Positions 1-64,000 of a stretch of DNA of 64,000 bases are shown in pieces. Location of the stretch: assembly GCA_963793265.1 (NCBI GenBank), contig CAWBZI010000006.1, positions 736,001 to 800,000 of the forward strand. Reading direction: 5' to 3'. A program made the translations under genes and the position numbers. This stretch comes from an uncultured cyanobacterium (lineage in GTDB: Bacteria; Cyanobacteriota; Cyanobacteriia; Phormidesmidales; Phormidesmidaceae). Under the pieces are notes generated by a model that did not search any database, had not been told where the DNA came from, and saw only the letters and a program-made list of their open reading frames with translations. Within the stretch, counting starts at the first letter, position 1. Each line of letters begins with the position of its first letter.

Positions 1-365
1 TCACCCCGGTAAACATACACCTTACGCTCGCTTATCTTGAGTAAAAGCCGAACGGCTTGAGCCTCTGCGTTTTGATCTGTAGAGGTCGTAGCGTCCACCG
101 CTGGTTCAGGCGCTACTACCGCATCGGGCACTGGTTGAGAAACTGGCTCGGTGCGACGCTCTGGAATAGTTCGCAGTAAGTCTCGTATCGTTGGCCTCGG
201 CTGCGCGTCTGAGAGTGACTGAGCGCTCAATGTCTGAGCGGACTCACTAAGCCGATCCTCGGCAAGCGCATGGCTAGGACTTAGCGTACTTAGTAGTAGG
301 CCACCGACGCCCGCAGCAAGCGATCGAAAGGCGAGCTGCCTGTAGCCATGTAACTTATGGTTCAT
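1..365 (-). CDS. L,D-transpeptidase (YkuD/ErfK family), runs off the window start
   Basis: Manual translation from ATG 365: MNHKLHGYRQLAFRSLAAGVGGLLLSTLSPSHALA (signal peptide), Pro/Ala-rich linker, then LLLKISERKVYVYRG, the typical first strands of a cyanobacterial YkuD domain. The catalytic motif lies outside the window. Confidence 0.7.
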   Translation of the reverse strand, partial: MNHKLHGYRQLAFRSLAAGVGGLLLSTLSPSHALAEDRLSESAQTLSAQSLSDAQPRPTIRDLLRTIPERRTEPVSQPVPDAVVAPEPAVDATTSTDQNAEAQAVRLLLKISERKVYVYRG

Positions 366-512
366 GGGGATGTTTAGCTTAATATAGATGTCTTTTAGCG
401 GTAGATCATTGATACTTTGTGCATAAACTCTAACCCAAAAGAGTCAGTAGGACTGTCTACCTTTTGACACTATCTCAAAATGGATTCTTATTGGTAGCAA
501 CGCATACAAACT

Positions 513-1430
513 TCAAGAGGCAGTCGCTTCTGATAGCACAGCAGACTGTCGTGACTTTTCCCAAAAGAAACCGGCGACCATGGCCATTTGAGAGAGTAAA
601 AATAGACCTGATAGTGAGAGTTGAAAGCCGTTGACGCGCTGCTTGAGTGGATAGGCTAAAAGGTTGAGATAGAAGGAGAAAGGCTCTACTTTGATTTTGT
701 CTTCGGTTCTTTTGGCGCGAGCGGTATGAAAGTAGAATGCGCCGCGCCCATAGCTGAAGTGCTGTTTCCAGAAGGAGCGGAAGGAGAGATCGTGAGCGTG
801 GACGATGTTGACTTCGGGGGCGTAGATAAGCGGATGGTTGTTCTGCCGCCAGCGATCGCACAGCTCTCTGTCCTCAGATGCAATCCGCAAGTCGGCATTA
901 AAGCCGCCCACAGCTAAGAATGTCTCTTTAGCGACGCCCATATTGTTAGAGGTAAAGAAGCGAATAGAGGTTTCCTGCTTGTGAAAGTACGAATAGAGGT
1001 AGTCGATAAGCTGCTGAGAAGCCGATGAGTAAGGATTATTGGTCAGTGCGTTTAGCGTATGGCCGCCGATGAGGGCCTGGGGCAATCGCTTCAAATGCGC
1101 CGCAATTTTCTCAAGCCAATCGGGCTTAGGCATACAGTCGTCATCGGTGAAGGCGATATAGTCTCCTTTGGCTTGGGCAACGCCTGTGTTGCGCGCCGCA
1201 CCAGGGCCAGCGTTTTCCTGCACGAGTAATCGAATATTTAAATCTCCCTCGCCCTTGGCAGAGTCTACAACAGGCGTCAGACTCATATCGCTGCCGTCAT
1301 CAACAACAATGACTTCAACGCAGTCGCGGGGATAGTTTAGGGCTTGGAGTGATCGCAAGCAGTTCGCGAGCTGCTCGGGCCGGTTATAGGTTGGAATGAT
1401 AATTGAGAAGGAAAGCGGCATGATGGACAT
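513..1430 (-). CDS. Glycosyltransferase family 2
   Basis: SIIIPTYNR, VIVVDDGS, GPGAARNTG, FTDDDC (DxD) and SEDREL motifs; hydrophobic C-terminus. Confidence 0.9.
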   Translation of the reverse strand: MSIMPLSFSIIIPTYNRPEQLANCLRSLQALNYPRDCVEVIVVDDGSDMSLTPVVDSAKGEGDLNIRLLVQENAGPGAARNTGVAQAKGDYIAFTDDDCMPKPDWLEKIAAHLKRLPQALIGGHTLNALTNNPYSSASQQLIDYLYSYFHKQETSIRFFTSNNMGVAKETFLAVGGFNADLRIASEDRELCDRWRQNNHPLIYAPEVNIVHAHDLSFRSFWKQHFSYGRGAFYFHTARAKRTEDKIKVEPFSFYLNLLAYPLKQRVNGFQLSLSGLFLLSQMAMVAGFFWEKSRQSAVLSEATAS

Positions 1431-1495
1431 GGCGTGAAACTAAATTAAGGAGACGGTTAGCGAAAAGAATTGAAGTTCTGGTGCAGGAGCGGTGC

Positions 1496-2734
1496 TTATG
1501 GATGGCTGTATTGAGGTGAGTGCTTGGCGATCGCAGCAGTCTTCAGAAGATCGCGGTAAAGCCCCAAAAAGCTCTCGACACAGCGAGCTTCGCTAAACTC
1601 AGCGATCGCGCGCTGATGCCCTGCTGCGCCCATTCGCTCTGCCACACGCTGCTGCTGCAAGATAGGCAACAGTGCAGCGGCTAGAGCATCGACATCGCCA
1701 GGCGGCACCAAAGTGCCTGCTGCCTGCTGCTTGCCCACAATCTCAGGCTGAGCACCTACCGCACTCGCCACCACTGCCGTTCCCCGCATCATCGCCTCTG
1801 TCGTCACGTTGCCAAACGGCTCAGCCCACAGTGACGGTACCGCCTGCACCCATACCGAATCGAACTGTTGCTCTAGTTCAGCGCGCGAAATGTGCCCTAG
1901 CCAAATTACGTTCTCTTCAATGCCGAGCTGCTGAGCTAATGCTTTCAACAAGGCTTCATCAGCCCCTTTCCCAGCGATCTTAAGCTGCGCGTTCGGCACC
2001 TGCTCGCAGACTTTAGCAAACGCCTTGAATAAAGTTTCAACCCCTTTTTCAACCGAAAACCTTCCGGCATAGCCAACGGTAGGGACACATTCAGGCATAG
2101 AGCTTAGCGGCGGACGAGCAGATCGCTCAGGCACTCCGTTATAGATCACGCTCACTGACTTCATCCCTGCGGCCTCAAGCGTTTGCTTCATGCCTGCACT
2201 TAAGGCCACGACTCGATCAAACGTCTCTTTCCACCGATCCCACAGCGCGCGCTGCGCCATCATGACAACCCAGGTCTGGGGCGTCAGACAGCCCGCTTTC
2301 AGGCAAGCAGATCCAGGGTCAAACGGGCAGGCTTTACCGTCGGGTAAAATATTGGTTCCCATCGGACAAATTGCCTTGTACACTGCCGTTTGATAGAGGC
2401 TTGGGTAGGGCCGTAACAAAGGGAGAATTAGGGGTGAGAGCTGCCATAGGAACATCCGCACGTGAACCACGTCCGGTTGAAAATCTTTGAGGGTTCGTTT
2501 GAGCAATCGATAGGCTGAAAAATTGAGCGTTTGCGAGAGAACTTGAGCGCGGTTGCCGGTAGTCCCGTAGCAGGCATAGTCAGCTAGAATAGGGCTGTTT
2601 TTCACGACTTCAGCATTGCTTGTAAAAAGTCGGGCATCGTGGCCGCGATCGCGCAGCTGTTGCCGCAGCGTCAGCATTTGGATCTCTGCGCCACCGGTCG
2701 CCCCACCGTAATCGTTTATCAACAATATTTTCAT
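1496..2734 (-). CDS. Glycosyltransferase family 4 (GT-B fold)
   Basis: GGAE N-terminal motif, GRFSVEKG, PSLWAEPFGNVTTEAM (E-x7-E); Cys cluster ICP...CP...CLKAGC. Confidence 0.9.
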   Translation of the reverse strand: MKILLINDYGGATGGAEIQMLTLRQQLRDRGHDARLFTSNAEVVKNSPILADYACYGTTGNRAQVLSQTLNFSAYRLLKRTLKDFQPDVVHVRMFLWQLSPLILPLLRPYPSLYQTAVYKAICPMGTNILPDGKACPFDPGSACLKAGCLTPQTWVVMMAQRALWDRWKETFDRVVALSAGMKQTLEAAGMKSVSVIYNGVPERSARPPLSSMPECVPTVGYAGRFSVEKGVETLFKAFAKVCEQVPNAQLKIAGKGADEALLKALAQQLGIEENVIWLGHISRAELEQQFDSVWVQAVPSLWAEPFGNVTTEAMMRGTAVVASAVGAQPEIVGKQQAAGTLVPPGDVDALAAALLPILQQQRVAERMGAAGHQRAIAEFSEARCVESFLGLYRDLLKTAAIAKHSPQYSHP

Positions 2735-3774
2735 AGCAGGTGCTTGCGGGCATATTGGCGCGTCATCACGCGGTTGATTGCTGTTTCAATCGGTGCTAGT
2801 AGCCCAAACATCAGCAGCTTGTGCGGAAAAGAGCGGCGATCGCGCAAACCAAGCTTGTCCAACAGCGGTTTGAGAATGGTGTCTCTTCGCCGCCAGCCTA
2901 GCGCTTTGTACTTTTGCTTAAAGTAGCCGTCCTCTGCTAGGTTCCATTTCTCTTGCAAACGAGCCAGGCTAGTTAACTCCCAGTCATTGCTCCATCGCAG
3001 CATATAAAAAGGAATGTCGCGCCAGGCCAAGACCGGCCCCGGCACGTAGGTCACCACGCTATCAGGCTCAAAGTAGACCGTACGGCCTAGCGCCATCACG
3101 TTCATACAAAAGTCCAAATGCTCTTTGGTATTCAGCAGCGTTTCGTCAAAAGGCCCTAGCGTTTCAAATACATCGGCGCGCACTAACATACAGTGAAACT
3201 CGCACAGCTCTGTTTCGCACTGCTTAAGCTTAGAACGTACCGCCTCGACCGCTTTGTCTTGAAGGTACATCTTTTCTCTCAGGTGCCGCCGACTTTTTAC
3301 ATCAACCACAATATGAGACTCTCCACCCGCAAAGTGAACGATCTCGTGCACAGGCTCTTCGTGACACATCAAAGGCCCAACAACGGTTGCGTCTGTGCTT
3401 TTTGAACAGTCTATCAGCAGCCGTAGCCACCCAGGCTGAACCACCACGTCGTTATCGACAAACACCACGTAGGGCGTGTCCGCCTCGGCCAGTCCTAAAT
3501 TGCGCGCGCGGTTGGGCCAGAGGTAATGATCCCGGCGAATGAGCTTAAAGCCTTTTTCGTATGACTGCTGCTCGATGTATTCACGCTCTGGAGAGGGCGA
3601 ATTACCGTCTACATAAATCAGCTTAAAAGGAACCTGAGTATGCTCATAAAGACTATCCAGAGACTGTTTGGCATAGCTGAATCGTTCGCGCGGGGCGACC
3701 ACGATAGTCACTTCTGGCGCGTTCTCTTCTGGCATGTTTTCTTTGGGAAATGTCTCTTTTGCTTTCATTGACAA
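2731..3774 (-). CDS. Glycosyltransferase family 2
   Basis: IYVDGNS, ARNLG, FVDND, EHLDFC; 4-bp overlap with the downstream GT4 gene (translational coupling). Confidence 0.85.
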   Translation of the reverse strand: MSMKAKETFPKENMPEENAPEVTIVVAPRERFSYAKQSLDSLYEHTQVPFKLIYVDGNSPSPEREYIEQQSYEKGFKLIRRDHYLWPNRARNLGLAEADTPYVVFVDNDVVVQPGWLRLLIDCSKSTDATVVGPLMCHEEPVHEIVHFAGGESHIVVDVKSRRHLREKMYLQDKAVEAVRSKLKQCETELCEFHCMLVRADVFETLGPFDETLLNTKEHLDFCMNVMALGRTVYFEPDSVVTYVPGPVLAWRDIPFYMLRWSNDWELTSLARLQEKWNLAEDGYFKQKYKALGWRRRDTILKPLLDKLGLRDRRSFPHKLLMFGLLAPIETAINRVMTRQYARKHLL

Positions 3775-3836
3775 TATTCCTAAACCTTAATGCACAATTT
3801 CGACATAACTTCGACATAACAAGGTTAGCTAGCGAA

Positions 3837-5342
3837 TTAGCCTGCAAACACTTCTACACGGCCTTCCTTTGGCTTCTCTCCCGTCGCCTCTTCTGGCTTT
3901 TGAAGATTTTTAGCGTCGCTCCACTGCTCTTTCGTAAATTCCTCGTGGTACGAACGCTCAACGTTTACGTTCCAAAGGTCATGCGTTTCGCCTAGTATGT
4001 TTTTAGCGGCTAGCAGTCCAGTCAACATAGAATGATCTTGATTGTTGTATCGGTGCATACCGTTACGGCCTACCGTTTGCAGATTTTCAAACTGCTGTAG
4101 ATAGTCTTGAATCACGTCTAAATGCTGACGGTACATGCCATCGTAAACAGGATAGGCTTTCTTTTGACGAATAACCGTACCATCTTCTACATATTTTGTG
4201 TCAGGCACTAGGCCCAAGCCGACAATCTCTTCAGCAGCCTGCGCAATCAGATCTTCATCTGACATTTCCCAGAGGCGATCGCCCTCACTGCAAAAGTACT
4301 CCATCCCAACACAGGTCTTGCTTAAGTCCGGCACCATTGCCGCACTCCAATTCTTAAAGTTCTGAATGCGCCCCACCTTAAACTTTGGGCTGTGAATGTA
4401 AATCCAGTTATCAGGAAAAATATCCTTCAGGTTTATTACCAGCGGCACAATCAAAAAATCCCGGTACTTAAGACCTTTAGCCGCTTCTAGCACGCGAGCA
4501 GGCGGCGCGGGATCAAGGCACCTAGCGAGCGCGGTTACCGGCATACTAGAGACAAAGTTGTCGCCTGATAACTCAAGCGTTTCACCCGATTCATTTTGTG
4601 CAATCACTCGCTGAACCCGCTTGCCATCGTGCTCAACTTTGGTCACGCGCGTTTTCATGTGCACAGGCGAACCCTTATCGGCCAAAATCTCCTGGCACCG
4701 CTCCCACATCATGCCAGGGCCATAGATTGGATAGTCAAACTCTTTAATGAGTGTTTTGGTATCATTACTACCGAATATTGCGTTAATCACAGCTTTCTTG
4801 AGAGAAAGGCCCTTAATACGCTGAGCTGCCCACTCTGCCTGAATTTTATCGCAAGGAATACCCCAAACTTTCTCGGTGTACGACTTAAAGAACGTTCGGT
4901 AAAGGCGATTACCAAATCTCTCTATCACCCAGTCCTCTAGGTTTTCTGCCTCTGCCCCAGGACTGATTTTGCCTTTAATCTGTGACTTCAAGTAGCTAGC
5001 AATAATCAGGCCGCTATCTACTACGCCCAAGTTAGAGAGCGTACTGCCGATAGAAAGCGGATAGTCAAAGAACTTTCCCTGGTAATAAATCCGCGAGAGT
5101 CTGGGCACTTGAATAAACTCATCGCCCAAGATCTCTTTCCAAATTTGCTGAACCTCACCCACCTTAGTAAAAAAGCGATGCCCGCCAATATCAAAGCGAT
5201 ATCCTTTGTATATTTCTGTCCTAGAGATGCCGCCAACCTTATCGGCCTGCTCTAAAACAACCGACTTCTGGCCCTTTTTGGCCAATTCGTAAGCCGCTGT
5301 TAGCCCTGCTGGCCCTGCACCCATCACCACAGTATTAGTCAT
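3837..5342 (-). CDS. NAD(P)/FAD-dependent oxidoreductase (UDP-galactopyranose mutase / protoporphyrinogen oxidase-like superfamily)
   Basis: GAGPAGLTAA Rossmann motif, DIGGHRFFTK, AYPVYD, GRNGMHRYNNQDHSM. Confidence 0.8.
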   Translation of the reverse strand: MTNTVVMGAGPAGLTAAYELAKKGQKSVVLEQADKVGGISRTEIYKGYRFDIGGHRFFTKVGEVQQIWKEILGDEFIQVPRLSRIYYQGKFFDYPLSIGSTLSNLGVVDSGLIIASYLKSQIKGKISPGAEAENLEDWVIERFGNRLYRTFFKSYTEKVWGIPCDKIQAEWAAQRIKGLSLKKAVINAIFGSNDTKTLIKEFDYPIYGPGMMWERCQEILADKGSPVHMKTRVTKVEHDGKRVQRVIAQNESGETLELSGDNFVSSMPVTALARCLDPAPPARVLEAAKGLKYRDFLIVPLVINLKDIFPDNWIYIHSPKFKVGRIQNFKNWSAAMVPDLSKTCVGMEYFCSEGDRLWEMSDEDLIAQAAEEIVGLGLVPDTKYVEDGTVIRQKKAYPVYDGMYRQHLDVIQDYLQQFENLQTVGRNGMHRYNNQDHSMLTGLLAAKNILGETHDLWNVNVERSYHEEFTKEQWSDAKNLQKPEEATGEKPKEGRVEVFAG

Positions 5343-5414
5343 AAAAATATCTCCAAATGCCCTATTAATTCAAAAGATTCATCAAAAAAGTTAAGCGCTA
5401 CTGCCGTATCAAAA

Positions 5415-6461
5415 TCAGATTCGACGCGGCCTGTTTAGCCAGCCGTACTGCTGTAGCTCGTGGCGCAACGTGCCGACAACAAAAGCCAGTCCGCTGTATA
5501 GATAGTAAAGCCAGTGCCAGGGCAGCGCGCGGGCTGCGAATAGAGCGCCACGTTTGCGATAAAAGAACTGGTATACCGGCCAATTTATAGCGAGCAGCAT
5601 CAAGCATAGTCCAACTGCAAACCACAGCGCTGGTTGAAACCACAGCGCTGCAATCATTGCAAAACAAAGTGCATAGGTAAGCGCTACACTCACGCGACTT
5701 GACCACTTTAAGTTGAGGTCGCTCGTAAAGCGCTGATATTGCTGCGGGCGATCCTGACGGATTTTTAGCAGCAGCGCCATCCAGGGAAGCGCCCTGTAAA
5801 AGACCTCCGCTCTGAGCAGTGAAAAAGGTGTCCAATGCTTCAAATGCTTGACCTGAATGCATTTACACAGCCGAATGTTGTAGCCTGACTGGCGCAATCG
5901 ATAGCCCAGCTCAATGTCTTCGATACAGGGCTTGCGGTAGCTCTCATCGAAGCCGCCCAGCTCCAAAAATACCTGCTTGTTGACAGCGCCGCAGGCACCC
6001 CAAAAGGTAGAAGCTTCTACGCTGGCATCTTGGTGGGTGTAGTGATGGAAGAGATTCTTGTACTGAGAGAGAAAGTTCGCTGCGCCGGGCGCGTCGTCGT
6101 AAGAACCGATGAGCGCAGTGATGCCAGGATGCGCTTGAAAAGCGTAAATCACTCTTGGCACTGTGGTCGGGTGAATTTCTACATCGGCATCGACAAAAAA
6201 CACGATATCGGCTGAAGCAGCCTTAGCACCGACGTTCCTAGCCCGAGCTGGCCCACCGGATTCGGGCAAAAGAATTACTTTGAATCCTTTCTCTTCCGCC
6301 AGCCGCCAGCTCCCATCAGACGTGCCGTCAGCAACTACAATGACCTCAGCAGAGGCGCGCCACCGACTCATTGCATCCAAGCATTTGCGAAAACTCTCGC
6401 CCCCGTTGTGTACTGGAATGACAATAGACACGGGAGGCGAATCAGAAATTAACTTCTCCAT
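5415..6461 (-). CDS. Glycosyltransferase family 2 with C-terminal transmembrane helices
   Basis: SIVIPVHN, GPARARN, FVDAD, IEDIELG; 2-3 hydrophobic C-terminal segments; ATG 6461 preferred over TTG 6494. Confidence 0.88.
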   Translation of the reverse strand: MEKLISDSPPVSIVIPVHNGGESFRKCLDAMSRWRASAEVIVVADGTSDGSWRLAEEKGFKVILLPESGGPARARNVGAKAASADIVFFVDADVEIHPTTVPRVIYAFQAHPGITALIGSYDDAPGAANFLSQYKNLFHHYTHQDASVEASTFWGACGAVNKQVFLELGGFDESYRKPCIEDIELGYRLRQSGYNIRLCKCIQVKHLKHWTPFSLLRAEVFYRALPWMALLLKIRQDRPQQYQRFTSDLNLKWSSRVSVALTYALCFAMIAALWFQPALWFAVGLCLMLLAINWPVYQFFYRKRGALFAARALPWHWLYYLYSGLAFVVGTLRHELQQYGWLNRPRRI

Positions 6462-6998
6462 AGGGATACGAGATAGGACGTGAAATGCACGCAAGGGCTA
6501 TGTGTCTCTCAAGAAAGCTGGGAGAGACGTGTGACTGTGTGTATCCAGGAAGCTGTCTTGAAGGCTGCATTCAGTTCGTTGGAACAGACAGCAGAATAGT
6601 GCCGCTTGTTAGATGATTCTATTGAGAGCTGCTGTCACAAAGAAACATGAAGACAACAGCACAACATCGCATCCCTACTATTAAAGTAAAAACATTCAGG
6701 TGTAGTTGTAGACATCTATCTGAGGGTGTGCTGAATTTGCAGCCAGCAGGAACGCTTAGGTAGTATGTGAAAGTTATCCACCGCGCTTAGTAGTTACACG
6801 TAGGGGCGTTTGGGCCCACTATAGCAGGTTAATTCGAGCAGCCATAAATTACCGAACTGTCTTCATCGTTTCTTGATTGTGCTTGTCCATATTTTCCGAT
6901 CCCCTATACTTCGGGAACTTTTTGTAGAAGCCGGACACTTTAGAGGATAAATAGGATATTTGGGACGACGCTATCGTTACATCCTCAGAGGATTCATG

Positions 6999-8579
6999 CT
7001 ACTGCTTTAGATCGCTTTTGTACTGAGAAATTTTGAACCAAGTTCCAGGGCCAACTTCTTTTTCAAATTCTTGAATTACCCAGTCGCCTGTCTTTCCACC
7101 GCCGCGCCTGGCGCTCTCATAAAGATAATCGACGATGGCAAGCTGCTCATCTAGCGTAGGGCGCGCCCCAAAGAGGGAGCCATAGCACCAGCTAGGGATA
7201 GGCGATCGCCCGCACTGATCGTAAAACGCTCTATCGGCCCAGCTAGGCGGACGATTCGCCTTAAAAGCCCGTCGCCGATGACCGTGATACAGCTCTATGA
7301 GCGTAGGCACATCCCGAATTTGCTGAGCTTGGGCATTGGAGTAGATTTCCACCATACTTTCTGTATTAATGGGGCGATCGCTGACCCATTTATGCTCACA
7401 GTCGGGGCACTTCACAATAAACGCAAGCACAATTCGACCGCAGGCTGGACAGGGCTTAGTTGGCGCAGCGCCACCACCACTGGTAGCAGCCTTTCGAGTT
7501 GGTAATGTATATTCTGTTACATCTTCAGGAAAACCAAGCCGCTCCAAATTTCCAGCCTGGTCGAGAATAATACCGTAGTCTTTACCCGTATGCGGCGAAA
7601 TTCTCATCACCCGACCAAGCTGTTGAAAGTGCATCGCGCTAGATTTTGTAGGGCGTAGCATCAGCCCGACTTCTACACTGGGCTCGTCAAAACCAATGCT
7701 GATGACGTTGCAGGAGGTGAGCACCATCAGCTCGCCTGTTTTGAGCGCGTGATAGAGCTTTTTGCGGTCTTTAATAGAGGTGTTGCCATCAACGGTATCT
7801 GCCGTGATTCCCGCCTTGCGAAATTCTTCAGCCACGTGATTAGCGTGTTCTATATCTACGCAAAAGGCAATCGTGCGTTTGTTGTGGCCAATGCGAAACC
7901 ATTCTTCAACAATTTTTTCGACGAGTTCTGTGCGATCGCAAGCATTCTTCAAATCTCTCTCATCATAATCGCCTCGCGCCGTCTTCACCTCCTCCAGATT
8001 CGCCATGCTATCTCTTGGCATACTGTAATACTTCATTTGCGAGAGATAGCCCATATCTTGCAGCACGTTCGGCACAGGCGAAGCCACCAATGTGTCTAAA
8101 TAATCTCCTAGCTGCTCTTTTCCTAATCTCAGCGGCGTTGCTGTCATTACCAAATGAACCGCATCTTTGTGGGTGCGCATCATCACCTTTTTACCCACCT
8201 GGCTGAACAGCGTAATGTGGCCCTCATCATAAAACACCACATCGGCAGGCCATGTTTGCCACCAGCGTCGCTTCGCCATCGTTTGAATGCTGGCAATCTG
8301 AATCGGCGCGTCGCGATTTTCTTCCCAGCCCGCTTTTATAAAGCCGCACTGCAAGCCAAACGCCTTCATCTTTTCGTAGGTTTGGCCCACCAGCACATCT
8401 AGATGCACCAAAAACATCAGCCGCTTACCGGCTTCTTCTGCGTGGGCGCAAATTTGGCCGCTAATAATAGTTTTACCCGCACCTGTACCCGCGATAATAG
8501 CCACCCTTTTATGGCCTTCGTTTAGTTCGTGGTACAGGTCGTTCACAAGCTGAACTTGGTAGGGCCGTAGGGTAGGCAT
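6999..8579 (-). CDS. Superfamily 2 DEAD/DEAH-box helicase, RadD/YejH-like, with zinc finger
   Basis: LRPYQ, Walker A GTGAGKT, DEGH, TATP, motif VI QQLGRVMR, CPACG...CPDC. Confidence 0.88.
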   Translation of the reverse strand: MPTLRPYQVQLVNDLYHELNEGHKRVAIIAGTGAGKTIISGQICAHAEEAGKRLMFLVHLDVLVGQTYEKMKAFGLQCGFIKAGWEENRDAPIQIASIQTMAKRRWWQTWPADVVFYDEGHITLFSQVGKKVMMRTHKDAVHLVMTATPLRLGKEQLGDYLDTLVASPVPNVLQDMGYLSQMKYYSMPRDSMANLEEVKTARGDYDERDLKNACDRTELVEKIVEEWFRIGHNKRTIAFCVDIEHANHVAEEFRKAGITADTVDGNTSIKDRKKLYHALKTGELMVLTSCNVISIGFDEPSVEVGLMLRPTKSSAMHFQQLGRVMRISPHTGKDYGIILDQAGNLERLGFPEDVTEYTLPTRKAATSGGGAAPTKPCPACGRIVLAFIVKCPDCEHKWVSDRPINTESMVEIYSNAQAQQIRDVPTLIELYHGHRRRAFKANRPPSWADRAFYDQCGRSPIPSWCYGSLFGARPTLDEQLAIVDYLYESARRGGGKTGDWVIQEFEKEVGPGTWFKISQYKSDLKQ

Positions 8580-8802
8580 AGCAGTAGTGAGTTTGAACTA
8601 GGCTCATATAAAACTAGGTTTCTATAATACGCCGCGCTTGCAAAACTGCTTAGCTGAATAGCAATAGGCAAAGCAAGCGCCAGCTAAATTGCAGACACAT
8701 TACATTGTTGTAATTTATCCCTATGTCCATTGGCAGAGAGTTATGTTGCATATCGATTGTTATGGTGTGAGTACATTATTCTTTAAGGAGAACACAACAA
8801 AT

Positions 8803-9606
8803 ATGGTTAATTTATTCACAACCCTTCGTCGCCATCGCACCATCGCTACTAGCCTTGTGCTAGCAGCTTCTATGAGCGTCATAGCAGCGTGTGGGCCAGC
8901 AGAAACTGAGACAGAACAAGAAGCTGCAGATAATGTATCAGTAGAGGAAGTCGCCAGCGGCACTGAAGGCTTAGTTGGTGAAACTGTCTCCATTCGGGGA
9001 GAAGTGGAAGAGACAGTTGATGATACTTCTTTTTTGCTCGAAGACGATAAGCTCTTTGGTGGCGAAGATGTGTTAGTCATCAACGCTTCTGGCGAGCCCT
9101 TTGTACTGATTGACGGCGATGATACTGAAGTGCAGGTGACAGGCGAAGTTCAGCAGCTTGTCATTGCTGACTTTGAAACGGAGTACAGCCTTACGCTCGA
9201 TCCTACGCTGTATGCAGATTATGAAGACCGCCCGGTCGTAGTGGCTCAGTCTATTGCGCTTTCTCCTGATCCAGGTGACATTACCAGCGATCCTGAGAAG
9301 TACTACAACAAGCGAATTGCGATACAAGGAGAGGTCGAAGATAAGCTTTCGCCAACAACTTTCACATTAGACGAAGAGCAGCTTTTTGCAGGTGAAGACT
9401 TGCTTGTGCTGACTCAAGGCGCTACGCCTGATACTCAAGATGGTGAGTCGGTCACAGTAACAGGCATTCTACGGCCTTATGTAAAAGCAGAGTTCGATAC
9501 TGATTACGATTTGGATTGGGATCTTTCAGTTGAAGAGCAGGTAGAAGCAGAATACAGTGAAAAGCCTGTGTTTGTGGCTGATGGCGTTTATCCTTCTGCG
9601 ATGTAG
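8803..9606 (+). CDS. Acidic lipoprotein with two internal repeats (hypothetical)
   Basis: RBS TAAGGAG at 8784-8790, ATG 8803, lipobox IAAC; two copies of a V/I-x-I-x-GEVE...LF-x-GED-x-LV...VTG unit. Confidence 0.8.
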   Translation: MVNLFTTLRRHRTIATSLVLAASMSVIAACGPAETETEQEAADNVSVEEVASGTEGLVGETVSIRGEVEETVDDTSFLLEDDKLFGGEDVLVINASGEPFVLIDGDDTEVQVTGEVQQLVIADFETEYSLTLDPTLYADYEDRPVVVAQSIALSPDPGDITSDPEKYYNKRIAIQGEVEDKLSPTTFTLDEEQLFAGEDLLVLTQGATPDTQDGESVTVTGILRPYVKAEFDTDYDLDWDLSVEEQVEAEYSEKPVFVADGVYPSAM

Positions 9607-9649
9607 GATTCTCTCTTTCTCATTTCCTGATTGAATCTTGATTAGAGCC

Positions 9650-9688
9650 AAGGCATCCCTACGAGTAATTGGTAGGGATGCCTTTTTG
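9650..9688 (+). terminator. Rho-independent terminator
   Basis: AAGGCATCCCTAC / GTAGGGATGCCTT inverted repeat followed by a T-run, just after the lipoprotein gene. Confidence 0.8.
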
Positions 9689-9845
9689 TTTACATGTTAG
9701 TGACTGCTATCCACCATGGTAAGTACGACCCAAGCTGTATTGTGCAGCGATGCGCACTTTATTCGGCCAAAAGGGTGATGAAGTATAAATCATGACGGCG
9801 ATAGGGTACGTAAGCTCGTTGTTTATACAAAGTAGGTGTGTAGTT

Positions 9846-10487
9846 ATGACCTTTGAAACTGTTTTAAGAAAGATAAGCGTGGCAAGTTTTGTTTGTGGTG
9901 GCTTGCTATTAGGAAGTGTTTCTTTTGTGCAAAGTGTTGGTGCGCAAGTAGACGATCAGCCTGACTCGATTGAAGAGATAGAGACTGCACCGGATAATGA
10001 TTTAGGTATTAGCGATAGCGATCGCACTATCCGACTCAGAGAGCTACAGTCCACTATCCTTGACAGAAATACTAGCCCAGGTGCGCTATCTCAGCCTGAA
10101 GATTCATCAACGCCAGAGCAGATGACACCAACAAATTCCTCTAGTGAGGCTTTACCGGATGATCTAGGTGAGGCGATCGCAGTGGCGCTGCCAGTAGACG
10201 ATCAGCTATCTGTTGAGTTGATGAATGATACAGGCGCGCTGATGACCTATGAAGTGATAGGAGATACCACTCGTAGAGAACTAATGGCAGGAGAATCTGC
10301 CATGCTGCAAGGTATTTCTCTGCCAACGACTATCACGTTGGTTCGTCAGGATGAAGGGCTCATAGAAGTGATGACTGATGTATCAGAAGCAGGCGTGCTG
10401 AAGGTGATGGTGACACCGGATGCGACGCTGGACGATACGCAGGGCGTTATGAGAATTCAGGAAGACGGTCAAGTGTTCGTTTACTAA
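9846..10487 (+). CDS. Exported acidic hypothetical protein
   Basis: Signal-peptide-like N-terminus, low-complexity linker, beta-rich C-terminal domain; ATG 9846 or 9792. Confidence 0.7.
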   Translation: MTFETVLRKISVASFVCGGLLLGSVSFVQSVGAQVDDQPDSIEEIETAPDNDLGISDSDRTIRLRELQSTILDRNTSPGALSQPEDSSTPEQMTPTNSSSEALPDDLGEAIAVALPVDDQLSVELMNDTGALMTYEVIGDTTRRELMAGESAMLQGISLPTTITLVRQDEGLIEVMTDVSEAGVLKVMVTPDATLDDTQGVMRIQEDGQVFVY

Positions 10488-10538
10488 GGATCGAACAGAA
10501 GACTCACGTAAGGGCGCGTAGCTATGCGCCCTTTCTGC

Positions 10539-11435
10539 TTATCCCTCAAGCGTAAACATCGTCAGCTCGGGCCGACAGAATATTCGTATCGGCGCAATAC
10601 TCATCCCGATACCCACGTTGACATACAGGTTGTTACCTGGCTCGCCATAGCCTTGCGCCCAGCCGTCAGCATACACCTTATCTTCTTGCGTAAATCTGAG
10701 CCACGACCACTGCGGAGAATTAGGTAGGCGCGCCTGTCCGCCGTGAGTGTGGCCTGCTACGGCTAAAGGCGCAGTGCTAGCCGGAAACAGCTCGTAGCTA
10801 TCAGGATTGTGCATCATAGCAACTCTCGGCGCGCCCTCAGGAATGCCTTGTAGGGCCGCACTGGCGTCGTCGTTGTCAGCCCAAAGCGATCCTACTGCGG
10901 CTAAATACAAAGGCTCGTTGCTATCAGGAATCTCCATTTGCGTCGATTCATTGGCGAGCACAGTTACCCCGGCAGTCTCTAGCGCAGTCTCTAGCGCTGA
11001 GGCAAGTTCTTGATCGGGAGCGGCTGTCTTGCTGCTCATGCCATAGTCGTGATTGCCCAGCACCGCGTAAGTCGGAATGCCAGCGTCTATCAGCGGTTCA
11101 ACAATGCTGACTGCTCGGTCTATTTCATCTTGCGGATCGGGCTTGGCATGATAAATAAAGTCTCCGCTGATGAGCACAGCCGCCGGGGCCTGGTCTATGG
11201 CTTCTTCAACAGCTCTGCGGGCGGTGCCGCTATTGTCTAGCCATAGGCCCACCTGGAAGTCTGAAAGCTGCGCGATCTTTTTGCCTTCCCACTCAGGCGG
11301 CAGATTGGGTATTTCAGCCGTCTCTTCTCGAACGTCAAGCAGACGCGGCTCTATAAAGCCCCAAACAGCGAGCAAAGCAACAATACCCGCAATGCCTGTC
11401 AGCGTGTAAGTTATTCCTTTTGTAATGCCTTTCAT
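10539..11435 (-). CDS. Calcineurin-like metallophosphoesterase (YkuE-like)
   Basis: SDFQ, GDF, GNHD, HNP and GHTHGG motifs; N-terminal membrane anchor. Confidence 0.9.
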   Translation of the reverse strand: MKGITKGITYTLTGIAGIVALLAVWGFIEPRLLDVREETAEIPNLPPEWEGKKIAQLSDFQVGLWLDNSGTARRAVEEAIDQAPAAVLISGDFIYHAKPDPQDEIDRAVSIVEPLIDAGIPTYAVLGNHDYGMSSKTAAPDQELASALETALETAGVTVLANESTQMEIPDSNEPLYLAAVGSLWADNDDASAALQGIPEGAPRVAMMHNPDSYELFPASTAPLAVAGHTHGGQARLPNSPQWSWLRFTQEDKVYADGWAQGYGEPGNNLYVNVGIGMSIAPIRIFCRPELTMFTLEG

Positions 11436-11501
11436 GTCTATCAGTAGATAATTCTACGGCGTGTAAAGCTATACCGTAGAACGATTTGTTATTTAATTGC
11501 T

Positions 11502-14267
11502 CTACCTATTAGTAGAAGAATGTTCATCAATGGTAGAAGCGCGTTCATTCAACAAATCAACAATTGTTGTAATTAAAAAGTCTGGATCGACAGGTTTAGC
11601 GATGTGTCGCTGATATCCGGCTGCGAGCGATCGCGCTCTGTCCCCTTCACCTGCATAGGCTGTCAGCGCGATCGCCAGCACGTTACCACCTTGCTCAGGC
11701 GATCGCCGCCGAATCTCTTCTATCAGCACATAGCCATCCATTCCCGGCATCCCCACATCGCTAATCACCAGATCAGGAACACTCGCCGCTATCAGCTCAA
11801 GCGCCTCAGCGCCCGAAGCAGCCACGACAATGTTTGCATTGGTTTCTTCTAACGTAAAAGCAGTCACCAAACGAGAGTCTGGATCGTCTTCTACTAACAA
11901 TATATCTACGTTACTAAGATTATTTGTAAAGCTAACAAGACCATTTTCTGGCACAGATGATTTCATATCCTCAGCCAGCGGAAAGCTAACTGTAAATGTC
12001 GTGCCAAACCCTTCCCCAGCGCTATCGACACTCACGCTACCGTTGTGCAGTTCTACCACCTGCCTCACAATGGCTAAGCCCAAGCCTAGCCCGCCAAACT
12101 GCCGCGTTGTTGAATAGTCTTCCTGGCGAAAATGCTCAAACACGTAGGGTAAAAACTCAGCGCTGATGCCTTTACCCGTGTCAGCAATGGTGATTTGAGC
12201 GCGATCGCCCACAGGTGCGAGCGAAACGCTAACTGAACCGTTCTCGGGCGTGAACTTCACCGCATTAGAAAGGATATTCCAAATCACCTGCTGCAATCTT
12301 CCAGCATCACCAGTGACACTGCAAGCAGCCATATCAGTGTTAATTTCAACAGACTTTAACTCAGCTGACTGACGGACTGTCTCTATTGCAGCCGGAATCA
12401 CCGCACTTAAATCTACTCTATTTTCTTCAAGTGTCAGCTTGCCGCGCAAAATACGAGAGATATCTAACAAATCTCCAATAAGCTGTACCTGAAGCTGAGC
12501 ATTGCGCTCGATAGACTCTAGTGCCTGCTCTGTTTTTTCAGCGCTGAGCTTACCGCGTCGCAGAAGCTGAGTCCAGCCGACAATCGGGTTCATAGGCGAT
12601 CGCAGCTCATGAGAAACCACGGCCAAAAACTCATCTTTAATCCGATTCGCTCGCTCTGCCGATTCTCTTGCCGTTTGTTCTCTAAGCAAAAGCTGTTCGC
12701 GCTCAGCAGCTACGTTTTTACTCTCTGTAATATCGCGGGCCACCGCATAAAACTGATTTTGAGCTGACATGTTCGTGACGTTCCAGGCTAGCCAGCGGTA
12801 AGTACCGCCTTTGCAGCGATAGCGATTCTCGAAGTTAACGACATCGTTACCGGATGAAAGCCTATCGGCCTCAGCAATCGTTATAGCGCGATCGTCAGGA
12901 TGAATAAATTCCAGGTAGGACTGCGCTGTCATCTCTGCAGGAGTGTAGCCCAAAATCTTTTCCCAGGTCGGGTTTACATAGGTAAAGTGACCGTTGGGAT
13001 TGCCAATTGCAAACATATCAGGCGAGAGGCTAAAGAAGCGATCGCGCGCCTCCATTACCTGCTTAGTCTCAGTAAGATCGAGCACAATAGCAATAATCTC
13101 TTGCCTTTGATCGTATGGCTGCTGTAGCATCGCCGCTGTGATTAATACCGAAACAGATCGACCGTCTTTGTACTGAAATACTTTCTCGTAGGGCTTGCAT
13201 ACGCCGTGCTCGTACAAAGCCGTCAAAGCTCGCTGATCGAGCGTGGCAAACTTTGGCAGCGTGAGCTGATCCCATCGAATCTGCCCGGACTCAAGTTCAG
13301 CGGGCGTGTAGCCCAATAGATTTAGAAAATAGTCGTTACCATAGTGAATGCCACCAAAGCTATCGCCAAAAATAACGCCAAACATATTCGACTCAACCAC
13401 CCGTCGAAACCGTCTTTCGCTTTCCTTAACGCGCGTTTCAGCTTGCTTACGAGCGGTAATATCGGTAGAGATACCCACCATTTTCTCAGGCTCACCTGCA
13501 AAATCGCACACCACCTGAGCGCGCACCACTACCCAGTGCGTACTGCCATCGTCCCAAACGGTTCGATATTCTGCGTCATAGTTAGTGCGGCCAGCGATTG
13601 CGGTTTCTACAGCCGCCATCACCCAGTCAAGATCGTCAGGGTGAATGCGCGCTTTTAGCGTGTCATACGAAAAGTCAGCATCCTCATCCAACCCATAGTT
13701 AATCTTGCACTGACCAGAGGCCAGCAGTTGCCGGGTCGCTATATCTAACTGCCAGGTGCCGATTTTGCCCATTTTAAGCGCTAGCGTGAGCTGCTTTTGC
13801 TCAGCTTCGGGCTCTACAAAGCAGGTGCACATAACGCCGCCAATATCGCCCTCGTCAGCGTGTACGGGGCGGTAGGCGGTACTCACGGCTACCGGGTCAC
13901 CGCAGCATCCAGACAGATCTATCAGCTCAGATTGGACAGCAGCACTTTCGGCCAGCGCACGTTCTGCGTCTGAGGAAATTTGTGACCACAGCGACGGCAA
14001 GGCCGTTTGCACCGGCTCACCTAGAGAAGTTGTTGTAGGTTCGATGCAAAAGAGCCTACGAAAGCCATCGTTATAAAGAACAACGCGCTGCTGGCCCCAC
14101 AGCACAAAGGTGGGCAAAGGCGACGATAGCATAATGCTCACCGTCGTTTTTAGGCTGATAGGCCAATCTGTCGCCGCACCTAGCAGCGTTTGGTACCAGG
14201 GATGAGCCTGCATCACCGCGCTCATTTCGCTGCTGCCAACAAAGACAGTCTTATACAGAGTTTTCAC
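11502..14267 (-). CDS. Multi-PAS hybrid sensor histidine kinase (HisKA-HATPase-REC)
   Basis: PAS/PAC repeats, H-box SHELRSP, N-box NILSNAVKFT, DTGKG, GGLGLGL, receiver with SDVGMPGMDG. Confidence 0.92.
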   Translation of the reverse strand: MKTLYKTVFVGSSEMSAVMQAHPWYQTLLGAATDWPISLKTTVSIMLSSPLPTFVLWGQQRVVLYNDGFRRLFCIEPTTTSLGEPVQTALPSLWSQISSDAERALAESAAVQSELIDLSGCCGDPVAVSTAYRPVHADEGDIGGVMCTCFVEPEAEQKQLTLALKMGKIGTWQLDIATRQLLASGQCKINYGLDEDADFSYDTLKARIHPDDLDWVMAAVETAIAGRTNYDAEYRTVWDDGSTHWVVVRAQVVCDFAGEPEKMVGISTDITARKQAETRVKESERRFRRVVESNMFGVIFGDSFGGIHYGNDYFLNLLGYTPAELESGQIRWDQLTLPKFATLDQRALTALYEHGVCKPYEKVFQYKDGRSVSVLITAAMLQQPYDQRQEIIAIVLDLTETKQVMEARDRFFSLSPDMFAIGNPNGHFTYVNPTWEKILGYTPAEMTAQSYLEFIHPDDRAITIAEADRLSSGNDVVNFENRYRCKGGTYRWLAWNVTNMSAQNQFYAVARDITESKNVAAEREQLLLREQTARESAERANRIKDEFLAVVSHELRSPMNPIVGWTQLLRRGKLSAEKTEQALESIERNAQLQVQLIGDLLDISRILRGKLTLEENRVDLSAVIPAAIETVRQSAELKSVEINTDMAACSVTGDAGRLQQVIWNILSNAVKFTPENGSVSVSLAPVGDRAQITIADTGKGISAEFLPYVFEHFRQEDYSTTRQFGGLGLGLAIVRQVVELHNGSVSVDSAGEGFGTTFTVSFPLAEDMKSSVPENGLVSFTNNLSNVDILLVEDDPDSRLVTAFTLEETNANIVVAASGAEALELIAASVPDLVISDVGMPGMDGYVLIEEIRRRSPEQGGNVLAIALTAYAGEGDRARSLAAGYQRHIAKPVDPDFLITTIVDLLNERASTIDEHSSTNR

Positions 14268-14368
14268 AGGTTTACTTGTAACGGTAGGCTGTAGTTCTTA
14301 TTTTTTGATTTCTATATTGTTAGCTTTCGCTTTTATGGTTTTTATTTTATAGATGAAGCATTTAGTTA

Positions 14369-14384
14369 TGTAAAAAAATATACA
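14369..14384. promoter_or_regulatory. Candidate NtcA-binding site
   Basis: TGTA-AAAAAATA-TACA matches TGTA-N8-TACA; about 100 bp upstream of the 14267 start; AT-rich context raises the chance of a spurious match. Confidence 0.4.
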
Positions 14385-14454
14385 CCAATATGAGCGATCA
14401 CTTACCCCTCTGCCTAATCCTACTAAACTAAGCAGTTTCAAAGCGTCAAGCAAA

Positions 14455-17391
14455 CTACATTTCTTTATCTTTAAGCAGTTCGCAGATAATCTCTATTAAA
14501 CGGTCAGGATCGACGGGTTTGGCCACATGCCGCTGAAACCCGGCAGATATCACTCGCTGATAGTCTAGCTCAGCAGCGTAGGCAGTCAGGGCAATTGCTG
14601 ATACCTCACCGCCAGCATCCGGCGGCAACGCTCTAATCCGCGTCATCAGCGCACAACCGTCCATGTCGGGCATTCCTACGTCGCTCACGATCATATCTGG
14701 CGGTGAGTGAGCGATCGCGGCGAGTGCTTCAGCCCCAGATGTCACGGCTGTTACCCTCGCATTGGCCGCTTCTAGTGCAAATTTCGTAATCTCTAAAGAG
14801 TCAGGGTCATCATCAACAACCAATATGTCTAAATCGCTTAAATCGTTGTTCACGCTTTCTTTTGCGTCGTTTGGCTGAGTATGGTGTTGAGCAGCCAGCG
14901 GAATTTGCACTGTAAACGTAGCACCTTTGTTCTCACCTTCACTTTCAGCCGTTATTTGGCCGCCATGCAACTCTACTAGCTGCCGCGTGATCGCCAGCCC
15001 CAAGCCCAATCCCCCAAACTGCCGCGTCGCTGAATAGTCTTCCTGACGAAAATGTTCAAACACATAGGGCAAAAACTCAGCGCTAACACCCTGCCCCGTA
15101 TCACTCACCACCATCTGAGCAGCGTTGTCTTGAGCCTGCAAACCCACGCTCACCTGGCCGCCCTCGGGCGTGAATTTCACAGCATTGGAGAGTAAATTCC
15201 AAACGATCTGCTGCAATCTGCCCGCATCGCCAGCCACCCAGCAGGGCGACAGTACTGGCTCAATGGTGATCCCTTTTGCCTCAGCCGCAAGCTGCACGCT
15301 TTCTAAAGCTGATGTCACAACTTCGCTCAGGTCAATCGGACTTTGATCTAGGCTCATTTTGCCGCGCAAGATCCGAGAGATATCTAGCAAATCGTCAATG
15401 AGCTGCACCTGAAGCTTCGCATTGCGCTCAATCGTTTCTATGGCTAAGGCAACTTTCTCTTCTTTAAGCCGACCCCGCTTAAGGAGCTGCGACCAGCCTA
15501 GTATCGGATTCATCGGCGTTCTTAGCTCGTGAGAAACCACCGCCAAAAACTCATCTTTCATCCGATTCGCCCGCTCAGCCGCCTCACGAGCCGACAGCTC
15601 TCGCGCCAAAAGCTGTTCTCGTTCTATCTCTATCTGCTTACGCTCTGTAATATCAGTAATCAGTGCTACAAAGCCTTCTACCTCGCCCGAGTCTGCGAAT
15701 CTTGGTACATACGTGGCGTTGAAGTAGTGGTGATCGCCCTCCTCCCTAAAAATCTGGCTCTCATAGGTTACCTGCTCGCCTGCTAGCACCCTTTCAACAT
15801 AAGGCAAAATTGTCGCATAGGCACTTTCTCCTAGCACCTCTCGCAAGTGCTTTCCATACAGCTCTACGGCTGAGCAATCGAACCACTCTTCGTAGCCCCT
15901 ATTGTTAAAGCGATAGCGCTGATCGGCATCAACAAAAGAGATAAGTACGGGCACCGCGTTGGTAATTAGGCTAAGCTCTGTTTCTCTTTGTTTGAGAGAT
16001 TGTTCTGCGCGTTTGTGATCGCTAATATCCAACACAAACGCTACTGACTCTTCTCTGGCCTCACCTAGCAGGCTATAGCCCACTAGCACCGCCACCCGGC
16101 TACCGTCTTTGCGAATGTACTCCTTTTCGTACGGCGTACAAGCGCCCGTCGCCCGCGCCTCAGCAATGCCCATCTCATCAAGCGGCAGATATTCAGGCGG
16201 GGTTATCTCTGTCCAGCGCAGTCGGCCTGCCACCAAATCTTCTCGGCTATAGCCCACAATTCGCAAAAACTCATCGTTCGCTTCGTTAATCGCGTCGTAC
16301 ACATCACCGAATAAGATGCCAACGACATTCGCTTCTACAAAGCTTCTTAGCCGACCCTTGCTAATTTTGAGTGCTTGCTCTGTTTGCTGGCGATGGGTGT
16401 TGGCAGCGGCGGTGGTGAGATAGGCAGCGATCGCATCAAAAAAAGCGCTGTAGTCAGCATTCAACGGAATCGCTGGATTGACGCCCAATAGCAGCAGCGC
16501 CGCCACCGACTTACGCCCCGCCGTCCATATTGGCAACACCTTAGCCCGAGTCACTGGCAAATCAAAAACGCCTGTCGGCCCTAGTCCATCGAACCGCTCT
16601 GTCACCTCGCCAATGCCTAAGCTGCTACGGGTATGCAGCACATGCTCAAAAGACCAGGGATCAGCGATCGCAAAATCTATCAGTCTCGGGAATGCTGTAG
16701 CTTCTGCCTCAGCAGATAGCCTGCTGTTTATCTTTTTGCCACAGAGTACAGCCTTACTTTTAGCAGGATTTAAGCGATACAGCGCGGCAAATGGAATATC
16801 TAGCGCATCACCGGCAAACGTCTCAATCATTGAGCGGTAAATATCATCTAGCGCTTTGCCCTCGTTGGGCTGAGCCGACAGCGCTGTTAGCAGCGAGAGT
16901 CTTCTTTCACTCAAAATCTGCTTTGTCGTTTCAGCGACCACCGCAAAAACGCCGCCTGCTCTACCGTTAGATAGTAATATCGGACTATGAGAATACGTCC
17001 AGTAAGATTCTTCTAAAAAGCCAGCGCTCATCACCGGAATCTGCATATTCTCCGACCGATTCGCCTGCTGGGTTTCAAACGCGCTGCTGATTTGTGGCCC
17101 GATCGCTGGCCAACTAGCAGATAGTGCAACCTCGCCTGGCACACCTAGCGTCTGCGGATGAAGATTCAATACGGACTGCAATGCATCGTTATACAGCAAC
17201 CGAAAGTTCGGCCCCCATAAAATTGCCATGGGAAACTGAGCATTCAAACAAATATTGACGGCTGTCTTAAGGCTATAGGGCCAGTCGGCTACCGGCCCAA
17301 AAGACGTATTGGCCCAGTCGTACGACGCCATGAGTGCGCTAATTTTGCCACCGCCAACAAATATATTCTCAACCGCTGCGTTGGCATTCAT
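14455..17391 (-). CDS. PAS/GAF hybrid sensor histidine kinase (HisKA-HATPase-REC)
   Basis: SHELRTP, NLLSNAVKFT, GGLGLGL, receiver; paralog of the neighbouring kinase; ATG 17391 preferred over GTG 17442. Confidence 0.92.
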   Translation of the reverse strand: MNANAAVENIFVGGGKISALMASYDWANTSFGPVADWPYSLKTAVNICLNAQFPMAILWGPNFRLLYNDALQSVLNLHPQTLGVPGEVALSASWPAIGPQISSAFETQQANRSENMQIPVMSAGFLEESYWTYSHSPILLSNGRAGGVFAVVAETTKQILSERRLSLLTALSAQPNEGKALDDIYRSMIETFAGDALDIPFAALYRLNPAKSKAVLCGKKINSRLSAEAEATAFPRLIDFAIADPWSFEHVLHTRSSLGIGEVTERFDGLGPTGVFDLPVTRAKVLPIWTAGRKSVAALLLLGVNPAIPLNADYSAFFDAIAAYLTTAAANTHRQQTEQALKISKGRLRSFVEANVVGILFGDVYDAINEANDEFLRIVGYSREDLVAGRLRWTEITPPEYLPLDEMGIAEARATGACTPYEKEYIRKDGSRVAVLVGYSLLGEAREESVAFVLDISDHKRAEQSLKQRETELSLITNAVPVLISFVDADQRYRFNNRGYEEWFDCSAVELYGKHLREVLGESAYATILPYVERVLAGEQVTYESQIFREEGDHHYFNATYVPRFADSGEVEGFVALITDITERKQIEIEREQLLARELSAREAAERANRMKDEFLAVVSHELRTPMNPILGWSQLLKRGRLKEEKVALAIETIERNAKLQVQLIDDLLDISRILRGKMSLDQSPIDLSEVVTSALESVQLAAEAKGITIEPVLSPCWVAGDAGRLQQIVWNLLSNAVKFTPEGGQVSVGLQAQDNAAQMVVSDTGQGVSAEFLPYVFEHFRQEDYSATRQFGGLGLGLAITRQLVELHGGQITAESEGENKGATFTVQIPLAAQHHTQPNDAKESVNNDLSDLDILVVDDDPDSLEITKFALEAANARVTAVTSGAEALAAIAHSPPDMIVSDVGMPDMDGCALMTRIRALPPDAGGEVSAIALTAYAAELDYQRVISAGFQRHVAKPVDPDRLIEIICELLKDKEM

Positions 17392-17545
17392 CCTTGATGT
17401 AGCTATCGCTATAGTCCTAAAACCATATAAGCCAAAGGGCACATAGCTCCTCTATCTTTTGAAGGATCTGTACTATGGACTTTTCCATCAGAACAAATAT
17501 ACTGAATCTATACGGGCTTCTTAAGTCTCCACACATCCTCCACGT

Positions 17546-18847
17546 ATGGTTAAGATTCTTCACCTGTCAGATATTCATATGGGTAGTGGCTTCAGTCACG
17601 GACGCATCAACCCTAAGACGGGTCTAAATACGCGGCTAGAGGATTTTACGCTGGCACTCAGAAGGTGTGTAGATAGTGCGATCGCTCAGCAAGTAGATCT
17701 CGTTCTCTTTGGCGGCGATGCCTTTCCTGACGCCACCCCACCGCCCTATATTCAACAAGCCTTTGCAACAGAATTCTGCCGCCTGGTTGCCGCAGGGATT
17801 CCGACTGTGCTACTCGTCGGCAACCACGATCAGCACGCCCAGGGTATCGGTGGTGCGAGCCTCTGTATCTACCGCACCCTCGGCGTCCCCGGCTTCATTG
17901 TTGGCGACACCCTCACCACCCATCGCATCGAAACCAAAGCAGGCCCCGTCCAAATTATCACGCTTCCCTGGCTTACCCGTTCCACGCTGCTCACCCGCCC
18001 CGAAACACAAGGACTCTCTATGGGAGAAGTCTCAGAGCTGTTATTAGATCGGCTGCGTGTTGTACTTGAAGCAGAAATTCGCAAGCTTGACAAAGAGATT
18101 CCGACTGTACTGCTTGCGCATTTAATGACAGATACAGCGCGCTATGGCGCAGAGCGATTTTTGGCGGTGGGCAAAGGCTTTACGGTACCAATGGCAATCT
18201 TAGCAAGAGATTGTTTTGACTATATAGCACTGGGTCATGTGCACAAATATCAAGAGGTTTGCAAGTCTCCTTTAGCGATTTATCCAGGCAGCATTGAGCG
18301 CGTAGATTTTAATGAGGAAAAAGAAGATAAAGGCTATATTTTGCTAGAGCTAGAGAAGGGGAAAGCGACGGCTGAGTTCTGTGCTTTACCGGCTAGAGTG
18401 TTTGAGACGTTGGCGGTTGATTTGACCCAAGAAGAGAAGCCGCAGGTGGCTTTGGTGGAGGCGATCGCGCAAGCCACTATCTGCGAGAAAGTCATCCGCC
18501 TAATCTACAAAATCAGAGCCGATCAGGTAGAAGATATTGACAACAACGCTTTAGCAGCAGCCTTAGCAGAAGCCCATAGCTATACCATTCAGCCGCAGCT
18601 CATCAGCCAGCTTTCCAGACCTCGCCTGCCCGAACTTGGCGTAGATAGCTCGCTTTCGCCCATGAGCGCGCTAGAGGCTTATCTAGAAAATAGAGAAGAT
18701 TTGAATACGTTAGCGCCAGATATTCTCGTAGCGGCCCAGGGACTTCTAGCGCAAGATCCTCACGGAGACAAAGCCATCGTTGCCTTAGAAGAAGTTGGCG
18801 AGGCAAGTATAGAGGTAGAAGATACGCGGCAGCTAAGGTTGCTATAG
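17546..18847 (+). CDS. sbcD: Exonuclease SbcCD subunit D
   Basis: HLSDIH, GGDAF, GNHD, LGHVH, YPGSIERVDFNE. Confidence 0.92.
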   Translation: MVKILHLSDIHMGSGFSHGRINPKTGLNTRLEDFTLALRRCVDSAIAQQVDLVLFGGDAFPDATPPPYIQQAFATEFCRLVAAGIPTVLLVGNHDQHAQGIGGASLCIYRTLGVPGFIVGDTLTTHRIETKAGPVQIITLPWLTRSTLLTRPETQGLSMGEVSELLLDRLRVVLEAEIRKLDKEIPTVLLAHLMTDTARYGAERFLAVGKGFTVPMAILARDCFDYIALGHVHKYQEVCKSPLAIYPGSIERVDFNEEKEDKGYILLELEKGKATAEFCALPARVFETLAVDLTQEEKPQVALVEAIAQATICEKVIRLIYKIRADQVEDIDNNALAAALAEAHSYTIQPQLISQLSRPRLPELGVDSSLSPMSALEAYLENREDLNTLAPDILVAAQGLLAQDPHGDKAIVALEEVGEASIEVEDTRQLRLL

Positions 18848-18873
18848 GGTCAAAATACTACTGTCAAAATACT

Positions 18874-18921
18874 ACATAGGAAGCCCGAAGATAAACAATG
18901 TCATCTTCGGGCTTCCTATGT
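18874..18921. terminator. Long perfect inverted repeat between convergent sbcD and catalase, probable terminator
   Basis: ACATAGGAAGCCCGAAGAT (18874-18892) / ATCTTCGGGCTTCCTATGT (18903-18921), 19-bp stem. Confidence 0.75.
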
Positions 18922-18926
18922 TTACT

Positions 18927-18955
18927 GTAGGGGCATAGCATTGCTATATCCCTAC
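18927..18955. repeat. REP-like dispersed palindrome, copy 1
   Basis: GTAGGGGCATAGCATTGCTATATCCCTAC; related copy at 55116-55143. Confidence 0.6.
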
Positions 18956-18966
18956 GACTAAGAGCG

Positions 18967-20445
18967 CTACACAGAAGCAGGCTTCGGCTCGGGCTTCGGC
19001 GGCTTCACTTCACTACACGCCGTTGTCACGCGCTCAGCAAAATGCTCGTCTATCTCACGGAACAAAGCAATCTGCCGCTCGCGAATAGAGTCTCTGCACT
19101 TACCTAGAGAGCCACCAATATTGTGAACCAGGCGATCTTTCTCGTCATCGTTCAGCATGTTGTAATACATGCGAGCCTGATCGGCGTAGTCCTTATCCTC
19201 CTCTAAGTTAATCCGATCGGCCATGCCTTCCACCTTGTACGGCGGCGTAGCAGCTCGCTTGTCAGCCTGCGGATACTTGTACTCAGTGGGGTGGTAGTTC
19301 TGACGGCTGCCGTAGTTACCATCTACCCGCATAGAGCCGTCGCGATAAGTCGTGTTGGCCTCCGTAGCATGAGGCTTATTCACCGGAATCGTGTCGTAGT
19401 TTACGCCCAAACGGTAGCGGTGCGCGTCGGCATACGACATAATCCTAGCCTGCAACATGCGATCGGGAGAAGCCGCAATACCCGGCACCATATTGCCAGG
19501 AGAGAAAGCAGCCTGCTCTACTTCAGCAAAGAAGTTCTCAGGATTTCGGTTTAGCTCAAAGCGACCGACTTTTTGCAAAGGGTAGTCTCCATGGGGCCAA
19601 ATCTTAGTGAGATCAAATGGGTTCCACTGGAAGCTTTGCGCTTGCTCATCGGTCATGGTTTGAATGTACATTGTCCACGATGGATAGTTACCTTCATCAA
19701 TGGCATTGAACAAATCCTTTGTCGCCCAGCGAGGCTCTACGCCCTGTAACTTCGTCCACTGCTCTTCAGTGAAGTTTCTAATGCCCTGGTCAGTGAGGAA
19801 GTGAAACTTCACCCAGGTGCGCTCTTCACTGTCGTTAATAAAGCTAAAGGTGTGTGAGCCATAGCCGTTTATATGACGCCAGCCCATCGGGGCACCGCGA
19901 TCGCCCATTAGCCACACGACCTGATGCAAACTCTCGGGTACCTGCGACCAGAAGTCCCACCACATTTCATCCTGTCGCCAGTTGGCTTCAGGATGCTCCT
20001 TTTGCGAGCGAATAAAGTCCATAAACTTCATCGGATCGCGCATGAAAAAGATCGGCGTACCGTTGCCCACCATGTCCCAGTTGCCATCTTCAGTGTAAAA
20101 CTTCACTGAAAAGCCGCGCAGGTCACGGTAGATATCAGAGCCGCCTTTTGACTTTGCCACCGTAGAAAAGCGAGCAAACACTTCTGTCTCTTTGCCCACT
20201 TCGCCAAATAGCTTGGCCTTAGTAAGGTGAGTAATATCGTCAGTCACCGTGAACTTGCCGTATGCGCCTGCACCAATCGCGTGAACAACACGCTCAGGAA
20301 TCCGCTCCCGGTTAAAGTGCGCCATTTTCTCTAGCAAATCGTAGTCCTCCATCAGCAAAGGGCCATACTTGCCCGCTGTTTTGGAAACTTCGTTGTTTGC
20401 AATAGGCACGCCCGCAGCATTTGTCAGCGTATTGTTGTCAGCCAT
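18967..20445 (-). CDS. Monofunctional small-subunit heme catalase
   Basis: FNRERIPERVVHA (distal His), RFSTV, RGFSVKFYT, RIMSYADAHRYR (proximal Tyr). Confidence 0.95.
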   Translation of the reverse strand: MADNNTLTNAAGVPIANNEVSKTAGKYGPLLMEDYDLLEKMAHFNRERIPERVVHAIGAGAYGKFTVTDDITHLTKAKLFGEVGKETEVFARFSTVAKSKGGSDIYRDLRGFSVKFYTEDGNWDMVGNGTPIFFMRDPMKFMDFIRSQKEHPEANWRQDEMWWDFWSQVPESLHQVVWLMGDRGAPMGWRHINGYGSHTFSFINDSEERTWVKFHFLTDQGIRNFTEEQWTKLQGVEPRWATKDLFNAIDEGNYPSWTMYIQTMTDEQAQSFQWNPFDLTKIWPHGDYPLQKVGRFELNRNPENFFAEVEQAAFSPGNMVPGIAASPDRMLQARIMSYADAHRYRLGVNYDTIPVNKPHATEANTTYRDGSMRVDGNYGSRQNYHPTEYKYPQADKRAATPPYKVEGMADRINLEEDKDYADQARMYYNMLNDDEKDRLVHNIGGSLGKCRDSIRERQIALFREIDEHFAERVTTACSEVKPPKPEPKPASV

Positions 20446-20623
20446 AAGAGATTTTAGTTTTGTTGAGTCAGTTTAAAACTTTAAAGGGAGTCCAAACGGC
20501 TAGCCTCTATCAAAGGGGTTGATTGACCTTAGAGGTTAGGACGACTAAACAATTTTTATCAAAACGGGCAACCTAACGGTGGGTCTAGTTCGCCACAAAA
20601 TCACTGTTTGTCGCAGAATCGCT

Positions 20624-21706
20624 ATGGAAGCACAAGTCACCGCTGCTCTAAAAGCTAGTAACTATAAGCAGGCCGCTAAACTGCTTAAGCAGTGGCAGGC
20701 CCAAGATCCTCAAAGTCCGCTGCTAAGACTGTATGCCGGACAGCTACAAGAGCAAACAAATCGGCCTGAGGCCGCTGAAAAAAACTATCTTAAGCTGCTT
20801 AAGCAAACGCCTAATAGCAAGATCATGAATCAGGCGCGGGCGGGCATTGAGCGCATTGCCCGGCAGCGAGAGCATCAGAAGGCAGCGGCGCTGAGCCAGG
20901 CTAAGACGGTGAGTGGGGGTGATGAGATAGCGGTTTTAGCGATCGCCACGCCCCCCGAAGCCAGCCGAGCCCAAGCTATCCAGGGCGTTGCCAATATCTT
21001 CAATCTAGACGCCTACACTGCCCGCATGAAAGTCCCTTCAAGTGGCTTTCGCCTGCACCGCATAGGTTCCTGGGGCGAAATTAACTATTACCAAAAGGCG
21101 CTCGGACAGACAAACGTGCCGACGCTAAGCGCCAAAATCAGCCATATCAAAACGCTACAGACATTCCAGGTCTGCTATTTCGAGGCGTTAACGCCTCAGC
21201 CTGCTGTCATTTGTAAAAATGCAGAAGGTCAGCTCGGGAAGATTGAATTTACCTGGGCAGAAGTAAGCCAGAGGGTGAGCGGTCAGCTACCTATTTTTGA
21301 GCAGGTTGTAGATATTGGCAACTGGGGTAAAACAGTTCACAAAGAGAAAGTGCAAGACTATGTGCAGGTTGTTGATCTTCATTTAAAGGAGAGAGAGATT
21401 GTTGTGAGGCTGTGCGATCGCCTCTACCAATATCAAAAAAGCACTCCTCTTTCCACTACAGCCGATAAAGCAGGCAGTCACAACAAGCTCAACAGCCGTA
21501 TCCAGTGGAATCATCTTCTCACCCACCTTAACCAGTCAATAGAATCCCCCCACCACAGCGACTTCACCCGCTTCGGCAAAGGAGCCCTAGAATTCATCAA
21601 CCTATTACCACCCATTCATCCCAACCTAGATATTGACCGCCGCGCCCCTAGCCACTGGGATCAGGCTTTCCACCTCTACAGCAGCCTTTGCTACTTCAAT
21701 AACTAA
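20624..21706 (+). CDS. TPR-containing cyanobacterial hypothetical protein
   Basis: N-terminal TPR-like helices (YKQAAKLL, AEKNYLKLL); ATG 20624. Confidence 0.7.
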   Translation: MEAQVTAALKASNYKQAAKLLKQWQAQDPQSPLLRLYAGQLQEQTNRPEAAEKNYLKLLKQTPNSKIMNQARAGIERIARQREHQKAAALSQAKTVSGGDEIAVLAIATPPEASRAQAIQGVANIFNLDAYTARMKVPSSGFRLHRIGSWGEINYYQKALGQTNVPTLSAKISHIKTLQTFQVCYFEALTPQPAVICKNAEGQLGKIEFTWAEVSQRVSGQLPIFEQVVDIGNWGKTVHKEKVQDYVQVVDLHLKEREIVVRLCDRLYQYQKSTPLSTTADKAGSHNKLNSRIQWNHLLTHLNQSIESPHHSDFTRFGKGALEFINLLPPIHPNLDIDRRAPSHWDQAFHLYSSLCYFNN

Positions 21707-21789
21707 GAAAGTCTAGCAATCCAACGAAAGAACCAGCGAAAGTCTATAATCCATCAAGGACGTAAGTTGGGAAAAAAGGAGTTTTAGCT

Positions 21790-22089
21790 ATGACACAGCA
21801 GCTAGCCGTCGTACTAGAATAAGCAACCGCTCTCTCCTCGAACGATAAGCTTATTCTTATTGCTCACTTAGCACAGCTTACACAGAGCGATATTGAGCAA
21901 GCAGAGCCTATATCCCAAGATGAGCCTAATGTTGTAGACACCAATGCTTCCGATTCAGTGAAGTCCATTGAAGTCCATTTTGGGAATCACAGCAGCCTTC
22001 GCTGCTAATGTGCCCGATGAAGTACTCGCAAAGCTGCCGAGAGATGGCGCAGAGCAACACGATCACTATATCTATGGCACATCCAAAAC
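21790..22089 (+). pseudogene. Disrupted antitoxin-like gene
   Basis: RBS AAGGAG, ATG 21790, premature TAA 21820-21822, 10-bp duplication GAAGTCCATT at 21960-21979 causing a frameshift; repaired C-terminus VPDEVLAKLPRDGAEQHDHYIYGTSK. Confidence 0.7.
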
Positions 22090-22725
22090 CTATCCTTCCC
22101 TCTCTCTGAGAGCTTTAGGCATGTAGGCGCGATCGCCCATTCGCTGCAAAAGCGGCCCATACTTACCAAAGCTCACCACGCTCAAAGACGCTGCTGGGTA
22201 GTCAAGGCGATCGCGATACCGCCCCAAATCAATTCCTAACAAACTGCACAGCACAATCCGCAGCGTCGTCCGATGCGCCACCACCAGCACATTCCCTTCC
22301 GTGTGCTTCTCTTCTATCTCTGCAATCACGGCCATTGCGCGATTACGAATTTCTACCGCTGTCTCGCCGCCCGTTGGCGCATTCCACGCCGGTTCAGTCA
22401 TCCAGTCATAGTTATCATCGCCATAAAGCTCTCTCACTTCGGCCTTGCTCTTACCTTCCCACTCGCCATAGTTACACTCACGCAACCCGTCGCGATACAC
22501 TGGCTCTAGTCCGGTTGCCTGAGCAATCGGTGCAGCCGTTGCCCGCGTCCGCTTCATCGGGCTACAGTAAATTGCTTGCCACTTCAGCGACTTGTACTCG
22601 TCAGCAAATGCCTGTGCCATCTCGCGGCCCGCGTCTGTTAAATCGGCCTCTATGGTGCCGCAGAAGTTGCCGCTCATGCTGAAAGTCGTTTCACCATGTC
22701 GCAGAAAGTAAAGTTTCAGGCTCAT
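22090..22725 (-). CDS. Histidine phosphatase (phosphoglycerate mutase family)
   Basis: LRHGET, SPMKR, E-x-x-YGEWEG, GGET, VVAH. Confidence 0.92.
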   Translation of the reverse strand: MSLKLYFLRHGETTFSMSGNFCGTIEADLTDAGREMAQAFADEYKSLKWQAIYCSPMKRTRATAAPIAQATGLEPVYRDGLRECNYGEWEGKSKAEVRELYGDDNYDWMTEPAWNAPTGGETAVEIRNRAMAVIAEIEEKHTEGNVLVVAHRTTLRIVLCSLLGIDLGRYRDRLDYPAASLSVVSFGKYGPLLQRMGDRAYMPKALREREG

Positions 22726-22763
22726 AATGATTGGGGTATGTAGTAGGGCACCTATAGTTTACG

Positions 22764-23570
22764 GTGCTTATTGCAGCAGTGATCGTACAATGTAGTCTTC
22801 ATTCTCATAGCAGTATCGTGACTTCAGAGATTCCAGACACTTCAAAGACATCGGAAGCGACAGAATTTTCTGTTCCGCTAGAGACGGTTGCCGACGTCGA
22901 AGCACCTTCAGAGCCGGTGCTTAAGCCGATTTATTTTATCAGCGGTTTAGGTGCGGATGAACGCATTTTTCAATGGCTACGCTATGACGGATTTAGGCCC
23001 GTTCATATTCACTGGGTACGCCCCGAGAAAAAAGAATCTATCGAAAGCTATGCCGGGCGGCTAAGCACGCAAATAACCGACAAAGATCCGATTATTGTAG
23101 GTCTTTCGTTTGGCGGCATGATTGCTGTTGAACTTGCCAAACAAATTAAAACGGAGAAAGTAGTTCTACTCTCTAGTGTTAAAAAGCGTTCGGAGGTGCC
23201 CTACTATTACAAGCTTTTTAGGGCTTTCCCAATTCATCGGATCTTTCCTTTTAAGAGTGTATTATGGGCGGTCTATGGCATCGCCTACTGGCTGTTCTCG
23301 CCAGAAGGAACAGATGAGAGAGCGCTGCTTAAAATAGTTTTGCAAGAAACCGACCCTCACTTTTTGAAGTGGGCGCTGCATAAGGTTGTTGTTTGGAAAA
23401 ATGATGAGGTGCCAGAGAACTTGGTGCATATTCATGGAATGCGCGATCGCATCTTCCCTTTCTGCTTTGTCTTCCCTGACTACACCGTCGAAAACTGCGG
23501 GCACCTCATGGTCATGAACCGGGCCGAAGAAATTTCTAACCTACTGAAGAAACTGACTCTAGAGGCGTAG
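22764..23570 (+). CDS. Alpha/beta hydrolase
   Basis: SGLGAD, nucleophile elbow GLSFGG, HG-x-x-D, GH; real start possibly GTG 22818. Confidence 0.85.
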   Translation: MLIAAVIVQCSLHSHSSIVTSEIPDTSKTSEATEFSVPLETVADVEAPSEPVLKPIYFISGLGADERIFQWLRYDGFRPVHIHWVRPEKKESIESYAGRLSTQITDKDPIIVGLSFGGMIAVELAKQIKTEKVVLLSSVKKRSEVPYYYKLFRAFPIHRIFPFKSVLWAVYGIAYWLFSPEGTDERALLKIVLQETDPHFLKWALHKVVVWKNDEVPENLVHIHGMRDRIFPFCFVFPDYTVENCGHLMVMNRAEEISNLLKKLTLEA

Positions 23571-25620
23571 CAATAGCCTCGTTCGCCTGCACCTTAGCCC
23601 GACTAAAAACCTGTTCTTTGTGCAACGTTTGGGGCTCTTCCTGCGCAGCTTTTACAGTTTGAATCATCTGGCTTTTAGCCTCCTTCAACTTAGCCCCTTG
23701 TACGTCTACTCGATAGCGCAAAGGCGACAGGTAAACCTGAATACCCCGCTCAAAGCAGCGCTGATTGAACGCGCCGAGTGCCGCCTTTTTACTCTCAAGA
23801 ACCTGTTCTTCCTGAGTCGCTTCTAGCATCCCAGAAAATCCTAAGAAAGCCAGCCGATAAACCAACTCGCGGCTGTATTTACCCCTAAAGTAGCCGCCGT
23901 GAACATCTCGCTTGCCAGTTATCATGTCAAACAATAAGCCCGCATAGTCCTGCAGCGATAGAAATTCTCGCTTTCCTTTGTTCTTTCTGGGCCGAGTCAG
24001 TACGCCATCTACATTTTCAGAAGTCTTATTCATGCCACCTTCTGTCAAAATTACCACGTTGTCCTGGTAATCAGTACAATCAAAAAAGGTGAATAAGTCA
24101 GCCAGTGTAGCCCGAGATTCTGTTTGGTGCTCGTGAGCAAATAGCGCTTCTAGCGTTTGAAAGCGATCGCCGCCCTTACCCTTTCTCACGCCAGTTACCA
24201 AACGCTGCAAAATATCCCAAGGGTCTTCTCTAACCGCATCATAAAGCGACTTTTCAGGCGTATAGTACTTGTTCAAATTGTCTAGGTTGATGATACCTTT
24301 GCCGTACCTATCATCGCGTAGCGCAACGCTACCTAGCCGATGACCGTGGTCTTGGCGAGCGCTGGGAAAAGAAATGTAGTTCGCAGCAGTTGAGGCTAGC
24401 TTAAGGGCCAAATCGCCTTCGCTGCTGAACAGATAAGCCTCGTCAAATCGACGTAGTGAAGAGGCCAAACCATTTGCGCGGCTAGAGACGACAGAGAGTA
24501 CAGGAATATCAGGTGAAGCGAGGATCAACCGGCCTAGCCGCAGGGTATTGCCGATTTTAGATGAGGGGTTCTGTGCAATAGAGCCGTGGTCGAACACATC
24601 TGAGAGAATTCTGACAACGTTCGTAATTACTAGCCCGCCCATACTGTGTCCGACAAAGCTGAGCGTGACTCGCTTGCAGTCGGCAATATCCGAGCACTTG
24701 TCCGAGGCTAAAGCATCGATCGGCACGGCATAGACAGTTGAAGGTTCGTTTTTCTCAAGATCGTAAACGGCTTTGTCTATCTGTCTAATTAGCTCTGTAA
24801 GATCAGGAACGGCAAAGTTAATGGCGCGGTAAACATCTCGAAAATAAACAGAGAGTCGAAGCAGTAAAAGAACAGCAATAGCAAAAGGCACTATCAAAGC
24901 TAGGCCAAATAGCAGCTTTGAGCTGATAATAAAGGCTGCTTGAACGATTCTTCCGAAGGGGCCGATTTCGTTCCCACTCATCGCGCTCATTACAGTATCA
25001 AGGAACCGAATTAAGAAAGAGGGAGAGCTGACGAGCTGAAGCGATCGCGCCACTTCTAGCACCATATCGCCAATACCAAACACCAACAAAACCAGGCCAA
25101 TCGTCAGTATCGCTTTAGGCACATCAGGCAGCGCTCTCAGGTTTCCATACAGCGGCACAAACCCACGAGAAATCTGTTCTGAAGACCATCGATAGCCTAC
25201 AAATACCAGATTGGACTTACCCGAAATCTTGTCGTCTTTGTAGGCCGCATAGCGAAAGATATCGTTGTACCACTCCTTAATGCCTTTTTCGGCTGTGTTG
25301 TAGCCGTGAACCGAGATTACAAGCTGAGGGGGCTCAGAAATAGTCGGATCGTTTTTAATATTGTGGAGGTGCCGGGCGATCGCCTGAATGCCCATCTCGG
25401 CCTGCGCTGGAGAATTTGACACAGCCGACTCAGGCAATACTTTGTCGTCAATATTGTAAGGCGCAGTGCTCGTCACCGCATATCCAGCCACCTTCGCATC
25501 AACAATATGGCCATGCGAGCCTTCAAAGTCAGGGTCAAAGCATTTTACAGGCATTCTTGACACCTGCTTTTTACCGGCACGTAAAACTATCTTTTCAATT
25601 CTAAAGGGGGCGATTTTCAT
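23536..25620 (-). CDS. Alpha/beta hydrolase (DUF900-like) with inserted transmembrane segments
   Basis: VHGYN, GYRW, GHSMGG, LASPDI, DVHGGYF; two hydrophobic stretches; start 25620 or 25554. Confidence 0.8.
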   Translation of the reverse strand: MKIAPFRIEKIVLRAGKKQVSRMPVKCFDPDFEGSHGHIVDAKVAGYAVTSTAPYNIDDKVLPESAVSNSPAQAEMGIQAIARHLHNIKNDPTISEPPQLVISVHGYNTAEKGIKEWYNDIFRYAAYKDDKISGKSNLVFVGYRWSSEQISRGFVPLYGNLRALPDVPKAILTIGLVLLVFGIGDMVLEVARSLQLVSSPSFLIRFLDTVMSAMSGNEIGPFGRIVQAAFIISSKLLFGLALIVPFAIAVLLLLRLSVYFRDVYRAINFAVPDLTELIRQIDKAVYDLEKNEPSTVYAVPIDALASDKCSDIADCKRVTLSFVGHSMGGLVITNVVRILSDVFDHGSIAQNPSSKIGNTLRLGRLILASPDIPVLSVVSSRANGLASSLRRFDEAYLFSSEGDLALKLASTAANYISFPSARQDHGHRLGSVALRDDRYGKGIINLDNLNKYYTPEKSLYDAVREDPWDILQRLVTGVRKGKGGDRFQTLEALFAHEHQTESRATLADLFTFFDCTDYQDNVVILTEGGMNKTSENVDGVLTRPRKNKGKREFLSLQDYAGLLFDMITGKRDVHGGYFRGKYSRELVYRLAFLGFSGMLEATQEEQVLESKKAALGAFNQRCFERGIQVYLSPLRYRVDVQGAKLKEAKSQMIQTVKAAQEEPQTLHKEQVFSRAKVQANEAIATPLESVSSVG

Positions 25621-25942
25621 AGCTGTAGACGGGAGAGCGCAGCCAGACTTCGTTTCACTTTAAAAAGTAAAACAAAACCTGACTACAAAACAAACGTGCT
25701 TCCTGATGGTTATTCCCAAACTACTCTGCACTTGATAAACGGAGAATAAAGGTCTTATCAACTTTATTTGAAGCTTTTTCTATAACTTCAAACATTCGCT
25801 GACCTGAGAAATCCGAAGCAATCCGAACTATTCTCACAAATCGTTGCAAGTAACCGCAGGTAGTCGTAGAAACTACAGACCTCAGCACTGTCTATCTATC
25901 AGCGATCGCCCCACACTTTCTGCACATGTCCACTCGTACAGC

Positions 25943-27427
25943 TTACGAACCTACAGGCTCAGGAATCGTCACATCTAAAGGCACCAGTTCTGCACCTAAT
26001 GCGCTCAACGAAGGATCTATCTCCGCCATATTCCCCACGACTACCGTAATCAGCTTCTCTGGCATCAGTACCGCCTGAGCTGCCTCAAGCACCCCTTGAG
26101 CCGTCGCACTCTCTACTTGATCTCTAAACTGAAAAACAAAGTCTGATGGATAGTCGTAGTACTCATAGCGAATCAAGCGCGAAAGCGTCTGGTTAGGCGA
26201 CTGAAAATTGAACACAAAGCTATTGAGCACCGAATCTTTAGCAAAGGCCAGTTCCGTTTCAGTAATCGGCTGCTCGCGAACCTTCTCTAGCTCCTGATAC
26301 ATTGACTGAATAAATGGCACCGTCGCCTCAGAGCGCGTTTGCCCGCCACCGATAAAGATGCCGTTGTGGTCGTACCGAGGGCTCCAAAAGGCATACACGC
26401 TATAGGCCAAACCCTGCCGCGAGCGAATCTCGTTGAACAGTCTGCCCCCAAAGCCGTTAAGCACTTCGTTGAGCACAGCCATCTGGGCGTGATAGGGGCT
26501 GCTGAGTTCGCCGCCAATGTGACCAATATGAATGTAGCTTTGCGTAAGCTGCGGCTGATCGACAAAAAACAAACCGGCTTTTTGCTGTGAGCCCTCTGGC
26601 GGCTGAGGCACCGCCGCTACCGCGTCTGACTGCCATGCGCCCAGCGTGCTCGCAATCTGAGCCTTCATTACATCCGGGTCAAAGTCACCAACAATGCCCA
26701 AAATAGTGTTTTCTGGCGTGAGCGTGCGCTGATAGAAATTCACTGCATCTGCGCGGCTAATGTTCGCCAAATTGGCGTACTCTACCGTGCGAGCATAGGG
26801 GCTTTCCTCACCGTAAATCTGTTTGCTAAACTCTCTAGACACAATGTCGTCAGCGTCATCATTACGCCGAGCAATTCCACCTGCCGTACGGCTTTTAATC
26901 AGTTCAAACTGCTCCTCGTCAAAAGCAGGCTGAGTAATCACCTCAGCAAACAGGCCAAACACCGTTTCCAAGTCTTCGCTCAAAGACGAAAACCCGGCGC
27001 TACCGCTAGTGTCGCCAATACTGGTTTCTACCGAAGCGGCCTTTTGCTCCAAAATCTGATTTAGCTCACTAGGAGAATGGCGCTCGCTACCGCCCAAGCG
27101 CATGGCCTCGCCGGTAATGCCTGCAAGGCCCGCCTGCGGAGCATCCACCAAATAATCGCCCGTGCGGAAAGTCGCAGACCCGCTCACCAACGGGAGATCG
27201 TGATCTTCCATGAGGTAGACTACCAAGCCGTTTTCTAGCTCGTAGCGCTCGTATTCAGGAATTTGAATGTCGCCCAAGGGCGGAAACACAAGCTCCTCAT
27301 AAGGTTTAGCCTCAATTGCCTGCGCTGGACTGGGCCAGGATAGTGTCAGCAGCACCGTACAGGTAGCAGCAGCTAAAAACAAAAGCGGTAAAAGTTTTCT
27401 GCGAATGCGCCGTAAGTTCAAACCCAT
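25943..27427 (-). CDS. M16 (pitrilysin) family peptidase, non-catalytic subunit
   Basis: LENGL, RLFNEIRSRQGLAY; no HxxEH; signal peptide. Confidence 0.9.
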   Translation of the reverse strand: MGLNLRRIRRKLLPLLFLAAATCTVLLTLSWPSPAQAIEAKPYEELVFPPLGDIQIPEYERYELENGLVVYLMEDHDLPLVSGSATFRTGDYLVDAPQAGLAGITGEAMRLGGSERHSPSELNQILEQKAASVETSIGDTSGSAGFSSLSEDLETVFGLFAEVITQPAFDEEQFELIKSRTAGGIARRNDDADDIVSREFSKQIYGEESPYARTVEYANLANISRADAVNFYQRTLTPENTILGIVGDFDPDVMKAQIASTLGAWQSDAVAAVPQPPEGSQQKAGLFFVDQPQLTQSYIHIGHIGGELSSPYHAQMAVLNEVLNGFGGRLFNEIRSRQGLAYSVYAFWSPRYDHNGIFIGGGQTRSEATVPFIQSMYQELEKVREQPITETELAFAKDSVLNSFVFNFQSPNQTLSRLIRYEYYDYPSDFVFQFRDQVESATAQGVLEAAQAVLMPEKLITVVVGNMAEIDPSLSALGAELVPLDVTIPEPVGS

Positions 27428-27493
27428 GTTTCTCTTGATAACTCGCCTAAAAATGACTAGAAGAATGACTGCAAAATTAATCAGTGGTTAGCG

Positions 27494-29302
27494 CTACCAC
27501 AAGCCTCTAACCGGCTCGGCGGCGGGCTCTATGGCGGGCTCTGGTGGCTGGGCTGAGCTAGTGCGATCGCCATCCAAACTCTCAGACGGTTCATTAGGCG
27601 GCTGCGTAGGCCCTTCAGGCGCTGTCCCTGGTGTGCCTTCATCAGGCGTCGGCACCGTTGGCTCTAGTGCTGGCTCTAATGGGGCGCTTTCCTCAGCAGA
27701 AATGAGCTTACCCACCGTCCGATTCTCAGGGCGGAAGGTTGCTCTAGCCACGCGCTGCACGTCAGCAGCACTCACCGCCTCAATTGCCTGAAGCTCTGCA
27801 AAAACATTGCGCCAGTCGCCCGTTTTAGCTTCGTACTCCGCCAGCAAACTTGCCATACCGTTATTAGAGTCCAATAGTCCTAATAATCCAGCTCTTGCCT
27901 GAGTCTTTACGCGCTCTAGCGTATCCACATCCACCGGCTCATCTTTCAACCGCTGAAGCTCTGCTTCCAAACCTATCGCAATTTCTTCGACGGTATGACC
28001 GGGCGCAGTTAACCCATACAGCAACAGCACCGAAGACTGCTTATCACCAGGAAATCCATTCGAGCTACCAATATCTAGCGCAATTTGAGGCTCCACAAGG
28101 GCCTTGTACAGGCGAGCAGTACGCCCCCCGGTCAAGATGCTGTCGATCATTGAGTACACCACATGATCAGAATCTTCAATCCCCGGTCGGTGAAAGCCCT
28201 CTAGATACCAGGGCTGCGAAATCAGCTCCAGCGTGAAATCGCGAGGCTCGTTTTGGTCAGACTTATCAACGTTCAATGCGGGCGGCGTTGCACGCGGCTG
28301 GTAGCGGCCAAAGTAAGCCTCTGCAAGCTGTCTTACCTGATTGGGATCTACGTCGCCCACAATCGCAGCAATTAGATTACTGGGGCCATAGTAAAGATCA
28401 AAAAAGGCTTGGACATCCGCGCGAGTCGCCTTGCGCAAATCTTCTTGATAGCCAATAACCGGACGGCGATAGGGGTTATTGGTAAAGGCTACTTCTGAGA
28501 AGCGCTCAACCATCTGGCCAATAGGCGAGTTGTCTACGCGCATTCGGCGCTCTTCGAGAATGACTTCTTTTTCTTTATAGAATTCTCTCAGTACCGGATC
28601 GAGAAAGCGCTCAGATTCAAGCGAGAACCACAGCTCTAGCTTATTAGAAGGCAGGCTATAAAAGTAGCGGGTAGCGTCGGCTGAGGTGGTGGCATTAAGG
28701 CCCGTGCCGCCCGCCTGCTCAATGATTTGACCAAATTTATTTTGCTCTACGTAAGAAGCAGCCTCGGCCTGAAGCGCTTCAAACTCGGCGGTCAGGGCGG
28801 CCATCTGAGCCTCGTCGCCTGATGCCTCTGCAGCTAGAAGCTGACTAAAAACCTCGTCGAGCTGGTCGAGAGCTGCTTTTTCGGCAGGATAGTTAGTGGT
28901 GCCGATGCGGGTAGTGCCTTTAAAGGCCAAATGCTCTAGGTAGTGAGCAACGCCAGTTTTACCATCTTCTTCATTTGCCGCGCCAACGTTGGCATACAGC
29001 ATCATCGAGACAACGGGGGCCTCGTGCTGCTCTAGCACGATAAACTTCATACCGTTATCTAGCGTAAATTCAGTGACTTCTTCGGCCACCCGGTCTAGAT
29101 AGGGCTGAATGGAGCTACCGGGCTGTTGTGCTAAAGCAGGCGGTGCGATCGCGCTGAGGCCAAACCAACAGGCCAGCGTCACTACAGCAATGCGATATGA
29201 CCATTGTGATAGGCGAAAAGAAGATAAAAGAAGAAAGGCCCTAGAAATTGTCAGGTAGCGGCAAAAACCCATAGCAATCCAAAACTGCCCGATGAAAAAC
29301 AC
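27494..29302 (-). CDS. M16 (pitrilysin) family zinc peptidase, catalytic subunit
   Basis: HYLEH inverted zinc motif, NATTS, EKEVILEE; Pro-rich C-terminal tail; start uncertain. Confidence 0.92.
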   Translation of the reverse strand: MFFIGQFWIAMGFCRYLTISRAFLLLSSFRLSQWSYRIAVVTLACWFGLSAIAPPALAQQPGSSIQPYLDRVAEEVTEFTLDNGMKFIVLEQHEAPVVSMMLYANVGAANEEDGKTGVAHYLEHLAFKGTTRIGTTNYPAEKAALDQLDEVFSQLLAAEASGDEAQMAALTAEFEALQAEAASYVEQNKFGQIIEQAGGTGLNATTSADATRYFYSLPSNKLELWFSLESERFLDPVLREFYKEKEVILEERRMRVDNSPIGQMVERFSEVAFTNNPYRRPVIGYQEDLRKATRADVQAFFDLYYGPSNLIAAIVGDVDPNQVRQLAEAYFGRYQPRATPPALNVDKSDQNEPRDFTLELISQPWYLEGFHRPGIEDSDHVVYSMIDSILTGGRTARLYKALVEPQIALDIGSSNGFPGDKQSSVLLLYGLTAPGHTVEEIAIGLEAELQRLKDEPVDVDTLERVKTQARAGLLGLLDSNNGMASLLAEYEAKTGDWRNVFAELQAIEAVSAADVQRVARATFRPENRTVGKLISAEESAPLEPALEPTVPTPDEGTPGTAPEGPTQPPNEPSESLDGDRTSSAQPPEPAIEPAAEPVRGLW

Positions 29303-29395
29303 TGCTATACAGCATAGGTTTTTTTGCCAGTTTTAGGGGTTTCTAATAGAGCAGCTATGTAAAACGGCCATTGCTTAATGCTTATTCATCAATCT

Positions 29396-29773
29396 TTAGT
29401 AGCTGCCATCTTTAGTCGCGGCAAGCTGCCATTCGGAGCGTTGACTGCGCTTGTAAGCGCTAAAGCCGTTGAGCAGTGAGGCCACAACGCCGAGGGTAAG
29501 GGCGATCGCAACCACGCCTTCTAGGCGATCGCCACCCCCAAATACCATCAAAAATCGACTCATCTGTTCGTATATAGGGTTTGAAATTATGCCAAGCGGC
29601 GATACATTAAGCGCCACTAGCACACCCAACAAGCAGCCCAGTACACTGACCGATAGCAAAAATCCAGCTACCAAAGTTACTGCTAGTGACCGAAGAAAAT
29701 GTAATAAGGTAGCCATGATGAGATAAAACGCAGTATTCGTTTTAAAAGCTTGGGTTCGACTCTCGAACACCAT
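29396..29773 (-). CDS. Small membrane hypothetical protein
   Basis: Two hydrophobic segments; fills the gap between peptidase and mlaE; start may be 29716. Confidence 0.65.
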   Translation of the reverse strand: MVFESRTQAFKTNTAFYLIMATLLHFLRSLAVTLVAGFLLSVSVLGCLLGVLVALNVSPLGIISNPIYEQMSRFLMVFGGGDRLEGVVAIALTLGVVASLLNGFSAYKRSQRSEWQLAATKDGSY

Positions 29774-29931
29774 AAGAGATAAAACTGGCTATTAAGGTCA
29801 CCTGTGAGAAATCTTAAATTTTCATAAAACATCGTTGCTCTGTTCTCATTTAGCCTCTCATTTAGCCATACCCGTTTTGTACCTAGCTGTCTGTGCCTAG
29901 CCTATCTTCTTCAATCACATGAACGCGACCC

Positions 29932-30726
29932 ATGAGTCCTTCTCTTATTCCCACTAATCTTTCCCTCTGGCTAGGGCGGATGCTGTCCGCAATATTTCTC
30001 GGCGGGCAGGTACTCATCCACGTCATCTCTCGCCCTGTTCACCGCCGCAATACCATCGAGCAGATGGCCCTCGTCGGCCCAGGCTCTATCTTGATCTCGC
30101 TAGTTACTGCCTTTTTCGTCGCCATGGTCTTTACCATCCAGGTGGCCCGCGAGTTCATTACCTTTGGCGCAACCACGGCGATCGGTGGCGTTTTAGCGCT
30201 AACGTTGGCCCGAGAGCTTGCGCCCGTACTCACAGCAGTCGTACTGGCCGGGCGGGTGGGCTCAGCGTTTGCTGCCGAAATCGGTACGATGCGCGTTACC
30301 GAACAAATCGATGCGCTGCAAATGCTCAAAAGTGACCCAGTAGACTATCTTGTCATTCCTCGGGTCATCGCCTGCGCGTTGATGCTGCCCTCACTCAGCA
30401 TTTTGGCGTTTATTACCGGGATGACGGGCGGACTCATCGTCGCCACCAGCTTGTACGGCATTCCCGCCGCTGTGTTCTTAAATTCAGCCCGCAACTTTCT
30501 CACAACCTGGGACTTAGCGAGTGCGCTCATTAAAGCCGTCATCTTCGGCGTTTTAATTGCAGTCATCGGCTCAAGCTGGGGCCTCACCACCACGGGCGGC
30601 GCAAAAGGCGTTGGGCAATCTACCACGACAGCCGTAGTGACCTCTCTACTGGCTATTTTTATTACTAATTTCTTTCTCTCTTGGATGATGTTTCAGGGCA
30701 ACGGCAGCGCTTTTGTCGGAAACTGA
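29932..30726 (+). CDS. mlaE: MlaE/TGD1 lipid ABC transporter permease
   Basis: RELAPVLTAVVLAGRVGSAFAAEIGTMRVTEQIDAL, GGAKGVG. Confidence 0.93.
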   Translation: MSPSLIPTNLSLWLGRMLSAIFLGGQVLIHVISRPVHRRNTIEQMALVGPGSILISLVTAFFVAMVFTIQVAREFITFGATTAIGGVLALTLARELAPVLTAVVLAGRVGSAFAAEIGTMRVTEQIDALQMLKSDPVDYLVIPRVIACALMLPSLSILAFITGMTGGLIVATSLYGIPAAVFLNSARNFLTTWDLASALIKAVIFGVLIAVIGSSWGLTTTGGAKGVGQSTTTAVVTSLLAIFITNFFLSWMMFQGNGSAFVGN

Positions 30727-30759
30727 GCCATCATTAGTTTTTCTCACGTCCTTAAAGCA

Positions 30760-31137
30760 ATGCCTTCAACCGCCTTCACCTCGACGCCGCTTACGCCTAG
30801 CTACAAGCTCCCAATCGCAATTACCTTACTCTCTATCCCTCTCCTATTCTTTCAGCTAGGAATCGGCCTTTTTGTAGCGCTGCTAGGGCTGTTTTTGCTC
30901 TACCAGACCACCACAATTCGTCTTATTTTCACAGACGTAGCGTTAGAGGTCAGACGCAACGAAAAAATCCTCAAAACTTTCCCCTATATAGACTGGGAGA
31001 ACTGGACAATTTTCTGGCCGCCCGTTCCTATCCTGTTCTACTTCAAAGAAGTTAACAGCATTCACTTCTTACCAATGCTTTTTAGCCCAACCGAGCTGAG
31101 AGAAAATTTAGAACAAATCAATTGCCAAACGTCTTAG
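30760..31137 (+). CDS. DUF3119 family protein
   Basis: Two TM helices then FWPPVPILFYFKEVNSIHFLP. Confidence 0.85.
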   Translation: MPSTAFTSTPLTPSYKLPIAITLLSIPLLFFQLGIGLFVALLGLFLLYQTTTIRLIFTDVALEVRRNEKILKTFPYIDWENWTIFWPPVPILFYFKEVNSIHFLPMLFSPTELRENLEQINCQTS

Positions 31138-31756
31138 GCTCAGTGCCCGTGAGCAGGCGAGAAATGTTGCTACGGTGGCGAAACACCACATAAAAGCCAC
31201 CTGCGCAGGCAAGCAAGATATAGGGGATTGGCTGCTGCATCGCGGCCATGAAGATAGCTGCCGAAAGCGCTGCGGCAATAGAACCCACTGAAACGGTGCG
31301 AGAGATCGCCAGCGCTGTGCCGAATACAGCCGCGACACTTAGCCCAACCGGCCACATCAGCGCCAGCAGCACGCCCAAACCCGTCGCCGCCGACTTGCCG
31401 CCTGCAAACCCTAGCCACACTGATTTGCTATGGCCTAGCACAGCTAGTAGCGCGGCCCCGACAGAAATCCAGGCGATCGCATCCCCTGACAGTCCCACCC
31501 CGCTCGCAGAACCCACCAGCGCGCGAATCATTAAAACCGCCGCGGCCCCTTTAATCAAATCAATCACCAGCGCCGTAATTCCCGCGCCTTTACCCACCAC
31601 CCGAAACACATTGGTCGCGCCCGTATTCCCAGAACCATGCTCGCGAATATCAATACCTCGCAGTGCCTTAGCTAACAAAAAGCCCGTTGGAATAGAGCCG
31701 AGCAAGTAAGCAGCCAGTAAACCTAGCAGCACGATCACAACAGTAAGCACAGGCAT
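31118..31756 (-). CDS. plsY: Glycerol-3-phosphate acyltransferase PlsY
   Basis: YLLGSIP, DIREHGSGNTGATN, GGKSAATG, RHRSNISRL. Confidence 0.95.
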   Translation of the reverse strand: MPVLTVVIVLLGLLAAYLLGSIPTGFLLAKALRGIDIREHGSGNTGATNVFRVVGKGAGITALVIDLIKGAAAVLMIRALVGSASGVGLSGDAIAWISVGAALLAVLGHSKSVWLGFAGGKSAATGLGVLLALMWPVGLSVAAVFGTALAISRTVSVGSIAAALSAAIFMAAMQQPIPYILLACAGGFYVVFRHRSNISRLLTGTEPKTFGN

Positions 31757-31827
31757 GGTGGGTCTTTTAACGTAGGTAGGGTGTATAAAATAATCAAACT
31801 AAATAATCGAATTAAAATAATCGAGCT

Positions 31828-32919
31828 TTAGTAGTAGTCGTAGTCGGCAGAAGGATTAGCTGGATCAGGCGCAAATCCCAACCAAAGCGGGAACTGAAGC
31901 AAAGACAGACTTACCTTATCTTCAGCTTCATCCATAATCAAAAAAGGAATTCGCCCGCTATCAAGTAACCGTTCAGCCCGTTGACTCATCGGCTCAGGGG
32001 CTTCAAATAACATTACCCCACGGTTCGTCCCAAAATCTGCCCGAGCAATTCCCAAACAGTCTTGCAGCCAGCGTCGCCACTCGCCTAATCGCTCTGGCGT
32101 CGTTGCTAGAACTAGCACGCATAAACGCTGATCGTAGATAGCGTGCATACAAGAAATCGCAGCAGAAGCCACCAATACGTTTTGCAAACGACTGCCCATG
32201 CTCTTTACCGAGCCGCGTCCGCCCTGCGTAAAAAACCAGTTAGAGGCGCGCTCGGCATGAATGGGCTCAAAGGTACGCCGAAGCTGCCAGGGGGGGCCGT
32301 AGTAATCAGGGCGAGTGCGGTATTGATCCAGCAGGCTGTTGATGCGATCGCGCTGCTGAGCAAACCGTTGCGCCGCCAAAGGCACAATCTCACCATCGTC
32401 GCTTGTCGTATCCGTGGCAGGCGCTACCGGCACGGCAGGGGCAGCAGGCGGCGTCAAATCCATCTCCTCAGCCGCCGATACCAAATCCTGCAGGCTGCCG
32501 ACCAAGTAGTTCTTAAAAGCCTGCACCCGAATGGCCACATCCTGAGAGCTACCCGCGAAGCTAGAGCGCATCTCCGTCTCTATTTGCTCTTTGCGTCGCT
32601 CTAACTGTTCTATTTCTGATTGCAGCTCGCGCCGCCTTTGCTCTAAATCTCTCAGCCCCGCGCGCACGAGCTGATCGACATCAGCGCCGACACCAGTAGA
32701 CCGGATGCCGCTGCCACCTGACAAGCCAGAAGCAGATAGACCTCTGCTGCTACGGTCAGAGCGCTGCAAGCCTAAGGGGCGCTTGGGGGCAGAATCGCCG
32801 GATATTTGACCGGCTCTCTCGTCGGGAGTCTGTGTAGGAGAATGCTCGTAGCCAGTAGAGCTGCTGTCCGTACTTCGCGGAGTCGTATTATCAGCAGAAT
32901 TAGGGTCTTCAGGAGGCAT
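31828..32919 (-). CDS. DUF3086 family protein
   Basis: Coiled coil, PDYYGPPWQLRRTFE, FPLWLGFAPDP; usual neighbour of plsY in cyanobacteria. Confidence 0.85.
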   Translation of the reverse strand: MPPEDPNSADNTTPRSTDSSSTGYEHSPTQTPDERAGQISGDSAPKRPLGLQRSDRSSRGLSASGLSGGSGIRSTGVGADVDQLVRAGLRDLEQRRRELQSEIEQLERRKEQIETEMRSSFAGSSQDVAIRVQAFKNYLVGSLQDLVSAAEEMDLTPPAAPAVPVAPATDTTSDDGEIVPLAAQRFAQQRDRINSLLDQYRTRPDYYGPPWQLRRTFEPIHAERASNWFFTQGGRGSVKSMGSRLQNVLVASAAISCMHAIYDQRLCVLVLATTPERLGEWRRWLQDCLGIARADFGTNRGVMLFEAPEPMSQRAERLLDSGRIPFLIMDEAEDKVSLSLLQFPLWLGFAPDPANPSADYDYY

Positions 32920-32992
32920 GGCGCGGCAAGGCGTACGATACTAACTGTTAAAAATGGCTGTCTAGAAATGGCTGTCTAGGAATAATAGAATA

Positions 32993-33817
32993 TCAAGCGC
33001 TAGGCGGCTGAGGTTTGCCCAGCTCTCGCGATCGCGAACTTGCCACCCGTACGGCCTCAATCAGCGCCGAGCGCAGCCCCAACTCTTCTAAGCAGGCAAT
33101 CCCCGCAATGGTCGTGCCGCCAGGACTGGTTACTCTATCTTTCAGCTCGGCTGGGTGTATTCCTGTTTTTTGCACAAGCTCAGCGGTGCCTAGCACGGTC
33201 TGAACGGCAAGCTGATTTGCGATCACTCTAGGCAATCCCGACGCCACCCCGCCATCAGCTAGCGCCTCAATTACAATCGACACATAGCCTGGCCCCGAGC
33301 CTGAAAGCCCCGTTACCGCGTCCATCATGACCTCGGGCACCTGCACCACCTGACCAACGGCGGAGAATATTTCGTGAGCCAGCTTGCCGTGCTGAGGTGA
33401 GGTGCGAGAGCCGAGTGCGATCGCTGTCATTCCCGCACCCACCGTCGAAGGCGTATTTGGCATCGCTCTGACTACTGGCCAGCCCGGCACAGCATCTTCT
33501 AGCTTACTTAGCGGCACTCCAGCCAAGATTGAAAGTACTAAGGGCGGCGTTTCGCAGCGTGCGCCCTGAAAATCTTGTGCCACCAGTGAAAAAATCTGGG
33601 GCTTGATGGCCAGCAAAATGACCTTGCCTGATTCAATCACCGTTCGGTTGCTGTCGGTTGTCTGTATGCCGTACTGTTCGGCTAGCACCTCGCGACGTTC
33701 GGGCGAAGGTTCGCCCACTATCATCTCATCAGGAGCATATAGCCCCTGAGAAAGAAGGCGAGATAATAGAGCTTCCCCCATTACCCCGCCGCCAATCATG
33801 CCAAGTCTTACAGGCAA
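32993..33817 (-). CDS. proC: Pyrroline-5-carboxylate reductase
   Basis: IGGGVMG, RAMPNTP, TGLSGSGP, VTSPGGTT. Confidence 0.95.
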   Translation of the reverse strand: MPVRLGMIGGGVMGEALLSRLLSQGLYAPDEMIVGEPSPERREVLAEQYGIQTTDSNRTVIESGKVILLAIKPQIFSLVAQDFQGARCETPPLVLSILAGVPLSKLEDAVPGWPVVRAMPNTPSTVGAGMTAIALGSRTSPQHGKLAHEIFSAVGQVVQVPEVMMDAVTGLSGSGPGYVSIVIEALADGGVASGLPRVIANQLAVQTVLGTAELVQKTGIHPAELKDRVTSPGGTTIAGIACLEELGLRSALIEAVRVASSRSRELGKPQPPSA

Positions 33818-33910
33818 AAGATCGCAACTCTCGTAATTTCCTAAACAGCATACCGCGAATAGGCCATTGCAAGAGTGAAGTGTGTCTCTACATCTAGCTT
33901 ACTAGAGGTC

Positions 33911-34525
33911 TTATGCCATGCGAGCGATTTGCTCGGTAGCCCAGGCTGGTGTAGGCGCAGTTTGACGAGGCGCACTCACAGGCTCTTGACCCGTGAAGCC
34001 GTCTTCGCCTTCAGAAGGCATACTTACCTGAACACAGTTAGGCGTGAACAAGAAGATGCTTTCGCCAATGCGCTCTTGGTGGCCATCCATGGCATAGGTA
34101 CCACCGGCTACAAAGTCAACGGCGCGCTGAGCCTGGTCGGGATCCATGATCGTGAGGTTGAGAACAACCGACTTGCGCTCACGCAAGGCTTGAATAGCCT
34201 GAGGCATTTCTTCAAAGGTGCGAGGCTCCATGACCAGCACTTCGCTCATTCCATTCATAGCGCCAGGCATACCAATCACATTATTCATTGAAACCATTCC
34301 AGATTCTGTGGACAAAACTCTCTCGCGGATGCGGCGGCGAGCAGGACGCGCCTCTTCTACCGGGGCCATAGCAGGCGGAACGGGGGGTGCGACCGCCTCA
34401 GCTTCGACGTTTTCTTCTTCGTAAAGGCTCTGATACTCGTCGCCTTCTTCTTCATATTCGTATTCGTAATCAGCCGGATCGTTCAATCCAACAAAGTCCT
34501 TTATTTTCCCAAAAAGACCACTCAT
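33911..34525 (-). CDS. sepF: Cell division protein SepF
   Basis: [27 protein letters not shown] 34525 after AGGA. Confidence 0.95.
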
Positions 34526-34995
34526 TTCCTGCGCTCCATACACGACATTTTGACGACTTGGCAACCTACAGCCACAGCTACTTAAAGGCGAAGGCTGTAG
34601 TGATGTGGCAATAAAACTAAAGCATTCCCTGTCAAAGTTCAATCCCTTTTAATAAGAATTTCGTTTTTGAATAGCACTCGATCGATACATCAAGGATCGA
34701 AGTTTCAAAAGCGCAGTGGGGAGAAAGAACGACTTTAAAAAACTCTCAGGCGATCGCCCTTAAATGGCTGGCCTTCAGTAGTTCTTAAAAGCTGAAAATG
34801 AATCCTAAGTATTACTGCATATAACGGCTTAGCATACTGGTTTTTTGGTCAACTTTTACACGCGTTTACACTTGCGCAAAAACCGACGGTGGTAACCGGA
34901 ATCAGAAACCTAATTCATCCGGCCTTTATAACTAGATGCACAAGCATTAGCCCACGGCTCAGAAGATATGTCAAGCCTTTTTTCTTTTCTTTTGA

Positions 34996-35736
34996 TCATC
35001 TTCTTGGCGCTGCTTTATTCTCGCGCTGTCCAAAGAGGCTACTGCCCAGTCTTATCAACGTAGCACCTGCTGCGATCGCTGCCTCAAAGTCTCCTGACAT
35101 TCCCATCGAAAGCTCTGACATCCTAATTCGCTCAAGCCCCAGCGTCTGAATATGCTGTGCTAATGCTTTTCCTCGTTCAAAAACCGCCTGTGTCTCAGCG
35201 GCGGGCAGTCCGTACGGCGCAATCACCATCAGCCCAACGATGTTCAAATGCGCCAGCCGATCGAGATCAGGCAGTGCTGCGATGAGGTCTTCTTGTTCAA
35301 AACCATCTTTAGACGGGTCTACCGCGAGCTTTACTTGCAAGCAGCAGGTCGGTCGTTTGCCGAGTTCTGCGGCCTGTTTGTCTAACCGAGTAGCAAGCTT
35401 CAGGCTATCGACAGAGTGAATCCAGTCAAAATGCTCCAGAACTTTGCGGCTTTTATTTGACTGCACATGACCAATAAAATGCCAGGTCACCTCCGTAAGC
35501 TCACTTAGCTCTGCCTGTTTCGCTAAAGCTTCTTGCACTTTGTTTTCGGCAAAATCTCGGATGCCGTTAGCGTAAGCAGCGCGTACTATCGCTGCTGGAA
35601 ATGTTTTGGTGACGGCAATCAGTCGCACCGTCTGAGGGAGTAATGGCCGAATCTTTTTTAGGCGCACACCTATATCGTCGATGCTGGTGCCGGTGTCACT
35701 GGCAGCCGTTTTTGTCTTGCGACCATCAGAGTTCAT
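34996..35736 (-). CDS. pipY: PLP homeostasis protein (YggS/PipY)
   Basis: IAVTK, ENKVQE, WHFIGHVQSNK, LSMGMSGD; directly downstream of pipX. Confidence 0.92.
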   Translation of the reverse strand: MNSDGRKTKTAASDTGTSIDDIGVRLKKIRPLLPQTVRLIAVTKTFPAAIVRAAYANGIRDFAENKVQEALAKQAELSELTEVTWHFIGHVQSNKSRKVLEHFDWIHSVDSLKLATRLDKQAAELGKRPTCCLQVKLAVDPSKDGFEQEDLIAALPDLDRLAHLNIVGLMVIAPYGLPAAETQAVFERGKALAQHIQTLGLERIRMSELSMGMSGDFEAAIAAGATLIRLGSSLFGQRENKAAPRR

Positions 35737-35739
35737 GGC

Positions 35740-36006
35740 TTAAAAGGCTTGCTTATATGTCTTTTGAAGCAGATCGTATTCGGCTTGTTGGCCTGTACGC
35801 CGGATCACGCGAAGGCGCTGTTCTATGAGCTGCTTGGCTTCTATGCGACCTGTTGGCTCAAAAGCAAGGCCACTAGAGTCGTTAGTAACTAAGAAAAATA
35901 GTCGGTGTGCATATAGCGTAGCGAATAGTTCTTGTCCTTCACCGACCAGGCAAATCCTGAAGAGCAAGCCAAAGTTAGGATGGTTTAGATAGGTTTCTGT
36001 GCTCAT
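35740..36006 (-). CDS. pipX: PII-interacting protein X
   Basis: ETYLNHPNFGLL, LFATLYAHRLFFLV. Confidence 0.95.
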   Translation of the reverse strand: MSTETYLNHPNFGLLFRICLVGEGQELFATLYAHRLFFLVTNDSSGLAFEPTGRIEAKQLIEQRLRVIRRTGQQAEYDLLQKTYKQAF

Positions 36007-36312
36007 TCAGGCTGTCGGGTTGTGAAAGGTAGAAGATAGGTTGGTGATGAAGCCGTAGGTATAGGAAGAATCGCTACACGGAAATTCATCAAAAAATTAG
36101 TTTTATAGTTAGTATTGTGCCCAAGCACAAATATGCCTTGTTACGACTGAGTTTACAGCCTTTTACCGACGATTCGCCCAAATGTTGTTAAGGGCTTTCA
36201 CCGCAGCATGGTTCCTAAGTACAAACGTGCTTTGTCGGTGATATATATCACGCTTAACAGGTGTCTGTTATCAAAGAGCTGCGACTATTCTAACGACTGT
36301 TTAATTGAGTCA

Positions 36313-36371
36313 AGGTTTGATGCTAGAGGTTTGATGCTAGAGGTTTGATGATAAAGGTTTAGAGCTAGAGG
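36313..36371. repeat. 14-bp tandem repeat, four copies
   Basis: AGGTTTGATGCTAG x2, AGGTTTGATGATAA, AGGTTTAGAGCTAG; last copy overlaps the stop of the 36365-37843 gene. Confidence 0.85.
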
Positions 36372-37843
36372 CCAAGGGCCAGCAGTTGAGCTTTGGCTTT
36401 TTGCAAAGACTCCTGCCATTCGCGAGCAGGCTGGCTATCAGCAACAATGCCTGCACCGACCTGTCCCCATACGGTGCCTTCTGACATTAGCAACGTGCGA
36501 ATAAGGATATTGAGATCGAGTCGTCCGCGCCGATCTAAATACCCACACGAACCGTAAAACAAACTGCGCCGAACCGGCTCTAAAGTTTCAATGATTTCCA
36601 TGCAGCGTACTTTAGGGCAGCCGGTAATCGTGCCGCCTGGAAATAACGCCGCTATTAGCTGAGCAGTTGAATGCCGCTTGTCTAACTTGCCAGTGACGTT
36701 ACTCACTAAATGCATAACGTGGCTGTAGCGTTCAACGGTCATCAGTTCCTCAACCTGTACTGATCCCCATTCACACACGCGGCCCAAATCGTTACGCTCA
36801 AGGTCAACAAGCATAATGTGCTCGGCTTTCTCTTTGCGATCGCCCCTCAGCTCAGTCGCGATCGCCTCGTCATCTACTGCGCTCTTCCCGCGCGGCCTCG
36901 TCCCTGCAATTGGCCTTGACTGAGCCTTACCCGCCTTCAAATGCACTAGCCGCTCAGGCGAACAGCTCACCACCGCCCCCCACGGAGTATGCCAGTAGCT
37001 CGCAAACGGTGACGGGTTTATTGTATGCAGCCTTTTATAAACCTCCCAGCTAGGCAGTGCAGTTTGCGCTTGAAACCGCAGCGAATGATTGACCTGAAAT
37101 ACGTCGCCCGCGCGAATATGCGCCTTGGCTTTTGTCACGGCCTGTTCAAAGGCGGTGCGCTCAGTTTCAAAGTGCAGGGCGTCTGTCTGCGATTTTTTAT
37201 CTATATATAAGGGGTTGTATAGAGAATCGTTAGGTTGATAGGAATACTGCTGAAGTCTCGTGGCTAATTCTTCTAAGCACTCAGGACGCTCTGCCGCTAT
37301 CCAAAGCTGCTGACGGTGATGATCGAGCACTGCAAACTCTGCCGGTTCATACCAGAAAGCGACTGGAAAAGGCAGCGTATCCTCTTTTAGCCAGGGCAGG
37401 CGCTCTATCTCCCACGCGCAGTCATAGCCTAGCCAGCCCAGCCAGCCGCCAACAAAAGGAAGGGCTTCGTTAGGCCGAGCGCCCTCTGATTTTTTTAGAC
37501 CCTGGGCGCGTCCTAAAGTCTCTATAAAGGGCAGCACGTATCCAAGTTGAGGCGTCCACATCTGAGCTTGACCTGCAACGACTCTAGGTGCGCCCGCGCA
37601 AATGGAATAGCGGATCATTTGACTGGCAGATTCGGGCAGTGAGTCAGGGGTTAAAGGATACGGGCTTTCGAGTAGAGTTGCGATCGCCCCCATCCCAACA
37701 CCTGTCACCTGAGATTGAAACAGCGCCTCAAAAACTTCAGAGCCTGTTCGATGGTTAAGGGGTAGCGATCGCCAATAAAACTGCTCGCAAGGCGCCAACC
37801 GAGAACTCATCTGAGCGTCATCTGCCACCTTTGCTCTCCCCAA
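36365..37843 (-). CDS. Chorismate-binding enzyme, anthranilate synthase component I / PabB family
   Basis: GDVFQVN, SCSPERL, PIAGTRPRG, AEHIMLVDLERND, FPGGTITGCPK; start uncertain. Confidence 0.9.
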   Translation of the reverse strand: MGRAKVADDAQMSSRLAPCEQFYWRSLPLNHRTGSEVFEALFQSQVTGVGMGAIATLLESPYPLTPDSLPESASQMIRYSICAGAPRVVAGQAQMWTPQLGYVLPFIETLGRAQGLKKSEGARPNEALPFVGGWLGWLGYDCAWEIERLPWLKEDTLPFPVAFWYEPAEFAVLDHHRQQLWIAAERPECLEELATRLQQYSYQPNDSLYNPLYIDKKSQTDALHFETERTAFEQAVTKAKAHIRAGDVFQVNHSLRFQAQTALPSWEVYKRLHTINPSPFASYWHTPWGAVVSCSPERLVHLKAGKAQSRPIAGTRPRGKSAVDDEAIATELRGDRKEKAEHIMLVDLERNDLGRVCEWGSVQVEELMTVERYSHVMHLVSNVTGKLDKRHSTAQLIAALFPGGTITGCPKVRCMEIIETLEPVRRSLFYGSCGYLDRRGRLDLNILIRTLLMSEGTVWGQVGAGIVADSQPAREWQESLQKAKAQLLALGL

Positions 37844-37846
37844 ATC

Positions 37847-38794
37847 TTAAGCAACGCCTCCTAATACAATTCGGCCCCACCAAAACAAAGCCAGTCCGCC
37901 CATCACCAGCCAGTCCCACCAGCGCAGTCGAAGCTGATGCCACACCACGCGATGCTCACTCGGGCTGGTAAATCCTCTCACCTGCATAGCACTAGCAATC
38001 TGCTCAGCGCGCAACAGCAAATTTTCAATCAGTCGCTCTGACACCATCAGCCAAATCTGGATCGCGCCCCGTACGCCCAGCTTTTGCCACTTAATCGCGC
38101 GGGTGCGAATCGATCTCACTAAGTTTTGGACTTCTTCGAGTACCAGTGGAATAAACCGCAGCGCTAGCGTTAGGGTCAGCGCTACTTCGGTGACTGGAAT
38201 ACCTAGTTTTTTTAGCGGCTGCATCAGGTCTTCAATGCCTTCGGTGATTTCTTCGGGCGCAGTCGTGAGCAAAAATAAGGTGGTTGAATAGATTAGCGTA
38301 AATAGCAGCGTGCTAATTTTGATGGCAATTCGGCGCGATCGCTGCGTGATATAAATGCCTAAATTAATCGGTCTTTTGGCAATTTCGATATTAACGATGT
38401 CATACCGATAGCGCGTAGCGTCGGGCACTTCCGGCAGCATTTCAGGCGGCGTCACATCATTCGGCCAGTCTTGCAAAGCTTGAGGCGTAGGCAACCGGGG
38501 CTGCTGAGATATCGCGATGCCATCAGGCGACACCAGCACCAACGCGGTGATCAAACAACCCAGCAGCAGCAGCCAGCCCATTTGCTGTCGCCACACACGC
38601 AGCGGAATACGGGCGCTAATCGTGAGCAGCACCAAAAACAAAACGAGAGCGATACGATATATCTCATTAGCCAAAACCGGGGCGAGTAGTATGCTCAGTA
38701 GCCAGATGGTTTTGACACGAGCATCAATGCGGTGAAGCCAGGTGACCGGCTGTTCTAGATAGAGGCCGATGGGGAGCGATCGCAATAAATCCAT
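37847..38794 (-). CDS. ECF transporter T component (CbiQ/Ycf92-like)
   Basis: MDLLRSLPIGLYLE, LALRFIP, AMQVRGF. Confidence 0.88.
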   Translation of the reverse strand: MDLLRSLPIGLYLEQPVTWLHRIDARVKTIWLLSILLAPVLANEIYRIALVLFLVLLTISARIPLRVWRQQMGWLLLLGCLITALVLVSPDGIAISQQPRLPTPQALQDWPNDVTPPEMLPEVPDATRYRYDIVNIEIAKRPINLGIYITQRSRRIAIKISTLLFTLIYSTTLFLLTTAPEEITEGIEDLMQPLKKLGIPVTEVALTLTLALRFIPLVLEEVQNLVRSIRTRAIKWQKLGVRGAIQIWLMVSERLIENLLLRAEQIASAMQVRGFTSPSEHRVVWHQLRLRWWDWLVMGGLALFWWGRIVLGGVA

Positions 38795-38814
38795 AGCAAT
38801 ACTTTAGAGCCCGC

Positions 38815-40203
38815 CTAGTTCATCCGGCCAACTTTAGTGGCTCTGTTAGCGCCCGAAGCCCGTTCCAGATCGCGCATACTCTTGCCGCGCCACATCAGTC
38901 GAATCGGCGTACCGTCATAGCCTAAGTTTTTACGAAACTGCTTTTCCATGTAGCGGCGATAGCTTTCGCCAAAGAGCTTAGGGTCGTTGACGAACAGGGC
39001 AAAAGAAGGGGGCTGCGATCGCACCTGAGTCCCGTAATAAATTCGCCCCTGCCGCCCTTGCCGTGTAGTCGGCGGCGTATGCCAGCTCACCGAATCTGCA
39101 ATCACTTCATTGACTACCGAAGTCGTCACCCGGCGGCGATGCTGCTCTACCGAGGCATCTACTGCATCTAAGATATTCGGCAACCGCTGCCCGGTCAGCG
39201 CGCTCACGTACAGCCGCTTTGCCCAGCCCAGAAAGTGCAGCTTCGCTTCAATCGTCTTATCAAACTCATAAATAGTGTGCGAATCCTTATCAATCGCATC
39301 CCACTTATTTACCACAATCACGCAGGCCCGGCCTTCTTCCTCAATTCGCCCCGCCAGCTTTTGATCCTGCTCCGTTACCCCGTCTAGTGCATCCACAACC
39401 AACAGCACCACGTCGGCTCGTTTAATCGCCTTAAAAGCACGGTTAATCCCAAAGAACTCTGGGCCAAAGTTCACATTTTTCTTCTTACGAATGCCCGCCG
39501 TATCAATCAGTCGGTAGCGCTTAAGATCGTCGCCCTCGCCACGGGTAACGACCATATCAATTGAGTCACGCGTCGTCCCTGAAATTGGGCTCACAATCGA
39601 CCGACTCTCACCGACAAAGGCATTCAGCATACTAGACTTACCCACGTTGGGCCGTCCTACAATCGCCACGCGATATTCTTCAATCTCTTCAATCTCATCA
39701 GTCGGCGGTAAATGCTCTACCAGTATGTCCAGCAGCTCGCCCGTACCGCTGCCGTGAATTGCTGACACCGGGTAGGGCTCACCGAGTCCTAGCTCCCAAA
39801 ACTGCGCCGCCTGAATCAAGCCTTCATCTGGCGACTCACACTTATTCACAGCCAGCAAAACCGGCACGCCCTGAGTGCGCAGCCAGCTTGCAATTTCCTG
39901 ATCGCCTTCGGTCGGGCCAAACTGCCCATCTACAACGAAAATAGCCGCAGACGCTTCAGTCAGCGCCGCCAGCGCTTGCTCGCGAATGAACGGTAAGAAT
40001 TCTGTATTGTCATCAAAAACCAGTCCGCCTGTGTCTACGACCAAAAAGTCGCGGTCTTTCCAAAAGGCAGGTTGATAGGTGCGATCGCGCGTCACCCCCG
40101 GCAGATCAAACACAATCGACTGCCGCCCGCCCGCCAACCGGTTCACCAGCGCCGACTTGCCCACATTAGGGCGACCAATAACAGCAACAATCGGAAGAAC
40201 CAT
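38815..40203 (-). CDS. der: Ribosome biogenesis GTPase Der (EngA)
   Basis: Two GRPNVGKS P-loops, DTGG / DTAG, NKCE / NKWD; ATG 40203. Confidence 0.96.
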
Positions 40204-40275
40204 AGCGAAACGGGCCTCAAAACCGAGGCGCTGCAAACGAAAGAATCATTGTAGCAACTCTACGGCAGCGTGAAG

Positions 40276-40989
40276 TCATAGCACCGCCTGAATCTCCGCC
40301 TTTGCCTCCTTCCTCAGCCCCGCCGATATCCGAAACAGCTCTTGCCCCGTATGCAAATAGCTATCGTCATACGTATAGGTAAACCGCTCAATCTCCTCGA
40401 TGCCGTCCTCAAGCTGATTTAGGCAGTAGTACAAATTCGCCGCCCCGCTTGCCACACCTGCCGGATTCGGCATTGATTTAAACTTCGCCTGAGCTTTTTC
40501 TAAAGACGCCCGGCACTCTTCTATATAGGTTTGAAAAACTTCCATCAATTCATCGTCAAACGGATCGGCTGACAGCGCTCTTACCTCAGCTTTTAACGGT
40601 TTGATGATCTTGCCAATCAGTCGATCGGTCGGTGTATATACGCTACGAAGCCACTGTTCAATAGTGGTGGTCGAAGCCGCATTGGCACGACGCTTACGAT
40701 ACTGGCCCTGCGCAGCGCTAGCGGCACTGGCGGCTCGGTGGGCGCGATCACTCACCGCCGTCTCTAGCTTTAGCCGCTGCGCCGCATCATACTCTCGCCG
40801 CTCAGTCGCATCGCCTAGCACCTCATACGCCGCATTCACCTGCGCAATCTTATCGTGACTCTTCTTCTGATCTTTGACACTATCTTGAGCGTCGGGGTGA
40901 AACTTTTTCGCCAGCTTTCGATAGGCTTGCTTCACCTGCTCCGGGCTAGCTGCAGACGAAATCTCTAGCGTTTTGTAATGGTCACTCAT
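40276..40989 (-). CDS. J-domain (DnaJ-type) protein
   Basis: N-terminal J domain with HPD motif. Confidence 0.9.
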   Translation of the reverse strand: MSDHYKTLEISSAASPEQVKQAYRKLAKKFHPDAQDSVKDQKKSHDKIAQVNAAYEVLGDATERREYDAAQRLKLETAVSDRAHRAASAASAAQGQYRKRRANAASTTTIEQWLRSVYTPTDRLIGKIIKPLKAEVRALSADPFDDELMEVFQTYIEECRASLEKAQAKFKSMPNPAGVASGAANLYYCLNQLEDGIEEIERFTYTYDDSYLHTGQELFRISAGLRKEAKAEIQAVL

Positions 40990-41047
40990 CAGCGCGAGGG
41001 TCGTTTAAAAAGGGCGTTTAGAACTTCCCTATTTTAACGTGCAAGAT

Positions 41048-41995
41048 CTACCCTACCGGCTCTGGATCTTGAAACAATGGCGTACTTAAGTAGCGCTCAC
41101 CAAAGCTCGGCTGGATCATCACAATCAGCTTTCCTTCATTTTCAGGGCGCTTGGCAAGTTTCACTGCCGCACATAGCGCCGCACCGCTAGAGATGCCTGA
41201 GAGAATGCCTTCTTCTTTGGCTAAGCGTCTGCCGTATGCGATCGCCTCATCATCTTTTACCGTCACTACCTCATCAATCAACCCTTGATTAAGCACCTTC
41301 GGCACAAACCCTGCACCAATCCCCTGAATCTTATGCGGCCCTGGCCGCCCACCCGAAAGCACCGAACTATTCACCGGCTCCACCGCCACTATCTGAAAGC
41401 TGGGCTTTCGTCGCTTCAGCACTTCACCGACCCCAGTAATTGTACCGCCCGTGCCTACACCCGCCACCAAAAAATCCACTTCCCCGTCCGTATCCTGCCA
41501 AATCTCCTCAGCCGTCGAACGCCGATGCACCTCTGGATTCGCCGGATTATCAAACTGTTGCAGCATATAGGCATCAGGCAGTCCTTCCACCATCTCTTGT
41601 GCTCGCTGAATGCAGCCGCTCATCCCCGACATCCCCGGCGTTAGCTCTAGCTTTGCGCCATAGGCTCGCAGCATGGCTCGCCGTTCACTGCTCATCGTCT
41701 CCGGCATCGTTAGCACTAGGTCATACCCTTTTGCCGCAGCGGCCATCGCTAGGGCAATCCCCGTATTTCCTGAAGTCGGCTCCACCAGCGTTGTCTTCCC
41801 TGGCGTTATATCGCCTGCCGCTTCTGCCGCCTCAATCATGCTAATGCCAATGCGATCCTTCACCGAAGCTGATGGATTCATTCCTTCCAGCTTCACCACA
41901 ATCTGCGCCACGCACCCTTCACTTTCAGGAATACGATGCAGCCGCACCATCGGCGTATGACCAATTAATTCAGTGACGTTGTTAGCAATTCTCAT
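41048..41995 (-). CDS. cysK: Cysteine synthase A
   Basis: [11 protein letters not shown] (PLP Lys), [22 protein letters not shown]. Confidence 0.96.
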
Positions 41996-42100
41996 AGCGC
42001 TCCTAACTCAAATATGGGTCGTAATCTATGACTTTCTAAATACTCTAAATATTGGGCTCTTTAATACGCGACTTCCAAACATCAAAGCGCAATGACAGAG

Positions 42101-42535
42101 CTATATGTAATACATCAAGTCCACCTGCTGGCGGGCATTTCGCTTATCTACCAAATCTTGCAGCGTGTACTTCTCTAGCACCCGTTCGGCACCCTGACGC
42201 ACCTCTTGCCACACCTCACAGACCACTGAGCCCTCAGTCGTTTTCGCAGGCTTCGTTTCCTTTGCCTTCGCTTCAAAGCCTTCGATACAGCTCACCACGT
42301 CTAGCAACGTTATTTTCCATGGCTCCCGTGTCAGCAAATAGCCACCTTTCGCACCGCGTTGACTCTTTACAAATCCAGCGCGCCGTAAAGTTGCCAAAAG
42401 CTGCTCCAGATAGCGATCGGGAATATTTTGCTCAGCGGCAATCTGACAAATTCGGTGCGGCTCGCCCTTGCTATAGTGCAAACTCAGCTCAATCAGTGCC
42501 AGCAGCGCATATTCACTTTTGCACGACAGTTCCAC
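42101..42535 (-). CDS. Rrf2 family transcriptional regulator, CymR-like
   Basis: YLEQLL, SQRGAKGGY winged helix; no IscR three-Cys motif; ends ...DLMYYI; directly upstream of cysK. Confidence 0.9.
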   Translation of the reverse strand: MELSCKSEYALLALIELSLHYSKGEPHRICQIAAEQNIPDRYLEQLLATLRRAGFVKSQRGAKGGYLLTREPWKITLLDVVSCIEGFEAKAKETKPAKTTEGSVVCEVWQEVRQGAERVLEKYTLQDLVDKRNARQQVDLMYYI

Positions 42536-42699
42536 AGGCTCCCTTAAAAACCGCTGTTCTACGGCAGATGGCTACGTTCTATTATATCCCGGTTCTACGG
42601 TGGAGATTGTCTGATTGTAGTGATTATTCACCCGTTGTTAAAACTGTAAAGTCTCTCGCACGGCTCCATACATATTGTCCGTATCGTTATCGTCGCCGT

Positions 42700-43185
42700 C
42701 ACTATTGGAATAAAATAAAACACATCATTTAGCTTCAGATTGCCGTCATTGCCACCGCCGCCACTGCTCGCCAAACCATTCTCTGTGTTCGCAAGCGTAC
42801 TGGTCGCATCCCCAGTTCGCAGGCTCAGCCGCAGAAGATCGCTACTCACAAAGCTCGTATCAAAGTTCAAAGTAGCCCGATACTCAAACGTCGCATCGGC
42901 TTCTGGCCCGTCAACCGTACTATCGCTACTAGCAGGCGTCGCGTCTGGGCTACCGTTGGGTGTATCAGCACTCAGGCTAGCGTTGCCAAAGGGCGTCACC
43001 AAATGCGTATCTATCTAGCCGCGTAGTTTCGTGGTCGTTGAAAATTGGATAACTTCTAGCTCAGCTACTCTAAGCTCCAAACCATCCGCATGTTGCCGCA
43101 TAGTCGATAGCTCAGCCGCAAACTCTCGTTGCAGTCGGACAGCATCATCGGAATAGCGATCCGGCTGAAGCTCACCGACACCTCC
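42700..43185 (-). pseudogene. Fragment of an SLH/OprB-type porin paralog
   Basis: RLQREFAAEL...QFSTTTKLRG*IDTHLV...EADATFEYRATLNFDTSF...DVFY aligns by eye to the adjacent porin; TAG at 43015-43017; no signal peptide, SLH core or C-terminal barrel. Confidence 0.85.
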
Positions 43186-43229
43186 TGTACAGAAATATTT
43201 GCGATGAAAAGGAAACAGGAAAGAAATAG

Positions 43230-43259
43230 AAAAAGGAGGGATATTACTCCCTCCTTTTC
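43230..43259 (-). terminator. Rho-independent terminator of the porin gene
   Basis: AAAAGGAGGGA / TCCCTCCTTTT inverted repeat with A/T tails on both sides. Confidence 0.8.
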
Positions 43260-43307
43260 AAAGTGCCTACGGCCCGAAGACCGTAAAAGCTAAGTTGTCA
43301 CCTTCAT

Positions 43308-44825
43308 TTAGAAGCTGAACGTAGCGCGTACAGCACCGTAGAAGTTGTCTTCTTCGCCAACACCAGTGTCGTTGTCAGCGTAGATTACAGCAGGCGTTAG
43401 CGTGAAGTACTCGTTCACAGCTAGCTTGTAGTATGCCTCAACCAATAGAGGGTCGCGGTCAATAGCAGGCGAAACACCGCCGTACACACCTAGCTCGTTA
43501 CCACCACCGAGGAAGTCGTTAATTGCAATACCACCCATATAGGAGTCAGCATCGCCGCCACCTTCAACACTGTTGTTTGCATAGTGGCCTGCAATCGTAA
43601 AGCGACCAAAGTTGAGCGCTAGCAAACCTGCAATCGTTTCATCTACTTCGCCTTCATCAGCATCTGTTGTACCGATGTAGGTAACAGCTGCATCAATGAA
43701 GCCATCGGTCAAGAAGTTAAGCTGCGCAATGTAGCTAGCATCGTTGAAAAGACCGCCGTCTTCAACGTTTTCGTTGGCATTGTCAGTCGCATAGCCGACG
43801 TCAAGCACAAGGTTGTTTGTGAAGGCAATATTAGCACCTGCACCAAACGAACCACCGCCTTCAAACAAGTCGTAGAACTCAGGGCCACCGGCATCAGCGA
43901 CGCTAGGGCCATCGAAAGGCACGATAGTGCTTGTTACAAAGTCATCAGTCACAACGCTGTTAGCTGCGATGATACCGCTGATGCGGTTGCCGATGGGGAA
44001 GCTGTAGAAAACATCATCTAGGCCAACGTTGTCTTCTGTGCCATCGAAACGGCCACTCTGGCTAGACAAACCACTCTCAGTGTTAGCCAAAGAGTTAGCA
44101 TCATCGGAAGCCTGCAATCGAATGCGCAGTCTGTCTTCACCTGTAAAGCTAGTATCAAAATTCAAACGAGCACGGTACTCAAAGGTAGCGTCTGCTTCGT
44201 CACCGCCAACATCACCGTCGCCAGCTTCAGCCGCTTCAGCGGGGCCGCCGTCAATTGCGCCATCGATATCAACTTCAGTCGCATCGTCAAACGGCACTAC
44301 CAAGTGAGCATCTAACTGACCACGTAGTTTGGTTGTCGTCGAGAACTGGTTGGCTTCTAGCTCAGCAACATCAGTCTCTAGCGTGTCTACACGACCACGA
44401 ATCGTGGCTAGCTCAGCAGCGAACTCTTCTTGCAAGCGGCGAATAGTATCTAAGTCGCCATCTTCACCGATGAGCTGGATTACCACGTCCAAACAAGCGT
44501 TCAAACCGGCAGCAAACTCATAGCGAGTCAAGGCGCGGTTGCCGCGATACGTACGGTCGGGGTAGCCTTCCAAGCAACCATACTCTTCAACCAAACGCTG
44601 AAGTGCAGTGAATGCCCAGTCGCTAGGCTGTACGTCAGATAGCTCAGATACGCTTGTAACTTGTGCAAGTTGAATGGGTTCTGCAACTACTACATCAGAG
44701 ACGGTAACGTCAGAAGCGGCTTCTACTTCAATCGCTTCTGCAGCGACTGCACTACCGGATACTGCAAATGCAACGCCGACAGCGGCTGGAGCTACGAGCA
44801 AAGCTTTCCAAATCATATTTGTCAT
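43308..44825 (-). CDS. Cyanobacterial outer-membrane porin (SLH + OprB-type barrel, SomA/B family)
   Basis: QVTSVSELSDVQPSDWAF, GYPD, TRYEFAAGLNAC, FSTTTKL, C-terminal FSF. Confidence 0.95.
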   Translation of the reverse strand: MTNMIWKALLVAPAAVGVAFAVSGSAVAAEAIEVEAASDVTVSDVVVAEPIQLAQVTSVSELSDVQPSDWAFTALQRLVEEYGCLEGYPDRTYRGNRALTRYEFAAGLNACLDVVIQLIGEDGDLDTIRRLQEEFAAELATIRGRVDTLETDVAELEANQFSTTTKLRGQLDAHLVVPFDDATEVDIDGAIDGGPAEAAEAGDGDVGGDEADATFEYRARLNFDTSFTGEDRLRIRLQASDDANSLANTESGLSSQSGRFDGTEDNVGLDDVFYSFPIGNRISGIIAANSVVTDDFVTSTIVPFDGPSVADAGGPEFYDLFEGGGSFGAGANIAFTNNLVLDVGYATDNANENVEDGGLFNDASYIAQLNFLTDGFIDAAVTYIGTTDADEGEVDETIAGLLALNFGRFTIAGHYANNSVEGGGDADSYMGGIAINDFLGGGNELGVYGGVSPAIDRDPLLVEAYYKLAVNEYFTLTPAVIYADNDTGVGEEDNFYGAVRATFSF

Positions 44826-44837
44826 TATCTTAGATTT

Positions 44838-44847
44838 CTCCTCACAC
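44838..44847 (-). promoter_or_regulatory. Porin ribosome-binding region complementary to the Yfr1 sRNA core
   Basis: mRNA reads GUGUGAGGAG 12 nt before the ATG; complementary to 10 of 11 nt of ACUCCUCACAC. Confidence 0.6.
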
Positions 44848-45261
44848 CTTAAATAGATAAAAAAGGCTCTTAGATGAATTAAAGCTCTTTAAGTGTGGTG
44901 TAACCCGAACCCGTAGACACTTTAAACAACTGGCCTCTCTATCAAGCTTTGAAAGGTAAATCACATTGAGCCTTGACGACTCAGAGCAATTTTCTCTCAA
45001 ACCTACGGAAGATGCTAGCAGATAGTTAATATGAATAGCTATACCGTAAGACAGTTTAAAGAAATGATTTAAACTGTCCCTAGAGCCTAGTATTGGGCCA
45101 CATTCCTGCATGAATACGGTTATTGATGACTAGAACTATCAGGTTTGCTGAACAGAAGATAGTCAAAGTTTAGAGTTGTCTAATGAAATGCTTACTATGT
45201 AGCGACGGTGGGCATTTCACTAGCTCAAACAAGTGATTTAGAAAGCACTGTCTAAGCCCTT

Positions 45262-45332
45262 TAAAAAACCATCCGCTCCTACCTATCCAGTAGCACTTGC
45301 AAAAAGCAAAAGCACCTTAGAGGTAGGAGCGG
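45262..45332 (-). terminator. Terminator-like hairpin closing the structured RNA
   Basis: CCGCTCCTACCT (45273-45284) / AGGTAGGAGCGG (45321-45332) followed on the minus strand by ATGGTTTTTT. Confidence 0.6.
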
Positions 45333-45562
45333 TCTGGTCGGGTCTTCAGGTTAAAACCAAACTGCCGGAAGGAAATCCAGAAGCCTAGCTTCAACATCTG
45401 ATGCTAAAGCTAGTTCTAGAGAACAGCCCCGGCGCGCAGCCGGTTTACATCAACCTGGAGACCCACGAATGTATCACTTACAGACATGGGCATCACCTCC
45501 TAATTCCCTAAACGATTGCATACTGAACCTGTCAGCAGCAACTGAGCGACTGTGCACTCACA
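45262..45562 (-). ncRNA. Putative ~300-nt structured RNA (possibly dual-function with a 23-codon ORF)
   Basis: Extended -10 TGCTATATT (45577-45569), nested helices forming a rod over 45340-45464, G-U pairs favour the minus strand, terminator at 45262-45332. Confidence 0.65.
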
Positions 45563-45602
45563 GAGGTAAATATAGCACGCCTTTCAAAGATGTGGTGTAG
45601 CC

Positions 45603-46565
45603 CTAGAAAGGAACTTTTTTCTTAGCAGACTTACCACTCTCGAAGTCTAGCTCCTTCAGCTTCTTCAAGATCCGCGTAAAGTATTCTTGTAAGTAGTCCT
45701 CTAGCGTCGTAATCTCACCTTTATCAATTTCAAATGTCTCGTACACCTCATCCATAGGTGCATCCATCACGTTGCCGCTAGCGCTCACCTCAGTGAAAGC
45801 AAGCCTATCGGCCAAGTCCCACGTCCATTCAAAGAAAGCAGCAATATTGCGCGCGCCTCTGAGTAGTGCAGGCGGCATCTGAGAAACGCTGGCTCGCTGC
45901 TCAGACAAGCGTTCGCACAGGCGGATAATTTCGTACGCACCCCAAGCTCTAGTACCAGCCAAGGGAAAGATTTTATTTTCAGCAGACGGCAGCTTGAGCG
46001 CCTTAACCGCAAACTTAGCAATATCCTGACTGTTCATGTATGCGACCGCACCCGCTTCGCCCATGACCCACACCGACTGCCGCTCCAAGATCGGAATAGC
46101 ATATTGACCCACTAATCCCTGCATAAAGCCGCAGGGTCTAAATATGGTGTAGTTCAGTCCAGATTCCTTCAAAAAGTCTTCAGTACACTTTTTAATTTCC
46201 ATCAAAGGCACTTTGGGATATTCGCCCGCGCCATAGATAGAGAAAAATATAAACCGCTCAACGCCAGCTTCTTTTGCCGCTTTGATCAATGCGACTTTAC
46301 CGTGCCAGTCCACATCATAGATGCCTTCTTTCTCAGCGGGCCTTGACGTAGACGCATCAATCACAGCATCAACGTCTTCAAAGCAAGGCGGCAAACTCAT
46401 AGGCCCAGTCAGATCGGCCTTTACAAGCTGAGCGCCCCACTCTCTTAAGAAGCTAGCTTTTTGAAAATTCCTAACTAAGCACTTCACCTCATAGCCTTCA
46501 TCTAAGGCCCGGCGAACGATTTGCCTGCCTAATGTGCCAGTTGCGCCAACGACTAATAAGACCAT
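45603..46565 (-). CDS. ycf39: Ycf39 atypical short-chain dehydrogenase (PSII assembly factor)
   Basis: GATGTLGRQI, VPLMEIK, GQYAIPILE, LEDYLQEYF; downstream of petM. Confidence 0.85.
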   Translation of the reverse strand: MVLLVVGATGTLGRQIVRRALDEGYEVKCLVRNFQKASFLREWGAQLVKADLTGPMSLPPCFEDVDAVIDASTSRPAEKEGIYDVDWHGKVALIKAAKEAGVERFIFFSIYGAGEYPKVPLMEIKKCTEDFLKESGLNYTIFRPCGFMQGLVGQYAIPILERQSVWVMGEAGAVAYMNSQDIAKFAVKALKLPSAENKIFPLAGTRAWGAYEIIRLCERLSEQRASVSQMPPALLRGARNIAAFFEWTWDLADRLAFTEVSASGNVMDAPMDEVYETFEIDKGEITTLEDYLQEYFTRILKKLKELDFESGKSAKKKVPF

Positions 46566-46701
46566 GAGGGGAAGGTAAACAAAACTTAATATATTTCTCA
46601 GTCTAGCATCAAGTCGTTGCAGCCGCGAGCCTACTAGCAGCGGATTATCAACAACTCAATGTCTGTATCAGAGGCTCTATGCCAATGACTTAAGCGCGGT
46701 T

Positions 46702-46806
46702 CTATTCTTCAGCGCCTTGAACTTTCAATAGCAAAAAGCCCACGCTCAATCCTACTAAAATCATGCCAAAAACCAATACAGCCGTTGTAAAAATTTCGCC
46801 GCCCAT
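46702..46806 (-). CDS. petM: Cytochrome b6f subunit 7 (below the ORF-track size cutoff)
   Basis: Manual translation MGGEIFTTAVLVFGMILVGLSVGFLLLKVQGAEE; RBS AGGAG upstream. Confidence 0.93.
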   Translation of the reverse strand: MGGEIFTTAVLVFGMILVGLSVGFLLLKVQGAEE

Positions 46807-47002
46807 CTCTCAAATAGCTCCTGCTTGTTGTGCCTGTGTGCCTTTAGTCAAGGTTTATTTTAGAGCGTTTTGGGCGCGCTGTCGGACTTTTCTACGGCGT
46901 TCCGTAGCACTACCCCCTTAAGCAACGTTTGGAGAAACATCTGGAGCAACCTCTTAAAATCAGAAAATAATAATTCACATTGCTAACCTTTCGTTTTGCC
47001 AT

Positions 47003-48091
47003 ATGCCACCTAGCGTTTCCACTTCCCTACGGCCCCGTTTGATCATGACACTGGGCGATCCATCAGGTATTGGCCCAGAAGTCGTCCTCAAAACGCTGAG
47101 CGATCCAAAGTTCGAGGCATCAGCAGATATTACGGTTATTGGCGATCGCACCCACCTAAACACCACCTACACCACACTCAAAGCCACTAATCCCCAAGCC
47201 CCGCTCAGAGATCCTGACAGCCTGACGATAATAGATATAGAGGCCCCCAAATCTGTCACGGCGGGTCTGATCAACGGTGTCGGCAACAGCAGCAGCGGTG
47301 AAATCAGCTTCCGAACACTGCAAAAGGCGATCGCACACACCAACGCAGGCGAATTTGACGGCATCGTCACGGCTCCTATCGCCAAATCAGCCTGGCTCGC
47401 CGCTGGTCACGCCTACCCCGGACAAACCGAACTACTCGCAGAAATGTCTGACACCTCAAAGTTCGGAATGCTGTTTGTGGCCCAGTCTCCGCACAACGGC
47501 TGGACGATGCGGACTTTGCTTGCCACCACGCATATTCCGCTCAAAGACGTGCCGGTTGCACTGACGCCAGATCTGATGACGCTAAAGCTAGAGCTATTGA
47601 TTGACTGCTTGCAAAGAGATTTTGGTTTGAGTGAGGCGAAAATTGCGATTGCTGGACTCAACCCACACAGCGGCGAACAGGGCCAGCTAGGCCGCGAAGA
47701 ACAGGACTGGCTGATTCCCTGGATGCAGCAGCAACAGCAGCGCTTTCCAGATATCAAATTAGAAGGGCCGACGCCCCCTGATACGCTTTGGGTAGCACCA
47801 GGTACGGCATGGCACAGCGACCAGCTAAGACCTGCACATGATGGATACCTAGCGCTCTATCACGATCAGGGGTTGATTCCAGTCAAGCTCCTGGCTTTCG
47901 ATTTAGCTGTGAATACCACTATTGGGCTACCGTTCGTACGCACCTCGCCCGATCACGGTACGGCCTTTAATATTGCGGGGCAGGGGATAGCGCGATCGCA
48001 AAGCACCGAAGCTGCCCTTAACCTAGCCATTCAGCTCACCACCCAGCGGCTATCCAGCGCTCAGAATAGCACTCAGAACAGCGCCAACTGA
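47003..48091 (+). CDS. pdxA: 4-hydroxythreonine-4-phosphate dehydrogenase
   Basis: [39 protein letters not shown]. Confidence 0.95.
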
Positions 48092-48960
48092 TCTGGCGGC
48101 TGTGCTAATTCGTTCCAAGGAAGCAGGGGTACGGGTGCGTCAGCTTGCTCTAACTGGCTTTGAAAATGGCGAGCGATCTCAGGTGACTCTACCTCCATCG
48201 GGCAGTGGACAAAAAAGTAGACCTGCTTACCCGCCGATAGCCACTCCTTTACCTGAGTAACCCAGCCCGCCAAATAATCCTGATTACGCATCAGTCGTGG
48301 ATGGCTGATATAGCGAACAATCACGAAATCAGCCGTGACTACTGGCTGCAAAGGCACCTTCGGCTTGCGACGGGTGGAATGCCTTTGTGGATCGGCGTCT
48401 CCGTCTTGCTCGTGATCGTACATCGTTCGAGTATCTAGTAGCACACGGCCTACGCCCAGCCGCCTCAACATAGCAGCCAGCACTTCTGCTGGTTGCGGTT
48501 CAAACCAATCCAAATGCCGAACTTCTACAGCAATCGGAACATCCTGACGGGGCCAAGCAGTCAGAAACTTTTCAAGATCAGTGAGCGCAGCCGGGCTATA
48601 GCTAGGTGGCAACTGAGCCATCAGCGGCCCTAGCTTCGGCCCTAATCCTTGCACTAGCTCTAAAAAAGACAGCGCCGCTGGCAAATGGGCTATCAGTGGC
48701 CCTTCATGTGTTACTGTGCGCGGCAGCTTCAGACAAAATCGAAAATCGTCAGGCGTATTATTAAACCAACGTTTCACCATGTCAGCACTAGGTACTGAGT
48801 AAAAGGTCGTATTGCCCTCTACCGTGAGCAGGCGATCGCCATACAGCCGCAAAAAGCTAGCAGGCTGACTTTTCAAAGGATAAAAATTACCTACCCAATC
48901 CTTAAACGCCCACACCGCCAAACCCAGCCGGAACTGGGCCTCTTGATCTTTCATGCCCAT
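48073..48960 (-). CDS. DUF72 family protein
   Basis: [31 protein letters not shown] 48960 or 48954. Confidence 0.9.
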
Positions 48961-49039
48961 CCTTCCGTAGTTGCACCTGCTTAATATAGACAGGCGCATT
49001 ATAATTGTTCTTTTCACACAAAAATCACGCTGTCATCTT

Positions 49040-49267
49040 ATGCACGAGCACATCGCAACACCAGACTATCCAGATGTTGTTTTGGCTTTTACCTATCGCG
49101 CAATGAAGATAGAGATTACGACCTGCGTGTATCAAGAGAAAATAGTGTATTCCGCCTGGGTTAGCTACCCGACCGGAAGTGCGGTAGCCGTGCCCAGTGC
49201 GCACACAAGAGAAAAGGCGATCACCCGAGCAAAAAAATGGATCGACACGCAGTTTGCCTGGCAGTAA
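49040..49267 (+). CDS. Small hypothetical protein
   Basis: 75 aa from ATG 49040; protein-like ending AITRAKKWID. Confidence 0.6.
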   Translation: MHEHIATPDYPDVVLAFTYRAMKIEITTCVYQEKIVYSAWVSYPTGSAVAVPSAHTREKAITRAKKWIDTQFAWQ

Positions 49268-49666
49268 CAGATGCAGCCCATCCCGTAATAACACTCTTTA
49301 CGATCCTAACCGCATCAAAGGATCTATCTTTTTTTGCCCAAAATAGAGCATTTCAAGCTTATTTCTACGCAACAAATAAGCCAATGCACCCATGCAATTA
49401 CTCAGATAAAGAGAATATGTATCGGGAATACTTGAAATACAAAATAAGCCCCATTACGCGCCCAAAGCATTCTTTGCTGATATCCCCCGACAACAGGTCA
49501 AACCGGCCTTTGAATCTTTTGCGCTGCGTGTCCGTAAGCAAAGCATCCTTATAAACTCTGAACTTTCAAAGAGAGCAGCCCCCACCCATAGCAATAGAGA
49601 AATGTTAAACAAAGCAGACCCTCTTGTTGCGCACCCACTCTAAACATTCCAGGAAGATTATCCGTC

Positions 49667-51064
49667 ATGTCAGGCAGCCTCATCGCCAGCGATCTCGAAG
49701 AAAAGATCCAAACCTATCGCGAACAACAGTTCACAGGGCTCGTAAAGGTAAACGGACAGCAAGCACACCAGTGGTTTATTTATTACCTGCTCGGTCGAAT
49801 CGTTTGGACAAAATCTCGTATTCACCCACTCCGACGCTGGCAGAGGCATTTAGCCATTCACAGCCCGGTCTTTTTCGAGCAAATCACTCAGCCTGTCAGT
49901 CTCTCTTACGAGTCGTGGAACTACGCCTCTTTGGCCAGACTGGTCAAGCTAAAGCAGTTTCGTCGCGACCAGTTCTCCAAAGTCGTTGAAAGTTGCATTA
50001 CCGAGAATCTCTTCGACATTCTTCAAGTAGGTACTGTACAGCATAGTCAAACCGGCCAAGTGCTTACCTACGAAACACATGCTAAAGAAGCCGCAAACCT
50101 TCCATTCATCATGCTCCAACAAGAGCGTGCCTGGCAAGAAGCTCAGCAGGAATGGCTGATTTGGGAGAAAGCTGGCCTCGCCAAATTCTCTCCAGACTGG
50201 GCACCCACTATCACACAGCTCGAAACGCTCAAGGCCCAAACTCCACCTCAAACGTTTCAGACACTTACAACCTTTGTAGATGGGACTAGCACCCTTAGAG
50301 ACTTAGCTGTCAAGTTCAAACAACCTATCATTCCGCTAACGAAGTCAATCCTGCCCTACGTTTCGAGAAAGATGTTGGGCCTTGAAGAAGTTCCAGACAC
50401 AGTAGAAAATGCTAGCGATGGATTTCCTGCTGAGCTACCAGAAAATAATCAATCTGCACCCACGCCTGCACCAGAATTGTTGATAAAGCCACAGTCTGAG
50501 GCACCTTCTGAAGGCCCTGTACTTACAAGTCAATCATCACTTCCACACGTCGGGCCCAGTGCAGAAGCAGCCATGCTGCAAACCAGCAGCCAAACGTTAG
50601 CAGGCAGAACTAGGAACACTCAGGCTAGCAAAAAGCTCAAAAACACTGCCCCTCGAATCATGTACATCGACGACAGCCCTGCTGATAGCCGCACAATGGG
50701 CGCAATAGTTGAAAGTCTTGGCTATCAATACGGCAACATTCCTGACCCATTGCAGGCTTTACCTATGCTAATCGAGCTTAAACCCAAGCTCATCTTCTTA
50801 GATCTCGTGATGCCGATTGCTAACGGCTATGAAGTGTGCTCGCAAATTCGTCGGATTTCATCGCTCAAGGAGATTCCAGTCATTATCGTAACTAGCAACG
50901 ATGGCATCGCTGATCGGGTAAGAGCCAAGCTTGTAGGAGCCTCTGGCTTTTTAGGTAAACCTATTCAACATAAAAAAGTTGCCAAAGTTGTCAAAAAACA
51001 TCTTCGTCATCTCGAAGTGAATAGCCCAGATGATTCAAAGCGAGGTGTGCTCTCTGTTTCATAG
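49667..51064 (+). CDS. PatA-type response regulator (PixG-like)
   Basis: N-terminal PATAN-like domain, Pro-rich linker, C-terminal receiver (IDDS, LDLVMP, KP). Confidence 0.88.
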   Translation: MSGSLIASDLEEKIQTYREQQFTGLVKVNGQQAHQWFIYYLLGRIVWTKSRIHPLRRWQRHLAIHSPVFFEQITQPVSLSYESWNYASLARLVKLKQFRRDQFSKVVESCITENLFDILQVGTVQHSQTGQVLTYETHAKEAANLPFIMLQQERAWQEAQQEWLIWEKAGLAKFSPDWAPTITQLETLKAQTPPQTFQTLTTFVDGTSTLRDLAVKFKQPIIPLTKSILPYVSRKMLGLEEVPDTVENASDGFPAELPENNQSAPTPAPELLIKPQSEAPSEGPVLTSQSSLPHVGPSAEAAMLQTSSQTLAGRTRNTQASKKLKNTAPRIMYIDDSPADSRTMGAIVESLGYQYGNIPDPLQALPMLIELKPKLIFLDLVMPIANGYEVCSQIRRISSLKEIPVIIVTSNDGIADRVRAKLVGASGFLGKPIQHKKVAKVVKKHLRHLEVNSPDDSKRGVLSVS

Positions 51065-51153
51065 ATTTTCGCTTAGCGCTTTTTAGCATTTTCTAGCCAG
51101 TCTTGGCTCAGCCTCAGTTCAATCACAATGCAAACATATCCCCAAGAGAATCC

Positions 51154-51528
51154 ATGGCAACCGCTCTCATAGTCGAAGACAGTATCACCGATAGAGATCG
51201 CCTTACTCGTTATCTACAACAGTCCGGTATCACCGTCAAAAGTGCACAAAGTAGTGAAGAAGCACTACAAATGCTCAAAGCCACGCCGCCTGATTTGGTG
51301 TTTCTAGATGTTGTTCTACCCGGACAAAGTGGTTTTGAGTTTTGTCGCGACCTCAAAACCGACGAAAGCACTCAAAACATTCCGGTGGTTATTTGCTCTA
51401 CCAAAGGCACTGAAGCCGATAAGCTTTGGGGCTCGATGCTAGGCGCAGATGCCTATCTTATCAAACCAGTCGATCAGCAACAGCTCTCACAAACGGTAGA
51501 CCAGCTCATGTCTCAAGCTCAGATTTGA
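51154..51528 (+). CDS. CheY-like response regulator (PixH-like)
   Basis: IVEDS, LDVVLPGQSGFE, KP; ATG 51154. Confidence 0.9.
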   Translation: MATALIVEDSITDRDRLTRYLQQSGITVKSAQSSEEALQMLKATPPDLVFLDVVLPGQSGFEFCRDLKTDESTQNIPVVICSTKGTEADKLWGSMLGADAYLIKPVDQQQLSQTVDQLMSQAQI

Positions 51529-51581
51529 CTAAACCTGGAAAAAGGCCGATTAGAGAAAGACACCTGCAAAACCCATTCGCC

Positions 51582-52130
51582 ATGCTATCAACTGAACAAG
51601 AACCTGCGCTTAAACCGTTAGATTCCATTAGCTCAAAGCAAGATCCACTCGGGCTAACGCCTTTGCCTGTGGACAATCGACAGCGCTTTCTGCGATTCAT
51701 GCTTTCTCAAGAAAACGACGCGCTATTGCCACTAAAAGAGATTTTAGAAGTGATGCAGCTACCGCTAGAAGACATTTTTCCTGTGCCCGATATGCCGGGC
51801 TGTATTCTAGGCGTTTGTAGCTGGCAAGGTGAAACCCTTTGGCTTGTCGATCTCAATCATCTTGTGGGCTACACACCGCTGTGCCAGCAATCGCAGTTGG
51901 TGTCTCCGCCCATTGTGATTGTGATTCAGTCGGCAGGTCATTCGCTTGGGCTAGTTGTAGAGCAGGTAAACGATGTGGATCTGTTTGATGAAGACAAGAT
52001 TCATATGGAGCAAGGGCTTTGCCCACCCGGCTTAGAACCTTTTGTCGCAGGCTATTGCCCTCAGCAAGGCGGCACAGTTCTTAATATTGCCAGCATTGTC
52101 AATTCGCCACTTTGGCAGTCTCATCAATAG
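51582..52130 (+). CDS. CheW-like adaptor (PixI-like)
   Basis: PVPDMPGCILGV, LWLVDL, GLVVEQV; ATG 51582. Confidence 0.9.
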   Translation: MLSTEQEPALKPLDSISSKQDPLGLTPLPVDNRQRFLRFMLSQENDALLPLKEILEVMQLPLEDIFPVPDMPGCILGVCSWQGETLWLVDLNHLVGYTPLCQQSQLVSPPIVIVIQSAGHSLGLVVEQVNDVDLFDEDKIHMEQGLCPPGLEPFVAGYCPQQGGTVLNIASIVNSPLWQSHQ

Positions 52131-52247
52131 CCCTCGTCGTACCGTCTAAATAACCCTCTAACTAATAGTTATTTGTACGGTGACATCTAAAGCATCAACA
52201 AAGTTTTTTAGCTTATTCAATTCATATTCAGCTAACGAGTATTTACC

Positions 52248-55088
52248 ATGACGACAACTAACGCTTCTCTCAACGGCTCTGGACAGGTTCAAAATGCAAT
52301 TCAAGATGCAGAACAAATCACCTCTGACGAAAGTTCAACAGAACTCATGCTCTCAGGAGATGACATCGGCTCCGATTCAACAACAGAAAAACAACCTATG
52401 GTATCGTCCTTAGAATCAGTGCTGGCACAGCCTTCAGTTCCTTCTGCACGTTCAATTCTGCCTAAAAGCTCTGGCAAAAGAGCCTTTGGCATCGCTAACC
52501 GCATGGCTAAAGCAGCTACGTTAGAGAACCTTTATCAGATTACGGTCACTGAGCTGAAAAAGAGATTTCAGTGCGATCGCGCCCTAGTTTTTCGATTCAA
52601 CGCTCCTTCGGAAGGAACGGTCATTGCCGAATCACTCAAAGCAGGCTATAGCCCAACGCTCGGTGAAACCCTAGACGTTATTGCATTCGGCGCAGCAGAG
52701 GCACAAGCATATCAAACTCAGTCAGCCGTTTCTCTGATAGATGCGAGTGAAGAAGCCGTTTCACCCCATCAGGTGCAGCTACTTCAACGATTCCAAGTAC
52801 AGGCGAGTTTGAGTCTGCCTATTTTCTTAGGCGATCAGCTATGGGGCCTTTTAGTTGTGCAGCAGTGCGAAGCCAAAAGAGCATGGGACGAGCGTGAAGT
52901 CGGCTTGCTCTATCAAGTCAGTACAGAACTTACGCTTAAGCTACAGTCTTACGAACTACAGCAGCAGTCTCAAAAAGAAATTGCTCGCGGCGAAACCCTC
53001 GGCAGCATTATTCAAAATATTCGCGAGGTTTCTGACCTACAGCAAATCTTTGAATCCACCACCAAGAGTCTGCGCAACTTCCTCAAAGCCGATCGCGTTT
53101 CTGTCTTTCAATTCACACCAGAGAGCGGACACAGTAGCGGCGAAGTCGTTGTAGAAAGTCTCAACCCTAGCTTTGTTTCTGCTAAAGAAGTCACCGTCGA
53201 AGATCACTGCTTCAGTGACCAAATGGCCGAAGCCTACCGTCGGGGTAGAGTTTCTACTATCGATGACATCTACAATCGCAACTTGCCCCAGTGTCATATT
53301 GATATTCTAGAGCAGTTCCAGGTGCGCGCTAATTTAGTGGTTCCGCTTCTAAAAGACAATCAGCTATGGGGTTTGTTTTGCATTCACCAGTGCAGCGGCC
53401 CTCGCCAGTGGCAAGATGTAGAAGTCGCTTTCGTAAGGAGAGTGGCCGCTCAGCTCGATTTGGCCATGCAGCAGGCCGACTATCTCGAACAAGTACAAGA
53501 TAAAACGCAGCAGCTCGAAGCCTCCGTAGAAAAAGAGCAGCTTATCACTAAAATCACTGAGCGCCTGCGCAATACAAACGATCTGCCTAAAACGCTCAAA
53601 TCAACCGTCCAAGACATCCGTCAGATGATGAAAGCGGATAGAGTGGGCCTATTTCAGTTCGATGCAGAGAAAAACTACAGCGTTGGTGAGTTTGTTGTAG
53701 AAGATGTAGCCACTGGCGTTCGCTCTGCCATGGCCGCGAAGGTGCAAGATCACTGCTTTGCCGAAGACCAAGCGGAGAACTATCGTAAGGGCCGCTACTG
53801 GGTTGTCAACGATGTTAATGCGCTCGACTTTCCTGATTGCTTAGTTGAGCTGCTTGCTCAGCTTCAGGTAAAGGCCAGTATTGTTGTTCCTTTGCTCAAA
53901 GGCAATATGCTGTGGGGATTGTTCGCCATTCACCAGTGCCACGCACCGCGCGAATGGAAAGACTCTGATGTGCAGTTCGCTCACCGCATCGGCGCTCAGC
54001 TCAACCTCGCTTTGCAGCAAGCTGACTATCTTAGCCAGGTACAAGCGCAAACGGCTAAGCTCACAGAAACGGCTGACCGAGAAAAAGCTTCTAAAGAGCT
54101 ATTCCAGCAGCAAGTGATTGAACTATTAAAGTCTGTTGGCCCTGCGCTACAAGGCGATTTAACGGTTCGCGCTCCTGTCACAGAAACAGAAGTTGGAACG
54201 GTTGCCAGTGCTTACAACAACACGCTACAAAGCCTGCAAAAAATTGTTTTGCAAGTGCAAGATGCTGCTAACCAAGTAGGCGAAACTTCTAAGCTCAGCG
54301 AAACGTCTGCGGTCGCAGTAAACAGGCAGGCAGAACAGCAGGCCCAAGCGCTAAGCCAAGCACTTGCCCGCGTACAAAAAATGGTGAACTCTACTGAAGC
54401 TGTGGCTCAAGACGCTCAGCAGGTAGAAGCAGCGGCTCAGCAGGCTAACCAAATTGTGCAGCGTGGCGATACGGCGATGAACCGTACGGTGGACGGCATT
54501 ATGGCGATTCGCTCTACGGTTGCAGAAACTAACCAGCGGATTAAACGATTGAGTGAGTCTTCGCAAAAAGTGTCTAAGATTGTGAGCTTGATTAGTCACT
54601 TTACGACGCAGACGCAGCTACTGGCGCTGAACGCTTCGATTGAGGCGACTCGGGCAGGCCAGTATGGACGCGGCTTTGCAGTGGTTGCTGACGAAGTACG
54701 CTCGCTCGCGCGTCAGTCAGCAGAAGCGGCTACTGAAATTGAACAGTTTGTTCAAGAAATTCAGATGGGTACGGCGGAAGTCTCAACGGCGATGGAAACT
54801 GGCATTCAGCAGGTTGCAGAAGGTACTGACATGGTGACCGACGCTCGCCAAAACCTCACCGCCATCGTGGAAGCAACAGGCCAAATCAGTCAGCTTATTG
54901 CAGACATCACGCAAACGACTCACAAGCAGGCTGATGAGTTCAAAGTCGTAACGCAAACAATGACTGAAGCCACAGAGATTGCGAATCAAACCTCTGAGAA
55001 TTCTAACGAACTTGCTCACTCCATTCAGCTTGTGCTCAATACCGCCGAAGCGCTACAAACCAGCGCTGGCAAGTTCAAAGTGCAGTAG
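52248..55088 (+). CDS. Cyanobacteriochrome methyl-accepting protein with three GAF domains (PixJ-like)
   Basis: Three DR...LWG...Q GAF domains, DHCF in GAF2 and GAF3, MCP hairpin [26 protein letters not shown]. Confidence 0.92.
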
Positions 55089-55115
55089 ATATTCACTATC
55101 GTCTGAGAGTCCACC

Positions 55116-55143
55116 GTGGGGGCATAGCGGTGCTATGCCCCTG
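55116..55143. repeat. REP-like dispersed palindrome, copy 2
   Basis: GTGGGGGCATAGCGGTGCTATGCCCCTG, related to 18927-18955. Confidence 0.6.
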
Positions 55144-55204
55144 TTTTAAGTAACTACATTCCAGTCCCTACTGCGATCGCCATCCCCAATTTTCAGGTCT
55201 ACCC

Positions 55205-58200
55205 ATGACAACAGATATTCAGGTTTCTGAACAAACCCGTCAGTACTTTTTGCAAGAAGCCGCCGAACTTCTGCAAACGATGGACGACGAGCTGCAAGAT
55301 ATTAGAGAAAACTTCAGCGTTCAAAAAGTCCACAACCTCATGCGAGCGGCGCATACGCTCAAAGGAGCCTCGGCCAGCGTCGGTCTTGATAACGTAAAGA
55401 AAACAACGCACTCTCTTGAAGATGTGTTCAAAGCGCTGTGTCATCAAGACACGGTGATTTCGGTTGAGATGGAAGGGCTGATCTTCCAGGGCTATGACTG
55501 CCTAAAGCTGTTGATGTCTTCACAGCTAGCAGGCGCTAAGGTTGACGAGGCCGATATTTTAGATCGAATGGCCTCGATTGTGACTCAGCTTCAGGAGATG
55601 TTGGGCGATCGCTTCGGGCAAGGCGGGCATCTACCGACCTCTAGTGAATTAGGGTTCGATATGACCCAATCTATTTTTGAAGTCGGGGTCACCCAGCGAA
55701 TTGAAGCGCTCGAAGCCGCGCTTGAAGCTCCTGATGAAGAAGAACTTATCGAGCTGCTCGATACGCAGATAGAAGTCTTTATCGGCCTAGCAGAATCACT
55801 CGATCTACCAGGGTTTGGAGAAGTTGCTAGCACGACTCGAAAGGCGGTAGAAGCCAATCCTGATAAGGTCATTGAGATTGCGAAGGCATCGCTTGCAAAC
55901 TGTAAGGAAGCGCAGGCGGCTGTACTTGGGGGCGATCGCGAACAAGGCGGTGTACCTTCAGCAGAACTCCTAGCCTTCTGCGGTACTGTTCCATCTGCTT
56001 CACAGGTCGCAGAGCCAGCAGCTCAGATGAACGACGGTAAGAAGCAGGCAGGGAAAGACACCAAGCAAAAGGCGATCGCTAAGCCACCTACCAAAGCCAT
56101 CAGTCGCGCCGATGAAATGGCACCTGCCAAAGTCGGCCTGCTCCTACGGCTATGGAAAATGCTTACGCGGCCCATCGGCACCACCTCAAAAGGCGCTGGC
56201 GCTGTGGCCAAAGCAAACGGTCAGAAAGGCAGGGCATCAGACACCCTTTCAACAGAACCTGAGCCCGGTGTTGCCCCCAGTAACTTCATCGACTATGCCG
56301 CAGAAGGCGATGAGCCTGCGGATTTGGCTTTAGCCGATCTAGCACCGCCCGAACTCGCGCTGATGAATTTAGATCCTGCGCAGGTTAGCAAGTCGCTAAT
56401 TGTAGCCAGTTCGCCCATGGCTAATTCACTGGCCACACCAGACGATATAGCCGAGCTATCAGAGCTTGGCAACCTGGACTTGAGTGCGCTGTCTCTAGCC
56501 AATTCAGCCCCTGCGCCGCAAGATACAAAAAGTTCGCTACCTGACCTATCCGAATTTTTAGAAGATGACGGTAGCAGTGGGCTCTCAGAAACAGACAGCT
56601 TGCTCGAAACAGAAGAACCGGCGCTATCAAACAAAGCTTCTCAAACAGCAACCATCCAACCCGTCATTGAGCTACCTACCGCGCCGACGCGAAGCGCAAA
56701 TAGCAACGCCACTATTCGCATGACCGTTGAGCATCTCGACCAGCTCAGCCAGTCAATGGGAGAGCTACTCACGCACCAAAACCGTCAGGCTTTGTACAAT
56801 GAACAGCTTGCGCTTTTGATTAGAAAACTGTTGGATCGCATCGCCCGGCAGCAGAAAGAACTCAACAAGCAGAGAGGCCGTAGCGTAGGCAATAATAAAG
56901 CCGAGCCACTTTCACCTGTTGCAGCCAGCACGCAGCTTTCTAATTTGGCTTACGCTCACTTCGACTCGCTAGAGCTTGACCAGTACAGCGATGTTCAACT
57001 GCTGGCCCAAAGCTTTCTGGAAGAAACTGTTCAACAGTCAGAAAGCGCCGAAGCAATTGAGCTTTTTGTGGCACGATCCGGTCAGGAGTTAGAGAAACAA
57101 AAGCGACTGCTAGCGAACACTCGCGAAACGCTGTTAGAAGCAAGAATGCTGCCGCTAGATAAAGTCTTCCAGCGGTTTCCGGCAGCACTAGAACGGTTAG
57201 AGGTGCAGCACAACAAACCGGCAAACTTGGTCATTACTGGCAGCGATGTACTGGTTGACAAGATCATTGCTGATAAGCTTTACGACCCGATGCTGCATCT
57301 GGTACGAAACGCCTTTGACCACGGCATTGAAACGCCTGAAGCTAGAGCCTTACAAAATAAGTCCGAGGCTGGCACGATTACAATCGAGGCCATTCAGCAA
57401 GGGCGGCACCTGATTATTAATGTCAAAGACGATGGCAAAGGGCTCAACCTTGAGATGATTCGCACTAAAGCTGTGGAGAATCAGGTGATTACAGCAGCAG
57501 AGGCAGCAGCGCTCACTGAGGATCAAACCGTAGATTTGCTGTTTGAGGCTGGTTTTTCGACGGCGAGTGAAGTGGATGACCTGTCGGGTCGTGGCGTTGG
57601 GCTAGATGCGGTGAAAGCTCAGGTGCGATCGCTCCAAGGCTGGGTTACCGTCAGCCACAAACCCGGCGAAGGCACTACCTTCACCCTCCAAATCCCTTCT
57701 AGTCTCACCATTGCAAAACTCTTGCTGTGCCAGGCCCAAGGCCGTATCTATGCGCTCATTGCCGACGCCATTGAGCACATTCTGATTCCAACAACAGAAC
57801 AAATGCGCGCCTGGGATGGTGGCAAAACCCTCACCTGGCAAGCAAACCATGAGGAACATCTGGTGCCCGTAAATGCGCTAGCTGATGTGCTGCACTACGC
57901 TTCACCCATGCCTAGCCATCGCCTAATTGAAACGCGCAGCGACATTAAAGCCGCTGCTCACAATCCAGTGATTCTTCTACATCACCAAAGCGCTTTAGTC
58001 GGCTTAGAAGTCGACCAGCTACTCGGTGAGCAAGAGCTTGTGATTAGCTCGCTAGGCGAAACCATCGTGCCACCGCCTTATTTGTACGGCAGCAGCATCT
58101 TGCCTGACGGTCAGCTAACGCTCGTACTCGATGGCGTCATGCTCGCCAAAATGGTTTTAGATCAGCGCAGCCAGGGCAGCATTGATATCAGCGTAGACGG

Positions 58201-58651
58201 CCCAACGCAGCTCAAGCCGAAGAATGAACCTGTCTTTGTTAAAAAGCTCATTTTGACCGTAGATGACTCGATTACCGTGCGAAACACGCTAGCCGAGGCG
58301 TTACAAAAAGCTGACTATCAGGTAATTCAAGCACGTGATGGGGCCGAAGCGCTAAAACAGCTAGAGCGCTATCCGGGTGTTGAAGCTATTTTGTGTGACA
58401 TCGAGATGCCAGGGATGAATGGATTTGAGTTCCTTAAGGTACGCCAGCAAACGCCTAAGATCGCGGCCATTCCAACCATCATGCTGACCTCTAGAGCAGG
58501 CACTAAGCACCGTTTGCTCACCAAAGAGCTGGGCGCAACGACTTATCTCACCAAGCCCTATCTCACCCCTCAGCTTCTCAAAACACTCTCTGAAGCTATT
58601 GAAGATAAAACCACCAAACAGCTCGCTGCGACAGGAGGCTCACATGAATAA
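55205..58651 (+). CDS. CheA-like hybrid kinase (Hpt-HATPase-CheW-REC; PixL-like)
   Basis: RAAHTLKG, HLVRNAFDHGIE, GRGVGLD, C-terminal receiver. Confidence 0.93.
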   Translation: MTTDIQVSEQTRQYFLQEAAELLQTMDDELQDIRENFSVQKVHNLMRAAHTLKGASASVGLDNVKKTTHSLEDVFKALCHQDTVISVEMEGLIFQGYDCLKLLMSSQLAGAKVDEADILDRMASIVTQLQEMLGDRFGQGGHLPTSSELGFDMTQSIFEVGVTQRIEALEAALEAPDEEELIELLDTQIEVFIGLAESLDLPGFGEVASTTRKAVEANPDKVIEIAKASLANCKEAQAAVLGGDREQGGVPSAELLAFCGTVPSASQVAEPAAQMNDGKKQAGKDTKQKAIAKPPTKAISRADEMAPAKVGLLLRLWKMLTRPIGTTSKGAGAVAKANGQKGRASDTLSTEPEPGVAPSNFIDYAAEGDEPADLALADLAPPELALMNLDPAQVSKSLIVASSPMANSLATPDDIAELSELGNLDLSALSLANSAPAPQDTKSSLPDLSEFLEDDGSSGLSETDSLLETEEPALSNKASQTATIQPVIELPTAPTRSANSNATIRMTVEHLDQLSQSMGELLTHQNRQALYNEQLALLIRKLLDRIARQQKELNKQRGRSVGNNKAEPLSPVAASTQLSNLAYAHFDSLELDQYSDVQLLAQSFLEETVQQSESAEAIELFVARSGQELEKQKRLLANTRETLLEARMLPLDKVFQRFPAALERLEVQHNKPANLVITGSDVLVDKIIADKLYDPMLHLVRNAFDHGIETPEARALQNKSEAGTITIEAIQQGRHLIINVKDDGKGLNLEMIRTKAVENQVITAAEAAALTEDQTVDLLFEAGFSTASEVDDLSGRGVGLDAVKAQVRSLQGWVTVSHKPGEGTTFTLQIPSSLTIAKLLLCQAQGRIYALIADAIEHILIPTTEQMRAWDGGKTLTWQANHEEHLVPVNALADVLHYASPMPSHRLIETRSDIKAAAHNPVILLHHQSALVGLEVDQLLGEQELVISSLGETIVPPPYLYGSSILPDGQLTLVLDGVMLAKMVLDQRSQGSIDISVDGPTQLKPKNEPVFVKKLILTVDDSITVRNTLAEALQKADYQVIQARDGAEALKQLERYPGVEAILCDIEMPGMNGFEFLKVRQQTPKIAAIPTIMLTSRAGTKHRLLTKELGATTYLTKPYLTPQLLKTLSEAIEDKTTKQLAATGGSHE

Positions 58652-59306
58652 TCCTTTAAATCAAGTCACAATCGAGGCTGAAGCTGAGATTAACAAGTAC
58701 ATTACATTCACCATGGAGGGCTATTTATTCGCACTGCCTAGCGAAGAGATTTTGAAGATCGTCGCAACACCAGCACCTAGGCAGGGTGGCATGGTGAGTA
58801 TGGGTTTGGTGCAGCTTGAACAGTACAGCATTCAAACCATTGATTTGCCGAAGCTGCTGAACTTGCAGGGCGAAAAAAAGAACATTGCTGAGGCCGCGAT
58901 TAAGACAATTAAGAAAGCCGAAAAGCCGCAGGGTTTAGAAAAACCTGCACCAACAGAAAATCCTCCTTTTTTGATGGTTTTGCAAGATGCCGACGAGGTT
59001 CTATGGGGCATCGCTGTTGATGAGCCGCCTGACTTGATGGATATTCCTCACTATGCGCTAAAGCCGGTACCGCCTGAAAAGAGAATGACTAGAGCGCTGC
59101 GCTGGGTTTCCCATGTGGTGACCTATGATTTGGGCGGCGATCGCCACACCCTCCTACTGCTAGATCTCTCTGTTCTATTGGCCCAAGAGCCACCTGAGAC
59201 TATCCTGCCAGGTAGCGCTGACTTCCTTGGCATAGAGCCGCCAATGGAGATGGCAATTGTAGACGAAGAGAGCGCAGCGGCACGTAAAGAAGAAATGTAC
59301 GCATAG
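58644..59306 (+). CDS. Divergent CheW-like protein
   Basis: YITF..FALP, IDL, WGIAVD; ATG 58644 overlaps the CheA stop. Confidence 0.75.
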   Translation: MNNPLNQVTIEAEAEINKYITFTMEGYLFALPSEEILKIVATPAPRQGGMVSMGLVQLEQYSIQTIDLPKLLNLQGEKKNIAEAAIKTIKKAEKPQGLEKPAPTENPPFLMVLQDADEVLWGIAVDEPPDLMDIPHYALKPVPPEKRMTRALRWVSHVVTYDLGGDRHTLLLLDLSVLLAQEPPETILPGSADFLGIEPPMEMAIVDEESAAARKEEMYA

Positions 59307-59327
59307 TCTATTTTCTTTGTTCATAAC

Positions 59328-59369
59328 AAAGCGGACTGTTCCTAGTAACAAAGGAACAGTCCGCTTTTT
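59328..59369. terminator. Bidirectional terminator between the taxis operon and pheS
   Basis: AAAGCGGACTGTTCCT / AGGAACAGTCCGCTTT, 16-bp stem. Confidence 0.85.
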
Positions 59370-59388
59370 GGTTGAGACGACCTAGCAC

Positions 59389-60384
59389 CTAAAATTGCTT
59401 TAAAAATCTCAGGTCACTGCTGTACAGGCGTCTGATATCGTCAATCTTGCTTTGCACCATAGCCAAGCGCTCCACACCCAAGCCAGCCGCAAAACCTGAA
59501 TATACCTCGGGGTCACAGCCCACAGCTTTAAGCACGTTTGGGTCGATCATGCCGCAGCCCATCACTTCGAGCCATTGCCCCTGCCAGCGCACATCTACTT
59601 CAGCAGAAGGCTCTGTGAAAGGAAAATAGCTAGGGCGAAAGCGTACTTCAATATCCCCGAACAGCGCCTCTAAAAATAGCTGTACAGTACCTCGCAGGTC
59701 GGTGAACGTGATGTTCTTATCGACGGCAAAAAACTCAATCTGGTGAAACACAGCGGCATGGGTCGCATCGACGGTATCGCGACGGTAGCAGCGACCAGAG
59801 GCGAGTACGCGCATCGGCGGCTCGTGATTTTCCATGTAGCGCACCTGAGTATTTGAGGTGTGCGTACGCATAAGCTGGCCGCCCGGCAAATACAGCGTAT
59901 CTTGCATATCGCGGGCAGGGTGATCGGGCAAAAAGTTTAGCGCCTCAAAGTTGTAGTAGTCGCTTTCGATTTCTCGGCTTTGGGCGACGGTGTAGCCAAG
60001 GCCGACAAAGATGTCAGTAATTTGGTCAATGATGCTGTTAATTGGATGGATGCGGCCTTGAGGTTGGTAGACACCCGGCATGGTGACGTCGATGGTTTCA
60101 GCCGCAAGCTGAGCTTCAATTTGGGCGGATTGCAAGTCTGTTTTGCGTTGCTCTATTTGTGACTGAAGCGCCGCTTTGGCTTTGTTTGCCAGCGCACCGA
60201 TTTTAGGCCGCTCTTCGGCTGAAAGCTTGCCCATGCCACCGAGGACTTTGGAGAGATTTCCTTTTTTGCCTAGATACTTGACGCGCACTTTTTCCAGGTC
60301 ATCTAGGCTGCTAGCAGCGCTGATGTCGGCGGTGGCCTCTTGTTGTACGGCGCTGAGCTGAGCTTCTATCTCGGATGATGACAT
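59389..60384 (-). CDS. pheS: Phenylalanine-tRNA ligase alpha subunit
   Basis: [35 protein letters not shown]. Confidence 0.97.
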
Positions 60385-60514
60385 GGCGCTGTTAGGGCTG
60401 CTGGTGAGCTTAAGGAATTCGCAAATTAGTCTATGTTAACCTGCCAGGGAAGCGAGAGAGCCTAGCTTCTCGTTTTATTCGCAGCGTTTATTTATAAGGA
60501 TCAGGTCTTAGTTT

Positions 60515-61363
60515 ATGAATGTCTTGGTGAGCAATGACGATGGGGTTTTCGCGCTGGGCATTCGGACGCTGGCGAATGCGCTAGCGGCGGCTGGGCATCA
60601 GGTGACGGTGGTGTGTCCTGATCGCGAACGCTCTGCAACGGGTCACGGGCTTACGCTGCACAGACCTTTACGAGTAGATCAGGTAGAGAACGTTTTTGAT
60701 CCGAAAGTCACTGCCTGGGCTAGTTCGGGCACACCGTCTGACTGCGTGAAGCTGGCTTTGGATGCACTTTTGCCTGCGGCTCCTGACTTTGTGGTGTCGG
60801 GAATTAATCACGGGGCTAATTTGGGCACAGATGTGCTCTATTCGGGTACGGTGTCGGCGGCGATGGAGGGGGTTTTAGAAGGCATTCCAGCGATCGCAAT
60901 CAGCCTCACTAGCTTCTCAGCCAAAAACTTCGACCCTTCTGCCCAATGCGCCGTTCAGCTCGTCTCCCAGCTAGAGCAGCAGCCGCTAAATCTGCCCATA
61001 TTGCTCAACGTCAACGTGCCACCCGTAGCAGCCGCAGACATTAAAGGCACGGTGATTGCTCGGCAGGGCGTTCGCCGGTATTTCGATCAGTTTGCAAAGC
61101 GCGTTGATCCTCGTGGTAAAACCTACTACTGGTTAGCAGGAGAAGTTATGGAGGAAGGAGAGGCTGAACTGGTGATCGATCACCAGGGAAAGAACGAAGC
61201 GGCGGCGATTGATAAAGAAATATCAGCTATTAATACGCAGTTTGTAACCGATGTGAAGGCTATTAAAGACAATTACATTACGATTACGCCGCTTCAGTAC
61301 AATCTGACGGCCTATACGGCGCTGGACTTCGTGCGCAGGCGATTATGTGATCGCAACCTCTGA
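60515..61363 (+). CDS. surE: 5'/3'-nucleotidase SurE
   Basis: [30 protein letters not shown]. Confidence 0.96.
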
Positions 61364-61632
61364 TAACAAAACTTTGCTAACGAAACTGTTACTAACAAAA
61401 GTCATTCTCATCAGTGAGGCAATCGTTAAGCTATGGAAAAGTACGACGCTGATGAAGGTGAAGCGAGCGAACTAAATTGATGAATATGGCAAGCTGCCAA
61501 TAGGGCTTGGGCATTATGCATGAAGGTATTCTGGTTTTGGAGCCGGTATTGGTGCGTCCTTTCACCTGATGAAGGGTGCGACTAGCTGTAAAAATAGACA
61601 GTAATTCCTCTAAATCACTTCATGTAAGGCTC

Positions 61633-62508
61633 ATGTCAGATCATCACGGTCAGTTTTCGATATGCTTTTGGGGCGTCCGGGGAAGTGTGGCCTGTCCTGG
61701 CTCCCAAACCGTTCGCTATGGTGGAAATACTGCCTGTATTGAGATGAGAGTCGGGGGTGAACGGCTGATTTTTGATGGGGGAACGGGGTTGCGCAACTTA
61801 GGTCAGCAAATGCTGCCTGAGATGCCAGTACACGCAAACATGTTTTTTACCCACTCTCATTGGGATCACATCCAGGGTTTTCCGTTCTTTGTACCTGCTT
61901 TTGTACCGGGCAATAAGTTTAAGATTCATGGGGCGATCGCACCCAACGGCTCCACTATCGAGCAGCGCCTAAACGATCAGATGCTGCACCCCAACTTTCC
62001 GGTGCCCCTACAAATCATGGGCGCAACGTTAGAGTTTTGTGACATTGAGGTAGGCGAGGTTATGAAAATTGGTGACGTTGAAATTAGCAATGCTATGCTC
62101 AACCATCCTGGCGAAGCGGTAGGCTACCGGGTGAGCTATCGCGGTCATTCAGCCGCGTACGTGAGCGATACTGAGCACTTCCCTGATCGGTTAGATGAGA
62201 ATGTGTTGCGACTGGCTAAAGATGCAGACGTAATGATTTACGACTGCACCTATACAGACGCGGAATATTACGACAAGAGCAATAGCAAGGTTGGCTGGGG
62301 TCATTCGACATGGCAGGAGGCTGTGAAGCTAGCGAAAGCAGCGAACGTTAAGCAGCTCGTAATTTTTCACCACGATCCTACGCATACGGATGAATTTATG
62401 GACGATATTGTTCGTCAAACATCGATTGCCTTGCCTAGCAGCGTTGTGGCGAAAGAAGGCATGGTGCTTGAGCTGATTAAAGAAGAGTCCGCTATGGCGG
62501 CAGTGTAG
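61633..62508 (+). CDS. Metallo-beta-lactamase-fold hydrolase
   Basis: WGVRGS, YGGNT, THSHWDHIQG, WGHST, FHHDP; ATG 61633. Confidence 0.9.
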   Translation: MSDHHGQFSICFWGVRGSVACPGSQTVRYGGNTACIEMRVGGERLIFDGGTGLRNLGQQMLPEMPVHANMFFTHSHWDHIQGFPFFVPAFVPGNKFKIHGAIAPNGSTIEQRLNDQMLHPNFPVPLQIMGATLEFCDIEVGEVMKIGDVEISNAMLNHPGEAVGYRVSYRGHSAAYVSDTEHFPDRLDENVLRLAKDADVMIYDCTYTDAEYYDKSNSKVGWGHSTWQEAVKLAKAANVKQLVIFHHDPTHTDEFMDDIVRQTSIALPSSVVAKEGMVLELIKEESAMAAV

Positions 62509-62578
62509 AAAAGAAGTCAGAGACGACTAAGCAGAAATAGAGCGCTGTACGGACTGGCTTTGTGTCAAAATGTGAAGC

Positions 62579-63667
62579 GTGCGGATTACTTCTTCTCTTA
62601 AGGCGGCGAAAACCCCTGTAAATATAGCGCTGGGCAATTTTGACGGCGTGCATTTGGGCCATCAGCGAGTGATGGCCGAGATTTTAGGTGGCCGGTTAAA
62701 TGACCTATTGTCACTGGCTGAACAACCAGCGATCGCCCCTTGTTTGAGCCCAGCTTCAGTATCAGACCTTCATCGTGGCGCGATCGCTCTTGACTACAAC
62801 TACCAAAATGCTGCATCCCACCACGACGGCCTTAATCTTCCAATCGGGCTGCAAGCCGAGTCAAATCTAGAAATCTACTCAACCGTTGTTACCTTTTCAC
62901 CGCATCCCCAGGAGTATTTCTCAGGCGTATCGAAGCCTTTGCTCACGCCCGTTGCAGAAAAAGCATGGCAGTTATCTCAGCTAGGGATTCATCAGCTTGT
63001 GATGCTGCCTTTCAATCAGGCAATGGCTGAGCTGAGCCCTGAGGAGTTTGTTAAGCGAATTTTGATTGATGGGTTGCAGACGAAAAGAATCAGCGTCGGC
63101 AGCGATTTTCGCTTTGGCAAAGGCCGCGCAGGGGATGCGAATGGATTGCAGGCGATCGCCCAAAGTCATAACGTCCCGGTCGTGCAGGTGCCGTTGAGAC
63201 TGGAGGAGGGCGATCGCATCAGTAGCTCCAAAATTCGCACCGCCCTACAAGCTGGCGATCCTCAACAGGCCGCTCGTCTGCTAGGTCGTCCTTACACATT
63301 GACCGGGCGCGTTGTGAAAGGAAAGCAATTGGGCCGTACAATTGGCTTCCCAACCGCGAATTTGCAGGTGCCCGCCGAGAAGTATCTACCTTGCACAGGT
63401 GTTTATAGCGTTCGGGTATATGGCGCACAAGCTGAATCTTCAGAGCCCTTAAGAGGTGTGATGAATATTGGCAATCGGCCTACAGTTGAGGGGCGATCGC
63501 TCAGCGTAGAAGTCCATTTGCTCGACTGGATAGGAGATCTGTACGGACAGCTTTTGACCGTTACGCTAGAAGGCTTTGTACGGCCCGAGCAAAAGTTTGA
63601 GTCACTAGCGCAGCTTAGAGCGCAGATTGCCGAGGATTGTCAGGTAGCAATCGCGCTCTTAAAATAA
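62579..63667 (+). CDS. ribF: Bifunctional riboflavin kinase / FAD synthetase
   Basis: GNFDGVHLGH, ISSSKIR, GRTIGFPTAN, EVHLLD. Confidence 0.96.
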   Translation: MRITSSLKAAKTPVNIALGNFDGVHLGHQRVMAEILGGRLNDLLSLAEQPAIAPCLSPASVSDLHRGAIALDYNYQNAASHHDGLNLPIGLQAESNLEIYSTVVTFSPHPQEYFSGVSKPLLTPVAEKAWQLSQLGIHQLVMLPFNQAMAELSPEEFVKRILIDGLQTKRISVGSDFRFGKGRAGDANGLQAIAQSHNVPVVQVPLRLEEGDRISSSKIRTALQAGDPQQAARLLGRPYTLTGRVVKGKQLGRTIGFPTANLQVPAEKYLPCTGVYSVRVYGAQAESSEPLRGVMNIGNRPTVEGRSLSVEVHLLDWIGDLYGQLLTVTLEGFVRPEQKFESLAQLRAQIAEDCQVAIALLK

Positions 63668-63676
63668 AACGTCTCC

Positions 63677-63717
63677 GCTAACCTTTTCTTTGTCGTCCAT
63701 TTACCACCTCTTAACCC
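63677..63717 (+). promoter_or_regulatory. Candidate Pho box (SphR/PhoB site)
   Basis: Octamers at 11-bp spacing: GCTAACCT, CTTTGTCG, ATTTACCA, CTTAACCC; upstream of a PhoX-like gene. Confidence 0.4.
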
Positions 63718-63776
63718 AAGAATTATCATTTTCCGACATGGTAAGAAGCACTTACCAGTGAGAAAAGGTATTGCGC

Positions 63777-64000
63777 ATGAGTATTAAGCGTCGGCAATTT
63801 CTTCTATTTATGGGTGCGGCGGCCACAACCTCTGCAATTGGGCCTCTCGGCAGTCAAAAACAGAGCGCATCCCTCGTCAGCTCAATCGCAAACCAGGTGA
63901 CCGCAGGTGAGATCGTAGCCGCCGGGTCACCAGCACCGTTTGAACCGCTCAAAGGCCCGATGCCCTACGGCGCAATCCAAACCAGTGCCGAACAGCAGCC
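63777..64000 (+). CDS. Tat-exported protein, probably PhoX-family alkaline phosphatase (partial)
   Basis: Manual translation MSIKRRQFLLFMGAAA...FEPLKGPMP; twin-arginine signal; open to the window end. Confidence 0.6.
   Translation, partial: MSIKRRQFLLFMGAAATTSAIGPLGSQKQSASLVSSIANQVTAGEIVAAGSPAPFEPLKGPMPYGAIQTSAEQQ

What the first reader, a model, noticed from the sequence alone, without database searches (positions are those of the whole stretch)
17546..63500. Base composition flips at HIP1 sites: G/T-rich before, C/A-rich after, on either gene strand
Seen, by hand counts on the + strand: HIP1 20939 has 14 G / 2 C at 20901-20930 and 15 C / 6 G at 20951-20980. HIP1 60890 has 19 G / 5 C at 60841-60880 and 16 C / 4 G at 60901-60940. 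After HIP1 47142, 47151-47200 has 25 C / 2 G inside a + strand gene. Before HIP1 33417, 33391-33410 has 11 G / 2 C inside a - strand gene. The same look occurs at 29502, 38776 and 40081. The pattern is its own reverse complement, so it is centred on the palindrome and is not explained by transcription or replichore direction. Established: HIP1 function is unresolved and the site contains methylated GATC/CGATCG cores. Inference: a process starting at HIP1 (nick or break, then 5'->3' excision or resection) repeatedly leaves the strand 5' of the site single-stranded, where C->T and A->G changes accumulate. That would be the footprint of a HIP1-directed repair or recombination system. My examples were picked by eye and may be biased, and I cannot confirm the pattern is unreported.
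Basis: partly seen in the sequence, partly recalled or inferred. Interest (0 to 1): 0.85.

Follow-up and report, generated by a model that had tools for sequence, protein, structure and literature searches.

The report
G-to-C strand flip at HIP1
In this cyanobacterium nearly every copy of the abundant palindrome GCGATCGC (HIP1) sits where the DNA switches from G-rich to C-rich, mostly at silent codon positions and fading over about a kilobase, which suggests that a one-directional DNA repair or recombination step is anchored at this long-unexplained word.

Summary
All six hand counts are exact. In the stated range, 47 of 49 HIP1 sites lean G-rich before and C-rich after. Genome-wide, 84% of about 6,887 sites do so, against 47% of random positions. 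No other palindrome or hexamer shows the flip. It is concentrated at synonymous sites: four-fold G 0.47 / C 0.11 upstream, mirrored downstream, with A and T unchanged. It reaches about 1 kb. It crosses into opposite-strand neighbouring genes and is independent of chromosomal region. Between two congeners it follows the presence of HIP1.

The proposed chemistry (C→T plus A→G) is not: a one-parameter G-versus-C preference fits far better.

The flip is widespread but varies in strength: the single-offset index is positive in 85 of 85 HIP1-rich genomes sampled. One very HIP1-dense genome has no flip.

My best reading is strand-polar excision/resynthesis from HIP1 with biased mismatch correction. 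A mutational version remains open.

I found no published description. The scan has noted this pattern before, in this genome and in others.

The parts
17678..63500 (.). 49 HIP1 octamers (GCGATCGC) in the finding's range. Each sits at a switch from G>C on its 5' side to C>G on its 3' side, read on either strand.
   Evidence: Site list. Per-site G and C counts in the 60-nt flanks: 47 of 49 have D>0, mean 0.210.
20876..21009 (.). HIP1 at 20939-20946 with its 60-nt flanks. Left G27/C10, right G13/C22, D +0.43.
60827..60960 (.). HIP1 at 60890-60897 with flanks. Left G24/C9, right G9/C24, D +0.50, the strongest in the range.
47079..47212 (.). HIP1 at 47142-47149 with flanks. Left G14/C14, right G5/C27, D +0.37.
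33354..33487 (.). HIP1 at 33417-33424 with flanks. Left G23/C14, right G15/C23, D +0.28.
29439..29595 (.). Two HIP1 sites 23 nt apart (29502 and 29525) with flanks. D +0.32 and +0.12.
38713..38846 (.). HIP1 at 38776-38783 with flanks, D +0.23.
40018..40151 (.). HIP1 at 40081-40088 with flanks, D +0.23.
22066..22199 (.). HIP1 at 22129-22136, one of the two sites in the range without the flip (D -0.05). It lies 78 nt from the next HIP1 at 22207, so the two fields overlap.
63430..63563 (.). HIP1 at 63493-63500, the other site without the flip (D 0.00).
852..16671 (.). 20 further HIP1 sites in the window but outside the finding's range. They show the same behaviour: whole window 64 of 69 with D>0.

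Best explanation
HIP1 anchors a strand-polar DNA transaction that acts the same way on both strands.

Proposed mechanism: a nick or cut at, or recognised through, GCGATCGC lets one strand be removed and resynthesised in the 5'->3' direction away from the site. The tract runs from tens of bases up to about 1 kb. On each side of HIP1, the strand that runs 5'->3' into the site is therefore the one kept as template. Where this tract meets a mismatch, the kept strand wins. Mismatches would arise in heteroduplex between chromosome copies of a polyploid cell, with transformed DNA, or after replication. Mismatches are not all handled equally: G-containing ones are acted on and C-containing ones escape. 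The result is a conversion bias that favours G and disfavours C on the kept strand. Over evolutionary time this writes a G-rich 5' flank and a C-rich 3' flank around every HIP1. It shows mostly at silent codon positions, with some spill-over into amino-acid usage.

Shown here:
- the pattern is anchored on and specific to HIP1;
- it acts at the DNA level;
- it is symmetric on both strands;
- it reaches about 1 kb;
- it has the form of a per-base G-versus-C preference;
- it depends on HIP1 being present;
- its strength varies between lineages.

Inferred, not shown:
- the nick;
- which strand is removed;
- the involvement of heteroduplex and of MutS/MutL;
- that the bias acts on fixation rather than on mutation.
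For: Specificity:
- 23 of 24 other abundant palindromic octamers are flat. The exception, ATCGCGAT, is the overlap of two tandem HIP1s.
- Of 24 one-mismatch variants lying more than 250 nt from a true HIP1, only GTGATCGC and GCGATCAC keep the full flip. These are the C->T products at position 2.
- Of 2,041 hexamer classes more than 300 nt from a HIP1, the largest mean D is 0.047, and those words are HIP1 remnants.

Synonymous sites:
- The four-fold GC-skew shift is +0.64 / -0.56 next to the site, against +0.18 / -0.21 at codon position 1 and +0.18 / -0.15 at position 2.
- All three reading frames of HIP1 behave alike.

Form of the bias:
- GC content, A and T are unchanged.
- Log-odds shifts at two-fold sites equal those at four-fold sites. 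For example, downstream C/T is +0.54/+0.54, +0.44/+0.44 and +0.31/+0.31.
- A single parameter g fits all four bases on both sides: g = 0.56, 0.41, 0.29, 0.19, 0.12, 0.08 with increasing distance.
- A strand-polar mismatch-recognition model requires S_G+S_C = S_A+S_T. The observed difference is about 0.05, against effects of about 1.1.

DNA level:
- The skew continues into convergent opposite-strand genes (+0.385, n=156 at 61-120 nt; +0.128, n=1025 at 201-300 nt).
- It also continues into divergent ones (+0.160, n=495 at 201-300 nt). Values within the same gene are +0.257 and +0.109.
- 414 intergenic sites have mean D 0.115, with 72% >0.

Not replication-linked: both halves are present in 29 of 29 bins of 200 kb. 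Regional skew is equally present more than 700 nt from any HIP1 (slope 0.96).

Dependence on HIP1 (ortholog comparison with a congener, G004):
- Sites shared by both species: D 0.186 and 0.218.
- Lineage-specific sites (324 + 318): D 0.13-0.18 in the genome that has the HIP1, and 0.00-0.03 at the orthologous place in the genome without it.

Range: about 1 kb for isolated sites. That is similar to the mean HIP1 spacing of 824 bp, and to the ~1 kb reach of methyl-directed repair that Elhai cites (section 3.4 of PMC4390886).

Context:
- MutS and MutL are present in the focal genome.
- In another species, a HIP1 in a homology arm raises transformation, independently of AddAB (abstract and discussion of bioRxiv 10.1101/2024.09.10.611283).
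Against: - No nicking enzyme was identified. MutH, Vsr and NucS were not found over the cut-off in the genomes searched.
- I could not run any test that separates fixation bias from mutation bias. The nearest species held are only 66-76% identical in DNA. Strain contigs gave only 40 visible variant places. The metagenome scan returned no close strains.
- The equality of two-fold and four-fold shifts is also expected if transitions dominate mutation. They made up 98 of 120 young variant places in run X1.
- As I recall it (no call), the E. coli MutS hierarchy explains G over C. It does not obviously explain the observed G over T and A over C.
- G017 has dense HIP1 and MutS but no flip. So HIP1 plus MutS is not sufficient.
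- The data cannot tell a tract that starts at HIP1 from one that ends there, nor which strand is replaced.
Confidence: 0.4

Rival explanations
1. Mutational version, closest to the reader's idea. HIP1 is repeatedly cut or nicked. Resection or excision in the 5'->3' direction leaves the strand 5' of the site single-stranded, or patch synthesis refills the gap. Damage on the exposed strand, or a biased polymerase or nucleotide pool during refilling, then produces strand-specific mutations: C lost to G, T and A, and G gained. These mutations set the local equilibrium composition.
For: - The geometry and sign match human meiotic break hotspots. There, C>N and A>N accumulate on the strand left single-stranded by resection, with C>G prominent (passages of PMC7615360).
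- C is lost to all three other bases and G is gained from all three.
- A dCTP-high / dGTP-low bias during strand-specific resynthesis would by itself give a one-parameter additive field like the one fitted (my inference).
- No heteroduplex is needed.
Against: - Plain deamination is excluded as the main cause. T does not rise and GC content is unchanged.
- To shift transition equilibria by about e^0.55 out to tens of bases from about 6,900 sites, HIP1-linked mutations would have to rival background transitions.
- No excess of young variants near HIP1 is visible: 10 of the 40 listed places lie within 100 nt of a HIP1, about the 25% share I estimate such DNA takes of the stretch, and 6 of those 10 form one cluster (my hand count on the table; very low power).
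- A Y-family polymerase is not found in the focal genome and shows no relation to flip strength across 121 genomes.
- Exact GC neutrality would be a coincidence under this model.
Confidence: 0.3
2. Selection on the flanks. A G-rich, C-poor strand leading into HIP1 is itself useful, for example for loading a recombination or uptake protein on the 3' tail. Natural selection on each base would then maintain it.
For: - A per-base additive preference is also what selection on strand composition would give.
- HIP1 is conserved: 462 of 845 aligned sites are shared with a congener at 75% amino-acid identity. It has been argued to be under selection (abstract and passages of PMC5861425).
- HIP1 in a homology arm improves transformation.
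Against: - It would need effective selection on single silent bases hundreds of nt from each of about 6,900 sites. The smooth decay to 1 kb looks more like a tract-length distribution.
- No specific motif is enriched beyond general G-richness.
- T is not favoured, although RecA is known to prefer GT-rich DNA (recalled, no call).
- A HIP1-dense genome has no flip at all.
Confidence: 0.12
3. RNA-level or structural cause. The G-rich arm and the C-rich arm would pair around HIP1 as a hairpin or cruciform, or the pattern would serve the mRNA that contains the site.
For: - The pattern is identical in the sense orientation for genes on either strand, as any mRNA-level rule centred on a palindrome would be.
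- A G-rich arm and a C-rich arm have complementary compositions.
Against: - Mirrored positions -k/+k are no more complementary than their compositions predict. The excess is within +/-0.005 for k = 4-90 and is -0.045 for k = 1-3.
- The skew crosses into genes on the opposite strand whose transcripts should not contain that HIP1.
- The range of about 1 kb is far beyond a local hairpin.
Confidence: 0.03
4. Artefact or trivial by-product. Candidates are codon context of the HIP1 reading frames, a repeat family with HIP1 at its centre, assembly error at methylated motifs, or the reader's choice of examples.
For: - HIP1 prefers certain reading frames (2934 / 2054 / 1259 of 6,247 sites).
- This gives a small codon-phase effect at single offsets: 0.002-0.018 measured at the same phase far away, and at most about 0.04 by my estimate.
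Against: - All three frames give the same flip.
- The shift is a unimodal displacement of all sites, not a subfamily.
- Shifts at each codon position were measured against that position's own baseline.
- Orthologous places without HIP1 are flat.
- The pattern recurs in independently assembled genomes and in metagenome contigs.
Confidence: 0.01

Closest known systems
HIP1 (GCGATCGC) of cyanobacteria, and Elhai's proposed G-meC-directed mismatch repair (Life 2015, PMC4390886; section 3.4 read)
   Same: Same motif, same hyper-abundance and same conservation. Elhai postulates that a methylated HIP1 is the strand signal where a MutH-like enzyme nicks and MutS/MutL-dependent excision starts, with a reach of about 1 kb. 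That matches the range measured here.
   Different: The model concerns how HIP1 itself arises. It chooses the strand by methylation (parent versus daughter), not by side, so it predicts no left/right flip. The paper examined flanks only for conserved palindromic extensions; 'skew' and 'asymmetr' occur 0 times in it. No MutH analogue is known or was found.
Strand-asymmetric mutation around human meiotic double-strand-break hotspots (Hinch et al. 2023, PMC7615360; passages read)
   Same: A site-centred, mirror-image asymmetry. C>N and A>N fall on the strand that runs 5'->3' into the break, which is single-stranded after resection. The complements fall on the other side. The scale is hundreds of bases to 2 kb, and C>G is prominent.
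   Different: That is a de novo mutation signal in a eukaryote, attributed to deaminases and REV1-type polymerases. Here the signal is an equilibrium composition at about 6,900 sequence-defined sites in a bacterium. T is not enriched, GC content is unchanged, and no break has been shown.
Methyl-directed mismatch repair of E. coli (Dam, MutH, MutS, MutL); recalled, and as summarised in PMC4390886
   Same: A short methylated palindrome containing GATC serves as the entry point for strand excision over up to about 1 kb. MutS and MutL are present here.
   Different: MutH was not found (0 of 5 genomes). E. coli excision works from either side of the mismatch and leaves no known flank skew. GATC and CGATCG sites outside HIP1 show no flip here.
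Very-short-patch repair (Vsr with Dcm) of E. coli; recalled
   Same: A C5-methylated site whose deaminated T:G product is nicked 5' of the T and refilled 5'->3'. It is known to distort oligonucleotide frequencies. Here GTGATCGC / GCGATCAC are the commonest decay products of HIP1.
   Different: Vsr was not found (0 of 5). Patches there are about 10-20 nt (recalled), against about 1 kb here. Presence of the focal genus's C5 methyltransferase ortholog is unrelated to flip strength.
GC-biased gene conversion through nick-directed mismatch repair (Lesecque et al. 2013, PMC3649680) and flap-directed mismatch resolution (Pokusaeva et al. 2022, PMC9001825). For the first I saw only the search listing with the start of its abstract. 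For the second I read the abstract and outline.
   Same: A repair bias in heteroduplex, set by where the strand discontinuity lies, changes base composition as selection would.
   Different: Those biases favour GC over AT and have no strand sign. Here GC content is unchanged, and the bias is G against C with a sign that flips at a fixed sequence.
Replication-associated GC skew, with sign change at origin and terminus (recalled), and bidirectional asymmetries at human CpG islands (PMC2817419, search listing only)
   Same: A change of sign of GC skew at a defined point. G-rich followed by C-rich on one strand is the 'terminus-like' sign.
   Different: There are thousands of flips per genome instead of two. 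They add to the regional skew and are independent of it. At four-fold sites they are far stronger: G:C is about 4:1 next to the site.

Membership tests
HIP1, highly iterated palindrome of cyanobacteria | GCGATCGC is grossly over-represented compared with chance and with other palindromes | tested here: met
   69 sites in the window against 1.75 expected. 6,888 in the genome, against 401 for the next palindromic octamer.
HIP1, highly iterated palindrome of cyanobacteria | Sites are conserved between species beyond the synonymous background | tested here: met
   462 of 845 aligned G004 sites are HIP1 in the focal genome, although same-family four-fold sites are only 39.5% identical.
HIP1, highly iterated palindrome of cyanobacteria | Methyltransferases for CGATCG and GATC are present | tested here: inconclusive
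   C5 methyltransferase matches are present (8 in G000, 1 in G004). Their specificity cannot be read from sequence with these tools. GATC methylases were not searched.
Methyl-directed mismatch repair (Dam/MutH type) | MutH endonuclease | tested here: not met
   PF02976 found in 0 of 5 genomes, with the E. coli control positive.
Methyl-directed mismatch repair (Dam/MutH type) | MutS and MutL | tested here: met
   MutS_I found in 5 of 5 genomes in each of two sets. MutL_C found in 4 of 5; not found in G019, which is 93% complete.
Methyl-directed mismatch repair (Dam/MutH type) | Nick placed on the unmethylated strand of a hemimethylated site | not testable with these tools
   Needs methylome and nick mapping.
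Very-short-patch repair (Vsr/Dcm type) | Vsr endonuclease | tested here: not met
   PF03852 found in 0 of 5 genomes, with controls positive.
Very-short-patch repair (Vsr/Dcm type) | Patch of about ten to twenty bases (recalled figure) | tested here: not met
   The effect is measurable to 800-1000 nt at isolated sites.
Replication-associated GC skew | The sign depends on the replichore and changes only at origin and terminus | tested here: not met
   Both halves are present in 29 of 29 bins of 200 kb. The regional skew is additive and equally present far from HIP1.
Transcription-associated strand asymmetry | The sign follows the gene strand and is constant along a transcript | tested here: not met
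   The sign flips inside genes on either strand. Gene strand explains a McFadden R2 of 0.0003, against 0.040 for HIP1 distance. The skew crosses into opposite-strand genes.
Break-and-resection single-strand mutagenesis (meiotic hotspot type) | C>N and A>N on the strand running 5'->3' into the break, mirrored on the other side | tested here: inconclusive
   The sign matches, and C is lost to all three other bases. But T also gives way to G, A gains from C, T is not enriched, and GC content is unchanged. The matrix compares saturated sites, so it is a contrast of compositions, not a mutation spectrum.
Break-and-resection single-strand mutagenesis (meiotic hotspot type) | A physical break at the centre | not testable with these tools
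   Only assembled contigs of public runs were available. No molecule ends can be seen in them.
Chi-type recombination hotspot (RecBCD/AddAB) | An asymmetric sequence recognised from one side by RecBCD/AddAB | tested here: not met
   HIP1 is a palindrome, seen directly in the sequence. In another species the HIP1 effect on transformation survived deletion of addAB (discussion of bioRxiv 10.1101/2024.09.10.611283). Not tested in this organism.
Extended palindrome / hairpin or REP-like element | Flanks complementary in register | tested here: not met
   No excess of mirrored complementarity over what composition predicts, for k = 4-90.

The most novel reading that the evidence does not exclude
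HIP1 is the sequence-defined entry signal of a cyanobacterial long-patch repair and gene-conversion system that lacks MutH and runs one way (5'->3') from the site on each strand.

Its unequal handling of G-containing and C-containing mismatches would act as a molecular drive. That drive would:
(i) keep HIP1 itself hyper-abundant and conserved;
(ii) write a kilobase-scale sawtooth into codon usage across the whole genome;
(iii) shift amino-acid usage measurably.

The lineage with dense HIP1 but no flip would be a natural knock-out of the biased step.
Probability: 0.3. Interest if true: 0.92.

Novelty: new variant of a known kind. Interest (0 to 1): 0.85.

Why it matters
HIP1 has been known since 1993 and occurs about once per kilobase in most cyanobacteria, but its function is still open (introductions of PMC5861425 and PMC13756078).

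What the flank footprint adds:
- It gives that question a direction, a length scale and a strand rule. Whatever acts at HIP1 treats the strand entering the site differently from the strand leaving it, over up to about 1 kb, on both strands alike.
- This can be tested directly by nick or end mapping, by marked heteroduplex transformation, and by mutation-accumulation or population data.
- The natural contrast between strong-flip and no-flip HIP1-rich lineages offers a comparative route to the genes responsible.

It also matters for genome evolution:
- Distance to HIP1 explains over a hundred times more of the synonymous G-versus-C choice than gene strand does (McFadden R2 0.040 against 0.0003).
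- It shifts 53% of four-fold G/C sites by more than 0.2 log-odds.
- It moves amino-acid usage: Val, Glu, Gly and Met rise upstream; Thr, Asn, Ile and His rise downstream.

Codon-usage, selection and horizontal-transfer analyses in cyanobacteria that ignore this will be biased.

Tried and rejected
1. Extended palindrome or cruciform. There is no mirrored complementarity beyond what composition predicts.

2. A specific Chi-like motif in the G-rich flank. Only general G-rich words are enriched. GGTG is over-represented, but so is its complement CACC in the same flanks.

3. A counter-motif where the skew flips back. None was found among 2,041 hexamer classes. The return is gradual (sawtooth).

4. 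Dependence on the HIP1-type C5 methyltransferase. This was suggested by 5 genomes. It was rejected on 121 genomes: families lacking the ortholog (f21 0.18, f14 0.14, f16 0.13) flip as strongly as, or more strongly than, families that have it (f5 0.108, f22 0.09).

5. Inverse dependence on a Y-family polymerase. It is present in the two no-flip genomes and was not found in three strong-flip ones. Rejected because it is also present in the strong-flip genomes G065, G132, G082 and G055.

6. NucS/EndoMS, MutH and Vsr as the nickase. None was found over the cut-off.

7. One-sided action depending on replication direction. Rejected.

8. One-sided decay at half-mutated sites. The flanks next to the mutated half and next to the intact half of GTGATCGC / GCGATCAC are alike.

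9. Polarised substitution spectra from relatives. Not possible: the nearest species held are 66-76% identical in DNA, and four-fold sites are near saturation at 39.5% identity. For the same reason, the apparent additivity of the pair ratios is a mathematical consequence of saturation and carries no weight.

10. Young-variant or frequency-spectrum test from public runs.
- Four metagenome runs hold strains about 0.2-0.3% divergent, by my estimate from word shares.
- Only 40 of 165 variant places were listed, they cannot be polarised, and all data are contigs, so no molecule ends can be seen.

11. Close strains from metagenome contigs. The best hit is 82% amino-acid identity. The only near-identical pair with HIP1 (L110/L111, 1.04% divergent, 10 sites) is too small.

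12. The single-offset index overstates weak flips, because of codon phase. G017 scored 0.042 on the index but 0.006 +/- 0.006 by the phase-free measure.

Full report
**1. The observation**

The window is G000:C6:736001-800000 of a 5.68-Mb, 7-contig genome with GC 0.51. It holds 69 GCGATCGC sites, against 1.75 expected from dinucleotide-preserving shuffles.

I scored each site with D = (G-C)/60 in the left 60 nt minus the same on the right, skipping the 3 nt next to the site.
- In the stated range, 47 of 49 sites have D>0, with mean 0.210.
- In the whole window, 64 of 69 do.
- Random window positions give mean 0.001, sd 0.13, and 47% positive.
- The T/A part of the claim is weak: mean difference 0.012, positive at 29 of 49 sites.

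**2. Genome-wide metaplot and controls**

Over 6,886 sites the GC skew is +0.32 at -10..-1, +0.18 at -20..-11, +0.16, +0.14, +0.11 and so on. The 3' side mirrors this. AT skew is only about -0.04 before and +0.06 after, and GC content is unchanged.

The per-site distribution is a unimodal shift: mean 0.163, sd 0.154, 84.2% positive. For 20,000 random positions it is 0.000, 0.132 and 46.6%. So no subfamily of sites drives the mean.

Controls:
- Of the 24 next most abundant palindromic octamers (n = 136-401), 23 are flat (|skew| up to about 0.1). The exception, ATCGCGAT, is the overlap of two tandem HIP1s.
- Of the 24 one-mismatch variants lying more than 250 nt from a true HIP1, only GTGATCGC (n=195) and GCGATCAC (n=239) carry the full flip (about +0.26 / -0.25). 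These are the C->T transition products at position 2, and they are the commonest variants.
- CGATCG, GATC, GGCC, GCGC and CGCG away from HIP1 are flat.
- A de novo scan of 2,041 hexamer classes more than 300 nt from any HIP1 found no word with mean |D| above 0.047. The top words are HIP1 remnants, and there is no counter-motif.

**3. Where the signal sits**

I used my own crude ORF calls: at least 120 codons, longest first, covering 83-87% of each contig. The raw metaplot does not depend on them.

In gene-sense orientation, GC skew minus the baseline for each codon position is:
- Four-fold sites, upstream: +0.635, +0.47, +0.36, +0.26, +0.17, +0.11 at 1-12, 13-30, 31-60, 61-99, 100-150 and 151-240 nt.
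- Four-fold sites, downstream: -0.56, -0.42, -0.31, -0.20, -0.12, -0.055.
- Codon position 1: only +0.18 / -0.21 in the nearest bin. Position 2: +0.18 / -0.15.

Four-fold composition next to the site is A .186, C .111, G .468, T .234 upstream and A .195, C .449, G .121, T .235 downstream. The baseline is .191.287.276.246. Genes on either genome strand behave alike, and so do all three HIP1 reading frames.

Amino-acid usage moves too. Met, Glu, Val and Gly are 1.25-1.38 times more frequent upstream than downstream at 7-30 nt. Thr, Asn, Ile, His and Pro are 0.73-0.80 times.

Between consecutive sites, top-strand four-fold G/(G+C) climbs from 0.21-0.32 in the first decile to 0.65-0.78 in the last. 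This holds for every gap class, giving a sawtooth.

**4. Range and weight**

Fields of neighbouring sites cancel, so the simple metaplot understates the range. For sites with no other HIP1 within 1,500 nt on the far side, four-fold G/(G+C) in the frame of the strand entering the site is:

| Distance (nt) | G/(G+C) |
|---|---|
| 10-50 | 0.755 |
| 50-100 | 0.680 |
| 100-200 | 0.625 |
| 200-300 | 0.594 |
| 300-450 | 0.584 |
| 450-600 | 0.576 |
| 600-800 | 0.556 |
| 800-1000 | 0.536 |
| 1000-1500 | 0.519 |

The range is therefore about 1 kb, close to the mean HIP1 spacing of 824 bp.

A logistic model on 413,442 four-fold G/C sites gives a McFadden R2 of 0.040 and AUC of 0.624 for HIP1 distance. 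Gene strand gives 0.0003 and 0.510. In the model, 53% of sites are shifted by more than 0.2 log-odds.

**5. DNA level, not transcript level**

To test this, I used four-fold sites whose only HIP1 within 450 nt lies in a different gene. The index in the entering-strand frame is:

| Flank location | 61-120 nt | 121-200 nt | 201-300 nt |
|---|---|---|---|
| Same gene | +0.257 | +0.157 | +0.109 |
| Convergent opposite-strand neighbour | +0.385 (n=156) | +0.055 (n=476) | +0.128 (n=1025) |
| Divergent neighbour | +0.28 (n=25) | +0.141 (n=149) | +0.160 (n=495) |
| Tandem neighbour | +0.34 | +0.17 | +0.10 |

In addition, 414 sites with no called ORF within 63 nt have mean D 0.115, with 72% positive.

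**6. Not replication**

In 29 bins of 200 kb on all 7 contigs, both halves of the flip are present: 0.161 sd 0.025 and 0.154 sd 0.023 after subtracting the regional skew. The left/right balance is unrelated to that skew (r = -0.07).

The regional skew (-0.065 to +0.08) is equally present in DNA more than 700 nt from any HIP1 (slope 0.96, r = 0.83). It is therefore a separate, additive layer.

**7. The flip follows HIP1**

I fetched 1 Mb of a congener, G004, holding 1,231 HIP1 sites, and aligned 629 ORF pairs by tblastn (median 75% amino-acid identity).

Of 845 G004 sites in aligned codons:
- 462 are HIP1 in the focal genome too (D 0.186 and 0.218).
- 59 differ by one base. 38 of those are GTGATCGC or GCGATCAC, and D in the focal genome is still 0.185.
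- 324 differ by two or more bases. D is 0.13-0.15 in G004 but 0.008-0.022 at the orthologous place in the focal genome.

The reverse set of 318 focal-only sites gives 0.14-0.18 against 0.002-0.032. So the flank composition is not a property of the gene position or the protein. Shared, older sites are stronger than lineage-specific ones.

At the 642 lineage-specific sites I compared aligned four-fold bases in the entering-strand frame. In the genome that has the site:
- G exceeds C: 1125 against 586.
- G exceeds A: 1046 against 691.
- G exceeds T: 826 against 575.
- T exceeds C: 761 against 581.
- A exceeds C: 574 against 460.
- T and A are equal: 492 against 512.

C->T plus A->G account for 535 of 1,439 net differences. 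These sites are near saturation, so this is a controlled contrast of compositions, not a mutation spectrum.

**8. Form of the bias**

Log-odds shifts at two-fold sites match those at four-fold sites:
- G/A upstream: +0.55 at four-fold, +0.53 at two-fold.
- G/A downstream: -0.58 and -0.59.
- C/T downstream: +0.54/+0.54, +0.44/+0.44, +0.31/+0.31.
- C/T upstream is less exact: -0.59 against -0.78.

One parameter fits both sides: G +g, C -g, and A and T 0 on the entering strand. The fitted g is 0.56, 0.41, 0.29, 0.19, 0.12 and 0.08 with increasing distance. This beats a two-parameter transitions-only model by 1645, 840, 367 and 59 log-likelihood units in the four nearest bins. Beyond 150 nt the two-parameter model fits slightly better (by 106 and 135 units), which I put down to an imperfect baseline.

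Plain deamination of an exposed strand is therefore not the main cause.

**9. Structural and motif rivals**

Mirrored positions are no more complementary than their compositions predict. No long motif stands out in the G-rich flank.

**10. Other lineages**

From 200 kb each:
- G004 matches the focal genome (+0.317, +0.162, +0.103 / -0.328, -0.209, -0.122).
- G019 is moderate.
- G020 is weak.
- G015, whose abundant palindrome is GGGATCCC (n=280), shows no flip.

I then used a whole-genome index: G against C at offset -21 from HIP1, counted on both strands by pattern searches. My own count for G000 is identical to the tool's (4301 against 2700). Among 121 genomes of the class, 85 have at least 800 counts. 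All 85 are positive: minimum 0.025, median 0.106, maximum 0.229. 79 exceed 0.065. The four genomes of the focal genus in the sample score 0.19-0.23.

The index carries a codon-phase artefact. At the same codon phase 600 and 900 nt away it is 0.018 and 0.002 in G000, and my own calculation puts it at no more than about 0.04.

Checked with real sequence and phase-free measures:
- G017 (index 0.042; 460 HIP1 in 200 kb, the densest of the stretches I fetched) has no flip. D is 0.006 +/- 0.006, 47.8% of sites are positive, and four-fold G/(G+C) is 0.455-0.470 on both sides.
- G028 has a moderate flip. D is 0.079, 66% are positive, and four-fold G/(G+C) is 0.657 upstream and 0.432 downstream.

HIP1 abundance and the flip are therefore separable.

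Metagenome contigs of relatives with at least 3 sites (L093-L111) again show mean D of 0.03-0.24.

**11. Candidate enzymes**

- MutH, Vsr and NucS were not found over the cut-off.
- MutS is found in all genomes tested. MutL_C is found in 4 of 5.
- Two leads that arose from five-genome comparisons both failed on the 121-genome sample. One was presence of the focal genus's C5 methyltransferase ortholog. The other was absence of a Y-family polymerase.

**12. Mechanism**

The data establish a HIP1-anchored, DNA-level, strand-symmetric and strand-polar process with a reach of about 1 kb. Its long-term effect is a G-over-C preference on the strand running 5'->3' into the site.

I favour biased correction of mismatches by an excision tract oriented from HIP1 (confidence 0.4), for these reasons:
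- Such a model necessarily leaves GC content unchanged (S_G+S_C = S_A+S_T), as observed.
- It needs no large local increase in mutation rate.
- It fits the conservation and hyper-abundance of HIP1 itself.
- It fits the reported boost of transformation by a HIP1 in a homology arm.
- Its reach matches that quoted for mismatch repair.

The mutational version is the main rival (0.3). It invokes break or nick, resection or patch synthesis, then strand-specific damage or misincorporation. It has a documented analogue with the same geometry at human meiotic hotspots.

I could not run the test that separates the two, because no close strains or populations were within reach. The data also cannot say which strand is replaced, or whether tracts start or end at HIP1.

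**13. Prior knowledge**

I searched the held library for:
- 'highly iterated palindrome' with 'skew';
- 'HIP1' with 'GCGATCGC';
- HIP1 with codon usage;
- GCGATCGC with strand-bias terms;
- cyanobacteria, palindrome, synonymous codon and GC skew.

I also searched three HIP1 papers for skew, flank and asymmetry terms: PMC5861425, PMC13756078 and PMC4390886. For the fourth, bioRxiv 10.1101/2024.09.10.611283, I read only the abstract and the discussion. None of what I read describes a flank skew.

Subscription-only papers are not in the library, so I cannot exclude a report there.

Earlier notes of this scan record the same pattern, in this genome and in four other genomes. They are not independent evidence. 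I re-derived the observation myself and added:
- the two-fold against four-fold comparison and the one-parameter analysis;
- the ortholog control;
- the cross-gene test;
- the regional additivity test;
- the 85-genome index;
- the no-flip HIP1-dense control;
- the rejected enzyme leads.

Noticed in passing
window 41300-55100: A stretch poor in HIP1: 5 sites in about 14 kb, against about 1 per 0.8 kb elsewhere. Its GC is lower (0.46-0.50, against 0.52-0.55 next to it). It encodes an OprB-type porin with an SLH domain, an NmrA-like protein, and a chemotaxis-like cluster: a response-regulator protein, CheW, and an MCP with GAF domains. It could be younger or foreign DNA.
   Followed up: partly
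window 20860-20920: A strain contig of run X2 covers 20167-21279 and differs from the window at 6 places. All 6 lie within 80 nt on the 5' side of HIP1 20939. It looks like a short imported or converted patch that ends at a HIP1. This is a single case.
   Followed up: no
window 38596-38864: Low-depth strain contigs of X3 and X4 skip 115-135 nt (ending 43-44 nt before HIP1 38776) and 69 nt (starting 11 nt after it). There is no tandem repeat there. The tool warns that such joints in metagenomes may come from other organisms.
   Followed up: partly
genome-wide (G000) and G004 orthologs: GTGATCGC and GCGATCAC are the commonest one-mismatch relatives of HIP1: GTGATCGC has 350 copies, against at most 234 for the other 11 variants counted without exclusion. 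They make up 38 of the 59 one-base differences opposite G004 HIP1 sites. This is the pattern expected from deamination of a methylated C at position 2. Their flanks still carry about 80% of the flip.
   Followed up: partly
G000:C2:1-200000: This 200-kb bin has the usual HIP1 density (223 sites) but only about half the usual flip (0.075 / 0.091, against about 0.16 elsewhere). It might be a more recently acquired region.
   Followed up: no
positions -3..-1 and +1..+3 of all HIP1 sites in G000: G is enriched at -3..-1 and C at +1..+3. Yet the two sides are less often complementary at the same site than their frequencies predict (0.231 observed, 0.276 expected). So palindromic extension on both sides at once is disfavoured, probably because of codon constraints.
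   Followed up: no
G015 (L015-L024) and G017 (L173-L182): Two informative contrasts. One genome has GGGATCCC as its hyper-abundant palindrome (282 in 200 kb) with no flank flip. Another has very dense HIP1 (460 in 200 kb) with no flip.
   Followed up: partly
G000, several contigs (e.g. C1:809848-811017, C6:501121-502155, C6:511604-512638): The focal genome has 8 matches to the C5 cytosine methyltransferase family, where its congener G004 has 1. One match carries two in-frame stops, and two lie 10 kb apart on the window's own contig.
   Followed up: no
window 20001-40000, runs X1-X4: Differences from close strains are mostly transitions (98 of 120 places in X1). They lean towards window A/T where the strain has G/C: A>G 34 and T>C 28, against G>A 19 and C>T 17.
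   Followed up: no
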